Part shown: in pieces, positions 1-64,000 of the stretch | Layout: the number at the start of each line of letters is the position of its first letter | How positions within the stretch are numbered: the stretch's first letter is position 1 | From: Ilumatobacteraceae bacterium | GTDB taxonomy: Bacteria > Actinomycetota > Acidimicrobiia > Acidimicrobiales > Ilumatobacteraceae | Assembly: GCA_963719295.1 (NCBI GenBank) | Contig: CAVRBV010000012.1 | Span: 1,764 to 65,763, forward strand | Length of the DNA: 64,000 bases | Reading direction: 5' to 3' | Notes under the pieces: model-generated | The model's database searches: none | Told to the model about the DNA's origin: nothing | What the model saw: only the letters and a program-made list of their open reading frames with translations | Made by a program: the position numbers and the translations under genes

Positions 1-399
1 GCGCTCGCGACGTGGGCCGGTCAGCTCGACGTGGCCGCCGCGGTGGTCGTGGCGGCGGTGCTGAAGCTGGTCACGGAACGGATCATCCGGCGCGAGATGG
101 CGGCCTACCTCGAGGTGCGCCAGCGCCCCGGCACGAGCGAAGCGTGGGCCGTACTGCGCGGCGGTGACGTCCCTACGAGCGGGCCGAGCTTCCCGTCGGG
201 CCACGTGATCCTCGTCGCCGCGGTGGCCTCCCTGGCCGAGCCGCTCGTGTCGTCGGCCTGGGCGTGGGCACCGTTCACGCTGGCGGTCGTCGTCATGGTC
301 GGGCGGGTGTACGTCGGCGCGCACAACCCGCTCGACACCACCGCCGGCCTCGGCGCCGGGCTGCTCGTCGGCGGCCTGCTGTCGGCGATCGTGTCCTGA
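1..399 (+). CDS. PAP2-family membrane phosphatase (5' truncated by window edge)
   Basis: Motifs RQRP, SFPSGH and GRVYVGAHNPLD match PAP2 domains 1-3; hydrophobic helices. Confidence 0.85.
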   Translation, partial: ALATWAGQLDVAAAVVVAAVLKLVTERIIRREMAAYLEVRQRPGTSEAWAVLRGGDVPTSGPSFPSGHVILVAAVASLAEPLVSSAWAWAPFTLAVVVMVGRVYVGAHNPLDTTAGLGAGLLVGGLLSAIVS

Positions 400-416
400 G
401 CACGTCACGAGGGCCG

Positions 417-462
417 ATCTGGTCACCCACGTTCTCGATATCGAGAACGTGGGCGACCAGAT
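417..462. repeat. Family A REP-like palindrome, copy 1
   Basis: ATCTGGTCACCCACGTTCTCGAT|ATCGAGAACGTGGGCGACCAGAT, one mismatch; a degenerate half copy lies at about 705-730. Confidence 0.9.
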
Positions 463-745
463 GATCGAACCGGGGCTCGAGCGCTCGGTCGTCACGGTTA
501 TCGGCTCTTGAAGCGGTGCGGAACCGCCCGCCGCTGGCGTCGTCATCTCTGGCTTGGTCCGGAACGAGCGGTGGGAGACGTCGTTTCGCGGACGAAGCGG
601 CGCGACCTGGCACCACGCCCGCTCACTTACCCGCTTCCAGAGCCAGCCGACCTGTCGACAGGCCGGCCGGACCCGTCGGTCGACCCACCGCTCCCGCAGC
701 ACGCGACATCGAGAAACTCGGTGACCAGTATCCTCACAGCTGAAC

Positions 746-761
746 CACCCTGCGCCGGGTG
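746..761. promoter_or_regulatory. CACCC-N6-GGGTG candidate regulator site
   Basis: Same inverted motif at 5200-5215, 6017-6032 (TACCC variant) and 3309-3324. Confidence 0.45.
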
Positions 762-837
762 GGTCGGCGGGTGAGTCGGAGCGACGCTCGGTTCGCTACC
801 CTCGGCATCGGCATCAGCGAGACAGGAGTCGCCAACA

Positions 838-1275
838 ATGGGAAGTGCGCAAGCGGGACCGATCGACATTGTCTTCCTGCGGTTCGCGGGCAACCGGTTC
901 AACGGCGGCATCGCCCCGGCGCTGCGCGACCTCGCGCTGCGACGTCTCGTGACGGTGGTCGACCTGCTGTTCGTGTACAAGGACGCGGAAGGCGTCGTCG
1001 GCTCGCTCGAGTTGCGTGACCTCACCCACGAGCTCGAGCCGTCGTTCATCGACATCGACGGGCAGTTCGAGGGCGGCCTGCTCGACGCCGAGGACGTCGA
1101 AGACGTCCGCGCCTCGCTCGAGCCGAACACCTCGGTCGCCGTCGTCGCGGTCGAGAACCTCTGGGCGATCCCGTTCATCGACGCCGTGCAGCGAGCGGGC
1201 GGGGAGCTGGTCGACCAGGTCCGCGTGCCATCGGCCGTCGTCACTGCGGTTCGCGACGCCGCCCAGGACGCGTGA
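838..1275 (+). CDS. DUF6325/DUF1269-like protein
   Basis: GPID..F.GNRFNG.IAPAL..L..VVDLLFV.KD.EG pattern and ENLWA; GGAG RBS upstream. Confidence 0.75.
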   Translation: MGSAQAGPIDIVFLRFAGNRFNGGIAPALRDLALRRLVTVVDLLFVYKDAEGVVGSLELRDLTHELEPSFIDIDGQFEGGLLDAEDVEDVRASLEPNTSVAVVAVENLWAIPFIDAVQRAGGELVDQVRVPSAVVTAVRDAAQDA

Positions 1276-1285
1276 GGAGGAGCAG

Positions 1286-1650
1286 ATGGGACTGATCGGA
1301 GGAATGGCCCGCACGGCGGTGGTCGCCGGAACGGCGACGGCGGTGTCGAACCGCGTGTCGCGCCGTCAGGCCAATCGGTGGCAGACGAAGCAGAACGCCC
1401 AGGCGTACGAGGACCAGCAGACGTACGGCCAGCCGGCCTACGCCCAGCCGGCCTACGCCCCCGCTCCGGCCTACGCCCAGCCGGCTACGCCCAGCCGGCC
1501 TACGCCCCCGCTCCGCCACCCCCGCCCCCGGCGGCCCCGGCCGAGGACGACCTGACCGCCCAGCTCAGCCGGCTCGGCGAGCTGAACCGTTCCGGCGTGC
1601 TCACCGACGCCGAGTTCGCGGCGGCGAAGGCCCGGCTGCTCGGGATCTGA
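1286..1650 (+). CDS. SHOCT-domain protein (one frameshift in the QPAYA repeat)
   Basis: N-term GLIGGMARTAVVAGTATAVSNRV; C-term QLSRLGELNRSGVLTDAEFAAAKARLLG; GAGGAGGAG RBS. Confidence 0.8.
1430..1517 (+). repeat. Intragenic 15-bp tandem repeat CAGCCGGCCTACGCC (QPAYA)
   Basis: Several copies; the copy at about 1478-1491 lacks one C, which accounts for the frameshift. Confidence 0.8.
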
Positions 1651-1674
1651 CATCGACCCTCGAAGCAGCCGACG

Positions 1675-3285
1675 ATGACCGAACCGGCACCAGCGCCGTC
1701 GGTCGCGGTCGAGGGCGGCGACGCCAGGAGCAAGCGGCTGCCGATCCTGCTGGCGATGGCGATGTTCGTGCTCGTCGTCGACACCTCGCTGATGAACGTG
1801 TCGATCTCGGCGGTCGTGCACGACCTCGACACGACCGTCAGCGACGTGCAGTCGGCCATCGCCCTGGAGGCCTTGGTCTCGGCCGCGTTCATCCTGATCG
1901 GCAGCAAGATCGGCGACCTGTTCGGCCGCAAGCGGGCGTACGTCCTCGGCCTGCTCGGCTACGCGGTCGGCGCGCTGTCGATGGCGCTGGCCCAGAACTT
2001 CCTCACGATCGTCATCTTCTGGGCGATCGTCGGCGGTCTGGGCGCGTCGCTCCTGCTGCCCGGCGATGCAGTCGCTCATCCACGGCAACTTCGAGGGTGA
2101 CGCCCAGCGGCGGGTCTACGCCCTGGTCGGCGCGGCGGCGGCGATCGCCGCCGCCGTGGGACCGCTCGTCGGCGGGTTCATCACCACCTACCTGTCGTGG
2201 CGGGTCGCCTTCCTCCTCGAGGCCGTCGTGATCGCGGTCGTGCTCTCGGGGATCGGGCTGGTGCGCGACGTGAAGTACACCGGTGACCGTGGCGTCGACG
2301 TCGTCGGGGCCGTGCTGTCGGTCATCGGCATGGGCGGGGTCGTGCTCGGCATCCTCGTCTGGGAGAAGGGCGGTGAAGCGGTCGTCGTCCTGATCGCCGT
2401 CGGCGCGGTCAGCCTCGGACTGCTCGCCCGGTGGCTGGTGCGCCGCCATCGCGTCGGCAAGCCGGCCCTGATCGACCCGACGTTGTTCTCCTCCAAGCAC
2501 TTCCGGCTCGGCATCTCCGGGCAGATGGCCCAGCAGATCGCGCTCGGCGGCACGATGATCGCCCTGCCGATCTTCTTGCAGATGGTCCTCGAGTACAACG
2601 CCATGGAGGCGGGCTTGTCGCTCGCCCCGCTGTCGCTCAGCATGTTCGCGGTGGCGCTGATCGCCGGGAAGCGAGCCGGGCGAACCGCCGCGCCGCCGAC
2701 ATCATCCTCGCCGGGTTCGTGCTGCTGCTCGTCGGCCTGGTGATCCTCCTGCCGATCGTGCCCCGGGCTCATTCCGGCTGGGCGCTGGCCATCCCGCTCG
2801 TCATCGCCGGCTGCGGGCTCGGGCTGCTCGTGTCGCAGCTCAACAACTACACGCTCTCGCCGATCTCGGAGGAACGGGTGAGCGAAGCGGCCGGGGTCAA
2901 CTCGGCCGGAGGGTCGTTCGGGCTCTCGTTCGGGTTGGCCTTCGCCGGCGCGATCATGCTCGCCTCGCTCTCGAGCATCTTCACCCGCATGGCGGACGAC
3001 AGCGACGTGCTCTCGGCCAGACAGCAGGAGCAGGTTGCCGACGCGCTCGAGGACGACGCCGAGCTGATGAGCAACACCCAGCTCGCCGAGGTCGTCGCCG
3101 GCCAGCCGCCGGCGGTCCAGGCCGAGATCATCGACATCAACACCGACGCCCGGCCCATCGCGCTGCAGATCGCCCTCCTCGTGCCGATCGGGGCGGCGCT
3201 GATCGGCCTCGTCGACGCCCTACGGATGCGCCGCCTTCCCGACATCCAGCCGTCCGGGGCGCTCGAGGGGATGCTGCTCGAGTGA
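1675..3285 (+). CDS. MFS transporter, DHA2-like (frameshifts at about 2060 and 2680)
   Basis: Motif A GSKIGDLFGRKR, DTSLMNVSI, GPLVGGFITTYLSWR; three consecutive ORFs join. Confidence 0.85.
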
Positions 3286-3355
3286 CGGCTACCTGAGGGC
3301 CGGTCGACCACCCGGACCCGGGTGGTCACGGCGTTTCCCCGGGCGCCGGCGCCGA

Positions 3356-5057
3356 TCAGCGCTCGGGTTCCCCCGGTCGCTCGACCGATCGGAGCTCGGC
3401 GCGGACCGCTTGATCGACGTTGCCGTGGAGGCGCTCCTCCCCGAGCAACGCCACGACCCCGTCGGCGCGCAGCACCGCGAGCACGTCGCCGCGGACGCGC
3501 GCCAGGCGGAGCGAGGCATCGGACCGGCGGCTCAGCTCGACGAGCTGGCGGAGCTGATCGGACCCCTGGGAGTCGATGAAGTTCACGCCGGCGAAGTCGA
3601 TGACGATGCCCGTCACCGGTGCACCGTCCCGCGTCAGCCTCGTCTCGATCCCGTCGGCCAGGCCGTCGGCCGTGAGGAACGTCAGCCCCCCGTCGAAGCG
3701 GATGATGAACAGGCCGGGATAGAGCTTGCTCTCCGGGTGCTCGTCGATCGACTGGAACGCCGAGGTCCCCGGGTCTCGACCGAGCTCGCTGATCGCCGGC
3801 GTGGCGCTGGCGTAGAGCATCCAGCCCACCGACAGCGCGACACCGATCGCCACGCCGGCGAGGACGCCTGCGCTGAGGACGCCGACGATCGCCAGCACGG
3901 CGATCGAGAAGTCGACGCGCCGGACCCGCCACAACCGCCGCATCTCGCCGATGTCGATCATGCCGAACACGACCGCATCGATGATGATCGCCGCGAGGAC
4001 GGGCTTGGGGAGGTCGGCGAACAGGGGCGCCAGCGCGAAGAGCGTGAGGATGACGACCACCCCGGTGACGATGGATGCCATCGGCGTCCGGGCTCCGGAG
4101 GTGTCGTTCAGCGAGCTCGCCGACAGGCTCGTCGACACCGGCATGCCCTGGAACAGGCCGGCACCGGCGTTGCTCATGCCCTGGGCGACCATCTCCTGGT
4201 CGACGCGGATGCGGTAGCGGTGCCGCGCCGCGAACAGGCGCGCATCGCCGGCGGTCTGGGAGAACCCGACGAGGAACAGCGCGACCGCGGCGAGCGCGAT
4301 GGTGCCGGCGTCGGCGCGCACGATGTCCCATCGGGGGCAAGTCCGGCACGGGCATCCCGCGCGGCACCGGGCCGACGGTGGCGACCCCCCGATCCGACAG
4401 ATCGAACAGGCGCGAAGCCAGCAGCCCTCCGACGACGAGGACGAGGGCGCCCGGAACGCGCGGCGCCAGCACGTGCAGGCCGATCACGATGACCAGCGCG
4501 ACGATCCCGACGGCGAGGGTCGTCCAGTGGATGTCGTCGAGCGTTCGCAGCCAGCTACCCAGCTCCCGCCAGCTGTTCGTACCGCTCGCGCTCGTGCCGG
4601 TCAGCTTGGGGAGCTCACCGATCACGACGTCGATCGCCGCCCCGAAGAGGAATCCGGTGATCACCGGCTTCGACAGCAGCCGCGACAGCCAGCCCATCCG
4701 CAGGACCGCGGCGAGCAGGAAGAGCAACCCGGTCGCCACGGTGATCGCCGCGACGAGCTGCGCCGTCGGCGCGCCGCTGGCGATGCCCGTGATCGCCACC
4801 GCGCTGGCCGCGATCGCCGCCAGCGCCGAGCTCGGCCCGGTGGAGATCTGCCGCGAGGTGCCGAAGGCGGCATAGATCAGCGCGCCCGCGGCCGCGGCGT
4901 AGAGGCCGTTCTCGACCGGGACCTGAGCGATCTCGGCATACCCCAGGGCCTTGGGGACGACGAGCGCCGACACGGTGACTCCGGCGATCACGTCGTACCG
5001 GAGGTCGGCACGACGGTACGCCGGGAGCCAGCGGGCGATCGGCAGGATCTCGCGCAT
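3356..5057 (-). CDS. SulP-family anion transporter with STAS domain (frameshift at about 4330)
   Basis: DVIAGVTV..LVVPKALGYA, GLYAA, FGTSRQISTGP; C-terminal STAS DFAGVNFIDSQG. Confidence 0.9.
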
Positions 5058-5086
5058 GGCGCACACTCTTGCTGGTCCCGAACGGC

Positions 5087-5160
5087 GATCTGGTCACCCA
5101 GCTTCTCGATATCGAGAACGTCGGTGACCAGATCGGGCTTTGAGACGGAGTGACCAGATT
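5087..5160. repeat. Family A REP-like palindrome, copy 2, with third-arm tail
   Basis: Palindrome 5087-5134 followed by TGAGACGGAGTGACCAGAT. Confidence 0.9.
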
Positions 5161-5286
5161 GCGTGGATGCGGCCGAACCCGCGCCTGGTCGTGACCTACC
5201 ACCCGCGATCGGGTGATTCGCCGTTGGGCGGGCGGGGATCACGCTGGTCGGGTGCGGCTGCCCATCGAACACGGCATGGTGAGAAT

Positions 5287-5722
5287 GTGATCCCGATCGA
5301 CCCGACCGACGTCGACCGATCTCGTCGAGTACTCGTGGTGCTCGTCTCCAGCCCGGACGCCCTGGCCATCATCGGCCCCGAGCTCGTGCGCATCGTCGAC
5401 ACCTCGGCGATCCGGATCCTCGACCTCGCCGTCGTGAAGGTGGACGACCGGCGCGCAGCTGGTCGAGCTGGCGGCCATCGAGGGAATGACGACGTCCCGC
5501 GGCCATCGCCGTACGGCGTGGTGCTCAGCCGCCACGACGTCGATCTCGTGGCCCTCGCGCTCGGGACTGCGCGATCGTGGTCGTCGCCGAGGATCTCTGG
5601 GCCAAGCCGCTCGCTCTCGCCGCAGCACGGTGGGCGGCGAGGTGCGCGCCGGCGAACGGATCGCCCGCGGTCGGGTCGCACGGCGCTCGCCCGGGTCGCC
5701 GGAGCCCGAAGGAGCCGTGATG
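5287..5722 (+). CDS. Divergent DUF6325-like paralog (frameshifted or degenerate)
   Basis: PELVRIVDTSAIRILDLAVV resembles the 838-1275 family; EDLWA in an alternative frame. Confidence 0.5.
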
Positions 5723-5971
5723 ACGACATCGCCGACCACAATGCGTGACGGGATCCCCGACCTCTTGGCGCGACCACCGTGCGGCACGCGGGAGTTCGTG
5801 GCCGAGTGGGAGCACCTGCTGGTCGATCCGGTCCGCCAGCTGCGCACGCTCGCCGACCTGTTCGAAGGTGGTCTGCTCTCGCGGATCGAGTACGAGCGCT
5901 ACAAGCGCCGTTCGGGGGTTGTGATCACCGCGGCCGAGTTCGAGGCCAACCAGGTGCAGCTGCTGGCGTGA
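5720..5971 (+). CDS. Small SHOCT-like protein
   Basis: DPVRQLRTLADLFEGGLLSRIEYERYK; AAGGAG RBS. Confidence 0.5.
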   Translation: MTTSPTTMRDGIPDLLARPPCGTREFVAEWEHLLVDPVRQLRTLADLFEGGLLSRIEYERYKRRSGVVITAAEFEANQVQLLA

Positions 5972-6102
5972 CCAGGAGGTTCGGCGCGAGACTCCGTGCC
6001 ACAATGAGGGACCATCTACCCGACAGCGGGTGGGGCGGACCCACCCGTACGCGCGGGAGCCTGGACTCGTCACCCGCTGGCCAAGATCGAAAGGACGTCT
6101 TC

Positions 6103-6525
6103 GTGAGCGATCAGGACTGGGAAGCGGCCCGTCGGCGACGAGCCGGGTGGTTGGCCTTCGCCGCGACGATCTTGGTCATGAGCGGCGGCTTCAAGGTGCT
6201 CGACGCCCTGTGGGCCTTCAAGTTCGACGACGACATCAAAGAGCAGATGCAGACCGTGATCTTCGAGCGCGATCCCGTGGCATGGGGGTGGCTCTGGCTC
6301 GTCCTCGGCGTCCTGCTGATCGCCGCCGGTATCGCCGTCGCCGCCGGCTCCCAGTGGGCCCGATGGTTCGGCGTGGTCGTCGCCGGCGTCTCGCTGCTGT
6401 TCAACTACGTCTGGATCTACTTCCAGCCGATCTGGACGCTGGTCAGCACCGGCGTCCTTCTCGCCGTGCTGTACGCGCTGATCGTGTACGGCGGCCGTCA
6501 ACCGGAGGTCTACGCCCATGACTGA
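6103..6525 (+). CDS. DUF7144-like membrane protein
   Basis: GWLAFAA, AWGWLWLVLG, SQWARWFGV, YFQPIW; four hydrophobic segments. Confidence 0.7.
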   Translation: MSDQDWEAARRRRAGWLAFAATILVMSGGFKVLDALWAFKFDDDIKEQMQTVIFERDPVAWGWLWLVLGVLLIAAGIAVAAGSQWARWFGVVVAGVSLLFNYVWIYFQPIWTLVSTGVLLAVLYALIVYGGRQPEVYAHD

Positions 6526-7374
6526 ATCGACTACCCCGACGCTCTCCGACCAGCAGCTCGGCGAGGTGCTGCGTCTGATCAAGGGCGCCGACAGCGTCGA
6601 GCTGAAGCTCACCGTGCCGGACACCGACCACGGTTCCGCCGTGGCCGCGCTGGAGATGGACGTGCTCACCGCCCAGATCCGCCAGGTCGTGTTCTTCGAC
6701 ACCCCCGACCTGACGTTGAACCAACACGGCGTGGTGGTGCGAGGGCGTCGCGTGCAGGGCCGCGCCGGCGACACGGTGGTGAAGCTCCGCCCGATCGATC
6801 CCGCCGATGTTCCGGCGAAGGTGCGCAAGGATCCGGGGTTCGGCATCGAGGTCGACGCCATGCCCGGTGGCTTCGTCTGCTCCGGCTCGATGAAGGCGAC
6901 GCTCGACGACTACCGGGTCAAGGAGACGTTCGCCGGCAGCCGTCCGCTGAGCAAGCTGCTGACGAAGGAGCAACGGCGGTTCTTCACCGACCATGCCCCC
7001 GAGGGGGTGGCGCTCGACGACCTGGCCCGGTTGGGTCCGATCAACGTCCTCAAGCTCAAGTTCACACCCGGCGAGTTCGGCCGCCGCCTGGTGGCCGAAC
7101 TGTGGTTCTATCCCGACGCGACGCGCCTGCTCGAGCTGTCGACGAAGTGCGCGCCGAACGAAGGCCTTCCAGGTCGCCGCCGAACTGAAGGCGTTCCTGG
7201 CCGGTCGGGGCATCGACCTCAGCGGGGCGCAGGCGACGAAGACGCGGCTGGCGCTGGACTACTTCGCCGGCCAGCTCGCGGCCGCCGCCTTCATGATGCC
7301 GACGGCGGCCGTGGAGCGCGGGTTCCTGTCGACGAACGAGCGGGCGCGGTCCCGTCGAATCGGAGTACGAGCCG

Positions 7375-7378
<4 letters not shown>
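6518..7378 (+). CDS. CYTH-like (putative adenylate cyclase/triphosphatase) protein; frameshift at about 7163, 3' end uncertain
   Basis: VELKLTV, FFDTPDLTL, DTVVKLRP, ELSTKC; QATKTRLALDYF in the shifted frame. Confidence 0.65.
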
Positions 7379-10138
<2,760 letters not shown>

Positions 10139-10164
10139 CCGTCGTCGCCGGAGCGCGACCCAAG

Positions 10165-10510
10165 CCCGAGGCGAGCGTGCCGCGTGGCGCGTCACCGACG
10201 AGTGGCTGCACCGTCTCCGCCTGGCGATGGCCCCGGCGGGGATGGCGGAGCAGTTCTCGGCACGCGAAGTTCCTCGAGCCGTTGAAAGAGCGCGAGCGCT
10301 ACGTGCTGCGTCTGCTGCCCAGCCGCCTCACGCTGAGCGAGATCGCCAAGGAGCTCTACGTGTCGGTCAACACGTTGAAGTTCCACCTGCGCGTCATCTA
10401 CCGCAAGCTCGGCGTGAACAGCCGGGAACAGGCAGCCACGGTCGCCCGGTCGATGACACGGGTAGCGCCCACCGCGCGCTACACCACTCCGGCGGGGCGA
10501 CCGGATCTAG
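10165..10510 (+). pseudogene. C-terminal remnant of a MalT-like LuxR regulator (HTH only)
   Basis: LEPLKERERYVLRLLPSRLTLSEIAKELYVSVNTLKFHLRVIYRKLGVNSR; no N-terminal domains, no clear start. Confidence 0.6.
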
Positions 10511-11243
10511 GACGACGGGCGCTGCCACACCGAGACGTGGGAGCCGCTCTCGCCGGTGAACGGCTGGCGCGACCAGCTCGCCCAGCGCTCACGACGGGTG
10601 AGGCCGGCGAGGCGCGCCATCAGGTCGAGCTCCGAGGGCCACACATAGCGGAAGGGCGCCGAGGACACGGCGAGCGCGCCATCCTCGACCCGGTAGTGAT
10701 GGCTGTACACGATCTGCTCGACGAGGTCGGTGTACTCGTCGAAGCCGAGGTGGTGCGGCGTGACGGCGAAGGGGCGGATGCGTTCGCCGGGCGGCAGTCG
10801 ACGCAGGTCCGGCACCCCGACCTCGACGACGAAGCACCCGCCCGGTTCGAGGTGGGCGGCGGCGTTGGCGAAGCAGGCGACCTGATCGCTCTGCGTGGTC
10901 AGGTTCATGATCGTGTTGAACAGCAGGTAGACGAGCCGAAAGGCGCCCTCGACCCGCACGGTGGCGAAGTCGCCGATCGTCGTGGCCACGCGGTCGGAGC
11001 CGGGCTTGGCGCGCAGCCGCTCGACCATCGCCGTCGACAGGTCGATCCCCTGGACGGCGACCCCGCGTCGCTCAACGGCAGTGCGATCCGTCCGGTGCCG
11101 ATGCCGAATTCGAGGGCGGCACCGTCGCCGGCGAGCGCGGCGAGGAAGTCGACGGTCGGGCCGACGACCCCTGGCTCGAACATGTCGGCGCACCCCTCGT
11201 CGTAGCCCGCCGCGACCGGCTCGTCGAAGTGGTCCACTCGCAT
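10507..11243 (-). CDS. Class I SAM-dependent methyltransferase (frameshift at about 11070)
   Basis: ALEFGIGTGRIALPL, GIDLS, YLLFNTIMNLTTQ, RYVWPSELDLMARLAG. Confidence 0.85.
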
Positions 11244-11290
11244 CACCCTCACCCTCGCACCATCGGCGATCGCCGGCCGAGTGGATATCC

Positions 11291-11374
11291 CCGCCCGCCA
11301 TCTGGTCACTCTGCGTCTCATCGGGCGATCTGGTCACCCTCGTTCTCGATATCGAGAAGGAGAGTGACCAGATC
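11291..11374. repeat. Family A REP-like palindrome, copy 3 (reverse orientation, with tail)
   Basis: Tail CCATCTGGTCACTCTGCGTCTCA precedes palindrome 11327-11374. Confidence 0.9.
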
Positions 11375-11480
11375 GACCGCCGACCGCGCGGGACCTCGTG
11401 CTGTCCGCGTCGACCAGGCGAGCTCGGGGATCGCTGAGAGGGTCCCGCGTCATCACCGCAGGACGCGGTTGACTGGGGTG

Positions 11481-11806
11481 ATGGTGTTCGGTCAACCCGC
11501 CGGTCCGCCGGCCACGTCACGTCAGGTGGCCGAGCTCCTCGAGCTCCTCCACGTCGCGGGTCACGAGAGCTTCCGCGATGCCCGCGGACCGATGCGGTTC
11601 ACGCAGCGCCAAGCGGCGGGCAAGTTCACCGCGCCGAGGCGGAGGAGTTGATCGCTCGACTGCAGGCGTCATCGGACGAGGTGGCGGCGCCGCCGACCGA
11701 ACCGTCACCGCGATTGTCCACTGCCGAGCAGCTGCTGCGCCGGATCCCTACGGAGCAACTGGCGGGCGAGCTGCAACGGCGCGGCTGGCTCGTCGTCGAA
11801 CCGTGA
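11481..11806 (+). CDS. Small hypothetical protein (frameshifted)
   Basis: MVFGQPAGPPA..FRDARGPMRFTQRQAAGKFT; C-term ELQRRGWLVVEP in a shifted frame. Confidence 0.5.
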
Positions 11807-12003
11807 CTCGCCCAGACGAGGGTGGAGATCGGGCCTGCTGGCTGGACGCGGTCTGCGACCGGTGCGGAGCCGTCATCGAGGCGTCGGAGCCGCACCAGTG
11901 CCGCGTGCCAGCGGACACCGAGATCCCGACGGTCGCGCCCCGCGCCCGGCGCGTAGCAACGCCTCGACCCAGTACGCGACCGTCGCTCGGCTGGTCGTGG
12001 CAG

Positions 12004-12470
12004 TCAGTCGTGAGTGCACCGCTGGAGGAACGCGAGCAGACGACCGAGTGCGGCTCGGCCATCGTCGAGGGTCACGTCGAACTGGTACTCGTGGGGCAGC
12101 GGCGGTTGATGGTCGCCGGGGTAGAACAGCGTCTCGACGTTGACGCCCTTGGACGTGAGCACCGATGCGAGGGCGTGGAGGGGCGTGCTGCGGGCCGGCG
12201 TTGCCGTCTGTGGTGAACGTCGGCGGGAACGCCTCGCTGACATGCCGCGGGAGCTGGTCAGCGGCGATCGTCGGTGTGACGCTGACCACTCTCCGTAGCC
12301 CGGGTTCGTGGCGATCGCCGCGACCTGGCGGCGATGTGCGCGCCCGCTGAGTCGCCGGCCAGAACGAGCTGGCTGGGATCAACGTGGAGGCGATCGGCGT
12401 GGTCTTGAAGGTGGCGCAGAGCGGCCATCACCTGACGGACCGGCGTGGAGATCTCGCCCCCGGCCCGGGT
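12004..12470 (-). pseudogene. Fragmented alpha/beta hydrolase remnant
   Basis: LVLAGDSAGAHIAA and LPHEYQF segments present; N-terminus and middle missing. Confidence 0.55.
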
Positions 12471-12576
12471 GATCGATTCACTCGTCGTCGTCGCCGATCT
12501 GGTCGAAGCATGATCCCAGCGTGCGGAAATCGGTACGGAGCGCTCACACTTCCTGACCACGCCGCGCTGTGGTGGG

Positions 12577-13455
12577 TCAGGTCGCCGCGGGGAGATCGAG
12601 CCGGGCGAGGCGCCGAGGGTCGGCGAGGATGTCGAGGGCGACCACCCTGCCGCCGACGACCGTGAGGTGAGCGACCGACACGGCCCGCCCGTCACGCTCG
12701 TGGAGCAGCCCGGGGACGCCGTTGACGAGCACGACCCGAGGCGCGACCGCGGCAAGCCGGCCGAACGTGCTGGCACTCCGGGCGACGGTCGCGGCACCGA
12801 CCACGCGCCGCGACGTCGTCGCGTCGCCGGTGTCGACGCGGAGCACGACGTCGGGATCGAGCAGTTCCAGGAGGGCGTCGAAGTCGCCGCCGTGCGCGGC
12901 TCTCGCCCACGCATCGACGATCTCGCGCTGACGAGCCTCGTCGTAGGCGTTGGCGGCGTCGGCTGGAGAGTGCTGCACCCGGCGGCGGGCGCGGCTGGCG
13001 AGCTGGCGGGTCGCCTCGAGGCTGCGGTCGACGATCGGGGCGATCTCGTCGAACGGCAGGCCGAAGCCGTCGTGGAGCACGAAGGCCAGCCGTTCCAGCG
13101 GCGGCAGCGTTTCGAGCACGACCAGCAGGGCGAGCCCGACGCTGTCGGCCAGCACGGCGGCGTGTTCCGGGTCGCCGCCGTCCGCGGCGGTGACGATCGG
13201 ATCGGGGACGAACACGTCGAGCGACTCCTCGGGGTGGGCCCGGCGCTGCCGCAAGCGGTCGAGGCAGATCCGGCTGGTGACGGCGGTCAACCAGCCGCCG
13301 ACGTTGGCGATGCCGGCCAGGTCGGCCCGGGCGAATCGGAACCAGGCGTCTTGGACCGCGTCGTCGGCTTCGCTGAACGACCCGAGCATCCGGTAGCCCA
13401 CCGCCCGCAGGTGCGGGCGGTGGGCGTCGAACAGGTCAGCCCGCTCGTCGGACAT
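12577..13455 (-). CDS. ECF41/SigJ-like sigma factor with SnoaL-like C-terminal extension
   Basis: YRMLGSFSEADDAVQDAW, VPDP (WLPEP-like), ERLAFVLHD, NGVPG. Confidence 0.9.
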   Translation of the reverse strand: MSDERADLFDAHRPHLRAVGYRMLGSFSEADDAVQDAWFRFARADLAGIANVGGWLTAVTSRICLDRLRQRRAHPEESLDVFVPDPIVTAADGGDPEHAAVLADSVGLALLVVLETLPPLERLAFVLHDGFGLPFDEIAPIVDRSLEATRQLASRARRRVQHSPADAANAYDEARQREIVDAWARAAHGGDFDALLELLDPDVVLRVDTGDATTSRRVVGAATVARSASTFGRLAAVAPRVVLVNGVPGLLHERDGRAVSVAHLTVVGGRVVALDILADPRRLARLDLPAAT

Positions 13456-13478
13456 CGATCCGACCGTAGCGGCCGCGC

Positions 13479-13934
13479 TCACACGACCTGGCCGGCGGGT
13501 TGGCGGATCGTGGCGTTGACCCGGTTGAACATGTTCGTGACCGCGACCCAGAGCACGATCGAGGCGAGCTGTTCGTCGGTGAAGTGCTCGGCGGCGGCGT
13601 TCCACACGTGGTCGGGCACCGGATCGCTGCTGTCGGCGAGGCGGGTGGCGTGCTCGGCGAGGTCGAGAGCGGCGCGCTCGGCATCGTCGAAGTAGGGCAT
13701 CTCGCGCCAGGCGGCGACGCTGAACAGCTTCTCATCGGGGATGCCGGAGCGGCGGCCCTGGCGCCAGCCCAGGTCGACGCAGTAGCTGCAGCCGTTGATC
13801 TGACTGGCCCGCAGGTGGGCGAGCTCGAGCACCGTGTCCGGTGCGCCGCCGGTGTGCACCGCCTTGATCAGTTGCTGGATCGCCGGATACACGTCGGGCA
13901 GCAGGGCGCTCGGGTTGGGCAGGCGAGGTTCCAT
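13479..13934 (-). CDS. Carboxymuconolactone decarboxylase/AhpD-like protein
   Basis: LRASQINGCSYC, WRE..F...ERAAL; usual ECF41 partner; GAAGGAG RBS. Confidence 0.9.
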   Translation of the reverse strand: MEPRLPNPSALLPDVYPAIQQLIKAVHTGGAPDTVLELAHLRASQINGCSYCVDLGWRQGRRSGIPDEKLFSVAAWREMPYFDDAERAALDLAEHATRLADSSDPVPDHVWNAAAEHFTDEQLASIVLWVAVTNMFNRVNATIRQPAGQVV

Positions 13935-13968
13935 GGGGGTGTCTCCTTCGGTAGGTGTCTGAAGGACT

Positions 13969-13995
13969 GACGAATCCCGTGGAGAAAACGTGACG
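13969..13995 (-). promoter_or_regulatory. ECF41-type promoter of the CMD-sigma operon
   Basis: Minus strand CGTCACG-N16-CGTC, close to the ECF41 consensus TGTCACA-N16-CGTC. Confidence 0.7.
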
Positions 13996-14028
13996 AGAGC
14001 GGACCGAACGCGAGCGGCCCGCCGCGCG

Positions 14029-14463
14029 TCAGGTCTCGATGGCGATCGAGCGCAGGCCCACCAGCGGCCCGGCTGCGAGGCGGCCGAACAGGAAGAACGG
14101 CACCTCGACGATGCCCTCACCGCGAACGAAGGCCTGGGTCAGGTCAGACCGGTGAGGCTGCGCCGCATCACGCGTTCGAGGACGGCGAAGACCTGCTGGG
14201 CCGCCGGGGTCGTCGCTGGCCGCGGCGGCGTTCTGGAAGAACCTCGCCGCCGGACCGAGCACGGCCTGGCGGCTCGGGTCGAACCCGAGCGCTGACTTGA
14301 ACGATGCAGCGGTGACCCTGCTGCCGACGGCGAACGCGGCGGTGAACGGTTCGAAGGGCACGTCGGACTCGCTCGTCAGCGTCTGGCCGACGACGAGGGT
14401 TGCCAACGACAGCGACAGGCGGTGGGCGACGCCGTGGTCGAAGGCGACGACAGGATCGATCAG
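14029..14463 (-). CDS. Nuclease A inhibitor (NuiA)-like protein; start uncertain, two compensating indels
   Basis: SESDVPFEPF and terminal FLFGRLAAGPLVGLRSIAIET resemble NuiA-family SESDYPFE and GLSTKVVET. Confidence 0.55.
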   Translation of the reverse strand: MIDPVVAFDHGVAHRLSLSLATLVVGQTLTSESDVPFEPFTAAFAVGSRVTAASFKSALGFDPSRQAVLGPAARFFQNAAAASDDPGGPAGLRRPRTRDAAQPHRSDLTQAFVRGEGIVEVPFFLFGRLAAGPLVGLRSIAIET

Positions 14464-14506
14464 GGGTGCTCCCTCGCTCGTGGCTCGGCGGACTCGGCGC
14501 GACTGT

Positions 14507-14980
14507 TCAGCCGGCGATGGCGCTCGGCAACCGCCGCCCGCCGTCGAAGTCGAGCAGGCCGACCCACGACGGTTCCAGCCGGAAGCGCGTCATCGACAGG
14601 TCGGAGGGCAACGAGGCACACCACGCCTCGCCCTGCTCGGACCCGAAGTACCGGGTCGCGCTCGCCCGGTACTCGGGGGCGATGCCGGCGACCTGGTCGA
14701 CGTCGATCGGCCCGCGAAGCAGCAGCACGGCGAACGGCCACTCCACCCCGTGGATCGTCACCGCGACCGGCGACCCCGACTTCAGCGCCTCGACCTTCGG
14801 GGCGTTCGACGGGCTGCACATCACCACCGCCCGACCGTCCCAGTGGAACCAGATCGGTGTGTTCCGCGGCGTGCCGTCCGTCCAGGTGTACGCCAGGTGG
14901 GCTGGCACGGTCGAGGTCAACAATTTCTGCGCGGCGAGATCGTCGAGCAGTCCGACATCGCCCTGCTCCGGTGCGGCCAT
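14507..14980 (-). CDS. Pyridoxamine 5'-phosphate oxidase-like (PPOX/F420) protein
   Basis: AHLAYTWTDGTPRNTPIWFHWDG, APKVEAL. Confidence 0.75.
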   Translation of the reverse strand: MAAPEQGDVGLLDDLAAQKLLTSTVPAHLAYTWTDGTPRNTPIWFHWDGRAVVMCSPSNAPKVEALKSGSPVAVTIHGVEWPFAVLLLRGPIDVDQVAGIAPEYRASATRYFGSEQGEAWCASLPSDLSMTRFRLEPSWVGLLDFDGGRRLPSAIAG

Positions 14981-15078
14981 CTTCAACCTCCTGCAGCTGG
15001 TACGCCACGATGACACATCGCGCCCCGCCCGGTGTCACGACCGCACGAAACGGCCGGGAAGCGTCGTGGGAGCAGGGC

Positions 15079-15300
15079 GGGAAGGGGGGGGAGGGGAGGA
15101 GGAGAGGGAGGGAGGGGGGAGAGGAGGGGGTGTGAGAGAGAGGGTGAAGCCAGCCGGGAGTCGAAGTGCGCCCACGATGGCACCCCAGCGTGGGCGCGGT
15201 GTCACGACGGCGCGAATCGGCCGCGAGGAGGGGAGGGGAGGGAAGGAGTAGAGCAAGTAAGAGGAATGGGCAGGAGTGGAGCGCTTGGAGGGGGGGACCT
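15079..15300. other. Low-complexity polypurine (G/A) region
   Basis: Unbroken purine runs at 15079-15130 (52 nt) and 15225-15248 (24 nt). Confidence 0.8.
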
Positions 15301-15404
15301 CATCACGCCCTCCCGGCTCCACGCCCGACCGCGCTCGACCTTGCGCTCCCCACCGCCTGGCGTCGACGATGGGGGAGCATCGATCGACGACAAGAGGGGG
15401 CGCG

Positions 15405-15878
15405 ATGGCGAAGATCAACCAGGGGCGGTGGACGGCCGAGATCGACGGTGACTTCGTCGTGTTCCTCATCGGCGCCCGGCCGAGCAAACTGCACCTGCTG
15501 CAGTCGATCAAGGATCTGGGCGGGCGCAGGAGCATGAAGTTCATGCTCGACTACCTGGTCGCTCATCCGGACAAGGGCCTGCTCGGCTACGAGATGGGGC
15601 TGAAGACGATCGTCCAGTACTGGCGCTCGTTCGAGCACCTCGAGGCGTTCGCCAAGGACGCCGACGATCCGCACCTCGACGTGTGGCGGTCGTACTGGAA
15701 GCGCGTCGGCAAGAGCACGCGGACCGGCATCTGGCACGAGACGTTCCTGGTGCGCGCCGGCGAGTACGAAGCGGTCTACGGGAACATGCCGACCTGCGGG
15801 CTGGCCAAGGCGTCCCGCGCCGTTCGAGTGGCCGATGCGGTCGGTGCACGCGAGCGGCTGAAGGCGGCCGCCCGCTGA
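15405..15878 (+). CDS. DUF4188-family protein
   Basis: [40 protein letters not shown]. Confidence 0.85.
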
Positions 15879-15967
15879 GACCCTCGACGGCGACGCTCGA
15901 GCTCGGGGCCCGACCGCACCCGCCACGCGAGCTGTACCAGGGCTCGACCAGGAGCTAGAACGGCGTC

Positions 15968-16838
15968 ATGCAGATCGGTGTGGTGTTCCCGCAGACGGAG
16001 GTGGGTGCCGCGGTCGCCGACGTGCGCCGGTACGCGACCCAGGTCGAGGCGTTCGGGTTCACCCACCTGCTGGCGTACGACCACGTGCTCGGCGCCGATC
16101 CCGAGGCGCACGCCCCCTGGCGCGGTCCGTACGACGTCACCACGACGTTCCACGAGCCCTTCGTGCTGTTCGGCTATCTCGCCGCGTGCACCCGGCTCGA
16201 GCTGGTGACCGGGGTGATCATCCTGCCCCAGCGCCAGACGGCGCTCGTGGCCAAGCAGGCCGCCGAGATCGACCTGCTGACCGAGGGACGGTTCCGCCTC
16301 GGCGTCGGACTCGGTTGGAACGCTGTCGAGTACGAGGCGCTCGGCGCGTCGTTCGGCGACCGCGGACGTCGGCTGTCGGAGCAGGTGCCGCTGCTGCGCC
16401 GACTCCTGAGCGAGGCCGTGGTGACCCACGTCGGCACCTTCGACCGCATCACGGCGGCCGGCCTCGCGCCGTTGCCCCACCAGCGGCCGATCCCGATCTG
16501 GATCGGCGGCGAGTCGCCACCGGCCTATCGACGCATCGGCCGCCTCGCCGACGGCTGGATCCCGGAGGTGCCGCCGGGTCCGGAGCTCGACGACGCCATG
16601 GCGATCATCGCCGAAGCGGCGATCGACGCCGCAGCGGGACCCGACCACGCTGGGCATGCAGGGCCGGGTGCGCTGGTCGGCCGCCGGCGTCGCCGCGCTC
16701 GTCGACGAGGTCGGCCGCTGGCGCGACGCCGGCGCGACCCACGTCGCCATCAACACGATGAACGCCGGACTCGGCCCGGTGGAGGGGCACCTCGACGTGC
16801 TGGCCGAGGTCGCCGCGGCGCTCGAGCTGCGCGGCTGA
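15968..16838 (+). CDS. LLM-class (probably F420-dependent) oxidoreductase (frameshift at about 16630)
   Basis: GVVFPQTE, YDHVLGA, HEPFVLFGYLA, LPQRQTALVAKQAAE. Confidence 0.85.
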
Positions 16839-16913
16839 CCGCACCGAGCGCGGATCGGGCCAGCACCGGCCGGTATGCCCGCGCCGACAGCGGTCGGCGT
16901 ACGGTCGTGCGTG

Positions 16914-17754
16914 ATGCGCTTACGGGATCAAGACCGCTCCGATGAACACCACCTGGTCGGCGATGCTCGACGTCTGGCGGGCCGCCGACCAGCACGACGT
17001 GTTCGAGTCGGCATGGAACTTCGACCACTTCGAACCGATCTTCTCGGATCGCTCCGGGCCGTGCCTGGAGGGCTGGTCGATGCTCGCGGCGATGGCCGCC
17101 AGCACCTCGCGGTTGCGCCTCGGCTGCCAGGTGACCGGCATGCCGTACCGCCATCCGTCCGTGCTGGCGAACATGGCCGCCACGATCGACATCGTCAGCA
17201 ACGGCCGGCTGATCATCGGGTTGGGCGCCGGGTGGAACCAGGAGGAGTCCGACGCCCTCGGCATCCGGCTGCCCCCGCTGAAGGAGCGGTTCGACCGGTT
17301 CGAGGAGGGCGTGCAGGTGATCATCCGCCTGCTGAGCGACGAACGGGCCAACTTCGCCGGCGAGCACTTCACGCTGACCGACGCCTGGTGCGAGCCCAAG
17401 CCGGTGCAGCGGCCGCACCCGCCGATCGCCATCGGCGGCAACGGCGAGAAGCGCACGCTGCGGATCGTCGCCGAGCACGCCCAGCACTGGAACTCGACGC
17501 TGACCGATGTCGGCGCGTGGCAGGCCAAGGGTGAGGTGCTCGATCGTCACTGCGCCGACGTCGGGCGCGACCCGGGGGAGATCGAACGTTCGGTGAACGT
17601 ACGACTCGGCGCGGCGCAGGACCCGCGCGCGATCCAGGACGACATCGTCCGCTGGCGCGATGCCGGCGTCGACGTCTGCATCATCGGGCTGGGCACGCCG
17701 CACGACCCGGCGGTCGTCGAACCGCTCGCCGCCGCCCTCGCCGAGCTCGGTTGA
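16914..17754 (+). CDS. LLM-class F420-dependent oxidoreductase (indel near start)
   Basis: WNFDHF, YRHPSVLANMAATID, GRLIIGLGAGW, PKPVQRPHPPI. Confidence 0.88.
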
Positions 17755-17816
17755 TCGGGAACGTTCTCCGCAGTCAGATGCACCGTTTCGGTGCATCTCG
17801 CTCTCCAGAACGGGCG

Positions 17817-18881
17817 TCAGGCGGGTGGGGGGCCGCAGCTGGGCGTGGGGTGGAACTCGGTCGGCAGGACGACCTCGTCGATCGGCGCGTCGCCGTCGCG
17901 GGCGTTGAGCGTCGACATGAGCAGGCGAGCGCCGTGCTCGCCCAGCGCGCCGGCATCGCGGTACACCACGGCGATCGGCGGCTGGTGCAGCTCGGCGATC
18001 AGGACGTTGTCGCACCCGACGAACGAGATGTCGGTGCCGATGGCGACGTCGAGCTCGTGCAGGGCGCGGATGGCGCCGGCCATCAGGGTGTTGCCGGCGG
18101 CGATCAGCGCAGTCGGGCGCGGGTCGCGGTCGATCGCCTCGATCGTCGCCCGGTAGCCACCCTCCACGCCGAACGCGCCCTCGACGACCATGCACCGCCC
18201 GCCGCTCGGCCAGAGCGTCTGCTCGACCGCGGCGCGACGGTCACGGGCGGGCAGCGCCGGGCCGCCGATCACCATGGCGAAGTCGCGGTGGCCGAGGGCG
18301 AGGAGGTGCTCGACGGCGCGCACCATGCCGGCGCGGTGGTCGAACCGCGCCGACAGCGCCTTCACCCCCTCGGGCTGGTCGCGGTCGAGCAGCACCATCG
18401 GCAGCTTGCAGGCGCGCAGGGCGCGCACGACGTCGGGGTTGTCCTCCTGGGTGAGCGAGAGCAACAGGCCGTCGACCTGACGGTCCTCGAGCAGGGCGAT
18501 GTTGTCGGCATCGAGGTTGGCGTCGCCCTCGGAGTTGGTGAGCAGCAACGAGTAGTCGTTGGCCCGCAGTTCGCGTTCGGCGCCCTTCACGATGTCGGCG
18601 AAGATCGGGTTGGCGATGTCGGCGACGGCGAAGCCCACCGACATGCTGCGCTGGCTGCGCAGCCCGCGGGCGAGGGCGTTGGGCCGGTAGCCGAGCTCGC
18701 GCACGGCGTTGTTCACGGCGTCGCGCATCGCCGGGCTCACGTCGGGGTGCCCGGACAGCACCCGCGACACCGACGAGATCGCCACGCCGGCGCGCTGGGC
18801 GACCTCCTTGATGCCGGGCTTCACCGCCCGCGTCGTCGCCGTCCTCGCCGGTGACGCGGACTCGTGGTCGTCGGCGTCCAT
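17817..18881 (-). CDS. LacI-family transcriptional regulator
   Basis: IKEVAQRAGVAISSVSRVL HTH, LGYRPNALARGL hinge, sugar-binding domain. Confidence 0.92.
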   Translation of the reverse strand: MDADDHESASPARTATTRAVKPGIKEVAQRAGVAISSVSRVLSGHPDVSPAMRDAVNNAVRELGYRPNALARGLRSQRSMSVGFAVADIANPIFADIVKGAERELRANDYSLLLTNSEGDANLDADNIALLEDRQVDGLLLSLTQEDNPDVVRALRACKLPMVLLDRDQPEGVKALSARFDHRAGMVRAVEHLLALGHRDFAMVIGGPALPARDRRAAVEQTLWPSGGRCMVVEGAFGVEGGYRATIEAIDRDPRPTALIAAGNTLMAGAIRALHELDVAIGTDISFVGCDNVLIAELHQPPIAVVYRDAGALGEHGARLLMSTLNARDGDAPIDEVVLPTEFHPTPSCGPPPA

Positions 18882-18916
18882 CGCGTCAGTCTGGCGCGTT
18901 CGCGTCGCCGGCCTGC

Positions 18917-20065
18917 TCACCGATCGACGCGGTACTTGTCGACGAAGTCCCAGTCGTACTCCCATCCGAGACCGGGACCCGTCGGCAGCGCGACGCACCC
19001 GTCCACCAGCTCGGGTCGGTTGACGATGAGGTTCCACCAGATCGGGTCGCGGTCGGGATGGAACACCTCGAGGTACGTCCCGCCGGGCTGGCTGGCGAGC
19101 AGGTGCGCCGCCACGTGCGGTTCCTCGTGGTGGGCGAGCTCGACGCCGTAGACGTGGGCGAGCGCGGCGTTGCGGCGCCAGTTGGTGGGGCCGCCCGCCC
19201 ACGACGAGTCGAAGTTGCACACGTCGATGGCCCCCGCCTCCATCAGGTCGCGGCAGCCTTCGGGCGAGAGCTCGCTCTGGCCGGCACACACCGGGATGCC
19301 GCCGCGGGCCCGCACCTCGCGCATGGCGCGGGCGTTGTTGGCCCAGCGGCACGGTTCCTCGAACCAGCGGATGCCGACGTCGCGCACCCGGTCGCACAGG
19401 TCGAGGGCATCGGCGAGGACGTAGCCCTGGTTGGCGTCGATGGTGATGACGAAGTCGTCACCGGCGGTGGCGCGGCACGCTTCGACGCGGCGGGCGTCGA
19501 CCGCGGTGGGCTGCGAGCCGAGCTTGAACTTGCAGCCGGCGAACCCCATCGCCACCCACTCGGCGACCTCGTCGTGCACCTCCCGAGCGACATCGACGAG
19601 CGGCCCGTAGTACCCGCCGATGATGTTCACCGGGAGGCGGTCGCGGTAGCCGCCCCACACCTGGTGCAGCGGGCGTCCGAACACCTGGCCGATCACGTCC
19701 CACAATGCGGTGTCGATGCCGGCGAGCGCCACGAGCCCGATGCGGCGATCGCGCAGCTGGTCGAACGTCGCCGGGTAGCCGAGCTCCCAGCAGCGTTCGA
19801 TCTGCATCGCGTCCTGGCCGATCAAGCGGGGGATGATCTCGGTGCGGGCGACGTCGACGATCTGGAGCAGCGTGTGCTCCTCGTCGGCGGCGTAGGCGGT
19901 GCCGACGATGCCCTCTGACGTGTGGACGCGGGTGATCACGGTGCAGCGGTGGCTCATCGAGTAGTAGCTGCCCTGGTAGACGCGCCCGAGGGGCACGACG
20001 AGGGGGATCTGCTCGATCTCGGTGATCGTGACCGCCGGGGCCCCGGCGCGCTCGTCGTGGTTCAT
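18917..20065 (-). CDS. Mandelate racemase/muconate lactonizing enzyme family
   Basis: IDTALWD, KFKLG, DANQGY, WFEEP, GQSE. Confidence 0.9.
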   Translation of the reverse strand: MNHDERAGAPAVTITEIEQIPLVVPLGRVYQGSYYSMSHRCTVITRVHTSEGIVGTAYAADEEHTLLQIVDVARTEIIPRLIGQDAMQIERCWELGYPATFDQLRDRRIGLVALAGIDTALWDVIGQVFGRPLHQVWGGYRDRLPVNIIGGYYGPLVDVAREVHDEVAEWVAMGFAGCKFKLGSQPTAVDARRVEACRATAGDDFVITIDANQGYVLADALDLCDRVRDVGIRWFEEPCRWANNARAMREVRARGGIPVCAGQSELSPEGCRDLMEAGAIDVCNFDSSWAGGPTNWRRNAALAHVYGVELAHHEEPHVAAHLLASQPGGTYLEVFHPDRDPIWWNLIVNRPELVDGCVALPTGPGLGWEYDWDFVDKYRVDR

Positions 20066-20122
20066 CCGGCGAGGCAGGCGAGCGGGGCTGTGGTCAAAGT
20101 CGAGTCCTCGAGTGACAGCGCG

Positions 20123-20201
20123 GGATACGTTTCCAGCAGTGCTGTAGCGGGAAACTCTAGGCGCGACGCGACCGGACGGCAAGATGGCAGCAACCGTTTC
20201 C
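20123..20201. promoter_or_regulatory. Two LacI-type operators
   Basis: GGATACGTTTCC at 20123-20134 and GCAACCGTTTCC at 20190-20201, upstream of the racemase-lacI unit. Confidence 0.65.
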
Positions 20202-20234
20202 AAGCGGACGGACCGAGGGCGGCCCCGCCCGCGG

Positions 20235-22420
20235 CTAGGCACCGGGCGGCGGGACGAACGGTGTGGGATCGTCGAAGCGGCGCAGCACGTTGGCGGTCAC
20301 CCGCGACACGTTGTTGTCGTACCCGTCGTGGCCGAGGCTGCCCGCCCAGGCGATCGAACCGACGGCGAACACCGCGCCGCCGTGATCGGTCTCGAAGAAC
20401 GTCATGTCGGCGCGGATCGGATCCTGGGTGCGCGTCGGGTCGGGCAGGGTGTCGAGGATCGACGGCACCATCAGGTCGTAGACGTTGCTGTGGCCGCCCG
20501 ACGACGCCACGACGACGCTGTGCGGCGGCGAGCCCTTGGTGACCTCGTGACGGTCGATCTCGTAGCCTGCGGCACCGCCTTGCAGCACCCCGAAGGCGCC
20601 GATCTCCTCGTCGACTGCGATGCCGTCGAAGATCCACGCCACGCCGCGGATCGGTGCTCGCCGGTGAGCGCCGGTAGAACGTGCACGCATCGAAGCCCTG
20701 GGTGATGAACCCGACACCGATGATCGCGTTCTCCGGGCGTCCGATGTTGCGCCACAACCCACCCGGGCGGCCCGACGTGCTGAACACCCCCTCGGCGTGG
20801 TTGACCCGCCACAGGTTGTCCTGGCCGGGACGGCGCACCTCGACGAGGTCGCCGCGGTGGGCGGGCCGTTCCGCCGCCGAGTAGAACCCGTTGCCGCCGA
20901 GGTACATCAGCCGGCCGCCGCGATGGGTGAACGCGGCGAACGCGTCGAGCTCGTCGCGGGTGAGGTACTCGGGGTGCGAGCCGGTGATCGCGACGCGGTA
21001 GGGGGCCAGGGCGTCGACCCGCTCGGCGTGGAGGTCGTCGTCGGTGATCACGTCGACCTCGATGCCCATGGCGTCGAGCCAGTCGGTGATCATCAGGTCG
21101 AGGCAGAACTTGTACATCCGCCCGGTCGGGCGGAAGTTGGTGACCGGTCGGGCCATGCTCGAGTAGACGACCGGACTGCCGTCGCGGTGCACGTCGTACG
21201 TCGACTTGCCGAGCTCCGGCATCTCCAGCAGGAGGAAGTCGGTGCTGTCGAGCACGGTGAGGCGTGCGTGGGCGAGCTCGTTGAACTGGGCGGTGACCCG
21301 CAGGTGCATGTTGGCGTATGCCGCGTAGGTCGTGGTGGGCACGACGTAGGCCACCGAACGGGCGGGCGCGCCCGGTCCGGGCCGAACGACGAAGGGCACC
21401 CAGAACTCCGGGGTCGAGCGGTCGGCCGGCTCGAGCCGCACGGCGTAGCACGCACTCGGCAGATCCTCTGGGAGGTCGAGGGCGAACGACGGCGACCATG
21501 CGGCGTCGGCGAGGTCGTCGTCGTGGAAGTGCACGGCCGCGTACGCGGCCGGGTCGGCGGTCCACGCCAGGTGCTCGCCGGTCCACGACGCACCGCGCGG
21601 TGCCGCGGGTCGGGTAGTTGACGAGGCGCCCGTCGGCGCCGAGCGGGCCGGTGTCGCGGATCGCCTCGGTGGTGACGTCGCGGGCGAAGTCCCACTCGGC
21701 GAGCGGTTCGTCACCGCCCGGTCTCGGCGAAGAGTCGCGGCCGCTCGAGCTTGCCGTTGAAACACGTCGCCGGGTCGTGGTGGGTGTCGGTCCAGGAGGC
21801 GGCGAGCGTCGAGCGACGCGCCGTCGAGCGTGGCGCCAACCGGCGGTGCGAACGACGCCGTTGCTTCCTCCGGCTCGCGGGCGACGAAGCCCTCGGTCGC
21901 CAGCGGCGCGACGTGCAGCGCGAGCGTGCCGGCGGTGAGGTCGACGGCGACGGCCACGTCGGCCCACGACCGTGGACGCAGCGGGCCGACCGTGACCGTG
22001 GCGAGGGTGTCGCTGCCGAGCCCGACGGTCGCCGTGACGCCGGTGGCGCTCGACGACGAGGTGGAGCGCGGCGTCACTGCCGGCGAGCTCGAGGATGGTC
22101 GCAGTCGCGTCCGCCACGATCGTCGGGAACACCAGCACGTCGAGTCGGGCGGCCGCGGCGAGGGGCAGCGGCCCGTCGATCCGTGCGCACGATCCGAGGT
22201 GGATCGGCTGGTGGCGACCGTCGTGGCGCCCGTTGCCGGCGATGTCGACGGGCGTCGCCTTGAACGCCGGGCCGAGCGGCCCGATGTCGGGTGACACGAG
22301 GCGGAACAGCTGGACGTCGTAGGCGGCGTCGTCCTCGCTGCTGACGAAGAACGTGATCGTCTCGCCGGCGCGCACGCTACGCACGTCGGCGTACCCGAGC
22401 ACGGCCGGAGTGCGCCGCAC
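20235..22420 (-). CDS. N,N-dimethylformamidase large (beta) subunit family protein, several frameshifts
   Basis: GYAD..SV..GETI.F.VSS, AAVHFHDDDL.DA.W, PTTTYAAYAN, STYDVHRDGS, GSHPEY, MYLGGNGFY, RADMTFFET..GGAVF. Confidence 0.85.
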
Positions 22421-22754
22421 GGGCGCGCTCGTCGGCGCTCAGGCTCGCGGGCACGGTGTGGGTACCGGTGCACAGCTCCTCGCCGAACTTCTCGTGCCAG
22501 CGGATGCGGAACACGTGCCACTCGGCCGCCTCGAGGTCGGTGAACGTGGTGTCCCAGTCGAGGATCGGCTCGTACGGCGGGCCGTCGGAGTAGCGCCCGA
22601 GCACCCACAGCCGCTGCGACTCGGCCATGAACAGGAAGTGCTTGCCGCTCATCGGCTGCGAGCGCATCTCGTGCAGCAGCAGCTGCAGCTCCTCGCTGTG
22701 GCGGCCGAACGGGCGGGCCTTGAACTCGGCGGCGAGCTCGGCCGGCGGGGTCAC
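22377..22754 (-). CDS. Dimethylformamidase small (alpha) subunit-like domain, in frame with the upstream hydrolase
   Basis: EFKARPFGRHSEELQLLL..MR, GKHFL, FTDLEAAEWHVFRIRW; directly upstream of the large subunit. Confidence 0.6.
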   Translation of the reverse strand: MTPPAELAAEFKARPFGRHSEELQLLLHEMRSQPMSGKHFLFMAESQRLWVLGRYSDGPPYEPILDWDTTFTDLEAAEWHVFRIRWHEKFGEELCTGTHTVPASLSADERARAAHSGRARVRRRA

Positions 22755-23738
22755 GCCACGGTCGGGCGCCGGGCGCAACGCGGCGGCCACTCGTGCGACC
22801 ACGTCGGCGAACGCTCGGCGCGCCGCACCGGAGCGCCCGAGCATCATGGCGAAGCCGTGGGGGAGCGTCGACGCCTCGTACACCTCGACCGCGGTGCCGG
22901 CCTCGGCCAGCGCCTCGCCGTAGCGGCGGCCGTCGTCGCGCAGTGGATCCCATCCGGCGGTCACGACGAGCGTCCGGGGCAGGCCCGCCTTCGACGGCGC
23001 GGCCATCGGCACCGCACGCGGGTCGTCGCTCGTGCCGGCGTCGCCGAGGTAGTTGCGCCAGAACCAGCGCATCGTGTCGGGCATCAGGCGGAACCGGAGG
23101 TCGGGCCCGAGCTCGACCATCGACGGCGTGTCGAGCGACGTGTCGAGCGCCGGGTACAGCAGCAGCTGGAAGTCGACGCGGAGGCCGCCGTGGTCGCGGG
23201 CGTGCGTCGACACGCCGGCGCTGATGTTGCCGCCGGCGCTGTCGCCGGCGAGGGCGAGCGACGGCGGTACCCATCCGAGGCCGCCGCCGTCGACCCACGT
23301 GGCGACGGTCCACACGTCGTCGAACGCCGCCGGGAACGGGTGCTCGGGTGCGAGCCGATAGTCGACCGAGACGACCACGCATCCGCCGCCCGTCGCCAGG
23401 TGCCGGCAGATCACGTCGCACGAGTCGATCGACAGCAAGGTCCAGCCGCCGCCGTGGGCGTAGACGAGCACCGGAGGGTCAGCGCCGAGGTCCGGCCGGT
23501 AGATGCGCACGCGCACGCCGTCGACGTCGCGCTCCTCCACCGATGCCATGACCGGTGGTGGGCCGGTGAGCTCGGCGTTGACCAAGCCGGAGTTGCGCGA
23601 CTGGGTGAGCGGTTGCTCGTGCACCGGCACCGGTGTGGCGGCGAGCCACTCGGCGAGCAGCGCGGCGGCGTCGTCGTCGAGCACGCGGCCGCCGTTCGGG
23701 GCGTCGCTCGTGGCGGTCGGCGGATCGACGCTCGTCAC
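22751..23738 (-). CDS. HSL-family alpha/beta hydrolase (esterase/amidase)
   Basis: HGGGW, VDYRLAPEHPFPAA, GDSAGG, DPLRDDG, HGF; TAACGT -10 box 7 nt before a GTG start. Confidence 0.9.
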
Positions 23739-23756
23739 GCCGGCCACGTTAGTCCG

Positions 23757-23855
23757 ACAAACGTTTCCACCACCAACGCCGTCGCGCCGAAGGGCGATGG
23801 TCCCTCGTCCGCGGCCCGGGAGCGGCACGTCCGGGCGGCTCCGCATAACGATTCC
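23757..23855. promoter_or_regulatory. Divergent promoter region with LacI-type operators
   Basis: ACAAACGTTTCC at 23757-23768 and weaker CATAACGATTCC at 23844-23855. Confidence 0.6.
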
Positions 23856-23875
23856 AGCTCTGCTACGGTCGTCGG

Positions 23876-24839
23876 ATGCCGGTCCGTTCGCTCTGCTCCG
23901 ACGAGCGTCGCCATCTACGGGGCCGGCCAGCTCGGCACGGCCGTGGCCGGGTTGCTCGCGGCGAACCCGCGCTTCGAGGTGCGCGGCCCGTTCGGACGCC
24001 AGCAGCGTGACGACGCCTTGCGCAGCGGCGCCGACGTCGTGGTGATCGCCACCACCACCCGGCTGCGCGACGTCGCCTCCGACATCGAGCTCGCCGTCGG
24101 CAGCGGCTCCAACGTGCTCGTGTCGGCCGAGGAGTCGGCCTTTCCCTTCATGGTCGACGCCGCCCTCGCCGACGGTCTCGACCGCCTCGCCGTCGAGCAC
24201 GACGTCAGCGTGGCCGGCGTCGGCGTCAACCCGGGGCTGATCTTCGACGCCCTCGTGCTCACCCTGCTCGGCGCCGCGCCGCGTGGGTGCGACATCGACG
24301 TGCGGCGGATCGTCGACATCTCCGGCTTCGGGCCGACGGTCCTGCGTCGCCTCGGCGTCGGGGCCACCGATGCCGAGTTCCACCGCGCCGTCGAGCGCGG
24401 CGACATCCTCGGTCACGCCGGGTTCCCGCAGTCGATGACGATCGTCGCCGACGCCGTCGGCATCACGATCGACCGCATCGACAAGCAGCTCGAGCCGATC
24501 ATCACCCCGACGGCCATCGACGTGCCGGGTCGCTTCCCGATCGAGGCCGGACAGAGCGCCGGCGTCGATCAGACCTACACCTCCTACGTCGACGGGCGGC
24601 CGTGGTTCACCGCCCACTTCTACGGCCACGTCGACCTGCGCTCGCTCGGGCTCGAACGCACCGACGACATCCACCTCTCGCTCGGCGGCGAGCGGTTCCA
24701 GTCGATCCACGTGCGCCCCGGCTTCGGCGCCCAGGTCGGCTCGCAGAACATGACCGCCAACTCGATCGACCGCATCGTCGCCGCCCGCCCGGGCTGGGTG
24801 ACGATCGCCGAACTGGCTCCCGCCTTCCCGGCGCCGTAG
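23876..24839 (+). CDS. 2,4-diaminopentanoate dehydrogenase/native amine dehydrogenase-like oxidoreductase (start approximate)
   Basis: Rossmann IYGAGQLG, NVLVSAEE, GVGVNPGLIFD, GHAGFPQS. Confidence 0.75.
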
Positions 24840-24849
24840 CGGTCGGGCC

Positions 24850-24933
24850 ATCTGGTCACCCGTGCGTTCTCGATATCGAGAATGTGGGTGACCAGATCGC
24901 GCCGGATCGAGACGCAGAGTGACCAGATGGCGG
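24850..24933. repeat. Family A REP-like palindrome, copy 4, with tail
   Basis: ATCTGGTCACC..TTCTCGATATCGAGAA..GGTGACCAGAT then GAGACGCAGAGTGACCAGATGGCGG. Confidence 0.9.
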
Positions 24934-24978
24934 CGGAATCGAGCTGGTCGGCATTTCGGGACGCCCACTTCAGTAGAT

Positions 24979-24990
24979 GGTAACGTTTCC
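24979..24990. promoter_or_regulatory. LacI-type operator overlapping the -10 box of the E1 operon
   Basis: GGTAACGTTTCC contains TAACGT 7 nt before GTG 24994. Confidence 0.65.
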
Positions 24991-24993
24991 GGG

Positions 24994-25999
24994 GTGAAGC
25001 TGCGCATGCGCCAATCGATCGCCCGAGCCCTCGACGACGCCATGGCCGCCGACCCGACGGTGATCCTGATGGGTGAGGACGTGGCCGTCGCCGAGGGACC
25101 GTTCAAGACCTCGGAGGGTCTGCTCGACAAGTACGGCGCGGCGCGGGTGCGGGACACGCCGATCTCCGAGATGGGGTTCTGCGGCGCCGCCGTCGGTGCC
25201 GCCGCCACCGGGTTGCGTCCGGTCGTCGAGATCATGTTCGTCGAGTTCCTCGGCGTCGCCCTCGACATGGTGGTGACCGAGGCGGCGAAGCTGCGCTACC
25301 TCTCCGGCGGTGCGTACACCGCCCCGATGGTGGTGCGGGCGAGCGTGGGTGCCGGGCTCGGGTTCGGCACCCAGCACTCGCAGACCCTCGAGACGTGGAT
25401 GTACGCCACGCCGGGCCTCAAGCTCGCCGTCGCCTCGGGCGCCAACAGCGCCTACGGGCTGGTGCGCGCCGCGATCGAGGACCCCGACCCGGTGGTGCTG
25501 CTCGAACCCCGGGTGCTGTACGCCGAGCGCGAGGAGGTCGACTTCGCGCCGATCGCGCCTCGGCGAGGCCTCCGTGCTCCGGCGCGGCGACGACGTCACG
25601 ATCGTCGCCCTCGGCCAGACGGTCGGGCGGGCGCTGGCCGCGGCCGAGGGCGCCCCGTGGAGCGCCGACGTGATCGACCTGCGCACGCTCGTGCCGTGGG
25701 ACCGCTCGTGCGTGTGCGAGTCGGTGGAACGCACGGGACGGCTCGTGCTCGTCGAGGAGAGCCCGTACGCCGGCGGGTGGGGCACCGACATCGCCGCCCA
25801 CGTGGTCGGCGAGTGCTTCCACGCCCTCAAGGCGCCGATCGTGCGCTTCACCAGCCCGGACGTGCCGGTGCCGTTCCCGGCGCACCTCGAACAGCAATAC
25901 CTGGTGTCGGTCGCCGACGTGCAGGCCGGCATCACCGAGCTCCTCGCCACCGGACGTCGACCACGACCATGGTGGGAGCGGGAGGGATACGCGTCATGA
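24994..25999 (+). CDS. TPP-dependent 2-oxoacid/acetoin dehydrogenase E1 beta (frameshift at about 25560)
   Basis: MGEDV, RVRDTPISE, GLRPVVEIMF, QHSQ, DLRTL.PWD. Confidence 0.9.
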
Positions 26000-26997
26000 G
26001 CCCGGCCACCACCCCACTGGCGCGGCGGGCGGCGCTCGGCGACCGGTCGCCCGCTGGGACCGCATGCTCGAGATCCGCCGCTTCGAGGACCGCATCAAGG
26101 AGCTCTTCGCCGAGGGTCTGATCCACGGCACGACGCACACATGTCAGGGCCAGGAGGCGGTGTCGGTCGGCCTCGCCACCGCCGTGCCACCGAGCGACCA
26201 CGTGTGCTGCACCTACCGCGGCCACGGCCACGCCTTCGCCCTCGGCATGACGCTCGACTCGGTCCTCGGCGAGATCTCCGGCCGCACGGTCGGCACCATC
26301 GGTGGCGTCGGCGGCTCGATGCACCTGCTCGGAGCGCTCGGTCGGGCTCCTGCCGACCTCGCCATCGTCGGCGCCGGCATGCCGATCGCCTGCGGCGCGG
26401 CGCTGGCGGCACAGGCGCGGGGCACCGACGAGTGCGCGTCGCCATGTTCGGGGACGGCGCCACCAACATCGGTGCCTTCCAGAGGGGCTGAACTTCGCCG
26501 CGATCTGGAAGCTGCCCGGTCGTGTTCATGTGCGAGAACAACCTCTACGGCGAGTACTCCCGCATCGACCTGACGACGCCGGTGACCGACCTCGCCGTCC
26601 GCGCCGCTGGTACGCGATGCCGGGCGCATCGTCGACGGCCAGGAGGTCGACGCCGTGTCGCCGGCGATGGGTCAGGCGGTGGACCGGGCCCGCAACGGCG
26701 GCGGACCGACGTTCTCGAGATGAAGACCTACCGCTATTCCGGGCACTCGCGTCCGACCCGGCGACCTATCGACCACCGGGCGAGCTCGACGAGTGGCTGG
26801 AGCGTGACCCGATCGAGCTGTACCGCCGCCAACTCGTGGCGGCCGGCTCGCTCGACGACGCCGCCGCCGACGCCATGGTCGCCGAGGTCGAGGCCCGGGT
26901 CGAGGAGTGCGTGACCCGCGTGATGGCGAGCGAGCTCGCCACCGTCGCGTCGATGTTCCACAACGTGTACGCCACGCCGGCGGGAGCGTCCGTGTGA
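25996..26997 (+). CDS. TPP-dependent dehydrogenase E1 alpha (frameshifted)
   Basis: IRRFE, GQEA, TYRGHG, GGSMH, FGDGA..ENN TPP motif, TYRYSGHS. Confidence 0.88.
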
Positions 26998-27095
26998 CTG
27001 CGTTCCCCGGCCACGCCATGAACTGCCTGCGCAGTAGCTGGCCGCTCACTCGCTGGCGCTCGCTCGCTCGCATCGGTGGAAGGGTCCACCCGTGA
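26994..27095 (+). repeat. Family B MIRU-like linker, copy 1 (33-codon mini-ORF)
   Basis: GTGA overlaps with the E1 alpha stop and the lipoyl gene start; peptide MTAFPGHAMNCLRSSWPLTRWRSLARIGGRVHP. Confidence 0.85.
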
Positions 27096-27334
27096 GCGAC
27101 CGACCGGTCGTGCTGGCGCGCCTCGGCGACACGGTCGACGAGGTGGTGATCGTCGAGTGGCTGGTCGCCGTCGGCGCCGAGGTGCAGCCCGGCGATCCGC
27201 TCGTCCGGGTCGAGACCGACAAGGTCGAAGTCGACGTCGAGTCGCCGTACGCCGGCACCGTGAGCGCACTCTCGGTGGCCGAGGGCGACGAGGTGCCGAC
27301 GGGTGCGACGCTCTGCGTGATCGCCACCGTGTAG
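27092..27334 (+). CDS. Stand-alone lipoyl-domain protein
   Basis: VETDKVEVDVESPYAG with the lipoylated Lys; 80 aa, clean stop. Confidence 0.9.
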   Translation: MSDRPVVLARLGDTVDEVVIVEWLVAVGAEVQPGDPLVRVETDKVEVDVESPYAGTVSALSVAEGDEVPTGATLCVIATV

Positions 27335-27360
27335 ATGGACGACGCGACCGCACCGCTCGA

Positions 27361-27390
27361 TTGCAAACGTTTCCACCGCTGTGCTACTTT
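27361..27390 (+). promoter_or_regulatory. Housekeeping-type promoter with LacI operator over the -35 box
   Basis: TTGCAA-N18-TACTTT; GCAAACGTTTCC at 27363-27374. Confidence 0.7.
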
Positions 27391-27467
27391 GCACCGATTC
27401 CGGGGCGGCGGCGCCCCATCACGACACACAGTGACCGACACCTACTGATCACGGACTGAGGGGGAAC

Positions 27468-29081
27468 ATGAACGACTCGTTGCACCCGTCGAACGTCACC
27501 CGGCGGCGTTTCCTGGGCACCGCGGCGGCTGTTTCGGCGGCCTCGATCGCCGGGCTGTCGCTCGGCCAGCCGGCGCTGGCCCGCACCACCGCTCACCGGG
27601 GCGGACCACGCGGACGAACCGGGAAACGTCACCAGCGAACGTCGGCGGCAGCCTGAAAGTCGGCATGGACAACGTCGTCACCGCCCTCACGCCGTTCGCC
27701 ATCCAGGGCTACGTCTGGTCGCAGATGCTCGGCTTCATGTTCTACGACTCGCTGGTGAAGAAGTCGGCCGAGGGCAAGCTGGTGCCGTGGCTCGCCACCG
27801 AGTGGGACACCACCGATCCCAACAAGACGATCCTCACGATCCGCGACGGCGTGACCTTCCACGACGGCACGCCGCTCACGGCCGCCGACGTCGCCTACTC
27901 GATCGCCGCGCACGCCGATCCCGACCTGATCGCGTCGACCGCCGGCCGCCCGATCATGACGCCCGACCAGTGGGTGTCGGCCGAGGCGGTCGACGACCTC
28001 ACGGTCGAGGTCAACACCAATGGGCGCGTCGAGTTCCTCGTCGACCCGCAGCCGGTGCTGGTCGTGCCCAACGAGTCGTTCGGCACGATCAACTTCGCCA
28101 ACGAGGAGAACGGCACCGGCCCGTTCACGCTCAAGAGCTTCACCAGCGGCACCGGCGTCGACGGCGTCGCCTACGGGGACTACTGGGACGGTCGACCGCC
28201 GCTCGACGAGCTGTCCTTCGCCTTCTTCGCCGATCCGGCGACCGCCAGCACCGGCTTGCGCAGCGGCCAGGTCGACGGGCTCTACGACGTGCAGCCGAAG
28301 AACCTCGATGCGGTGAGCGACGTGCCCGACACGACGGTGACCGAGGCGGCGACACTCGCCTTCTGGTGGATCATCCAGATGGGCAAGGAGCCGCTCGACA
28401 ACCCCGACGTGCGCCGCGCCCTGCGCTACCTGTTCGACGTCGACGCGATCAACAACGCCGCGGTCCACGGCAAGGGCACCTTCTCGTGGAACCCGTTCAA
28501 CCTGTTCCCCGGCGCCGACGGTCCCGACATCGAGGACATCACCTACGACGTCGACGCGGCCAAGGCGGCGCTCGCCGCCGCCGGCGCCAGCGACATCAGC
28601 CGTGCCGATCCTGTGCATCGCCGGCTACGACGACGGCATCGCCGCCGCCCAGGTGATGCAGCAGTCGTTCCAGGACGCCGGGATCACGTGCGAGGTCGAG
28701 GTGGCCGAGGCGCAGGACTGGCTCAAGCGCACCTACACCGACGGCTCGTGGGAGGGCATCACGATCAACGAAGGGAACCTGCCGTTCCCGAGCAAGAACT
28801 TCTTCGACTACCTCGTCAACCCGTCGACGATCCTCAGCACGTACAAGGATGGTGACGTGGTTCCCGCCGCCGCCGAGCTGTACCGCGAGATCCTGGCGAC
28901 GCCGTTCGACGACCCGGCGATCGACGACCTGCTGCTGCAGGCCCAGCAGATGATCCTCGACGACGCCATCGTCTACACCGGTCTCGGTGCACCGGTGTCG
29001 CTCGTCCTGCCCGACAACCTCACGGGTGTCATCTCGAACGGTTTCGGCGACGTCGAGTGGCGCAAGGCGTCGTTTGCGTGA
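27468..29081 (+). CDS. ABC transporter substrate-binding protein, family 5, Tat signal (frameshifts)
   Basis: TRRRFLG, PWLATEW, RDGVTFHDGTPLTAADV, GTGPF. Confidence 0.88.
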
Positions 29082-30128
29082 CGCTGGCGACGACGGCGCC
29101 CGAGCACCGGCCGTCTCCTGACGCCGGCGCGACGGCGCCGTCGGCCCGCCCTACCGCCTGCCCCGCATCGCCCTCGGCGTCGGTGGCCAGCTCGGCCAGC
29201 TGGCGCTGGTGCTCCTCGCCGTCTCGGCGCTGACGTTCCTGCTGCTCAACGCCCTGCCGGGCAGCGCCGCCGACGCCCGCATCGGCCCGCTCCCCAACTT
29301 CTCCCCCGAGGAGCGGGCCCAGCTCACCGCGACGATCTCCAAGCAGCTCGGCCTCGACCGCTCGCTGCTGTACCAGTACGTCATCTGGGTCAAGGAGGCC
29401 CTCCGTGGCAACTTCGGGCTGACCTACCAGGGCCTGGAGGTGCGCGACGTCGTGGGCGCCCGCCTCGGGGCGACGCTCGAGCTGGGGATCGCCTCGGTCG
29501 CTTTCAGCGTGATCGGCAGCGTGGTGGTGTCGATGCTCGCCTTTCGCTCGCGGTTCCGCGTGGTGCGCGGGCTGCTGCAGGCGTTCACCACCGTGCTGCT
29601 CGTGCTGCCGGCGTTCTGGCTCGGGTTGATGCTCGTGATCGTGTTCGCCGCCGAGCTCGGCTGGCTGCCGTCGGCCGGGTACGTGCCGGTCAGCGACGGC
29701 GTCGGCGAGCACCTGAAGGTGCTGATCCTGCCGATGCTCACCCTCGCCCTGCCGCAGATGGCGTTGTTCTTCCGCTACCTGAACGCCGGTCTGCGTGACA
29801 CCGCGGGCACCCCGTTCGTCACCGCCTCGCGGGCGCGCGGGCTCGGCGAGCGCTCGATCGCCTATCGCCACATCCTTCCCAACGCCGCGTTGCCGACGAT
29901 CACGGTCGTCGGGCTCGTGGTCGGGTCGCTGATCAGTGGCCTCGTGATCGTCGAGTCGGTGTTCAGCTGGCCCGGCCTTGGCCTGCTCCTCGTCGACAGC
30001 GTCAAGACGGAGGACTACAACACGGTCGCCGCGATCGTGCTGATCACCGCCGTGACCTACGTCGTGGTCGCCTTCGTCGTCGACATCCTGTATCGAGTGC
30101 TCACCCGCGCATCAGGCGCGCCGCGTAA
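29078..30128 (+). CDS. ABC transporter permease (DppB-like)
   Basis: LGLDRSL..QY, PAFWLG, SRARGL..IAYRH.LPNA, VESVFSWPGLG. Confidence 0.85.
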
Positions 30129-30130
30129 GC

Positions 30131-31021
30131 GTGCGCCGCGGGGACAGGCGCGTCGTCGGGTCGTCCGGCGCCAGCCGGGGCCGCTCATCGCCGGCGTCGT
30201 GCTGCTGACCCCCTTCCTGTTGTTCTGCATCGTGCCGGGCCTCTTCCGCCGCACGACCCGCTGCGCATCGAGGCCATCCCGCTGGAGGGTCCCTCGCGCA
30301 CGTACTGGCTGGGCACCGACGAGGTGGACGCGACCTGCTCAGCCGCAGCATCTACACGGGCGCGCAACGACGTCCTCGTCAGCCTCGCCTCGGCGTTCAT
30401 CGCCTTCACGCTCGGCACCACGATCGGGCTGTTCTCCGGGTACGTCGGCGGCAAGGTCGACACCGTGATGATCCGCGTCGTCGACGTGCTGCTGTCGTTC
30501 CCGACGATCGTGCTGGCGCTGTTCCTGATCGTCGTGATCGGTCGCGAGCAGTGGGTGCAGGTGCTCGCCATCGCCCTCGTGATGATGCCGTCGATGGCCC
30601 GTTTCAGCCGCGGCACCGGCCTGGTGCTGCGCAACCGTGGGTACGTCGAGGCGGCGCGCCTGGCCGGCGCCGCGGCGCCACGTGCTCCGTCACCACGTGC
30701 TGCCCAACTCGCTGCCGACCCTGCTGGTCGCAGCGAGCGTGCTCGCCGCCAGCGCCGTGCTCATCTCGGCGTCGCTCAGCTACCTCGGCCTCGGCGCCCA
30801 ACCGCCCGATCCGAGCTGGGGAACATGCTGCGCTCGGCGTACGGCGTGGTGTACGAGGCGCCGCTGTTCGGGCTCGGGCCGGGCGTGTGCGTCACGATCG
30901 TCGCCGGCGCCTACATCCTGATCGGCGAGGGCCTGCGCCGCAAGTACCGCGCCGAGGCTACGTCACCCCCGCCGGGGCCCGCGCCGGGACGTTCGCCCCG
31001 GCGGCCGGGAGCCTCGGGTGA
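30131..31021 (+). CDS. ABC transporter permease (DppC-like), frameshifted
   Basis: WLGTD, GYVGGKVD..IRVVD, YVEAARLAG, HVLPN, LSYLGLG. Confidence 0.82.
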
Positions 31022-33093
31022 CGGCGATGCAGGAACAGCAACAGGCGCCGGCCGCGCCATCTCCGGTCGACAACCGCTGGAGATCGCCTCGTTGTCGGTG
31101 AACTATCGCGCCGGCTCGTCGCTCGTGCACGCCCTCGACGGGATCGACCTCACGGTGCCGGCCGGGCACCGCATGGCCGTCGTCGGCGAATCGGGTTCCG
31201 GGAAGACCACGCTCGGCCTCGCCGTGATGGGTCTGCTCCCATCGAACAGCGAGTTCGACTACCGGCGCCTCAGCGTCGGCGGCGTCGACGTCGACCTGCG
31301 CGACGCCAAGCAGATGCGTTCGCTGCGCGGCAACCGGGTGTCGATGGTGTTCCAGGACGCCAAGGCCGCCCTCGACCCGGTGCGCACCATCGGCAGCCAG
31401 CTCAACGAGCCGCTGCGCGTCCACCGCATCGTCGACCGCAAGCAGCGCGACGCCGAGGTCGAGCGGCTGTTGGGCGCCGTCGAGATCCGCCGGCCGGCGC
31501 AGGTGGCCCGGCAGTACCCCCACGAGCTGTCGGGCGGCATGCGCCAGCGGGCGATGATCGCCATGGCCCTCGCCGGGCGGCCGTCGCTGCTGATCGCCGA
31601 CGAGCCCACCAGTGCGCTCGACGTCACCACCCAGGCGACGGTGATCGACCTGATCCGCCGGGTCGGCGACGACGGGTCGATGGCGACGCTGCTGATCACC
31701 CACGACCTCGCCCTCGTCGCCGGCTTCGCCGAGACGGTGACCGTGATGTACGCCGGCGAGATCGTGGAGATCGGTAGCGGTCGACGCGCTCTACTCGGCG
31801 CCCGCCCACCCGTACACCCGCGCCCTGCTCGGCTCGATCCCGGGTCTGTTCGACGACCGGGTCGACGAGCTCGGCAGCATCCCCGGCACGATGCCCGACC
31901 TCACGAAGGCGGCGGTGGGGTGCCGGTTCGAACCGCGCTGTCCGGTCGGGCGGGGGCGCGACCTGTGCCGCACCGTCGCTCCGACGCTCGACGTGAGGCC
32001 CGGACGGGGGTCGGGTGCGCTGTCACTTCGCCGGTGAGATCGCGTCGGGCCCGACGGTCGACGAGGTGCCCGTCGTCCTCACGCGCGGTCGGCGCGATCC
32101 GCGAGCCCGGTCGCCGCGCTGACCGGCATCGTCAAGACCTTCCAGCGCGGAAACTGGGGCCGCGCCGCGCGCACCCGGACCGTCGCCGTCGACGGCGTCG
32201 ATCTGGTGGTGGGTGAAGGCGAGTCGGTGGGGATCGTCGGCGAGTCGGGATCGGGCAAGACCACGCTGGCGCGGGTGTTCGTGGGCCTCGAACGCGCCGA
32301 CTCGGGCGACAAGCGCATCCGCGTCGGCGACGAGCTCGTCGCCACCGCGACGATCCCGAAGGACTACGTGCAGTTCGTCTTCCAGGATCCCGGCGACAGC
32401 CTCGACCCGATGATGTCGGTGGGCGAGATCATCGCCGAGCCGCTGGTGCTGCGCGACGGCGGACGGGCGTCGCGGTACCGCGCCCGGGTCGCCGAACTGC
32501 TGGAGGACGTCGGCCTGCGCGCCGACATGGCCTCACGTCGACCGATGGAGCTGTCGGGCGGCCAACGCCAGCGCGTCGCGATCGCCCGCGCCCTGTCGAC
32601 CCGGCCGAAGGTCATCATCGCCGACGAAGCCGTCGCCTCGCTCGACATGTCGGCGCGTGGTCAGATCCTCAACCTCTTCTCCCGTCTGCAGGCCGAGCAC
32701 GGCTTCGCCTACCTGTACATCTCGCACGACCTGTCGCTGGTGCGCCACGTGTGCGACCGCGTCGTGGTGATGTACGGCGGCCAGGTGATGGAGACCGCGT
32801 CGACCGACGAGCTGTTCGTCGATCCGCGGCATCCCTACACCCAGGCGCTGATCTCGGCGGTGCCGATCCCGGACCCCGCCGCCGAACGGGCCCGGCGGCT
32901 GATGACGATCCGCGGCGAGGTCGGCGAGGGCGCCGCCGAGCAGGGCTGCGCGTTCCGGACGCGGTGCCCGATCGCCCAGGAGCGCTGCGCCGCGGAGCGG
33001 CCGCGGCTCGACCCGCTCGACGCCCACGGCGTCGCCTGCCACTTCGCCGCCGAGGCCGCGGCCCGCTACGTGCGCGCCGGGAGCGCGCCGTGA
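31018..33093 (+). CDS. Dipeptide-type ABC ATP-binding protein with two ATPase domains (single gene or pair)
   Basis: Two GESGSGKT Walker A motifs, LSGGMRQR and LSGGQRQR, HPYT, Cys-rich tails. Confidence 0.88.
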
Positions 33094-33854
33094 GCTGGGA
33101 CCTCGGCTCGGGCCTGGAGGGCCGCGGTGTGATCGTCACCGGCGCGGCGAGCGGCATCGGTCGGGCGACGGCGCAGGCGATGGCGGCCGCCGGCGCACGT
33201 GTCGCCGCCCTCGACCGCGACGCCACCGGACTGGAGACGACGGTCGCCGGCCTCGACGGCGACGGCCACCTCGCCCTGACGTTCGACCTCGCCGACGCCG
33301 GAGCGATCGAGCCGCTCGTGCGATCGGCCGCCGACGGGCTCGGCGACCTATGGGCGCTCGCCCATGTCGCCGCGGTGCTGCGCCGCCAGCGCGTCGAGGA
33401 GGTCACCGAGGCGGATTTCGATCTGCAGACCACCGTCAACCTCAAGGCGACGTTCTTCCTCGACCGCGCCGTCGGGAGCCTGCTCGTCGGACGAGGTGGT
33501 GGCGGACGGATCGTCAACTTCACCTCCGGCGCCTTCCTCACCGGCGCACTGTCGGGGAGCGACGCCTACGTCGCCACCAAGGGCGGCGTCGTGACGATGA
33601 CGCGCAGCTTCGCCAAGCAGTACGGCCGGCACGGGATCACGGTCAACGTGATCTCGCCGGGTCAGATCGACACGCCGATGCAGCACATCGACAATCCGGC
33701 CGAGGTCGTCGAGGCGGCGATCCAGGCGTGTCCGATGCGCCGGATCGGCCAGCCCGAGGAGGTGGCCGCCGCCGTCGTGTTCCTCGCCAGCCGCCATGCC
33801 AGCTTCGTCAACGGCGCCACGCTGACGGTGAGCGGCGGCTCGGTGATGCACTGA
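33090..33854 (+). CDS. SDR-family oxidoreductase
   Basis: TGAASGIG, YVATK, VNVISPG. Confidence 0.9.
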   Translation: MSWDLGSGLEGRGVIVTGAASGIGRATAQAMAAAGARVAALDRDATGLETTVAGLDGDGHLALTFDLADAGAIEPLVRSAADGLGDLWALAHVAAVLRRQRVEEVTEADFDLQTTVNLKATFFLDRAVGSLLVGRGGGGRIVNFTSGAFLTGALSGSDAYVATKGGVVTMTRSFAKQYGRHGITVNVISPGQIDTPMQHIDNPAEVVEAAIQACPMRRIGQPEEVAAAVVFLASRHASFVNGATLTVSGGSVMH

Positions 33855-33864
33855 CGGGATCGCC

Positions 33865-35174
33865 ATGGTGGAGGTGATCACCAGCGCGGCGGCCGACGCC
33901 GCGCAGGCCCGTGTCGCCGGCGCGCTGCGCGCCCGGGGTATGTGCCGGGCGACCGGGTGGCGTTGTGCCTGCCGACGTCGGCGGCGTTGCTCCATGCGAT
34001 CGGGGGTGCGCTGCGGTCGGGCGTGGTGCCCGTCATCGTCAATCACGCCCTGCTCCCCGTCGAACGCGAGGTCATCCGCCAGGATGCCGACGCCCGTGAG
34101 TGGGTCGACGATGCGGTCCGGCTCGGCGAGCTCGGCGCCGGGCCGATGGCCGAGCTGGCGCCGTTCCCGCTCGCCCGGCCGATGCACTACACGTCGGGGA
34201 CGACCGGTCGGCCCAAGGGTGTGTGGAGTGGCGTGCTCAGCGAGACCGACGCCGAGCGGGTGGTCGGCGAGGAGGTGGAGCAATGGCAGCTCGAGGCCGC
34301 CGACGTGCACCTCGTGTGCTCGCCCTTGCAGCACTCGGCGCCGATCCGCTTCGCCCTCAACACGCTCCTCGCCGGCGGCACCGTGGTGCTGCCCGGCCCG
34401 TTCAGCGTCGACGGCGTGCTCGACGCGGTCACGGCGCACGGCGTCACGACGGCGTTCTGCACGCCCGCCCACCTGCAACGTCTCGACGACGCCGGGTCCC
34501 TTGGCGCCCTGGCGTCGTTGCGGTTGGTGGCCCACGCCGGCGCGCCCTGCCCCGAGCCACTCAAGCGCCGGGCGATCGAGGCCGTCGGTGTCACCCGGTT
34601 GTGGGAGTTCTACGGATCGACCGAGGGTCAGTTCACCGTGTGCGCGTCCGGCGATTGGTTGGAGCGTCCGGGTACGGTCGGGCGCGCCCGGGCCGGGCGG
34701 TCGTTGGAGGTCGACGGTGACGGGGCGGTGTGGTGCCGCACGCCGTCGTGGGCGCGCTGGGAGTACTGGCGCGATCCCGAGCGCACCGCGGCGGCATGGC
34801 GGAGCGACGCCTTCACGGTCGGCGACCTCGGCCGCCTCGACGATGACGGCTTCCTCTTCCTGTCGGGGCGGCGCAGCGACCTGATCATCACCGGCGGGGT
34901 GAACGTCTACCCCGCCGAGGTGGAACAGGCGCTCGGGGAACTGCGTGGCGTCGACGAGGTCGTGGTGTTCGGACGCCCCGACGAGCGGTGGGGTCAGCGG
35001 GTGTGCGCGGCCGTCGTCGGACGGGTGACCGCCGACGAGGTGGTGTCGTTCGCCGCCGGGCGGCTGGCGCCGTACAAGCGCCCGAAGGAGGTGCACCTGG
35101 TCGCCGAGATCCCACGGGTCGGCCTGGCCAAGGTGCGTCGCCACCTGCTCGCCGCCGAGCTCGGGCTGGAGTGA
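33865..35174 (+). CDS. AMP-binding acyl-CoA ligase-like protein (indel at about 33940)
   Basis: YTSGTTGRPKG, YGSTE, GDLG, GRRSDLIITGGVNVYP. Confidence 0.88.
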
Positions 35175-35211
35175 GTCGACGACCGGGTGGCACCGGCTGT
35201 CGCACGCGGTG

Positions 35212-35234
35212 TACGGTGGGCTGGAAACGTTCTC
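35212..35234 (+). promoter_or_regulatory. -10 box and LacI-type operator
   Basis: TACGGT at 35212-35217, then GGAAACGTTCTC at 35223-35234. Confidence 0.6.
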
Positions 35235-35254
35235 AGTCCAGTGGAGGGGCGCCG

Positions 35255-36383
35255 ATGGGCAAGATCGCACGGGTCGATCCGATCTCGGTCGAGTATCCCG
35301 AGCCGAACGACAACGGGTCGCTGCGGCGACTGACGCTGTGTCGCATCGAGACCACCGACGGGGTGGTCGGATGGGGCGAGGCGATCACGATGTGGGCCGA
35401 GGCGTGTCGCGCCACGGAGGTGATGATCGAGGGGTTGTCCGACCTGGTGATCGGGCGTGACCCGCTCGACCACGCGGCGATCTCCCACGAGCTCGCCGAG
35501 CGGACCTGGTGGACGGGACCCGAGGGGATCGCCTCGTTCGCCCGCAGTGCGCTCGACATCGCGCTGTGGGACCTGCGCGGCAAGGTCAGCGGTCAGTCGC
35601 TGATCTCGATGCTCGGCGGCGCCCGCCAGCCGCGTGTGCCGGTGATCGCCTCCACGCACGCCTTCCTGCCGAGCCTCGAGGCCGAGGCCGAGCGCCACGC
35701 CAAGTACGTCGCCGAGGGCATGCACGGGTTCAAGATCGGCCTCGGCAAGAAGGGCGACGCCAACGTCGGCTACGACTTCGACCGCGACGTGCTGTTCATG
35801 CGCCTGCTGCGCGAGGCCGCAGGGCCCGACGCCGACATCATGTTCGACCGCGGCCAGCACCTGCGCTGGGACGTGAGCCGCGCCACGCGCACCACCCAGG
35901 CGTGGGAGGAGTACGGGCTGCGGTGGGTCGAGGAGCCGCTCGAGCCGTGGGACGTGCAGGGCTTCCAGCAGCTGCGGCGTCACTGCACGGCGTTGATCGC
36001 CACCGGCGAACGCTGCTGGACCACCGAGCAGTACCACCGCCTGATCGCCACCGGCATCGTCGACGTCATCGGCTGCGACCCCGGTCGTGCCGGGGGCATC
36101 ACCGGCTTCCGCGAGCTGATCAACGCCGTCGAGCACGCCCAGCTCTGGTTCAACGCCCACGCCTGGAGCAGCGCCATCGTCACCGCCGCGAGCCTCGCGT
36201 TGTCGGCGTCCTCGCCGCGGCTGCCTGCTCTTCGAGCTGAAGCCGCTGGACAACCCGATGCAGAACGAGCTCGTCACCGAGCCGTTCTGGCACGAGGGCG
36301 GGTTCATCTCGCCCCCGGACAAGCCAGGACTCGGGATCGAGGTGATCGAGTCGGTGGTCGACCGCTACCGGATCACGTGGTGA
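35255..36383 (+). CDS. Second mandelate racemase/MLE-family enzyme (frameshift at about 36220)
   Basis: GWGE, LDIALWDL.GK, FKIG, WVEEP, TGE, PGLGIE. Confidence 0.88.
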
Positions 36384-36405
36384 ACGTGATTGCGCGGGGT
36401 CCCGC

Positions 36406-36507
36406 GTGACCGTCATTGCGTTCCCCGGCCACGCAGGCCGCCCCCCAGGCTGGCCGCTCACTCGCTGGCGCTCGCTCGCTCGCACGCTCGGACGAGGTCC
36501 GGCGTGA
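36406..36507 (+). repeat. Family B MIRU-like linker, copy 2 (33-codon mini-ORF)
   Basis: Peptide MTVIAFPGHAGRPPGWPLTRWRSLARTLGRGPA; GTGA overlap at both ends. Confidence 0.85.
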
Positions 36508-37356
36508 CCGTCAAGCTGTCGTGCGCCGACTACGGCTGGCCGTCGGTGAGCCACCGCACGGCGCTGGCGATCGTGGGCGATCTCGGATTCGCCGGCGTCG
36601 ACATCGGCGTGTTCGGTGACGCCACCCACGTGACCGTGCCGTCGGTCGTCGCCGACCCGGCCGGCCGCGCCGCCGCGGTGGGTGCCGACGTGCGGGCCGC
36701 CGGACTCGCCGTCGCCGACGTGTTCCTCACCTCGGTGCTCGAGGTCGACCGGGTCACGCCGACCAGTCGCACCGGAGACGACCAGGAGCAGCTGCAGGCG
36801 ATCTTCCGGGCGATGGTGGAGTTCGCCGGGGCCCTCGAGGCGCCGGGGATCACGCTGCTCCCGGGAGTGGTCGCCGACGGCCAGTCGCTGTCGGAGGCGC
36901 TCGACGCGTCGGCCGCCGGGCTGGCGCCGCTGGTGGCCATGGGTGCCGACGCCGGGCTCGGCGTGTCGGTCGAGCCCCACGTGGGGTCGGTGGTGGAGTC
37001 CCCCGAGGCCACGGCCGAGCTGCTCGACCGGTGTCCGGGACTCACGATCACCCTCGACCCGTCGCACTTCGTCTACGCCGGCTGGACGGTACCGACCATG
37101 CTGGGCCTGCTCGCCCGCACACGCCACGTCCAGATCCGCCCCGGCGCCGACGGCGTGATGCAGGCCAAGGTGCGCGACAACGGCTTCGACCTGGAGCTGC
37201 TCGTGCGCAGCCTGCTCGAGCAGGGGTACGACGGCTGGATCGCCAGCGAGTACGTGTGGATGGAGAAGTGGCGGTGCGACGAGGTGGACAACACGGGGGA
37301 GTCGGGCCGGCTGCGCGCCCTGCTCGAGTCGCTGCTGATGGTCGGTGTGCCAGTGA
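36504..37356 (+). CDS. Sugar phosphate isomerase/epimerase (AP endonuclease 2-type TIM barrel); reads in frame into the next gene
   Basis: VEPHVGS, TLDPSHF, HVQIR, GYDGWIASEY. Confidence 0.8.
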
Positions 37357-38417
37357 GCGATCGAGTGCGCGTCGGGGTGATCGGGGCCGGCGTGTGGGCC
37401 CAGGTGTCGCACATCCCGGCGCTCGCCGCACGCGGTGACGAGGTCGAGCTGGTGGCGGTGTGCCGCAAGGGTCCCGACGAGCTGGCGAAGGTGGCCGAGC
37501 AGTTCGGCTTCCCGATCGCCAGCGAGGACTACCGCGACGTGCTCGACGCCGGCGTCGACGTGTGCGTCGTGTCGAGCCCGGTCTCGCTGCACCACGAGCA
37601 CGCCCTGGCGGCGCTCGACGCCGGCGCCCACGTGTTGATCGAGAAGCCGGTCACCATCGATCCCGCCGACGCGTGGGAGCTCGTGCGCCGCGCCGACGAG
37701 CTCGACCGGCACGTGGTGGTCGCCTTCGGCTGGAACCACCTGCCGACGTTCGCTCGCGCCAGCGAGCTCTGGGCCCAGGGCGGGGTCGGCAACGTCGAGC
37801 ACGTCATGGTGCACATGGCGTCGGGCACCCGACAGCTGCTCGACGGCTCGTCGTTGTACTCGGCCGGACCCACCGACCCGGTCGTCGATACCCGCACGTG
37901 GACGGACCCGGCGATGTCGGGCGGCGGCTACGCCCAGGCGCAGTTGTCGCACATCCTCGGATGGGCGCTCGGCGTCACCGGCCTTCGCGCCGACAGCGTG
38001 TATGCCCTCGGGTTCCGCCCGCCCCACGCCAACGTCGAACTGCACGACGCGATGGCGATCCGCTTCGCCGGCGGTGCCACCGGCGCGGTGAGCGGGGCGT
38101 CGTTCCACAGCGGCAGCCAGGCCGACCGCCACCAGTACGAGATCCGCGTGTTCGGTGACGAGGGTCAGCTCCACGCCGACCTCGAGCGCGACCGGTTGTG
38201 GTGGTGGCGCGCCGATCGCGGCGGCGAGGACATCCCGCTGCCGGTGGACGCCGGTGCCTACCACTGCGTCGGTCCTGTCGACACGATCGTCGATCTCGCC
38301 CTCGGGCGCGACGTGGTGAACCGCTCGCCGATCGAGCTCGGTGCCCGCACGGTCGACGTGCTGGCGGCCGCCTACCGCAGCATGGCGTCGGGCGGGCCCG
38401 AAAGGGTGGGCCGGTGA
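37353..38417 (+). CDS. Gfo/Idh/MocA oxidoreductase
   Basis: VGVIGAG, HVLIEKP, SGGG. Confidence 0.88.
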   Translation: MSDRVRVGVIGAGVWAQVSHIPALAARGDEVELVAVCRKGPDELAKVAEQFGFPIASEDYRDVLDAGVDVCVVSSPVSLHHEHALAALDAGAHVLIEKPVTIDPADAWELVRRADELDRHVVVAFGWNHLPTFARASELWAQGGVGNVEHVMVHMASGTRQLLDGSSLYSAGPTDPVVDTRTWTDPAMSGGGYAQAQLSHILGWALGVTGLRADSVYALGFRPPHANVELHDAMAIRFAGGATGAVSGASFHSGSQADRHQYEIRVFGDEGQLHADLERDRLWWWRADRGGEDIPLPVDAGAYHCVGPVDTIVDLALGRDVVNRSPIELGARTVDVLAAAYRSMASGGPERVGR

Positions 38418-39634
38418 GCGCGGCCGTGGCCGTCACCGGTGCCGACCTGCGCAGCGAGGAGTACTCGCGCGATCCGTTCCCGGTGTGGCGGCGCATGCGC
38501 GACTCCCAGCCGCTGTTGTACGACGAGGTCGGCGGTCGCTGGGTGCTGTCGCGGTACGACGACGTCGTCGCCGTGCTGCGCGACCCGGAGGTGTACACCG
38601 CGCGCACCTATCAGGAGCGGTTCCGGCCGGTCTTCGGACGCACGCTCGCCGAGCTCGACGGGCCGCGGCACATCAAGGAGCGCACGATCGTGGCACCGGC
38701 GTTCGTCGGGCGCAGCCTCGACGGCTACCGCCCGATCATCGCTGCCGCCGTCGACCGGCTGGCCGCCGCGCTCGACGGCTCGCCGACGATCGACCTCGTC
38801 GACGCGATGACGCGACGGCTGCCGCTCACCACGATCGCCGGCCTGCTCGGGTTCCCGCCCGACGACGCCCCGATGCTGCTCGACATCGGCACGCTCATCC
38901 TCGATGGCCTCGCCGACGTCCCCGAGCTGCGGGCCGCCGGCAATGCCGCCCACCGCCGCCTCGCCGCTCACCTCGACCCGATGATGGACGCCCGCCGAAC
39001 GGCGCCGACCGACGACTTGATCGCCAAGATCGTCCACGCCGAGGCCGGGGGAGAGCGACTGACCGACGAGGAGATCCACTCCTTCGTCAGCTTCCTGCTC
39101 GTCGCCGGGGGGCCCACCACCGACATGGCGCTGCGCAACTTCTGGTGGGCGTTGCTGCGCGACCCCGACGAGCTGGCGGCGTGCCGCGACGACCCCGGCC
39201 GCGTCGACCGGGCGTTCTCCGAGTCGCTGCGCCGGGACGGCCCGATCGTGTACGAGGACCGGCGCACCAACGCCGAGGTGGAGTGGTACGGCACCACGAT
39301 CCCCGCCGACAGCGACGTCGTGGTGTGCCTCGGCGCGGCCAACACCGACGATTCCGTGTTCGCCGACGCCGAACGGTTCGACCCCGATCGCCGCGACCTG
39401 CTGATGGGCGTCGAGCGCAAGCCCGGCTACCGAGAGGGCGGCGTGGCCGGGCATCTCGCCTTCGGACTGGGGAGCCACTTCTGCATGGGGTACCAGCTCG
39501 CTCGCGCCGAGGCGGTGGCGGCGACCGAGCGCTTCCTGCTCGCGCTCGACCGGCCGCGCCTGCTGGGCGATCCGCACCTGCACATCACGTGGTACGAGCG
39601 CACGCTCGACCAACTCGCCGTCGAGGTCGGCTGA
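38414..39634 (+). CDS. Cytochrome P450
   Basis: ESLR (ExxR), FDPDR, heme motif FGLGSHFCMG; I-helix AGGPTT. Confidence 0.93.
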   Translation: MSAAVAVTGADLRSEEYSRDPFPVWRRMRDSQPLLYDEVGGRWVLSRYDDVVAVLRDPEVYTARTYQERFRPVFGRTLAELDGPRHIKERTIVAPAFVGRSLDGYRPIIAAAVDRLAAALDGSPTIDLVDAMTRRLPLTTIAGLLGFPPDDAPMLLDIGTLILDGLADVPELRAAGNAAHRRLAAHLDPMMDARRTAPTDDLIAKIVHAEAGGERLTDEEIHSFVSFLLVAGGPTTDMALRNFWWALLRDPDELAACRDDPGRVDRAFSESLRRDGPIVYEDRRTNAEVEWYGTTIPADSDVVVCLGAANTDDSVFADAERFDPDRRDLLMGVERKPGYREGGVAGHLAFGLGSHFCMGYQLARAEAVAATERFLLALDRPRLLGDPHLHITWYERTLDQLAVEVG

Positions 39635-39650
39635 TCGCGGTCGATCCGAC

Positions 39651-39730
39651 GATCTGGTCACTCTCCTTCTCGATATCGAGAATGTGGGTGACCAGATCGC
39701 CCTGAGACGCAGAGTGACCAGATGGCGGGG
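39651..39730. repeat. Family A REP-like palindrome, copy 5, with tail
   Basis: Palindrome 39651-39698 plus TGAGACGCAGAGTGACCAGATGGCGG, between convergent genes. Confidence 0.9.
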
Positions 39731-39734
39731 GCGG

Positions 39735-40673
39735 TCAGTCCTGTTCGTCGGGGTGGATCAGCAGCTCGGCCTGGCCGGTGACCACGGCGGTGCCGGTGAG
39801 CGTCGGCACGACCGTCGCCTGGTCGCGGTCGTGCCAGCGGTAGGTGATCTCGAACGTCGAGCCGGTGATCGACTCCTGCACCCAGGTCTCGCCCTCGGCC
39901 AGCGCGCCCTCGGCGGCCAACGCCGCCACCTTGGCGCTGGTGCCGGTGCCGCACGGCGAGCGGTCGTAGGTGCCGCTCGGGCACAGCACGAAGTTGCGCG
40001 AGTTCGCACCCGCGGCGAGGGGTGGGCCGTAGAGCTCGACGTGGTCGACGTCGGGGTGTCCGGCGTCGTGCACGGCGAGGCGGATGTCGTCGGCGATGCG
40101 CAACAGCTCGGCGCGCGGCAACGACAGGTCGATCGCCGGTGACGTGACGAGGAAGAAGACGTTGCCGCCGTAGGCGACGTCTCCGGCCACGGCGCCGATG
40201 CCGGGCACGTCGACGCGGACGTCGTGGGCGGTTCGCCGGCTGACGACGTTGTCGATCGTCACCCGCCCGTCGTCGCCGAGCACGGTGCGCACCACCCCCA
40301 CCGGTGTCTCGATGGCGTGCTCGCCGGGGCCGATGCGACCGAGGCGGGCGAGCGTCTCGACCAGGCCGATGGTGCCGTGACCGCACATCCCGAGCACCAT
40401 CGTGCGGTCGAAGAAGATGACGCCGGCGACGCACGCGGGGTCGGTCGGCGGGGTGAGCAGCGCCCCGACCATCGCCTCGTTGCCGCGCGGCTCGTCGACG
40501 ATCGCCGTGGCGAGCCGGCGGTGGCGCCCGGCCATGTCGGCGGCACGCTCGGCGAGCGTCGCGCCCTCGAGGTCGGGGAACCCGCCCGTGACGACGCGTG
40601 TCGGCTCGCCGCCGGTGTGCGAGTCGACGACGCGGACGCGGCGGGCCCCGTCGACGGTCAGTACTTCGGTCAT
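39735..40673 (-). CDS. Proline racemase family, probable 4-hydroxyproline 2-epimerase
   Basis: DSHTGGEPTR, MCGHG, DRSPCGTGT with both catalytic Cys. Confidence 0.9.
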   Translation of the reverse strand: MTEVLTVDGARRVRVVDSHTGGEPTRVVTGGFPDLEGATLAERAADMAGRHRRLATAIVDEPRGNEAMVGALLTPPTDPACVAGVIFFDRTMVLGMCGHGTIGLVETLARLGRIGPGEHAIETPVGVVRTVLGDDGRVTIDNVVSRRTAHDVRVDVPGIGAVAGDVAYGGNVFFLVTSPAIDLSLPRAELLRIADDIRLAVHDAGHPDVDHVELYGPPLAAGANSRNFVLCPSGTYDRSPCGTGTSAKVAALAAEGALAEGETWVQESITGSTFEITYRWHDRDQATVVPTLTGTAVVTGQAELLIHPDEQD

Positions 40674-41917
40674 CGGAACCTCCCGGGGGCGAAGCGGTGC
40701 AGATCGATCTCGGGCGTGCTCGCCGCTGACGAGCTGGGCGACGAGGCGGCCCGTGCCCGGCCCGTGGGTGAGCCCGGTCATCGAGTGGCCGGTGGCGATG
40801 GTGACGTTGTCCCAGCCCGGCAGGCGACCGATGATCGGTACGCCGTCGGGTGTCACCGGTCGCAGTCCGGCCCACCGGCGCCGGACGGTCAGCGTGGGGT
40901 CGAGGCGCAGGCGACCTCGCGCCATCCGCTCGAGACGGGTGATCCGGTCCGCCTGCACGGACAGGTCGTAGCGGTTCAGCTGGAACCAGGCGCTGAGGCG
41001 CAGGCGTGTCGGCGGTGGGGCCGACGGCGAAGTGGTCCTCGCCGAGGAGCAGGGGCCGCGTCGGCCCGAGCTCGGGTCGCTCCACCGTGAGGCTCAGCCC
41101 GCGGGCCGCGATCACCGGCAGCCGCGTCCCGAGGAGGCGGGCCACCCGCCCGGTCCACGCCCCGGCGGCGAGCACCACCTCGTCGGCGGCGAGGTCGCCG
41201 GCGGTGGTCCGCAGCCGCACCACCCGGCGGCCACTGGTGTCGAGGTCGATCAGCTCGTGGAAGGGCCGCAAGGACACGCCCGCCGATGCGACCCGCGCGA
41301 TCAGGGCGTCGAGGGCGCGCACCGGATCGAGGGAGCGGTCGTCGGGGAGCAGCACACCGCCGGCCACCGGCCCGATCAGCGCCGGCTCCATCGCCAGCGC
41401 GGTCGCACCGTCGACCACGTCGACGGTGACGCCCCACGACGCCAGCTCGTCGGCGTGGTGGCGCGGCGGCGTCGAAGGCCCGTCGGTCGCGGTACACGTC
41501 GAACAGGCCGGCGGTCTGCACCGCGTCGTCGGGCGACAGCCAGCCGTCCCACACCGCGTCGCTCACCCGGCCGAGCGCCGCCATCGCCGGCGCGGCACCG
41601 GCGACCGATCGTGCCGAACAGCTGCGGGTGAAGCGGGCGATCCACCGCCAGAGCGCCGGCTCGGCCGACCACGCCACCGACACCGCCCCGTCCCGGCGCA
41701 CCAGGTCGCGCGCCGCGGTGCGCAGCGCCCCGGGCGCCGCCAGCGGCACGACGTGGCTCGGCACGAGATGGCCGGCGCTGGCGATCGCGCACCCCCCGTC
41801 GACCGGCCCGCGGTCGATCACGGTCACGTCGACATCACGTTCGGCGAGCTCGAGGGCGGCCGACAGGCCGACGATCCCGGCTCCGACCACGAGCGCCGAT
41901 TTCGGTGGGCGTGCCAC
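40670..41917 (-). CDS. FAD-dependent D-amino acid (D-hydroxyproline) dehydrogenase, frameshifted
   Basis: VVGAGIVG, VVLAAGAW, GLRPVTPDGVP, ATGH. Confidence 0.82.
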
Positions 41918-41953
41918 GGGTGCAGTATTGAATGCGGACGAGGAGGCTGTGAA

Positions 41954-42923
41954 ATGGACGATGCGGTGTTCCGCGGTGCATGCCCGCGCTGATGACGCCC
42001 TGCGACGAGCGCGGCGCGGTCGACCATGACGCGCTCGTCGCAACGGCGACGCGCCTGGTCGACGGCGGGATGAGCGGCGTCGTGTACTGCGGGTCGATGG
42101 GGGACTGGCCGCTGCTGTCGGACGAGCAGCGGTGCACGGGGGTCGAGCGACTCGTCGCCGCCGGCGTGCCGGTGGTGGTCGGCACCGGTGCGCAGAGCCC
42201 GGCGCGCGCGGCGGCACTGGCCGCCCACGCCGCTGCTGTCGGCGCGGCGGGGCTGATGGTGATCCCGCGCGGTGCTGTCGCGGGCCGTGTCCCCGGCCGC
42301 CCAGCACGCTCACTTCGAAGGTGTGCTCGCCGCCGCGCCGGGCCTGCCGTGCGTGATCTACAACAGCCCGTACTACGGCTTCGAGACGCGCTGCCGACCT
42401 GTTCTTCCGCCTGCGCGACGACCACCCCAACCTCGTCGGCTACAAGGAGTTCGGCGGGGCCGCCTCGCTGACCTACGCCGCCGAGCACATCACGTCGGGT
42501 GCGGACGACCTCGTGCTCCTCGTCGGGGTCGACACGCAGGTGGTGCACGGGATCGTCGGCTGCGGCGCCCACGGCGTGATCACCGGCGTCGGCAACGTGC
42601 TGCCCGGGCCGGTGCTGGAGCTGGTGCGCCTCGCCCGCGCCGCGGCGGACGGCGACCCGGTGGCCGAGCGGCGGGCCCGCGAGCTCGACGCCGCCCTCGG
42701 CCCACTGTCGGCCTTCGACGAAGGTCCCGACCTCACGCTGTACTACCGCCACCTCGCCGTGCTCGCCGGCCACGACGAGTACGCCCTGACCCTCGAGCGG
42801 ACCGATCGCCTGAGCGACAGCCAGCGCGCCCACGCCACGCTGCAGTGGGAGCGCTTCGGGCGCTGGTGGTCGCAGTGGTGCGACGCCGATCAGCCGGCGT
42901 CGGCGACCGCCGCGCTCGTGTAG
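41954..42923 (+). CDS. DapA-family enzyme, probable pyrroline-4-hydroxy-2-carboxylate deaminase (frameshifts)
   Basis: MPALMTP, GSMGDW, IYNSPYYG, GYKEFGG; AGGAGG RBS; gene context. Confidence 0.8.
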
Positions 42924-44332
42924 ACGCCGTCGAGGCGCCGGACGATGTCGAGCGGATTGGCGTCGCGGAGCTCGGGCGGAAGCAGCGCGTCGGGGAAGCC
43001 CTGGAAGGTCACCGGTCGGAGGAAACGTTCGATGGCCGCCGCACCGACCGACGTCGAGCGGGAATCGGTGCTCGCCGGGTAGGGACCGCCGTGCTGCATC
43101 GCCGGGCTGACCGTCACCCCGGTCGGTACGGCGTTCCAGACCAGCCTCCCGCAGTGCTCGGGGAGCACGCCCACCAGCGCGTCGACCAGCGCGGCGTCGT
43201 CGTCGGCGGCGAACACCGAGCACGTGAGCTGCCCGTCGACCTCCCCGCCGAGGGCGACCAGCTCGGCGGCGTCGGCGCACGACACGACGACGGTGAGCGG
43301 GCCGAAGACCTCGCGACGCAGCTCCGGCGTGTTGCGATAGCTCGCCGCATCGACGAGCACGCACGCCGGCCGGCCCTCCTCGGGTGTTCCGGTCAGCACG
43401 TCGACGCCGTCCGCCCCGAGCATCCACGCCACGTCGTCGCGGTAGCGGCCGGCGATCCCCGGCGTGAGCATGGGTGCGCGAGCGCGGGCGCTCAGCGCGT
43501 CGGCGAGGGCGCGGGCGAACCCGTCGCCGTCGATCGTGACGATCACGCCGGGGTTGGTGCAGAACTGGCCGGCGCCGAGCACCACCGAGTCGGCGAGCGC
43601 GCTCACCACCGACTCGGCCCGTTCGCCGAGCGCCCCGGGCAGCACGAACACCGGGTTGGTCGAGCCCATCTCGGCGTACACGGGGATCGGCTCGACGCGG
43701 CGGGCGGCGGCGTCGAACAGCGCCCGACCGGCGGTGAACGAGCCGGTGAACGCCACGGCGCGCGTCGCCGGGTGCTCGACGAGTGCCACGCCGACGCCCA
43801 CGTCGCCGGCGACCTGTTGGAAGCACGCCGCCGGCAGGCCGGCGCGATCGACCGCCCGGGCGATCGCGTCCGCGGCGATCGCCGCCGTCGTCGGGTGCGC
43901 CGGGTGGGCCTTGACCACCACGGGGCAGGCGGCGGCGAGCGCGGACGCCGTGTCGCCGCCGGGCGTGGCGAAGGCGAAGGGGAAGTTCGACGCGCCGAAC
44001 ACCACGACGGGGCCGATCGGCCACATCATGCGCCGCAGACCGGGTGCCGCGGTGTCGATCGTCGCCCGCGCCCACGTCCCGTCGGCGACGATCGCGGCGA
44101 ACGCCTCGAGCTGCGTGGTGGTGCGGGTGAGCTCGTTGCGCAGGCGGGCCGGGCCGAGGTGCGACTCCTGGTCGGCGGCGGCGATCAGATCGGCGGCGCG
44201 CCGCTCCAACTCCTCGGCCGCGCCGCGCAGCAGGGCGACGCGCGCCGCCGCCGGGCGCAGGGCACCGTCGCGGTGCGCCGCGGCTGCCGCCTCCATCGAC
44301 GCGTCGACGTCACCGTCGTTGCGTTGGGTCAT
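42890..44332 (-). CDS. NADP-dependent aldehyde dehydrogenase, probable alpha-ketoglutaric semialdehyde dehydrogenase
   Basis: FGASNFP, GGDTASALAAACP, FTGS, EMGSTNP, GQFCTNPG, EVFGP. Confidence 0.88.
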   Translation of the reverse strand: MTQRNDGDVDASMEAAAAAHRDGALRPAAARVALLRGAAEELERRAADLIAAADQESHLGPARLRNELTRTTTQLEAFAAIVADGTWARATIDTAAPGLRRMMWPIGPVVVFGASNFPFAFATPGGDTASALAAACPVVVKAHPAHPTTAAIAADAIARAVDRAGLPAACFQQVAGDVGVGVALVEHPATRAVAFTGSFTAGRALFDAAARRVEPIPVYAEMGSTNPVFVLPGALGERAESVVSALADSVVLGAGQFCTNPGVIVTIDGDGFARALADALSARARAPMLTPGIAGRYRDDVAWMLGADGVDVLTGTPEEGRPACVLVDAASYRNTPELRREVFGPLTVVVSCADAAELVALGGEVDGQLTCSVFAADDDAALVDALVGVLPEHCGRLVWNAVPTGVTVSPAMQHGGPYPASTDSRSTSVGAAAIERFLRPVTFQGFPDALLPPELRDANPLDIVRRLDGVYTSAAVADAG

Positions 44333-47090
44333 CGTGGCCTCCTTCGGTCCTGTCGAGTTCTGCTCGTGGCGTCCGACGGGCGAGCGTCGCCGTTCGCTCC
44401 TGTTGATAGCGGCAGCCGGCCGATCCGAAGCGGTCGGCGATGCCGGCGAGCTCTCCGCGCCGACCGTCGTGCAGGGCGGCGGCGCGATCGACGATGGCGA
44501 CGGCGATGCCGTTGCCGCGGATGTAGGCGAACGCCCGCTCGAACCGGGCGCCGGCATCCGGGCGACCGGCGAGCACGCCCGCCTCGACCCAGGCGGCCGC
44601 GTACCACGACGCCCAGAGCGGGGCGGTCGGGTCCGTGCTGAAGGTGTCCGGCGCCGGCGCGGCGCCAGGTGTCGCACGCCGACACGGGGTCGTCGAGGTG
44701 GAGGGCGAGCAGGGCGTCGAAGGTGGCCCGCCAGATGACGTGCTTGCCGTCGAACCGGTCCGGCGACGGGACCAGGCCCCGCGTGATCCCGATCCACCGG
44801 TCGCGAGCCGAGGGATCGCCGATCATCCCGAACACCGTCGCCGCCGCGTACGCGCCCACGGCGAGGTTGCCGGCCACCGGCTGGCCGGAGCGATACCAGT
44901 CGCGTTCGAACGGCGCCGCCGCCTCGACGACCGCGTCGAACTCACCGGCGAGCGCGTCGACCTCGATCACGCGACCGAGCGCGATGTGGCGCTGCTCCCG
45001 AAAGTAGGGGAGGGCGGCGACGGCGCGGGCGTAGCGGCGAGCGTCGGCGAGCTGACCGACCGCCAGCTCGAGGAGGCACGCCATGTGCACGGCGTCGTAG
45101 TGGGCGAACCCGCTGGCGGCCGCGACCGGCACCGCGGCAAGCGCGTCCAGCCGAGGGACGACCAGGGCGGCCGCTGCGTCGAGGTCGAAGGCGTCCAGCG
45201 CCAGCGCCATCAGCTGGTCGAACACCTCGTCGACGAGCAGCGCATCGCCGGCCTCGACGGCGAGGCCGACGAGCACGCTCGGTGTGCCGGCGCGAGCGAG
45301 CGTGCGCTCCCGGCGCCCACCCGGCGGCGACGGCGATGGCGGCCTCGGCGGCCGCCGCACCCGTCGACAGCGTCCGCGCCTCGTCGAGCAACCGCTCGAC
45401 CGACGCCACGTCCTTGGCCCGCTTGATGATCCCGGACGCCCGGAACTCGAGGGCGGCGGCGCCAGCGAGGTCACCGGCGGCGTCGTCGGGCCGCCCGGCG
45501 GCGAGGGCGACCCGGGCCGACTCGACCAGCAGGTCGACGGTGTCGCCGCCGACGTTGCGTGCGGCCGCGGCGCCGGCGGCCAAGCGCAGCCACCGGCAGC
45601 GATCGGCGGGGTCGTCGGCCAGCGTCGCCGCATCCTGGTACCGGCGCTGGGCCTCGCCGGGATGACCACGCTGGAAGAGCACGTCGGCGGCGACGCCGGC
45701 GAGGGCGACGGCCTGGTCACGTGACCCTGAGCGGAGGCGCACCCACGCCAGCGCGGCGCGGGCATCGTCGAGCGTGGCGTCCACCTCGGCGCACCACTGC
45801 TCGTCTCCCGGCGCCCGTTCCGACAGGTCGTCGAGGCGTCGTTGGCACCAGGCGACGTGGGCCTCGTGAAGTGCCTCGGTCTCGCCCTCGAGCTCGGCGG
45901 CGTACTGGCGGATCGTCTCCAGCACCCGGTAGCGGGCGGGTGGTCCGGGCTCGAGCGCCGCGAGGTTCCAGTCGACGAGACCGCCGAGCGCGGCGACGAC
46001 CGCTCCCGGCGGGCGGCCGCTCACGGCGCTGACCGCGTCGAGGTCCGGCGGGGCGGCGAACACCGACGCCGCACGCAGCACGGCGCGCTGGTCGGCTTCC
46101 AGCAGGGCGTAGCTCCAGTCGATCGCGGCGCGGAGCGAGCGGTGACGTTCCTGCGCCCGCGGGCCGACGTCGAGCAGGAGGAGCCGGGAGCCGAGCGCTC
46201 CGGCCAGGCCGGTCACCCCGAGGCTGGGCACCCGCGCCCGCGGCGAGCTCGATCCCGAGCGCCATGCCGTCGAGCGCAGCGCAGATCGCGCCGATCGCGG
46301 CGAGGTCGGCCGGTTGCGGCGGGGCGGCGCCGGCGGCGATCATCCGCTCCACGAACAGCGCCTCGGCGTCGCTCGCGCCCTCCGGCGTGCCGAGCGACAG
46401 GCCGGGCACCGACACCACGTGCTCGAACGGCAGCATCAGTCGCAGCCGGCTGGTCGCCAGCACGCGCAGCGACGGGCAGTCGTCGAGCAGTCGTTCGATC
46501 CACGTGCGCGCCGCATCCTGGACGTGCTCGCGGTTGTCGACCACCAGGAGGCAGGTCCGCGGCCCGAGCGCACCGACGAGCGCCTCGGCGCGGGTCGTCG
46601 TCGAGGTCTCGGGCACGGCGGCGGCCGTCGCGATGGCGTCGACCACGGCGTCGGGCTGGGTCACCTTGACCAGGTCGACGAACACCACGCCGTCGGGCAC
46701 GTCATCGGCGACATCGGCCGCCGCCGCCAGCGCGAGGCGCGTCTTGCCCACACCACCCGGGCCGGTTGCGGTCACCAGCCGGTGGTCGCGGAACGCGGCC
46801 ACCAGCTCGGCACGCTCGACCGTTCGTCCGACGAACGTCGTGAGCGGGATGGGCAGCGCGCCGCGACGGTCGACGGTCGGACGGTCGGGCGCCGAGCCAC
46901 GGGCGAGCGCCCGCCGGTCGCTGGCGCCGAGCTTGCGCAGCAGCGCCGATACGTGGGTCTCGACCGTGCGCACCGAGACGAACAGCCGGTCGGCGATCTC
47001 GGCGTTCGTCAGTCGTTCCCGCACGAGGACGAGCACCTCGGTCTCGCGCGCGGTCAGCGCGGCGAGGCGCGGCTTCGCCGGGGCGGGCAC
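44310..47090 (-). CDS. Regulator with N-terminal LuxR HTH, NB-ARC-like ATPase and helical repeats (frameshifts)
   Basis: LTARETEVL..TNAEIA..VSVRTVETHVS, GPGGVGKT, RHRSLRAAIDWSY, YRVLETIRQY. Confidence 0.82.
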
Positions 47091-47264
47091 GGACGCGAGT
47101 CTGGCAGTCCAGCGTGCGGGAAGCCGATGGCGCCGACGTCGATCTCCGTAGTGGGCACCGAGGCTGAAACCCGTCGTCGCCACGGATGCGCCAGGACCGG
47201 CGCGCGCCGACACTGCCAGTGACATCCATCACACCCGTTCATTTCCACCCTCGGAGGTACTGCC

Positions 47265-47828
47265 ATGACCATGACCGCACGACCGGCGCGCAACGGCGTC
47301 GACGTCCCCACCGTGTTCGCCACGCTCGACGCCGTGAGGGACACGCCTGAGATCGCCCAGGTCCAGTTCCGGGCGACCAACCGGTGGGTCGGGGGCGCCC
47401 ACAGCCGCTCGACGATCCACGACTTCCACGGCGCGATGCAGGAGATGACCCACCCCGAGCCGCGCACGTACGACGCCGACCACCCCGCGGTGCTCGTCGG
47501 CGCCGACAACGGACCGACGCCCGTCGAGTACCTGCTCCACGCGTCGGCTGCGTGCATCACCGCCGGCATCGCCAACATCGCCGCCTGTCGCGGGGTGGAC
47601 ATCGACGAGGTGAGCAGCACGGTCGAGGGGGACATCGACCTGATGGGCCGGCTCGGGCTGGACCGACCGTCCGCAACGGCTTCCAGAAGGTGTCGGTGAA
47701 GCTCGCGCTCGCGCGGCGCCGACCCGGAGGCGCTGCGACGCGTGGTCGAGCAGTCGTGTGCCCGTTCGGCGGTGCTCGACGTCATGACCAACGGTGTGCC
47801 GGTGTCGATCGAGGTCGACGCCGCCTGA
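47265..47828 (+). CDS. OsmC-family protein (frameshifts near 3' end)
   Basis: NGVDV, ADHPAVL.G.DNGPTPVE.LL...AAC, VEGDIDL. Confidence 0.85.
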
Positions 47829-47846
47829 GGCCTGCTCGGCACCGGC

Positions 47847-47887
47847 GTGTTCCGTGTGCCGGCCTTTGGCGCCGGCGCACGGAACAC
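47847..47887 (+). terminator. Hairpin downstream of the OsmC gene
   Basis: GTGTTCCGTGTGCCGGC / GCCGGCGCACGGAACAC stem. Confidence 0.5.
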
Positions 47888-47899
47888 ATCAGCTCGAGA

Positions 47900-49131
47900 C
47901 CCGCACCGTGCACCACCCTCCCACCACGCCGCCCCGGCCACCGCCCGACGCACGGCCCCGCGCCTCGTCCGGCCCACGACGTGGTCGTCGTCGGCGCCCG
48001 CCGCCGGCGCCTCGACCGCCATGCTCCTCGCCCGCGCCGGACTGTCGGTGCTGCTGGTCGACCGCGACCGACCGGGTACCGACACCCTGTCGACGCACGC
48101 GCTGATGCGCGGTGGCGTGGTCCAGCTCGACCGGTGGGGTCTCCTTGACCGGATCGTGGCCGCCGGAACCCCGCCGGTGCGCCGCACGACATTCCGCTAT
48201 CGCGACGGCGACGTGGCCGTGGCGATCAAGCCCTCCGCCGGCGTCGATGCGCTGTACGCCCCGCGCCGGACGGCGCTCGATCCACTGCTCGTCGAGGCCG
48301 CCCGCGCCCACGGTGTCAGCGTCCGCTTCGGCGTCGCCGTGACGGGGGTGTGTCGCGATTCGCTCGGCCGCGTCGTCGGGATCGAGACGCGCGACCCGCG
48401 ACGGCCGCCCCGCGACCGTGCGCGCTCGTCTGGTCGTCGGCGCCGACGGACGCCGCTCGACGATCGCCCGGGAGGTCGCCGCGCCGACCACCAACCGCGG
48501 CCTGCACACGAGCGCATTCGTGTACGGATACTGGTCGGATCTCCCCACCGACGGCCACGAGTGGGCGTACCGACCCGGAGCGACGGCCGGCTTCATCCCG
48601 ACCAACGACCGTACGACATGTGTGTTCGCCGGCGGCCCGCCCGCCCTCGTCGGCCGCGGTGGACGTGGGGTCCTCGACGAGCTGGTCGAGTGGTCCTCGC
48701 CCGAGATGGCCGAACGCCTGCGTGCCGCCACGGCGCCACCGTCGACGTGCACGTTCACCGGCCAACCCGGCTACCTCCGCCGCCCGTGGGGAGCGGGGTG
48801 GGCGCTCGTCGGCGACGCCGGGTCGTGGAAGGACCCGGTGAGCGCCCACGGGCTGACCGACGCCCTGCGCGACGCCGAGCTGCTCGCCCGCGCCGTCGTT
48901 GCCGTGCACCGGGGCGAGGCGACGGAGCCGGAGGCCTACGCGGAGTACGAGGCGACGCGCGACCGCCTGTCGGCTCCGATCCTCGTCGCCGCCGACGAGG
49001 TGGCCGCGTTCGGCTGGGACGAGGGCCGGATCGTCGAACTACTGCTCGACCTCAGCGAGGCCATGGGTCGCGAGCTCGAGGTCATCAACGGCCTCCGGGA
49101 GACCGCTTCCAGCCCTTGCTCGACGGCGTGA
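47900..49131 (+). CDS. FAD-dependent oxidoreductase/monooxygenase (start approximate, frameshifts)
   Basis: DVVVVGAR, DTLSTHAL, APRRTALD, VVGADG, GWALVGDAG. Confidence 0.82.
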
Positions 49132-49145
49132 CGCCGGAAAGGGTC

Positions 49146-49193
49146 GATCTGGTCACCCACGTTCTCGATATCGAGAATCTCGGTGACCAGATC
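49146..49193. repeat. Family A REP-like palindrome, copy 6
   Basis: GATCTGGTCACCCACGTTCTCGATATCGAGAATCTCGGTGACCAGATC between convergent genes. Confidence 0.9.
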
Positions 49194-49866
49194 GGGCTGC
49201 CCTCGCGCGGATCAGCTCCAGCGCGGCCGGCCAGACCAGGGCGAGGCCGGTGCCGATGGCGGCGCCGGCGACCACGTCGCTCGCCCAGTGCGCCGCCAGG
49301 TACGTACGAGCCATCGCCATCGTCGCCGCGAACAGCGCTGCTGCCACCGTCCACCGGGTCCGCCGTCGACCGGGTGGCACCAGCACCACCACCAGGGCGA
49401 GCGCGGTGACGGACGCCGCGATCGCGTGCCCCGACGGGAACGACGCCGAGTTGGTGTCGATCAGCGGATCGGGAGGCCGGGGTCGGTCGATCAGCGCCTT
49501 CAACGGCCCGATGCACAGCTCGGACGTGACGACGGCGCCGAGGAACGCTGCCGCCTGCAGCCAGCGTCGGCGGACGGCGAGCACCGCGAGGATCGCCAGG
49601 CGCAGCGGCACCATCACGACCACACTTCCGAGGAAGCTCACCGCTTTGGCCAGGTCGGTCAACCACGCCGTCCGGATGTCGATCATCCAAGCGAGCCAGC
49701 GATCGTCCGGTGGTTGCAGGATCGAGCCGGTGGGGTCGAGCCCCAAGACGATCGACATCGACGTCGCGATCGCCAGCAGGACGAGGCCGATGACGATGGC
49801 GTGGACCCGACGATGGAACATCGACGTCTCCTCCGGCGCCGACGCGGCCGGGGGCTCGCTGCTCAT
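49153..49866 (-). CDS. PAP2-family phosphatase
   Basis: KALIDRPRP, SFPSGH, ARTYLAAHWASD. Confidence 0.88.
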   Translation of the reverse strand: MSSEPPAASAPEETSMFHRRVHAIVIGLVLLAIATSMSIVLGLDPTGSILQPPDDRWLAWMIDIRTAWLTDLAKAVSFLGSVVVMVPLRLAILAVLAVRRRWLQAAAFLGAVVTSELCIGPLKALIDRPRPPDPLIDTNSASFPSGHAIAASVTALALVVVLVPPGRRRTRWTVAAALFAATMAMARTYLAAHWASDVVAGAAIGTGLALVWPAALELIRARAARSGHRDSRYRERG

Positions 49867-50036
49867 CGCGCCCCAGCCTGGCCCAAAGCGGGGTGCACAC
49901 GCTGATGTGGCCGATCGCGACGGCCGGGTTCGACACGCCGGCGCATCGGGACCCAGCATGACGACTCGTGCTGACACCGGCCTGAGGTGGCGGTCGGCCT
50001 CAGGACGGCCTCAGCGCCGGGGCGCACGATGTCAGC

Positions 50037-51626
50037 ATGGGTGGGTCGTTGCCGTCCGCTCGAACGAACCGGGACGTAACCGCGCTCCTGGGGGGGCTGG
50101 CCGTGCTCGCCCTGGGAATGCTCGCCGTCCGTCACGGTCGCGTCTCGGGCGCCGAGAAGTGGTCGTTCCACCGCATCAACGATCTGCCCGGATGGCTGTA
50201 CGGCGTGGCGTGGCCGCTGCAACAGATCGGCGCGCTGGCGGTGGGGCTGATCGTCGCGATCGTCGCCTTGGTGATGCACCGGCGGCGCCTCGCGATCGCC
50301 GCGCTCCTGGTCACGGTGCTCAAGCTCGTGTCCGAGCGGGGAGTCAAGGCGGTCGTCAGCCGGCAACGACCCGGTACGTCGATCGGTGCGGACGTGACCC
50401 TACGGGGCGACGTGCCGCTCGCCGGCGAGAGCTTCGTCTCCGGTCACGCCGTGCTCGTGGCCGGGCTGGCCGGGGTGATCGCGCCGTTCCTGCCCGGCCG
50501 GTGGCGCCTGGTGCCGTGGGCGGTCGTGCTCGGCGTGATGATCGGTCGGGTCTACGTCGGCGCCCACAACCCGCTCGACGTCGTGTGCGGAGCGGCGCTC
50601 GGGGTCGCCATCGCCGCCATCGTGCGCCTGGCCCTCGGCATCGGCAGCTCCGCACGGGGGTCGGCCACCGCGGAAGTCGAAAGCGGTTCGGTGGTCGCGC
50701 CGCCGACGGGCACGACGCACCTGGCGCGAGCGGTCGTGGTCGGCGTGCTGGCGTTGCACGCGCTGGCGGCCGTTCCGGTGGGCGCGGCATCGGCCGGCTC
50801 GCCCAGCACGCTCGACGACGACACCGTCACGGTCGCCTCGTTCGACTTCGCCGAGAGTCGCGTGCTCGCCGAGGTCTACAGCCAGGCGCTGGAGGCGGCC
50901 GGGTTCACCGTGCGGCGTGCGTACGGGCTCGGGCCGCGTGAGTTCGTCGGCCCGGCGCTCGACGCCGGTCTGGTGGAGCTGGTGCCGGAGTACGCCGGCA
51001 CGGCCGCCGAGTTCTACAGCGTCGGTGTCGCCGAGCCCGACGACGACGTCACTGCCACGCACGATCAGCTCGTGGCCGCGCTCGCCGGTGATCCCATCGT
51101 TGCCCTCGCGCCGGCGCCGGCGCAGGACGCCAACACGTTCGTGGTCACACGGACGACGGCCGAACGATTCCACGTGACCACCCTCAGCGATCTGGCCCAC
51201 GTCCACGCCCGGCTCACACTCGGTGGTCCGCCTGAATGCCCAGCTCGTCCGCTATGCCTCGTCGGCCTCGACGACGTGTACGGGCTGTCCTTCGACAGCT
51301 TCCTCGGCCTCGACGCCGGCGGGCCGCTCACGGTGCAAGCGTTGCGCGAGGGTCACATCGACGTCGGCCTGTTGTTCACCACCGATCCGATCCTCGACGA
51401 CCCGGACTTCGTCGAGCTCGCCGACGATCGCCGGTTGCAGCCGGCCGAGAACGTCACGCCCTTGATCCGCTCCGAGCTGGTCGATCGGTGGGGCGTCGAG
51501 ATCACCGATGTCGTCGACGCGGCGTCGGAGCGGTTGACGACCGAGGCCGTTCGCGGCCTGAACCGAGAGCTCGTGGACGACTCCTCCGTCGCCTCGGTCG
51601 TCGCAGCCTGGTTGGCGGGCGAATGA
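50037..51626 (+). CDS. PAP2 phosphatase fused to an OpuAC/glycine betaine-type substrate-binding domain
   Basis: N-term RQRP, SFVSGH, GRVYVGAHNPLD; C-term FAESRVLAEVY, PEYAGT, QDANTF, QPAENVTP; single open frame. Confidence 0.8.
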   Translation: MGGSLPSARTNRDVTALLGGLAVLALGMLAVRHGRVSGAEKWSFHRINDLPGWLYGVAWPLQQIGALAVGLIVAIVALVMHRRRLAIAALLVTVLKLVSERGVKAVVSRQRPGTSIGADVTLRGDVPLAGESFVSGHAVLVAGLAGVIAPFLPGRWRLVPWAVVLGVMIGRVYVGAHNPLDVVCGAALGVAIAAIVRLALGIGSSARGSATAEVESGSVVAPPTGTTHLARAVVVGVLALHALAAVPVGAASAGSPSTLDDDTVTVASFDFAESRVLAEVYSQALEAAGFTVRRAYGLGPREFVGPALDAGLVELVPEYAGTAAEFYSVGVAEPDDDVTATHDQLVAALAGDPIVALAPAPAQDANTFVVTRTTAERFHVTTLSDLAHVHARLTLGGPPECPARPLCLVGLDDVYGLSFDSFLGLDAGGPLTVQALREGHIDVGLLFTTDPILDDPDFVELADDRRLQPAENVTPLIRSELVDRWGVEITDVVDAASERLTTEAVRGLNRELVDDSSVASVVAAWLAGE

Positions 51627-51808
51627 CTGCGTTCCCCGGCCACGCAGGCCGTTCACTGCGTTCCCCGGCCACGCAGGCCGTTGCCGGCCGCTCCTCGGCC
51701 GGCGCCTCGTCGCTCGCACACGATCGGGCACTGACCCACCCGGAGCGTGGCTGGCCGCTCCTCGGCTGGCGCCTCGTCGCTCGCACGCAACCGATGGTGC
51801 ACCGATGA
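51623..51808 (+). repeat. Family B MIRU-like linker, copy 3 (expanded, 61-codon mini-ORF)
   Basis: Begins MTAFPGHAG; ATGA overlaps at both ends; internal 29-bp and 67-bp duplications. Confidence 0.85.
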
Positions 51809-54019
51809 CGGCGGCACCGATGGATCCGGCGATCGGCGCCGGAGTGACGGGCGTGTCCACGTCGTCCGTGCCGCCGAACGTGCGGCGCACGCCGGGCCAT
51901 CGTCGCCCGACCGGTGCGCCGCCGCCGCTGCCGCGGAACATCGGGCGGACCGGTCGGGCGTGGATCGTGGGACTGGTGGTGCTCGTCGCCTGGATGGTCG
52001 TGGCCCTCTTCTCGGCGCCCCTGCGTCGGCTCACCGATCGCATCGACACTGTGATCCTGCGTGCGGTCGCCCGCCTGCGGACGGAGTGGCTCGTGCAAGC
52101 GGCGCGGGGTGTCGACCGAGTGGCCACCGGATGGGTGATGTTCTTCGTCGCCATCGCCTTGATCATCGCGACGGTGGGGTTCAGGCGGTGGCGACACCTG
52201 TTCACGTTCCTCGGGAGCGTCCTCGTGCTCGAGGTGCTCGGCATCCTGCTGATCGCACGCGTACAAGCGGCCGCGGCCCTACGACGTCACCACGATCGGT
52301 CGCTGGCGCGGGTACTCGTTGCCCTCGGCGCCGGCGGCCGTCGTGTCGTTCACGGTCGTCGGCATCATCTACATGCTGGTCGTGCCCGGGCGCTCGCGCT
52401 CGATCGCCAAGATCCTCGGCACCTCCGCGATCGCGATCTGCGTCGCGTCGCGGATCTACCTCGCCGTGGACCACCCCTTCGACGCGCTGGTCGGCGTCGC
52501 CTTCGGAGTGGCGATCCCGCTCAACGCCTTCCGCTTCTTCACGCCGAACGAGGTCGTGCCGGTGACGCTGCACGGCGGGAAGACCGCGCACCTCGATGTC
52601 GGCGGTCGGCGCGGCGAGGCCGTGCGACAGGCGCTCGCCGACCAGCTCGGCGTGGAGGTGGTCGACATCAAGCCGGTCGGCCTGGCCGGCTCCGGCGGCT
52701 CGACGCCGTTGCGCATGCGTCTCGCCGGCGACCCGGACACCTATGTCTTCGGGAAGCTCTACGCAATGAACCATGTGCGGTCCGATCGCTGGTACAAGAC
52801 CGGCCGCACGATCCTGTACGGGCGTCTCGAGGACGAGGTGCCGTTCTCGACGGTCCGTCGCCTCGTGCAGTACGAGGACTACGCCCTGCGGCTGATGCGC
52901 GACTCGGGCATCCCGACCGCGGCCCCACTCGGCGTCGTCGAGCTGACGCCCGAGCGTGAGTACCTGCTGGTGACCGAGTTCTTCGACGGCGCGGTCGAGA
53001 TCGGCGAGGCCGAGGTCGACGACCAGATCATCGACGAAGGCCTCGCCCTCGTGCGACGGTTGTGGGACGCCGGCCTGGCCCACCGCGACATCAAGCCGGC
53101 CAACCTGCTGGTCAAGGACGGCCACCTCGTGGTGATCGACGTGGCCTTCACCCAGGTGCGCCCGTCGCCGTGGCGCGAGGCGGTCGACCTCGCCAACATG
53201 ATGCTGGTCCTCGCTCTGCGCACCGACGCCGAGCGGGTGTACACCCGTGCGCTGGCGTACTTCACGCCGGACGAGATCGCCGAGGCGTTCGCCGCCGCCC
53301 GAGGCATCGCCAGCCCCACGCAGCTGCGCTCGGACATGAAGCGCGACGGACGCGACCTGCTCGCCCAGTTCCGGGCGTTGGCGCCGGAGCGACAACCGAT
53401 CTCGCTCCAGCGTTGGGGGCCGCGGCGAGTGATCTACGCCGTCGGCATCGCCCTGTTCATGTTCCTGGCGCTGATGAACGTGTACGGCCTGTTCACACCG
53501 ACCGAGCCGGCGATCGCTGACACGCCGGCATGCGGCACCGAGACGGTGATGGTGCTGATGGCGCAGACCGTCCCGACCGCGACCGCGGTCCCCTGCGTGG
53601 CCGCTCTGCCCGCCGGCTGGTCGGTGGGCGGCGTGCGCCTGCAGCGCGGCATCGGGCAGTTCTGGCTGGACTCCGACCAGGCCGGCGGCAACGCCGTGCG
53701 GGTCGCTCTTCTCCCGCCGGGCTCGTGCCCGATCGACGAGGCTCGCGAGGTGCCGAGCGACGAGGTCGGCTGGCGCCGCTACGAGCGTGTCGTCCAGCTC
53801 CCGCCGGCCCTCGAATCGATCCGTACGTACGTGTCGCCGGGGGCCTGCGTGACGTACCGCTACGACTTCGACGACGACGCCAACGGGTCGGCGATCGTCG
53901 CCCTCGACGCCGCGCTCGCCTTCCAGCCGCGAGCCGATCTGGTCGCCGCGGTCGACGAGCGCAGCGGCCTGTCGCTGTGCGGCACCGAGGCACCGCCGTG
54001 TGTCGGGGGCCAGTGGTGA
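51805..54019 (+). CDS. Membrane protein: degenerate PAP2-like domain, protein-kinase-like domain and Cys-containing C-terminal domain (frameshift at about 52260)
   Basis: KRPRP/PSAP/SRIYLAVDHPFD; GKLYA, HRDIKPAN, VIDVAF. Confidence 0.75.
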
Positions 54020-56022
54020 TCGAATCGGGGTCGATCAGCGCCGCCTCGTGGCCCGTCCTGGTCGGACGCGGGTTCGCCGGCATCGCCCTCGCCGTGGGCA
54101 TCACGATCATCTCGTTGCGTCTGCTCGGCATCCGTCGCGGGATGGGGTACCGCGCTGCTCAGCGGCCTGCTCGGCTGGGGCCTCGCCGTCGTGGTGGCGC
54201 TCGGGCTCACCGGCTGGGACTGGGGATCCGACGGGCTGGTACCGCACATCCTCGCCATCGGGGTGCCGGCGACGATGGCCGCCGCCGTGGCGTTCGACCT
54301 GCTCGCCCGGCCCGGGTCGTTGGCGCTCGGCGAGCGCGCCGGACTCGTGGTCGCGCCCCATCCGCTGCGGGCGGTGCAGCAGCGGCTGTCGATCCTCCGG
54401 CGCTATCGGGAGCTGCTCCGGCTCGCCCGGCGCGAGGGCTTCACCCCCCGCGTCTCCAACCCCGACCGCGGTGGTGCCGGAGACAGCCAGGCCGTGAGGC
54501 TCCGGCGTGTGCTGGAGGAGGCCGGCGGGGTGTACGTCAAGCTCGGCCAGATCGCCGCGACACGCGCGTCGATCTGCTGCCCGCCGACGTGTGTGCCGAG
54601 CTGGCCCTGTTGCAGAACCGGGTGCCCCCCGCCTCGCGCGACGACATCGCCGCCGTGCTCAGTGCCGAGCTCGGTGAGGACTTCGAGCAGATGTTCGCCG
54701 AGTTCGAGTGGGAGCCGTTGGCGGCGGCGTCGATCGGACAGACCCATCGCGCCCGCCTGCACTCCGGTGAGTCGGTGGTGGTCAAGGTTCAGCGCCTCGG
54801 CATCGAGGTGACGATGGAGCGCGACCTCGCGGCGTTGGGGCTGCTGGCGAACCTCGCCCAGCGGCGCACGTCGTTCGGCAGCGTCGTGCGCTCGGGCGAG
54901 CTGCTCGCGCAGTTCGCCGAGGGGCTGCGCGCCGAGCTCGACTTCCGGCGCGAGGCCGACGCGATGACGGAGATGGCCGCCCGCCTCGACGGCGCCCACG
55001 TTCGCGTGGCCCGCCTGCATCGCAGCCTGTGCACGCGTCGGGTCCTCGTGCAGGAACGCTTCGACGGCCAGACGGTGTCGAACCTCGGGCCGCCGAAGGC
55101 GGCGTCCGGCGCCGAGTCGCCGGATGCCGCCGTCGGTGGCGTCGATCGCGCCGAGCTGGCGAACCGCCTGCTGCTGTCGACCCTCGACCAGGTGCTGCGG
55201 CTCGGGTACTTCCACGCCGATCCGCACCCGGGCAACGTCTTCGTGCTCGCCGACGGCTCGCTCGGGCTGATCGACTTCGGCGCCGTCGGGCGCCTCGATC
55301 CGATCCAGCAGGGCGCGATCGCCGACATGTTCCTGGCGCTCACACAGCGCGACGTGAGCTTGCTGCGCGACGCCGTCGAACGGATCGCCGAGCTCGGCGA
55401 CACGGCGACGCCGGACGCCCTGGAGCACACGCTGGCGCGGATGATGGCCGACCACGTGCGGCCGGGCGGCACCATCGATCCCGACCTGATGCAGGAGATG
55501 GTCAGCACGCTGGCGCGCTTCGGCGTGCGCCTGCCCACCGACATCGTGCTGTTGTCGCGGGCGCTCGTCACGGTGGACGGCACGTTGCGGGTGCTGTCGC
55601 CGGGGATCTCGCTGATGTCCTCGGCGATCGAGGTGCTCGAATCCCCGGCCGGGAAGGCGATCGTCGACCGCGACCGGCTGGTGCGCGACGAGCTGCTGGC
55701 GATGCTGCCACACGTCCGCCGCCTGCCCGAGCACGTCGATCGCATCCTCGCCCTCACGTCGCGCGGCGAGCTGCAGATGCGGACCGTGTTCGGCGAGGAT
55801 GCGCGACGCACCATTCGCACGTTGGTCAACCGCACCCTCCTCGGTGGACTCGGCGCGGCGCTGCTGTTCGTCTCGGCGATCCTGCTCGTCGCCGATGACG
55901 CCGGGCCGGCCGTCGCCGACCGGACCGGCCTGTTCGAGCTGTTCGGGTACGGCGGTCTGCTCGTCGGGATCGTGCTGGTGCTGCGGGTCGTCGCCGCGGT
56001 CATACGGGACGGCACGACATGA
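54016..56022 (+). CDS. ABC1/AarF/UbiB-family atypical kinase with extra TM segments (frameshifts)
   Basis: YVKLGQ, AAASIGQ, VVVKVQR, ELDF..EA, HADPHPGN, LIDFG. Confidence 0.88.
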   Translation: MIESGSISAASWPVLVGRGFAGIALAVGITIISLRLLGIRRGMGYRAAQRPARLGPRRRGGARAHRLGLGIRRAGTAHPRHRGAGDDGRRRGVRPARPARVVGARRARRTRGRAPSAAGGAAAAVDPPALSGAAPARPARGLHPPRLQPRPRWCRRQPGREAPACAGGGRRGVRQARPDRRDTRVDLLPADVCAELALLQNRVPPASRDDIAAVLSAELGEDFEQMFAEFEWEPLAAASIGQTHRARLHSGESVVVKVQRLGIEVTMERDLAALGLLANLAQRRTSFGSVVRSGELLAQFAEGLRAELDFRREADAMTEMAARLDGAHVRVARLHRSLCTRRVLVQERFDGQTVSNLGPPKAASGAESPDAAVGGVDRAELANRLLLSTLDQVLRLGYFHADPHPGNVFVLADGSLGLIDFGAVGRLDPIQQGAIADMFLALTQRDVSLLRDAVERIAELGDTATPDALEHTLARMMADHVRPGGTIDPDLMQEMVSTLARFGVRLPTDIVLLSRALVTVDGTLRVLSPGISLMSSAIEVLESPAGKAIVDRDRLVRDELLAMLPHVRRLPEHVDRILALTSRGELQMRTVFGEDARRTIRTLVNRTLLGGLGAALLFVSAILLVADDAGPAVADRTGLFELFGYGGLLVGIVLVLRVVAAVIRDGTT

Positions 56023-58424
56023 GCGCCCCCGCCTCGACCGTGGCCGCGTCACCGCCAGCGCCGAGGGACGACCGACCGCCGGGGGAGCGCTACTACCGCC
56101 ATCCCGGCGACGTCGTCCGGCTCGATCGGCTGGGGCTCCGCCGTACTGCTCCTCCTGCTGTTCCTGGCGGTCGCCACGGCGACGAGCGACGGCGTGCGTG
56201 CCGACCTCGGTGGGGTCGTCACCGCCGTGCCGACCGCCGTCCGTCAGCTCCTCCTCGTGATCGTGCAGATTGCCGCGGTCGTCATCGCCGTCGCCCTCGT
56301 CGCGGTGTTGGCGTGGCAGCGCCGCTGGCGGCGGCTGGCGACGGCGGTGGGCGCGGCGGCGTTGGGCGCGGCGGCGTGGTGGCTGGTCGAGCGGGCGCTC
56401 GACGAGCCGGCCCGGTTACCGGGGTCGCTCGCCGGCGACTCGTGGCTGCTCTCCAGCCGCTTCCCGTCGCCCGGCGCACTCGCCGGTGCGTTCGCCGCGC
56501 TCACCGTGGGCTTGCCCTGGCTCGCTCGCCCGTGGCGGCGCGCGTCCGACATCGCCGTGGCCGTGTTGACCGCCACGATGGCGCTGGCGGGGACCGCCGG
56601 CGCCCCCGAACTGCTCCTCGTGTTGGCCGTCGGCGGCGCGGTCGGGTCGGCGGTGCTGGTGGTCGTCGGCGCTCCCAACCGCCGTCCGACGCGGGCGGCG
56701 GTCGCCAACGCCCTCGCCGACACCGGGTTCGAGGCGCCGCAACTCGAGCTCGCAGCGCGTCGTCGGAGGACGCTCCCAGCTCTACCGCGTGACGGGGCCC
56801 GACGAGTCGTGGTTCGTGAAGGTGTACGCCGAGGACAGCCGCGACGCCGACCTGTCTGTACCGGTGGTACCGCCGCGCTCTGCTCCGGGACCCGGGTGAC
56901 GCCGGCGGCTCGCCGACCCTGGCCGGCGAGGTCGAGCACGAGGCGTTGCTGCTGATGCTGGCCGAGCGCGCCGGCGTCGCCTGTCCGCAGCTCCGGGCGG
57001 TGGTCGCCCCTCGGCGACGGCTCGATGGCGTTGGCGATGACCGACGTCGCCGGCGTGCAACTCGACTCGCTGGCTCCCGAAGCGCTCGACGCGGAGCTGC
57101 TCGACCGCACCTGGCGGGAGGTCGCCCGGCTCCACCGCAGCGGACTCGCCCACCGGGCACTGCGCGCCGGGAACATCCTCGTCGGTGACGACGCTCGACC
57201 GGTGCTGATCGATCTGGGGTTCGGCGCCGCGGCGGCCTCGGCGCGCCTGCAGGCGATCGATCGCGCCGAGCTGCTGGCGTCGCTCGCCGTCCTCGTCGGG
57301 CCACAGGACTCCGTCGCCTCCGCCGTGCGGGTGATCGATCGCGACGACCTGGTCGCCGCCCTTCCCTATCTCCAGCCGCTGGCCCTGTCGCATGCCACCC
57401 GCGTGGCGACGTCCAAGTCACTGCTGCGCGAAGTCGCGTGAGCTGCTCGCCGCGGCCATCGGCGCCGATCCGGTGCCGCTCGCCCAGCTGGTCCGCGTGC
57501 GCCCGCGGACGCTGATCATGATCGCCACCCTCACGGGCGCGTTCTACATCCTGCTTGCCGCAACTGGCGAACGTCGACGAGAGCATCCGCGCGTTGCGCT
57601 CGGCGAACTGGCTGTGGCTCGCCGGAGCGCTCGTGATGTCGGCGTTGACGTACGTGTTCTCGGCGGTCGGACTGCTCGGTGGCGTGGGGACGCGATTGCC
57701 GTTCGGGGCCACCGTCGAGGCCTCGGTCGCCTCGTCGTTCGTCAATCGCGTCACGCCGGCCAACGTCGGCGGCATGGCGCTGAACATCCGCTACATGCAG
57801 AAGGCGGGAGTGCCACCCGCCGAAGCGGCGACCGGCATGGGCCTCAACGTGATCGCCGGTGGCATCGTGCACCTCGGGTTGCTCGTGGGCTTCTTCGCAT
57901 GGGCCGGCCAGAGCAGTTCGACGTCGTTCTCGGTACCGGGCGGCAGCAAGCTGCTCGTGGTGATCGCCGTGTTGCTCGCCGTCGCCGGCGTGGTGATCGC
58001 CACGCGGCGGGGGCGCCACCTCGTGCGCTCACGGGTGGGGCCGGCGCTGCGCCGTTCGCTCGCCGGCGTGGTGTCACTGGCGCGCTCGCCGGCCCGGCTC
58101 GCACTGCTCTTCGGCGGCTCGGTGGGCGTCACGCTCGCCTACATCGCAGCGCTCGCCTGCGCGATGGCGGCCTTCGACAGCGGCACCAGCTTCGCCCAGA
58201 TCGGCGCGGTCTACCTCGGAGCGTCGCTCATCGCGGCCGCCGCACCGACGCCCGGCGGCCTCGGCGCGATCGAGGCCGCCCTCGTCGCCGGGCTCACCGG
58301 CGTGGGCGTCGACCCAGCGATCGCCGTCGCCGGTGTGCTCAGCTACCGCCTGGTGACGTACTGGGTGCCGATCCTGCCCGGGTGGCTCTCGTTCCGTCGG
58401 CTCGATCGGCGCGGCTACATCTGA
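56019..58424 (+). CDS. Membrane protein with kinase-like domain and lysylphosphatidylglycerol synthase TM (flippase-like) domain (frameshifts)
   Basis: FVKVY, HRALRAGNIL, LIDLGFG; C-term NRVTPANVGG, PTPGGLGAIE, YRLVTYW. Confidence 0.8.
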
Positions 58425-58432
58425 GCCGGCAC

Positions 58433-58492
58433 CTCATTGGTGCACCCTTGATCGGTGCAACGACTTGAAGCTGGTGACGGTGCACCAATGAG
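58433..58492. terminator. 14-bp perfect inverted repeat between convergent genes
   Basis: CTCATTGGTGCACC at 58433-58446 and GGTGCACCAATGAG at 58479-58492. Confidence 0.55.
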
Positions 58493-58537
58493 CCGAAGAC
58501 CGTGCTTGTCGGTTCGCTCGCTCGCAGACTCGCTCGC

Positions 58538-58963
58538 TCACACCGGGTCGCTCGTCACGCGGCTGCGCATCTCGTGCTGCAGCACCGGCAGCCAGACGAT
58601 GAGCACGTCGCCGGGGAACTCGAGCAGGTGCTCGCGGCGAAGATCGCGGGCGCGCCGGACGTCGCCGGACAGCGTCGCCTGGACGACCTCGAGGTGCTGG
58701 CGCTCGGCCCGGCTGATGGCACACGCGCGCACGAGGCAGCGACTCGTAGGGTCGTCCCTCGAGCGCCAGCGCGACCGCGAGCGCGGCGCGGGCCGAGCGC
58801 GAAGCCGGGGTCGAGGGCGATCGCCGTGGTCGAGGAGGTGCGACGCGTGGGCGCCGCCGGCGACGAGGGCGGCGACGCCGACCGCGATAGCTCGCGATCG
58901 CCGAGACGTCGGACGACAAGCGGCGGCGCTTCCCAGCGCGTCGACTCCGACCCCATAGCCCAT
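58538..58963 (-). CDS. Short helical protein resembling the N-terminus of TTC38-like TPR proteins (frameshifted)
   Basis: Reconstructed AIALDPGFAL.., SRAERQHLE, REHLLEFPGD. Confidence 0.4.
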   Translation of the reverse strand: MGYGVGVDALGSAAACRPTSRRSRAIAVGVAALVAGGAHASHLLDHGDRPRPRLRARPAPRSRSRWRSRDDPTSRCLVRACAISRAERQHLEVVQATLSGDVRRARDLRREHLLEFPGDVLIVWLPVLQHEMRSRVTSDPV

Positions 58964-59072
58964 CGTCTCCCGCGGGCTGATGTCGCGCTGACGGCGTGGT
59001 GACCGATGCGACGCGTTGCGGTTCGCGAAGTAGCCTGGCGAACTGCGGAACCCACTGGGGAGAGGGACGGCT

Positions 59073-62000
59073 ATGAACAGCCCGATCCGCGTCGCACTGC
59101 TGGGACCAACCGAGGTGCGCGTCGGCAACGAGGTGGTCCCGATCGCCGGGACCAAGCTGCAGTCGGTGCTCGCGCTGCTCGCGTTGGCCGCACCGCACCC
59201 GGTGCCCGACGGTCGGCTCGTCGAGGAGCTGTGGGGAGACGCCCAGCCGGCGAACGCAGCGAACGCGCTGCAGGCGCTCGTCTCGCACCTGCGCCGGGTG
59301 CTCGGCCGCGGGTGTCATCGTGCGCCAGGGGTGCGGCTACGCCCTGGCGATCGATCCCGATCAGGTCGACGCGATCCGGCTCGAACGCCTCGTGCGCCAG
59401 GGCCGCGAGGAGTCGGCCCGCGGCGAGCATGCGGCAGCCGTGCAACGGTTCCGAGCGGCGCTCGGCCTGGTTCGCGGGGAGCCGTTCGCCGAGCTCATCG
59501 ATCGATGGTTCGCCCGCGACGCGGCGGCCCGGTTGGAAGAGATCGCCCTCTCGGCGCACGAGGGTCTGATCGACAGCGAACTGGCGATGGGGCGCCACAC
59601 CGAGGTGTTGAGCACCCTGTCGGAGTTGGTCGTCCTCCACCCGCTCCGCGAGCGCTTCCGAGCGCAACTGATCATCGCGCTGTACCGCTGCGGGCGTCAG
59701 GCGGACGCGCTCGCGGCCTATCGAACGGCCCGCGACTACCTCCTCGACGAGCTCGGCCTCGATCCCGGGCGCGAGCTGCGCGCCTTGGAGCGCTCGGTGC
59801 TCGCCCAGGACCCGGCGCTGGACGCACCGATCGCGCTCGCGTCCCCGTTGCCCGGGCCCGGCCTCACTGCCGCTCGTCCTGACGTCGTTCGTCGGCCGCG
59901 AACGCGGAGCTGATCGAGCTCTCGGCGCTTCTGCGCGACGAGCGTCTCGTCTCGCTCGTCGGACCCGCCGGGGTGGGCAAGTCCCGGTTGGCGCTCGAGC
60001 TCGCCCGCGGGCTGGCCGACGACCAGGAGGTGTGGTTCGTGGAGCTCGCACCCGTCGTCGACGCGGGTGCGGTGGCCGAGGCCGTCGCCGTCGCGGTCGG
60101 AGCACCCGAGCGGTCGGTCCACGACGGCGGCGTCTCCGCGGCGCCGGCCGAGCGGGTGATCGAGCGTCTTGAGGGACCGGCCGGCGATCGTCGTGATCGA
60201 CAATTGCGAGCACGTCGCCGCGGCGGTGGCCGACATCGTCCGTCACGTCCTCCTGCGTTGTTCTCGTGCGCGGGTGCTGGCGACCAGCCGGGAACCGCTG
60301 CACGTCGACGGGGAGCACCAGATGGCGGTTGCGCCGCTGACCGACGAGCGAGGCCGCGGTGCTGTTCGTCGAGCGCGCCCGCGCCGTGCAACCGCACGTC
60401 GCGAGCGACGCCGATCGCGACCACATCGCCACGCTGGTGCGTCACCTCGACCGGTTGCCGCTGGCCATCGAGCTCGCCGCGGCGCGGACCAAGACGTTGC
60501 CGGTGCTCGAGATCATCAGCCGGCTCGACGACCGCTTCCGCCTCCTGCGTCAGACGTCACGCGGCGCGCCCGATCGCCACGGCGGGCTGGAGGCGGCGAT
60601 CGCGTGGAGCTACGACATGCTGTTCGCCGACGAGCGACGGACCTTCCGCCAGCTCTCGGTGTGCCCCGGAGGGATCACGGTCGATCTCGCCGAGCGGTTG
60701 TGCGGACCGGACGCCCTCGACCTGGCGAGCCGCCTCGTCGATCGATCGCTGCTCGTCGCCGACACCAGCGGGTCGGCGGTGCGCTTCACGATGCTCGAGT
60801 CGCTGCGGGCGTACGGGCTGGCCCGTCTCGAGGAGTGCTCCGAGACGGCATCGGCGCGGACCGACCACCTCTCGTGGTGCGTGGAGTTGGCGACCACGGC
60901 ACACCGCGAGACGCGCGGCCCCGCCCAGCTGGTCTGGCTCGCCCGACTCGACCAGGAGCACGACAACGTCCGCGCCGCCCTCGGCCACGCGGTGTCCACG
61001 ATCCCGACCTCGCCCTCCGGCTCGTCGGAGAGCTCGTGCTGCCGTGGTGGTTCCGAGGGCGTCGTCAGGAGATCCGCGAGTGGGTCGACGCCGCGCTCGC
61101 CGCCGCCGGGACGGTGCGCATCGCCCGGCCGCGCACGCGTCCTGGCGTGGAGCGGACTGGTCGCCGAGCCCGGTCCGGGACCCGGCGGCTCGACCACCGA
61201 TCCCCGTGCGGAGCTGGCGCTCGCCGAGTCACACGGGCCGCGAGGCGCTGGCGATCGACGAGGAGAACGGCGACGCCGAGGCCACGGCCTACGACTGCTT
61301 GCTGCTGCTGTCCACGCTCACCCGGCAAACCTCGATGGGAGAATCACCCACCCCGCCCGACGCGGCATCGCTGTACGCCCGCGGCCAGGAACTGTTCGAC
61401 CGACTCGGCGACGATTTCGGGTCCGGCGTCATCCGCATCACCGACGCGATGCTCGCGATCGCCGAGGGCGATCTCGCCCGGGCGGACGCTCGCGTCGAGG
61501 CCGCGAGCCCGTTCGTCGACCGCCTGGGCGAGCGCTTCTCGACCAGTCGGCTGGAGTACGTGCGCGGCATGCTCGAGGCGCTCGCCGGCATGCCCACGGA
61601 CCGCCTACGGCCACATCGAGCACAGCCTGCGACTCGCCAACGAGTTGGGCATCCACCACACGGTGACCGCCCAGGCGAGGCTGCTCGTGCATCTCGCCGA
61701 ACGATCGGGCGAGGACGGCCTCGCGGCCCAGTGGCGGTCCTTCGTGGAGGGCCGCGGCGCCGGATGGACGCACTACGACGCCAGCGTGATGGCGTCGGCC
61801 TACAACCGCGTCGGGATCCGCGCCCGCGCCCATCGCCAGCTCGCTCGCGCCGAGTCCGCCCATCGCGCCGCCCTCGACTGGTACCGCGCCGCGGGGCTGT
61901 CCGAAGGCGTCGCGCTGTCCGAGTCGAGCCTCGGGTTCCTCGCCCTCGACCGTCGCGACGAGGCCGAGCGCGACCAGGCACCATCCGCGGCGGTCGACGC

Positions 62001-62283
62001 GGCCGTGGAGAGCAAGGACGACGCCTGCGTGGCACTCGCGCTCGAGGGCGCTGCCGTGCTGGCGACACGGGCCGGCGACTCCGCTCGTGCCGCCCAGCTG
62101 CTGGGGGCGGCGCGAACGAGCCGGGCGGGCACCGTCGTGTCGACGGCCACCCATCGTGGCGACATCGACGACGTCGAGGAACGCCTGCAGAGCGAGCTCG
62201 GCCCCGAGCACCTCGCCCGGCTGATGGAGCTCGGTGCCCGGCTCGAGCGTCGGGCGGTGCTGGCGATGGCCCGTTCGGGCTGA
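59073..62283 (+). CDS. AfsR/SARP-type regulator (OmpR HTH, BTAD, NB-ARC, TPR), frameshifted
   Basis: LLGP.EV, LQALVSHLRR.LG, HPLRE, GRQADALAAY, ELGLDPG, GPAGVGKS, LPLAIELAAAR. Confidence 0.88.
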
Positions 62284-62310
62284 CCGCGACGCTGTAACCA
62301 CCAACCGATC

Positions 62311-62344
62311 GGCGAAAACAGGACCGTACGGACCTGTTTTCGCC
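62311..62344. terminator. 34-bp near-perfect palindrome between convergent genes
   Basis: GGCGAAAACAGGACCGTACGGACCTGTTTTCGCC, one mismatched pair. Confidence 0.6.
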
Positions 62345-62367
62345 CATCGTCGTGATGACCCTGGGAC

Positions 62368-63194
62368 TCACGCGGGGCGGACTCGTCGAGCGGGCGCGAC
62401 ACCCGGCGCAGCCACGAGAGCGTGACCTCGTTGAACCGATCGGCCGCGCTCGATCGAGGCGAGGTGGCCGGCGCCCTCGAACACCACCAGCTCGGCGCCC
62501 GGGATCGCCGCCGCCAGCTCCTCCGACGCGGCCAGCGGCACCAGCACGTCGAGCTCGCCCACCGTCACCAGCGTGGGCACGGCCACCTCGGCGGCACGCC
62601 GCGAGGTCGTGGGTCAGGTTCGCCTCGATCTGACCGTGCAGGCCCTCGTAGGTGGCGTGTTGGCGCGCATGTTGGCGAGGATCGTCGTGAGCCGGTCGTG
62701 GTCGGTGGAGAGGAAGCGAGCGCTGAACAGCAACGGCAGGGTCGCCTCGTAGTAGAACTCGGTGCCGCCGCGTTCGAGGATCTGCTTGAGCAGGCCGAGG
62801 CTGAAGGCCGTGTAGCCGGCGGTGGCGAGCCAGCTCGAGTGCATCTGCAGGCTCAACACCCAGAGGGCTCGTGCACGGCGATGTACAGGGCGATCGCGCC
62901 GCCAAGCGACGAGCCCGACAGGTGCGCGCCCTCGAGCCCGAGCTCGTCGAGCAGGCGAACGTGTCGCCCGCCATATCGGCCACGGTGTACGGCCCCGGCG
63001 GCGTCGAGCTGCGGCCGACGCCGCGGTTGTCGAACGCCACGACCCGGAACTCGTCACGGTAGGCCGCCACCTGCGGCGCCCATCGGCTGCTGTCGGCGCC
63101 GGTGCCACGGATCAGCACCACGGCGCGGCGCATCGGCCGGGCCCGCTTGCTCGACATAGAGGTCGAGGCCATCGGCGATCGTGACGTGCGACAT
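62368..63194 (-). CDS. Alpha/beta hydrolase (enol-lactonase-like), frameshifted
   Basis: FDNRGVGRS, GSSLGG nucleophile elbow, PTLVTVGELD, GAGH. Confidence 0.78.
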
Positions 63195-63199
63195 CGTCG

Positions 63200-64000
63200 C
63201 ACCCTTCCTGGGTCGGGGACCGAGACGAGGCCAATGACCTCGAGAGCCATCACCACCGAGAGCAGCAACGGTTCGGACCATCGTCGGCCGGTGAGTTGGA
63301 TGCCGATCGGCAGGCCATCGTCGTCGCGTCCACCGGCACCGTCACCGACGGCAGGCCGGCGACGTTCTGAGCCACGGTGCTCGGCATCACCGCGTCCCGC
63401 AGGCCGTCAAGCCCCCGAACGGACGTGGTCCGGGTCGGCGACGCTGCTCGGGCCGACCGACCCGACCGGGCTGACGATCACGTCGACGCCCTCCAGCGTC
63501 CGCAGGATCGACGCCGTCGGCGCCGCCGGCGCGTAGGACGGTCAGCGGTGCTCGGAGTCGGTCCCCTGCTCGGCGAGCTCGAGCGTCGGCGGACGTCGGC
63601 CCCATAGTCGTCGGCGCGGCCGGGATACGTGCCGAGCACCGTCGTGGACCTGGAGCGCCTCGGTCATCTGGATCGGCGCCGACACGGCGTACCAGTCCTG
63701 CCGCGTCGGGGACGCGACATCGAGTGGCGCAACCCGAGCGAGCCGAGCACGGCGATCGTGTCGGGCGACGGCCCGCCGCGGCGCCGACAGGGCCTGGGTG
63801 ATGAGGTTCTCGACGGTGCGAACATCCGCGTCGTCGAGCTCGGACGGACCAACGAGGTCGTCGAGCGGTAGCGTCGCGACGGTCGCCGGGTCGTCGGGTC
63901 GGCCCGGCGGTGGCGGCGAGCGCCGCCGCAGGAGCGCGGCGTGCGGGCGAGGAAGCCCGGCGTGTCGAACGACGGGGCGAGGGCAGCCAGCCGACCCGGC
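63200..64000 (-). CDS. Amidase-signature family protein, 3' part (truncated by window, frameshifted)
   Basis: VDVIVSP and DDDGLPIGIQLTGRRWSEPLLL, typical amidase C-terminus. Confidence 0.55.

Follow-up and report, generated by a model that had tools for sequence, protein, structure and literature searches.

A predicted LacI-repressed catabolic regulon of soil Ilumatobacteraceae with an amine dehydrogenase, a thiamine enzyme and a dimethylformamidase-family amidase

Genes and operator-like sites of the island

The window analyzed here is a 64,000-nucleotide stretch of an Ilumatobacteraceae genome (Acidimicrobiia; assembly GCA_963719295.1, contig CAVRBV010000012.1), and the genes and sites found between its positions 17817 and 39634 are listed in Table 1. 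Every item in the gene list of the original prediction, which had been made from the letters alone, was matched in this interval by a Pfam scan of the window's open reading frames. Among them, a family-5 solute-binding protein (SBP), two permeases and two ATPases with oligo_HPY domains make up an ABC importer of the Opp/Dpp type. The 675-aa open frame that spans the TIM-barrel and Gfo/Idh/MocA domains corresponds to two distinct genes in all three relatives compared, and its junction at 37343 is the sole indel in about 36.5-39.6 kb between the window and G002, a relative with 95% DNA identity. The dispersed repeat of 75-98 nt, with two copies in the island, has more than 100 BLAST matches genome-wide.

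Table 1. Coordinates of the genes, operator-like palindromes and repeats of the island (window positions).
Feature	Position	Strand	Basis or remark
LacI-family repressor	17817..18920	-	Pfam LacI + Peripla_BP_3; 75% identity over 340 aa to G031 ortholog
Enolase-superfamily enzyme 1 (acid-sugar-dehydratase-like)	18917..20065	-	MR_MLE_N + MR_MLE_C
Two operator-like palindromes	20123-20134, 20190-20201	.	Upstream of enolase 1; three sites at matching G031 position
DMFase-family large-subunit homolog	20235..22420 (about)	-	PF20254 (DMFA2_C) 201-204 bits; 3 frame changes as assembled
HSL-family esterase (HGGG, GDSAG) + fused DMFase small-subunit homolog (about 22473-22760)	22377..23738	-	Abhydrolase_3 215 bits
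Operator-like palindrome	23757..23768	.	Divergent promoter region; G031 counterpart at 12984
AmDH4/2,4-diaminopentanoate-dehydrogenase-family amine dehydrogenase	23898..24839 (about)	+	DAP_DH_C 116 bits
E1 beta (TPP enzyme)	24937..25999	+	Transket_pyr + Transketolase_C, in two frames; one frame change near 25555
Operator-like palindrome	24979..24990	.	E1 beta start; one mismatch
E1 alpha	26000..26997	+	E1_dh pieces in different frames; two frame changes
Dispersed repeat, copy 1 (75-98 nt)	26993..27090	.	Gap in G002 alignment; aligns to copy 2
Free-standing 80-aa lipoyl-domain protein (VETDKV)	27092..27334	+	Translation
Two operator-like palindromes	27363-27374, 27622-27633	.	Upstream of SBP gene; G031 counterparts at 16457, 16681
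Family-5 SBP	27470..29081	+	SBP_bac_5, in two frames; one frame change near 28599
Two ABC permeases	29209..31060	+	BPD_transp_1 x2; tblastn to G031 permeases
Two ABC ATPase domains	31077..33093	+	ABC_tran + oligo_HPY; frame-broken; one fused 701-aa gene in G031
SDR oxidoreductase	33084..33854	+	adh_short_C2 174 bits
AMP-forming acyl-CoA ligase-like enzyme	33861..35174	+	AMP-binding + AMP-binding_C
Operator-like palindrome	35223..35234	.	Upstream of enolase 2; G031 counterpart at 24331
Enolase-superfamily enzyme 2	35255..36383	+	MR_MLE; one frame change near 36221
Dispersed repeat, copy 2	36414..36500	.	Missing from G002; aligns to copy 1
Xylose-isomerase-like TIM-barrel protein	36504..37340	+	AP_endonuc_2; separate 283-aa gene in G031
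Gfo/Idh/MocA oxidoreductase	37338..38417	+	GFO_IDH_MocA; own gene in G031, L108, Dactylosporangium
Cytochrome P450	38414..39634	+	PF00067; 71% identity to G031 ortholog

A search for the 12-nt pattern GGAAACGTTTCC with up to two mismatches found seven copies of a palindrome in the window, all in intergenic or promoter regions of the island, against an expectation of 0.83; none of 100 shuffles reached seven. With at most one mismatch, the 4.47-Mb genome contains four sites, three of them inside the island. The palindrome also occurs at the corresponding intergenic positions in G031, an Illumina-assembled Ilumatobacteraceae metagenome-assembled genome (MAG), and similar sites were found in the Dactylosporangium cluster described below. 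For the site at 24979-24990, which may sit within the coding start of E1 beta, there is no G031 site at the matching position. A repressor with a LacI helix-turn-helix and ligand-binding domain, together with palindromes in promoter regions as putative operators, is the composition of a LacI-type regulon.

The amidase homolog belongs to the dimethylformamidase (DMFase) family, its PF20254 match lying above the cut-off of 27 bits and being split over two frames. The motifs TYAAYAN, STYD and HPEY, whose retention had been claimed before, were read in the translation of 20647-21597, where GGNGFY is also present. Residues Y94, Y134, E210 and N236 are spaced 40/76/26, which fits the 41/81/26 of the Paracoccus enzyme as a match of motifs and spacing rather than of superposed structures; the counterparts there are Y399, Y440, E521 and N547, according to PMC7686228. 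On this footing, the homolog is predicted to have two Tyr and one Glu as iron ligands and to retain the essential His and Asn. The small-subunit-like domain that had been suspected is real, as a profile of 37 copies matched 6lvb_B with E 5e-8. It forms the C-terminus of the esterase, in the same frame without a stop in six of seven loci, and in 42 of 80 DMFase-homolog loci a small-subunit domain immediately precedes the large-subunit gene. The small subunit is required for DMFase activity, as PMC7686228 also states.

Since no cluster protein reaches any NCBIfam equivalog cut-off, each step has been assigned from the superfamily of its enzyme. Domains E1_dh, Transket_pyr and Transketolase_C identify alpha and beta E1 subunits of the 2-oxoacid/acetoin dehydrogenase type, and their orthologs score 310-325 bits with PDH E1 models, below the cut-offs. 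An E2 catalytic acyltransferase core was not found beside E1, where there is only the lipoyl domain with a clean stop, and the ortholog of this protein aligns solely to the lipoyl domains of E2 models. The enolase 1 ortholog has 4h83, 3no1 and 3msy as nearest PDB entries (E 1e-153), with no function named, and the named acid-sugar-dehydratase equivalogs (arabinonate, galactonate, talarate and others) were missed by both enolase 1 (165 versus 650 bits) and enolase 2 (153 versus 311). The top NCBIfam match of the SDR is the GolD/DthD subfamily, under its cut-off.

Conservation across relatives

The entire gene order is present in G002. G031 has retained it from LacI to P450, in clean open frames with overlapping stops and starts and at about 55-85% protein identity; within Ilumatobacteraceae, the order persists at about 70% identity. 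In Dactylosporangium sp. CA-233914, a rearranged cluster with about 42-63% identity contains LacI, an enolase, E1 beta, the amine dehydrogenase, enolase 2, TIM-barrel and Gfo genes, SDRs, a fusion of the small subunit to the DMFase homolog, and the ABC importer. The original prediction of a single catabolic unit entailed that its genes co-occur elsewhere, and they do so in these three genomes; the shared palindrome, and a gene order that is kept or rearranged in relatives, also argue for one unit.

The center that had been assigned to that unit was not supported. Around 48 orthologs of the amine dehydrogenase, the recurring genes are those for E1 beta/alpha (38-39 of 48 loci), the SDR (45), the free lipoyl protein and two enzymes of enolase type, with enolase 2 present in 34 at an identity of at least 45%, in loci labelled Nanopelagicaceae, Planktophila, soil Acidimicrobiia and Microbacteriaceae. 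A DMFase homolog is present in only eight of these 48, and the amine-dehydrogenase context surrounds only four of the 80 DMFase homologs, namely those of two closely related Ilumatobacteraceae MAGs (L014 and L015), G002 and Dactylosporangium. Such counts are not independent, because the loci compared are kin and were picked through one member gene. As it is found in so few amine-dehydrogenase loci, the DMFase homolog is best regarded as an accessory front end, and the conserved heart of the island, predicted from gene content, is the amine dehydrogenase with a stripped-down thiamine enzyme, not the DMFase-like amidase around which it had been thought to be built.

In relatives, the place of the CoA ligase is taken by a CoA-transferase of family III together with a CitE/RipC-like lyase and a RipB-like hydratase, which points to a dicarboxylate end product. 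Homologs of the CitE-like lyase and of PTE-family, ceramidase-like and TauD proteins were not detected in the window's (incomplete) genome at E <= 1e-15.

Broken frames and alternative readings

As assembled, six of the 19 genes (DMFase homolog, E1 beta, E1 alpha, SBP, ATPase and enolase 2) contain frame changes. If these were real, the island would be a decaying pseudogene cluster and its pathway dead in the organism, and the indel:substitution ratio of about 1:9 relative to G002 is not absurd under neutral decay. However, over 6,133 codons the substitutions relative to G002 number 124, 74 and 467 at first, second and third codon positions, so that third positions hold 70% of the 665, and this bias indicates that the island genes are under purifying selection. 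The indels number 177 (one at 25555), of which 150 are single-base and split 76:74 by direction, and they are as frequent in the flanks as in the island. Elsewhere in the genome, two essential genes, both for class-I tRNA synthetases, are likewise split over different open frames. Moreover, independent short-read contigs match the G002 state and contradict the window at 26627, 30102, 33859 and 36219, with an extra G behind 26627 and one base fewer at 36219. The long-read genome has a completeness of 59.8% despite its assembly into only 35 contigs. In favor of decay, the Rpb2_6 match of rpoB lies in a single 1202-aa open frame, which means that the errors spare some genes. Given the codon-position bias, the split essential tRNA synthetases and the contradicting short-read contigs, the frame breaks are errors of the long-read assembly, and we consider decay very improbable. 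The apparent fusions, split genes and mini-ORFs of the window have to be judged against this error-prone assembly.

With intact genes, the island might still consist of several unrelated adjacent operons (a peptide importer, an acetoin-type E1, a sugar-acid operon) instead of one pathway. It has at least five promoter regions, its modules are found apart elsewhere, as with DMFase homologs in other contexts, and among 31 relatives PF20254 occurs in 15, in several copies each, whereas the amine dehydrogenase occurs in only two. Yet each promoter region has the shared palindrome, which is found almost nowhere else in the genome, and in two classes of Actinomycetota the modules have stayed together although they are rearranged, so we regard this division as unlikely. 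The synthesis of a secondary metabolite, rather than the degradation of a nutrient, could be suspected from the P450, whose best NCBIfam match is a cyclodipeptide-synthase-associated subfamily (190 bits, cut-off 500), from the AMP-binding enzyme and from the carrier-like protein. This has hardly any probability in view of the LacI repressor and the binding-protein-dependent importer; besides, the carrier is a lipoyl domain and not a phosphopantetheine carrier, and the Pfam matches in the island include neither a PKS or NRPS nor a cyclodipeptide synthase or an exporter. Least credible of all is a true dimethylformamidase in an island that degrades DMF or another synthetic formamide. The retained metal-site motifs, the small subunit and the best match of the full-length ortholog (6lvb, 1e-119) would suit it, but the window fragment is closer to an N-acetyl-beta-phenylalanine acylase, the neighboring genes are of sugar-acid and amine type, and no genes for methylamine or dimethylamine utilization were found in the island by Pfam. 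The family is also common in the order, with several copies each in 15 of 31 genomes, which fits poorly with a xenobiotic specialist.

We conclude that the approximately 20 breakdown genes are a real and probably co-regulated set of a soil actinobacterium that would act on a nitrogen-containing compound. Most probably, the region is one predicted LacI-repressed catabolic regulon of soil Ilumatobacteraceae (Acidimicrobiia), intact in the organism, with its broken frames due to assembly and with a front end, a conserved core and finishing enzymes.

Predicted pathway and comparison with known systems

In this regulon the front end would comprise the Dpp/Opp-type importer and the DMFase-family iron amidase, whose small subunit is fused to the serine esterase. 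The AmDH4-type amine dehydrogenase, E1 beta/alpha with the free lipoyl protein, the two acid-sugar-dehydratase-like enolases and the SDR would form the core, widely conserved in Actinomycetota, and the TIM-barrel protein, the Gfo oxidoreductase, the P450 and the acyl-CoA ligase would act as finishing enzymes. An acylated amino-hydroxy-carboxylate, for example an amino sugar acid or an opine-like compound, would be imported, and the esterase/amidase pair would strip its ester or lactone and N-acyl groups. Dehydrogenases and enolases may then convert the skeleton to a keto-deoxy acid, and the amine dehydrogenase the freed secondary amine to a ketone. E1 would cleave or decarboxylate next to the carbonyl, with transfer of the acyl group to the free lipoyl protein, and the acid product would be activated with CoA. 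An N-acyl amino-polyol as substrate class, as originally proposed, is compatible with the content of the cluster. More tentatively, the cluster could be where a large clade of "native amine dehydrogenases" has its physiological role, and could represent an undescribed pathway widespread in Actinomycetota, in which the dehydrogenase would deaminate an amino (sugar) acid before its cleavage by an E1 that lacks an E2 and loads a free lipoyl protein. A two-headed deprotection machine, in which the small subunit physically links a serine esterase to a DMFase-type iron amidase, might feed this pathway in some lineages.

Three types of enzyme with open questions (DMFase-family amidases, native amine dehydrogenases, and E1 with a free lipoyl protein and without E2 core) share one conserved and probably co-regulated context, which narrows the search for substrates. 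As clean copies exist, for example in the complete Dactylosporangium sp. CA-233914 genome, the question of function is directly testable.

With the opine uptake systems of Agrobacterium, the island shares a family-5 binding protein and an ABC importer of Dpp type. Among solved structures, AccA and AgaA come closest to the SBP ortholog, but the match to these opine binders is weak (E 2e-23 and 4e-20, respectively) and an opine oxidase was not found in the regulon by Pfam. Similarity to the degradation of itaconate and mesaconate CoA esters (RipA/Ict, RipB/Ich, RipC/Ccl) comes from the relatives, with their family III CoA-transferase, RipB-like hydratase (153 bits) and CitE/RipC-like lyase (140-171 bits). 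All these Rip-like proteins are, however, under the equivalog cut-offs, and the window's genome has an AMP ligase, with no CitE-like gene found.

The amine dehydrogenase shares DAP_DH_C with AmDH4, Ord (2,4-diaminopentanoate dehydrogenase, NF040740) and the native amine dehydrogenases, the nearest structures to its ortholog being 6g1m and 6g1h (E 3e-42). Unlike Ord, it reaches only 194 bits against the equivalog cut-off of 400, and other ornithine-fermentation genes were not among the Pfam matches within the island. A 2024 survey reports that genomic context gave no functional or metabolic clue for those native amine dehydrogenases that form the G1 group (PMC11164908). A heteromeric TPP-dependent E1 with a lipoyl-bearing partner is common to the island, the acetoin and 2-oxoacid dehydrogenases and probably also oadhAB2 of Haloferax volcanii with its lipoyl protein; the substrate of oadhAB2 is described as not known, with pyruvate and 2-oxoglutarate excluded (PMC8305020). 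In contrast to acetoin and 2-oxoacid dehydrogenases, the island has neither an E2 core nor an E3 dihydrolipoamide dehydrogenase according to Pfam, and beta precedes alpha.

The Paracoccus N,N-dimethylformamidase, an alpha2beta2 Fe(III) amidase (PDB 6lvb), aligns over its full length with the amidase ortholog (ortholog residues 21-736 to 5-759, E 1e-119; window fragment E 1e-49). The Tyr/Tyr/Glu/His/Asn motifs have matching spacing in both, and in the island a small-subunit homolog lies directly upstream of the large subunit. The two differ in that the small subunit is fused here to the C-terminus of a serine esterase, and in Dactylosporangium to the large subunit, and in that the island belongs to a context of sugar-acid and amine catabolism rather than of C1 metabolism. 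What amidases of the DMFase family act on in nature is, to our knowledge, largely unknown, as the original prediction held. Its account of the family, based on DMFase, needs to be updated with a second characterized member, the N-acetyl-(R)-beta-phenylalanine acylase (PDB 8huy, 8i59, 8i5a), which is the best PDB match of the window fragment (8huy, E 9e-58) and ranks behind DMFase for the full-length ortholog (1e-106 versus 1e-119). TYxxYAN, TY, HPEY and GGNGFY are common to both proteins in the alignment, and the acylase demonstrates that this family is able to hydrolyze N-acyl groups on non-alpha amines.

Gene content, operator motif and conservation of the island

Genes in the island were called by Pfam on long ORFs together with comparison with clean orthologs, GC3-based calling having been dropped as too noisy on the DNA of the window. 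Two divergent gene sets were revealed by Pfam on the long ORFs, bearing out the gene list of the original prediction as well as the motifs TYAAYAN, STYD and HPEY of its N,N-dimethylformamidase (DMFase) homolog, which were read in the translation of 20647-21597. The positions of the iron ligands were judged from motif spacing, not by residue-by-residue alignment to the Paracoccus structure 6lvb.

Features of the island and its surroundings (window positions unless a contig is named)
Feature	Position	Strand	Basis
af470-like monooxygenase and two luciferase-like monooxygenases	15276-17754
LacI	17817-18920	-	Pfam
MR_MLE enolase	18917-20065	-	Pfam
DMFA2_C protein	about 20235-22420	-	Pfam
Abhydrolase_3 esterase	22377 to about 23700	-	Pfam; HGGG and GDSAG in translation
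DAP_DH_C amine dehydrogenase		+	Pfam
E1 beta and E1 alpha		+	Pfam
Lipoyl protein, 80 aa		+	VETDKV in translation
Importer (family-5 binding protein, two permeases, two ATPases)		+	Pfam
SDR and AMP-binding ligase		+	Pfam
Second enolase		+	Pfam
TIM-barrel protein and Gfo/Idh/MocA oxidoreductase		+	Pfam
P450	ends 39634	+	Pfam
Proline-racemase-family gene and FAD-dependent oxidoreductase (DAO)	39735-42430	-
Dispersed repeat, two island copies	26993-27090; 36414-36500
Dispersed repeat, tandem array	G000:C22:143148-143714
Mini-ORFs	36380-36507

Conserved synteny, sought as a check on the island, was found in relatives. Gene order is kept in G002, a member of the same genus in which the region is present in full at about 95% identity, and in G031 (DAORTY010000002.1), a short-read-style (NODE/cov) Ilumatobacteraceae assembly with 64% GC, in which the order from LacI to P450 is that of the window, the ORFs are clean and often overlapping, and protein identity is about 55-85%. 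The cluster is rearranged in Dactylosporangium sp. CA-233914 (NZ_CP192030.1), at about 42-63% identity, where it comprises LacI, an enolase, a family III CoA-transferase, E1 beta, a CitE-like lyase, a MaoC hydratase, SDRs, a ceramidase-like protein, a PTE-family protein, TIM-barrel and Gfo genes, the amine dehydrogenase, enolase 2, an 872-aa fusion of small subunit and DMFase, and an ABC importer. A sample of 31 relatives yielded the amine-dehydrogenase ortholog only in the genome of the window, G000, and in G002 (0 of 17 high-quality genomes), suggesting that the cluster is an accessory, patchily distributed trait; proteins with the large-subunit domain PF20254 are present in 15 of the 31.

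The edges of the island are marked in the window by neither a tRNA gene nor a compositional break. The monooxygenase genes to the left of LacI are syntenic in G002 and not in G031, where LacI is flanked by unrelated PASTA and VWA genes, so LacI marks the left edge. On the other side, the proline-racemase-family and DAO genes are convergent with the P450 gene, and the DAO gene is itself split between two ORFs. As the operator motif described below is absent from this stretch, the two genes probably form a unit of their own, of hydroxyproline or D-amino-acid type. The operon of G031 extends past P450 with five genes (locus L101:8593-13606) encoding RidA, a second SDR, a 479-aa ceramidase-like protein, a TauD-family dioxygenase and an amidohydrolase; the window lacks all of these behind P450. 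The ceramidase-like protein, which was not found in the window's genome, has no PDB sequence hit and groups with neutral-ceramidase family clusters in the ESM Atlas.

The motif GGAAACGTTTCC was searched in the window at up to two mismatches, with 100 shuffles as a control. Seven matches were detected, all in intergenic or promoter regions of the island, with 0.83 expected and none of the shuffles reaching seven. At up to one mismatch there were four hits genome-wide, three of them in the island. Moreover, the motif positions in G031 match (upstream of enolase 1, within the divergent promoter, upstream of the gene of the family-5 solute-binding protein and upstream of enolase 2), and the cluster genes of Dactylosporangium are flanked by similar sites. 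These results indicate that the island is one regulon with a putative shared operator, and we regard it, as read from sequence, as a real, conserved and co-regulated catabolic cluster.

Origin of the broken reading frames

When clean orthologs serve as reference, 6 of the 19 genes of the island are broken by frame changes in the window. The alignment with G002 contains 177 indels, 150 of them single-base (76 extra in the window, 74 extra in G002), and they are present in the flanks too, not just in the island. Real gene decay is argued against by the 665 substitutions in coding frames, which are distributed over codon positions 1, 2 and 3 as 124:74:467, a signature of purifying selection, and by the G002 state at 26627, 30102, 33859 and 36219 being carried by contigs from sequencing runs on soil and rhizosphere in other studies; these contigs are short (longest listed piece 899 nt) and informative for indel states only, many of their "joints" stemming from repeats and paralogs. 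Two class-I aminoacyl-tRNA synthetase genes elsewhere in the genome (G000:C9:278433-280314 and G000:C25:7520-9347) are also split over different open frames, so single-base assembly errors affect the whole genome. This, too, argues against decay, as does the low completeness of the genome (59.8%) despite long contigs (4.47 Mb in 35 contigs, 71% GC). What speaks for decay is rpoB, in which the Rpb2_6 match lies within a single 1202-aa open frame; this intact frame means that the assembly errors are patchy. Taken together, the sequence comparisons indicate that the broken island frames are assembly errors, and fusions, split genes and small ORFs anywhere in this assembly need checking. Clean orthologs are better objects for study of the cluster than the error-laden window.

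The 675-aa TIM-barrel/Gfo ORF probably represents two genes: its parts occupy distinct genes or frames in G031, in the compared locus L108 and in Dactylosporangium, the sole G002 indel in the stretch (37343) lies at the junction, and one of the short-read contigs lacks 4 nt at this point. A GC-rich dispersed repeat of 75-98 nt, with more than 100 BLAST hits in the genome and a seven-unit tandem array at about 84-nt spacing, has two copies in intergenic gaps of the island, both missing at the same places in G002. The mini-ORFs overlap one copy and a cluster of at least six indels relative to G002 (36384-36496), and may be products of repeat and assembly errors rather than genes.

Core and accessory genes

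The original prediction had the island built around the DMFase homolog, which was not borne out by the neighbourhoods compared. Around 48 amine-dehydrogenase orthologs (counts being lower bounds, as several loci lie on short contigs), the SDR was found in 45 loci, E1 alpha in 39, E1 beta in 38, the lipoyl protein in 25, the family III CoA-transferase in 29, the PTE-family protein in 24, the ceramidase-like protein in 22 and the CitE-like lyase in 19; enolases 1 and 2, tallied from the same table at 45% identity or more, were found in 29 and 34, and the DMFase homolog in 8. Conversely, 80 DMFase-homolog loci from species-representative genomes showed the amine-dehydrogenase and transporter context in only 4, namely two closely related Ilumatobacteraceae MAGs (L014, L015), G002 and Dactylosporangium; small subunit, SDR and CoA-transferases were the recurrent neighbours in the others. 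These counts suggest that amidase, esterase and Dpp-type importer are a lineage-specific front end.

The amine-dehydrogenase loci are labelled Nanopelagicaceae, Planktophila, Microbacteriaceae and Acidimicrobiia. In a complete 1.55-Mb actinobacterial genome (L116; CP015606.1, locus 1-16000), the core consists of enolase, CoA-transferase, E1 beta/alpha, amine dehydrogenase, SDR, PTE-family protein, ceramidase-like protein and CitE-like lyase, beside an MFS transporter, a P450, an Amidohydro_2 lactonase-like protein and a creatininase-family protein; the locus has no DMFase homolog.

Amidase module and likeness to known systems

Against the DMFase large subunit, the clean large-subunit ortholog gives a full-length alignment (E 1e-119); a further match is N-acetyl-(R)-beta-phenylalanine acylase (E 1e-106), which ranks first for the fragment in the window. 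A profile of 37 sequences identified the C-terminal tail of the esterase (about 100 aa) as a small-subunit homolog; as a single query this domain gave no PDB hit, the small subunit being found by the profile only. In 42 of the 80 loci the small-subunit domain is encoded immediately before the large-subunit gene, and in 6 of the 7 loci having both, esterase and small subunit form a single uninterrupted reading frame; among these are contigs named like short-read assemblies and one complete chromosome. The small subunit of Paracoccus DMFase is required for activity and borders the entrance for substrate (PMC7686228), so the fusion would position a serine hydrolase where substrate enters the amidase.

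A literature search covering few subscription journals found no description of this combination of genes, and no cluster protein reached an NCBIfam equivalog cut-off. The literature on Haloferax volcanii oadhAB2 names no substrate (PMC8305020). Beyond the gene content, the shared operator motif and the conservation, we infer an order of steps and a substrate class. Both enolases most resemble acid-sugar dehydratases; for enolase 1, the closest structures are 4h83, 3no1 and 3msy (E 1e-153), none with a named function. AmDH4 is the closest match to the amine dehydrogenase, which falls short of Ord equivalog status, the solute-binding protein is nearest, weakly, to the opine binders AccA and AgaA, and the end module of the relatives resembles itaconate or mesaconate CoA-ester cleavage.

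Follow-up and report, generated by a model that had tools for sequence, protein, structure and literature searches.

The three related elements found in the window (a 64,000-nucleotide stretch of DNA from an Ilumatobacteraceae bacterium) are members of an abundant, recently mobile family of small repeats, here termed family B, of one genus of Acidimicrobiia. We consider it likely that family B is a small non-autonomous mobile repeat that inserts at RTGA(C) gene starts and that, in its master forms, acts as a translational bridge resembling the one proposed for MIRUs (the interspersed repetitive units of mycobacteria; Supply et al. 1997, outlined in PMC12548453 and PMC3184786). The first-pass annotation of the window had proposed a non-autonomous interspersed element with a MIRU-like architecture, and the genome-wide data support this view.

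Results

Three copies between real genes

The anatomy that had been described for the three elements, including their common motifs, RTGA at both ends and open reading frames (33, 33 and 61 codons for copies 1, 2 and 3, respectively), is confirmed (Table 1). Copies 1 and 2 have the same length of 102 nt, and AFPGHA and WPLTRWRSLAR can be read in both, while the two duplications claimed for copy 3 correspond to a 28-nt exact repeat with a period of 29 and a 19-nt exact repeat with a period of 67. All three copies contain TGCGTTCCCCGGCCACGC, which appears twice in copy 3, as well as GGCCGCTC..CGCTCGCA; the middle part of copy 3 is the element read in another frame. The ORFs that flank the copies are real genes, and the coding signal of the ORF downstream of copy 3 shifts to the +1 frame near position 52250, which is the frame of the ORF at 52319-54019.

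Table 1 Coordinates of the three family B copies and adjoining features, in positions of the window.
Feature	Position	Strand	Description
Copy 1	26994..27095	+	102 nt; long form, short left end
Copy 1 left GTGA	26994-26997	+	Shares bases with the E1_dh ORF's stop
Copy 1 head GCGTTCCCCGGCCACGC	27000-27016	+	Tail extends to 27072
Copy 1 linker	27073-27091	+	19 nt; contains hairpin GGTGGA-AGGG-TCCACC
Copy 1 right GTGA	27092-27095	+	Start of the lipoyl-domain gene
ORF upstream of copy 1	26302..26997	+	C-terminal part of E1 dehydrogenase component (E1_dh)
Gene downstream of copy 1	27092..27334	+	Lipoyl/biotinyl-domain protein
Copy 2	36406..36507	+	102 nt; short form with 6-nt expansion
Copy 2 left GTGA	36406-36409	+	Followed by CCGTCATT
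Copy 2 head	36418-36434	+	Tail ends at 36484
Copy 2 linker	36485-36503	+	19 nt
Copy 2 right GTGA	36504-36507	+	Start of the xylose-isomerase-like/GFO gene
Gene downstream of copy 2	36504..38417	+	AP_endonuc_2 and GFO_IDH_MocA (xylose-isomerase-like/GFO)
9-codon mini-ORF	36380..36409	+	Located between the true stop of the racemase and copy 2's left GTGA
18-nt direct repeat GGTCCsGCGTGACCGTCA, left copy	36398..36415	+	Right copy at 36496-36513; single in the empty site of G002
Copy 3	51623..51808	+	186 nt, composite; ATGA at both ends
Copy 3 left ATGA	51623-51626	+	Shares bases with the PAP2 + OpuAC ORF's stop
Copy 3 heads (two)	51629-51645, 51658-51674	+	Period 29
Copy 3 tails (two)	ends 51718, 51785	+	Period 67
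Copy 3 linker	51786-51804	+	Includes GGTGCACC
Copy 3 right ATGA	51805-51808	+	Start of the ORF 51805..52959
Gene upstream of copy 3	50049..51626	+	PAP2 + OpuAC
ORF downstream of copy 3	51805..52959	+	Begins at the right ATGA

The upstream junction of copy 2 requires a correction. Its left GTGA does overlap a stop codon, as had been proposed, but this stop terminates either a 9-codon mini-ORF or a frameshifted ORF and is not in the frame of the upstream neighbour itself, an MR_MLE racemase-like gene. The racemase frame with homology support stops at the TGA at 36381-36383 (..ITW*), and the ORF that reaches 36409 depends on an insertion of 1 nt near 36221 in comparison with the close relative G002. 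The empty site of copy 2 in G002 already contains a counterpart of the mini-ORF (VSAATQGPA), and the mini-ORF may be the relic of an older element.

A large repeat family in a single genus

Searching the whole 4.47-Mb assembly (G000, with a completeness score of only 60%) for the 17-nt head with at most one mismatch returned 214 matches, against 0 for a reversed control pattern, and the repeat family is therefore not a product of chance. The heads define about 190 loci. Within the genus, the head counts are 214 in G000, 31 in G002, 103 in G001, 102 in G003, 194 in G005 and 196 in G007, compared with 0-4 in each of 300 further genomes from this class. Among the matches listed for an exact 23-mer, the records carry Acidimicrobiia or unresolved Actinomycetota labels, apart from one MAG labelled as Alphaproteobacteria, and none is from Mycobacterium.

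The copies show a clear orientation bias: between co-directional genes of G000, 99 loci have the same sense as the genes versus 21 with the opposite sense, and inside called ORFs the numbers are 22 versus 8. The distance from the upstream stop to the head has a mode of 8 nt and that from the tail to the downstream start a mode of 19 nt, and the adjoining genes have unrelated functions. Some copies lie antisense at the starts of opposite-strand genes, and others at gene 3' ends or fused with the upstream ORF. Units may also be arranged in tandem (7 x 84 nt at C22:143146-143713 in G000), an organization seen in other genomes too, and at one locus (L130:802/904) G000 and G002 differ in unit number.

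Clean empty sites at gene starts

Comparison with G002, which is 95.5-96.5% identical over the about 98 kb of synteny examined, revealed a very high turnover. In this region the two genomes have only 4-5 loci in common, while G002 shows a clean empty site in place of 16-17 others; about three quarters of the loci differ between genomes that are ~96% identical. Copy 2 itself is missing at the orthologous site, where the downstream gene of G002 starts at the same GTG. Empty sites in orthologous operons, for which a comparison had been suggested, exist as precise sites for copy 2 and ~16 further loci. They carry the gene start RTGA(C/A/G).., and one of them reads TAA-gcc-ATGACC. The proposal of insertion at RTGA junctions thus stands as regards the RTGA site but not the stop/start overlap as such, the target being the start codon of the downstream gene, RTGA(C).

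By inspection, the left copy corresponds to the empty-site sequence in all clean pairs, the left RTGA being that of the target. In a set of 46 canonical copies, there is no association between the left and right RTGAnnn at their variable positions (R is identical in 25, with 22 expected), which indicates that the duplication is limited to about TGA(C) and that the element supplies the right RTGA. The junction duplication that had been suggested is accordingly found in canonical copies as a short direct repeat of ~TGA(C) flanking the element. In some pairs, duplications of 14-18 nt or changes in the first codons are seen at the right junction, for which a simple 4-nt model is insufficient; overall, the apparent duplications vary in length between 4-7 nt and 14-18 nt and do not have the fixed length of a classical target-site duplication.

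Unit anatomy and reading frame

The family B unit, about 80-104 nt in size, begins with an optional CGTCAY followed by the head (T/G)GCGTTCCCCGGCCACGC, continues with a short or long middle part that contains a CGGCCA..TGGCCG hairpin, and ends with the tail (..TGGCGC..CGCTCGCA), a variable linker of ~19 nt, in which the palindrome GGTGCACC is frequent, and the terminal RTGA(C). Many genomes have an identical head, whereas the linker differs from copy to copy and contains a canonical SD 4-mer in only 25 of 111 cases, a weakness that fits a dependence on coupling. No Rfam family was detected at the gathering score over the whole window, or at E<=1 for copy 2. The length options are a 6-nt piece at the left end and a 12-nt piece in the middle; as both are multiples of 3, all four modal (master) RTGA-to-RTGA spacings (86, 92, 98 and 104 nt) keep the mini-ORF in frame.

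RTGA is present on both sides in 71 of the ~173 single-head loci of G000, and 41 of the ~173 are open in-frame RTGA-to-RTGA ORFs, a number that falls to 17 loci when coding-like flanks are required on both sides. The statement that every copy is coupled to both neighbours consequently has to be abandoned, since an open bridge exists in these 41 loci only and antisense, 3'-end and fused copies occur as well. A sample from G005 and G007 had RTGA on both sides in only 12 of 46 single-head copies. Among 104 doubly flanked copies, 68 are in frame and 65 open; the remaining 36 are split between the third frame (20) and the in-frame-fusion class (16). When the genome-wide frames were set against chance, the master lengths were in frame, but the non-modal lengths were so in just 16 of 52 cases, which is the chance rate. 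This rate, together with the lack of depletion of the harmful third-frame class relative to the fusion class, gives no sign of selection after insertion, contrary to the idea that copies are retained only when coupling is preserved; a firm judgement is precluded by the ~4.5 frameshifting gaps per kb between the G000 and G002 assemblies, which blur the frame statistics, and many out-of-frame copies could have been created by 1-nt assembly indels.

A sister family with the same right end

The same genome contains a second family (family A) that has the GGTGCACC-N-RTGA end in common with family B, as well as the RTGA-to-RTGA open-frame design, but differs from it in the body, which consists of RTGA + GCGAGCGAGTCTTCGAGCGAGCGAA.. 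and a variable segment of ~35 nt framed by two GGTGCACC arms. Its modal RTGA-to-RTGA spacing is 104 nt, and 42 of 66 copies are in frame, all 42 of these being open. A/B hybrids exist.

Discussion

These observations suggest a model in which the element would insert, mostly co-oriented with the gene, beside an RTGA(C) that comprises the start codon and the first bases of codon 2. The native start and its ribosome-binding site would stay on the left and now open the mini-ORF, and the terminal RTGA(C) of the element would become the new start of the gene. Given master spacings that are all 2 mod 3, the mini-ORF is predicted to stop at the TGA overlapping this new start, where ribosomes loaded at the old site could reinitiate (termination-reinitiation at -4). 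The mini-ORF would thus be translated and reinitiation would feed the downstream gene, which would leave expression almost unaffected by the insertion, in line with the design proposed for MIRUs. Movement itself would probably be provided in trans by an enzyme encoded elsewhere.

The nature of this enzyme is central to two other readings. Family B could be a classical IS-derived MITE, with GTCAYTG...CARTGAC as its terminal inverted repeats and a DDE transposase encoded elsewhere, perhaps in a part of the genome that was not assembled; cut-and-paste transposition would then generate a very short target duplication beside mimics of the right end, and the RTGA architecture would be a selection-filtered by-product. 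The GTCAY / RTGAC symmetry of the termini, a palindromic junction (RTGAC-C-GTCAY) that resembles abutted ends and the unequal bursts between close relatives are all compatible with such an origin, and the parent IS, none of which was found with family B ends in G000, may have been missed in an assembly scored as only 60% complete. However, inspection of the consensus ends yields a symmetry of only 6-7 nt, head pairs in inverted orientation at a constant distance are not observed, none of the multi-copy IS-like repeats of G000 has B-like ends and the target duplication lacks a fixed length, so we regard a MITE as unlikely. Mobilization by a RAYT (Y1 HUH transposase), as in REP/BIME palindromic elements, would agree with small, abundant, GC-rich intergenic repeats that contain palindromic pieces. 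This possibility is close to refuted: the RAYT gene (Y1_Tnp, PF01797) was detected only in G001 and is absent from G000, G002, G003, G005 (94% complete, 194 heads) and G007 (97% complete, 196 heads), folding gives little sign of a stable REP-type hairpin, and REP elements are not characterized by a strong association with start codons.

Three further explanations were considered. A cis-acting device maintained by the host for coupling or mRNA fate, for instance through hairpins or a putative protein site at GGTGCACC next to the new start, would account for the invariant head, the end common to both families, the weak SD of most linkers and the hairpin that immediately precedes the start in copies 1 and 2. 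It is nevertheless rather improbable in view of the turnover between G000 and G002, the functionally unrelated neighbours, the linker that changes with each copy, the many copies out of frame and whole-element folding energies no better than those of shuffled sequences (MFE z-scores of -1.3 to +0.5, the recurrent small CGGCCA..TGGCCG hairpin notwithstanding). Spread by slippage or gene conversion alone, as for a minisatellite, could explain the tandem array, the partial duplications of copy 3 and the one-unit difference between G000 and G002, but ~190 unlinked single-copy sites beside unrelated genes, with clean empty sites, make it very improbable that no transposition-like step was involved. 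Equally hard to sustain, and if anything more so, is a family of small protein genes in which the AFPGHA...WPLxRWRSLAR peptide is selected for its product, despite the open frames of the window copies and of the 65 doubly flanked copies and one synonymous-looking variant (TCG/TCA) among the tail subtypes. Variability at the three codon positions is 0.15, 0.11 and 0.12, that is, substitutions have no 3-nt periodicity and conservation acts at the nucleotide and not the codon level; a selected Arg/Trp-rich peptide, as the first-pass annotation had considered, is unlikely for this reason. In addition, copy 3 and shifted copies use a different frame for the same nucleotides, the copies occur in both orientations and the peptides of the three mini-ORFs have no Pfam match at E<=1.

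The preferred reading, a mobile repeat with a start-codon target, places family B closest to MIRUs. Both are dispersed repeats of 40-100 nt located inside operons in gene orientation (~190 loci, 99 versus 21, for family B), and in both an internal ORF overlaps the neighbouring stop and start (RTGA, -4), which in family B applies to all three window copies and to a subset genome-wide. MIRUs insert at start codons with an ORF coupled at -4 (PMC12548453) and present tetranucleotide direct repeats and empty/filled sites (PMC3184786), features mirrored by the start-codon insertion, empty/filled sites and roughly 4-nt direct repeat of family B; tandem arrays of units (VNTR behaviour) are likewise common to the two, and a mobilising enzyme is not known for MIRUs, nor did our searches identify one for family B. 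In contrast, family B resides in Acidimicrobiia, its sequence family is probably different as far as tested, it has 214 heads in a partial genome versus about 40-50 MIRU loci, its turnover between near relatives is very high, some copies lie antisense at starts or occupy gene 3' ends, and its 3' module is shared with family A. We have therefore filed family B as MIRU-like, and not as a MIRU. Neisseria REP2, the Borrelia repeats with RBS and ATG, and the Correia/NEMIS MITEs likewise donate translation-initiation signals to the adjacent gene, but they are located upstream of genes, carry promoters as well as clear inverted repeats, and are not RTGA-to-RTGA coupled mini-ORFs (PMC3184786). REP/BIME elements with their RAYT, which except in G001 was not found alongside family B, and Rickettsia palindromic elements are similarly abundant, small and GC-rich (PMC10969869). 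The latter also survive by staying in frame, but they insert inside ORFs as in-frame protein segments and not at start codons (PMC10969869).

Three repeat copies in the window

Re-reading of the window bore out the first-pass annotation on the three elements themselves, whose coordinates, lengths, common motifs, RTGA ends and open frames were all as described. The copies share a head (the 5' part), (T)GCGTTCCCCGGCCACGC, and a tail (the 3' part), GGCCGCTC..CGCTCGCA. In copy 3 both are doubled, the two heads with a period of 29 and the two tails with a period of 67, so that the middle is read in another frame before the common one returns and the whole element stays open, as had been proposed.

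The claim that the left RTGA overlaps the upstream stop held for copies 1 and 3 but not for the racemase frame before copy 2: the homology-supported frame stops at TGA 36381-36383, with a mini-ORF between it and the element. Relative to the closest same-genus genome (G002), the racemase gene has a 1-nt insertion near 36221 that splits it into two frames, and without this insertion no ORF from the racemase side would reach the GTGA of copy 2. In the gene after copy 3, which begins at 51805, the coding signal passes around 52250 into the +1 frame, that of ORF 52319-54019 with its weak PAP2 and kinase hits; candidate explanations are a frameshift, an error and a pseudogene. Altogether, three of the six neighbouring genes of the window copies appear to be frameshifted.

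Features of the window (plain positions), of its genome (contigs C) and of its comparison with G002 (L, stretches of the window's genome); the neighbours of copies 1-3 are real genes
Feature	Position	Length	Description
Copy 1	26994-27095	102 nt	GTGA at both ends; 33 open codons in the left RTG frame; E1 dehydrogenase C-terminal ORF upstream, lipoyl-domain protein downstream
Copy 2	36406-36507	102 nt	GTGA at both ends; 33 open codons in the left RTG frame; enolase-superfamily racemase upstream, xylose-isomerase-like/GFO fusion downstream
Copy 3	51623-51808	186 nt	ATGA at both ends; 61 open codons in the left RTG frame; PAP2+OpuAC upstream, ORF from 51805 downstream
Mini-ORF	36380-36409	9 codons	Fills the gap between the racemase TGA and the copy 2 GTGA
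Tandem array	C22:143146-143713		Seven 84-nt B units; junction GGTGCAC-GTCAC; RTGA-to-RTGA spacing 597, an open frame of ~199 codons
Repeated block	C10:46318-77187 and C15:375-31189	~31 kb	Present twice, ~91% identity
Antisense B insertion	L125:16728-16811 (C9)		At the start of an opposite-strand gene; 13-14-nt duplication TCGAACACGtTCAT
Altered right junctions	L129:785; L126:10005-10100		First 2-5 downstream codons differ from the empty allele
Other repeat family	L127:11090-11452 (C35)	~360 nt	Block of GGGGGCTGCGCCCCCCGTGCACCCCCC..-type units; ~50 nt in G002
Insertion without B head	G002:C14:35168-35273	106 nt	Absent from the window's genome (L126 ~18860)
A/B hybrid	C6, minus strand, offset 60198		
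IS-like repeats	C21:43490; C22:110913; C17:90761	1.6-1.9 kb	Flanked by motif GGTGACCAGAT.. with palindrome TTCTCGATATCGAGAA

An abundant family at gene starts

The three copies belong to a large repeat family, hereafter family B. The assembly of the window's genome (4.47 Mb in 35 contigs, 71% GC, completeness score ~60%) contains 214 matches to the 17-nt head with at most one mismatch, against none for the reversed control pattern; clustering gave ~190 loci, 173 of them with one head. According to a custom codon-likelihood gene caller built for this genome, whose gene starts are approximate, 99 loci lie between co-directional genes in the genes' sense and 21 in antisense, which by simple arithmetic is ~7 standard deviations off parity. 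A further 22 fall inside called ORFs in the same sense (for the most part the ORF of the upstream gene runs into them) and 8 in antisense, while the remainder occupy divergent or convergent gaps. The gap from stop to head has its mode at 8 nt and that from tail to start at 19 nt.

The consensus begins with RTGA-C and an optional CGTCAY, followed by the head, (T/G)GCGTTCCCCGGCCACGC, a middle that reads AGGCCG-NNNN-TGGCCG or takes a form 12 nt longer, the segment CTC-xxxx-GC-TGGCGC-xxxx-TCGCTCGCA, a 19-nt linker that is different in every copy and often carries GGTGCACC, and a terminal RTGA(C). One locus is a tandem array of seven units, which resembles the VNTR behaviour of mycobacterial interspersed repetitive units (MIRUs).

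Family B is recently mobile

Comparison with G002, which is 95.5-96.5% identical to the window's genome in a DNA search of relatives, shows that family B is mobile, and recently so. The copy 2 locus in G002 lacks the element and the downstream gene starts at the same GTG. Across five 20-kb regions (~98 kb of synteny), 16-17 B loci are absent from G002, where the empty sites are clean; 4-5 loci are common to both genomes, one differs in unit number and one shows a partial difference. An insertion without a B head and a block of another repeat family also distinguish the two genomes (table).

Head counts vary widely within the genus (214 in the window's genome, 31 in G002, and 103, 102, 194 and 196 in the relatives G001, G003, G005 and G007), and 300 evenly drawn genomes of the class have 0-4 heads each, mostly chance hits with one mismatch. 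An exact 23-mer occurs in more than 111 stretches of species-representative genomes; among the matches listed, nearly all are Acidimicrobiia MAGs, plus Desertimonas flava, and the architecture is the same as in B. Within the window's genome, a large block is present on both C10 and C15 (table) and yielded no usable pairs of B elements; further blocks are repeated at 95-99% (C26/C3 and C1/C4). These repeated blocks mean either that the bin mixes strains or species or that the genome contains large duplications.

Target site and element ends

The empty alleles in G002 are gene starts of the form RTGA(C/A/G).., in agreement with the proposed insertion at RTGA; the upstream stop, however, need not overlap this target, as one empty site reads TAA-gcc-ATGACC. 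In filled alleles the left RTGA matches the empty-site sequence, and the right one commonly deviates from it, at R or at the bases that follow. Among 46 canonical copies, R is identical on both sides in 25, against 22 expected, and left/right agreement at +4 to +6 and at -1 to -4 is likewise no more than chance. Since the variable positions on the two sides are independent, the duplication amounts to approximately TGA(C) only, and the element itself brings the right RTGA(C), a result that narrows the earlier suggestion that insertion possibly duplicates the RTGA junction. The same independence ruled out a 7-nt target duplication (RTGACCG), which the first empty sites had suggested.

Longer duplications are found at a minority of loci, including 18 nt at copy 2 and 13-14 nt at one antisense insertion (L125), which the 4-nt model does not fit. 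Flank matches of at least 9 nt occur at 10.7% of loci versus 3.4% of shuffled pairs, an excess that may stem from insertion adjoining relics of older elements. The empty site of copy 2 already holds an RTGA-mini-ORF-RTGA arrangement with a GGGTCC.. motif like that of B linkers; this target is likely what remains of the 3' part of an older element, which would explain its 18-nt duplication. At several right junctions (examples in the table) the first 2-5 downstream codons diverge from the empty allele far above the 4-5% background, in one case through a 2-nt loss offset 4 nt later; imprecise insertion, repair or assembly error could account for the altered codons.

The left junction, RTGAC-C-GTCAY, is a palindrome, and the ends GTCAYTG..CARTGAC form a 6-7-nt inverted repeat, so that B is able to supply RTGAC in either orientation. 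In antisense copies at the starts of opposite-strand genes, the head complement GGGGAACGC lies at SD distance.

Mini-ORF frame and the proposed bridge

To characterize the bridge (an open frame from RTGA to RTGA whose stop overlaps the downstream start) we used 104 doubly flanked single-head copies (RTGA left and right), 71 from the window's genome and 33 from other genomes. Their RTGA-to-RTGA spacing is modal at 86, 92, 98 and 104 nt, four values that combine optional pieces of 6 and 12 nt and that all place the mini-ORF stop on the right RTGA. In total, 68 of the 104 are in frame and 65 open; in a stricter set of 36 loci with both flanks scoring as coding, these numbers fall to 19 and 17. 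The first-pass annotation had regarded every copy as a bridge, which the 36 out-of-frame copies among the 104 contradict. It had further proposed that copies are kept only if coupling is preserved, and a genome-wide count of open, RTGA-ended copies was its suggested measure: the modal lengths are indeed in frame, but among non-modal lengths 16 of 52 are, which is the chance rate, and the third-frame class (n = 20) is represented at least as often as the fusion class (n = 16). From these two observations we conclude that the bridge design belongs to the master copies, with no sign of selection on the frame of individual insertions. This conclusion is weak because, in alignments of the window's genome with G002, short gaps of non-3n length number 4.5 per kb and gaps of one base 536 over 140 kb, which suggests that one or both assemblies contain indel errors. 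Such errors may explain the low completeness score and, by our own estimate, could alone break about one fifth of 100-nt elements, making the in-frame share a lower bound. A sample of copies from the more complete relatives G005 and G007 adds just 12 with RTGA left and right, of which 8 are in frame, too small a number for a verdict.

A selected product of the mini-ORF, proposed earlier as an Arg/Trp-rich peptide, is unlikely, given that in 40 ungapped short-form copies variability is flat across codon positions (0.15, 0.11 and 0.12) and that copy 3 and the shifted copies use another reading frame over the same bases. In these 40 copies substitutions cluster in the hairpin loop, in two blocks of 4 nt around TGGCGC and in the linker. 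A Pfam search with the three mini-ORF peptides and Rfam searches with the whole window (gathering score) and with copy 2 (E<=1) gave no match, and folding of the copies on both strands revealed no energy excess over shuffled controls. In copies 1 and 2 a hairpin immediately precedes the new start. A canonical SD 4-mer is present in no more than 25 of the 111 linkers, a scarcity that fits, and does not prove, reliance on termination-reinitiation.

A sister family and a possible common mobilising activity

A search for the GTGCAC..RTGA end uncovered at least 113-156 copies of a sister family, A, in the window's genome. These elements start with RTGA+GCGAGCGAGTCTTCGAGCGAGCGAA.., carry two GGTGCACC arms around ~35 variable nt and end in GGTGCACC-N-RTGA; their body is unlike that of B and their right end is the same. 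The spacing is modal at 104 nt; the mini-ORF is in frame in 42 of 66 copies and open in each of the 42. A/B hybrids exist (table), and an A-like element also differs between the window's genome and G002. That two bodies share one end and one design argues that the RTGA-to-RTGA design is what lets such elements spread, and suggests that A and B are moved by one common mobilising activity.

No RAYT was found in the high-copy, near-complete relatives, which as far as tested excludes it as the mobiliser. Inverted head pairs, sought as a sign of an autonomous partner, had no constant spacing, and no parent IS emerged from self-BLAST of the window's genome, where the IS-like repeats, 1.1-1.9 kb long, all lacked B-like ends. 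The motif that flanks several IS-like repeats (table) also adjoins some B copies. A bolder reading, which we think improbable as a whole, is that A and B form one superfamily of start-codon-mimicking mobile mini-ORFs, moved without RAYT or visible parent IS by a novel mechanism that would read the RTGAC of gene starts via the GGTGCACC-N-RTGA end. If so, the system would be active enough for about three quarters of loci to differ between ~96%-identical genomes, several percent of genes would have been turned from SD-led to reinitiation-dependent initiation, and no natural system would be better suited than this genus to tracking down the enzyme behind the movement of MIRU-type elements, which is not known to have been identified since 1997.

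Comparison with mycobacterial MIRUs

According to a 2025 review, start codons are where MIRUs insert, with the ORF coupled at -4 (PMC12548453); a tetranucleotide direct repeat has also been reported for them (PMC3184786), and the duplication of approximately TGA(C) in B matches it. The layout of B equals that of MIRUs feature by feature, and differs in host and, as far as tested, in sequence. Our literature search found no description of family B or of MIRU-like elements in Acidimicrobiia, and the MIRU accounts that it returned have mycobacteria as hosts and name no mobilising enzyme. Family B exhibits the MIRU design in a distant actinobacterial class. Annotation is affected too: such elements precede several percent of the gene starts in these genomes, and systematic errors will arise there in start-codon calls and 'hypothetical small ORFs'.

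Family B is notable for its activity, its sister family A and its many natural filled/empty pairs: high copy number, a 7-fold difference between near relatives and dozens of paired alleles are features that MIRUs present only weakly. The copy number, bursts and allele pairs therefore make approachable both the search for the mobiliser through co-varying gene content and the question of whether the mini-ORF bridge preserves downstream translation.
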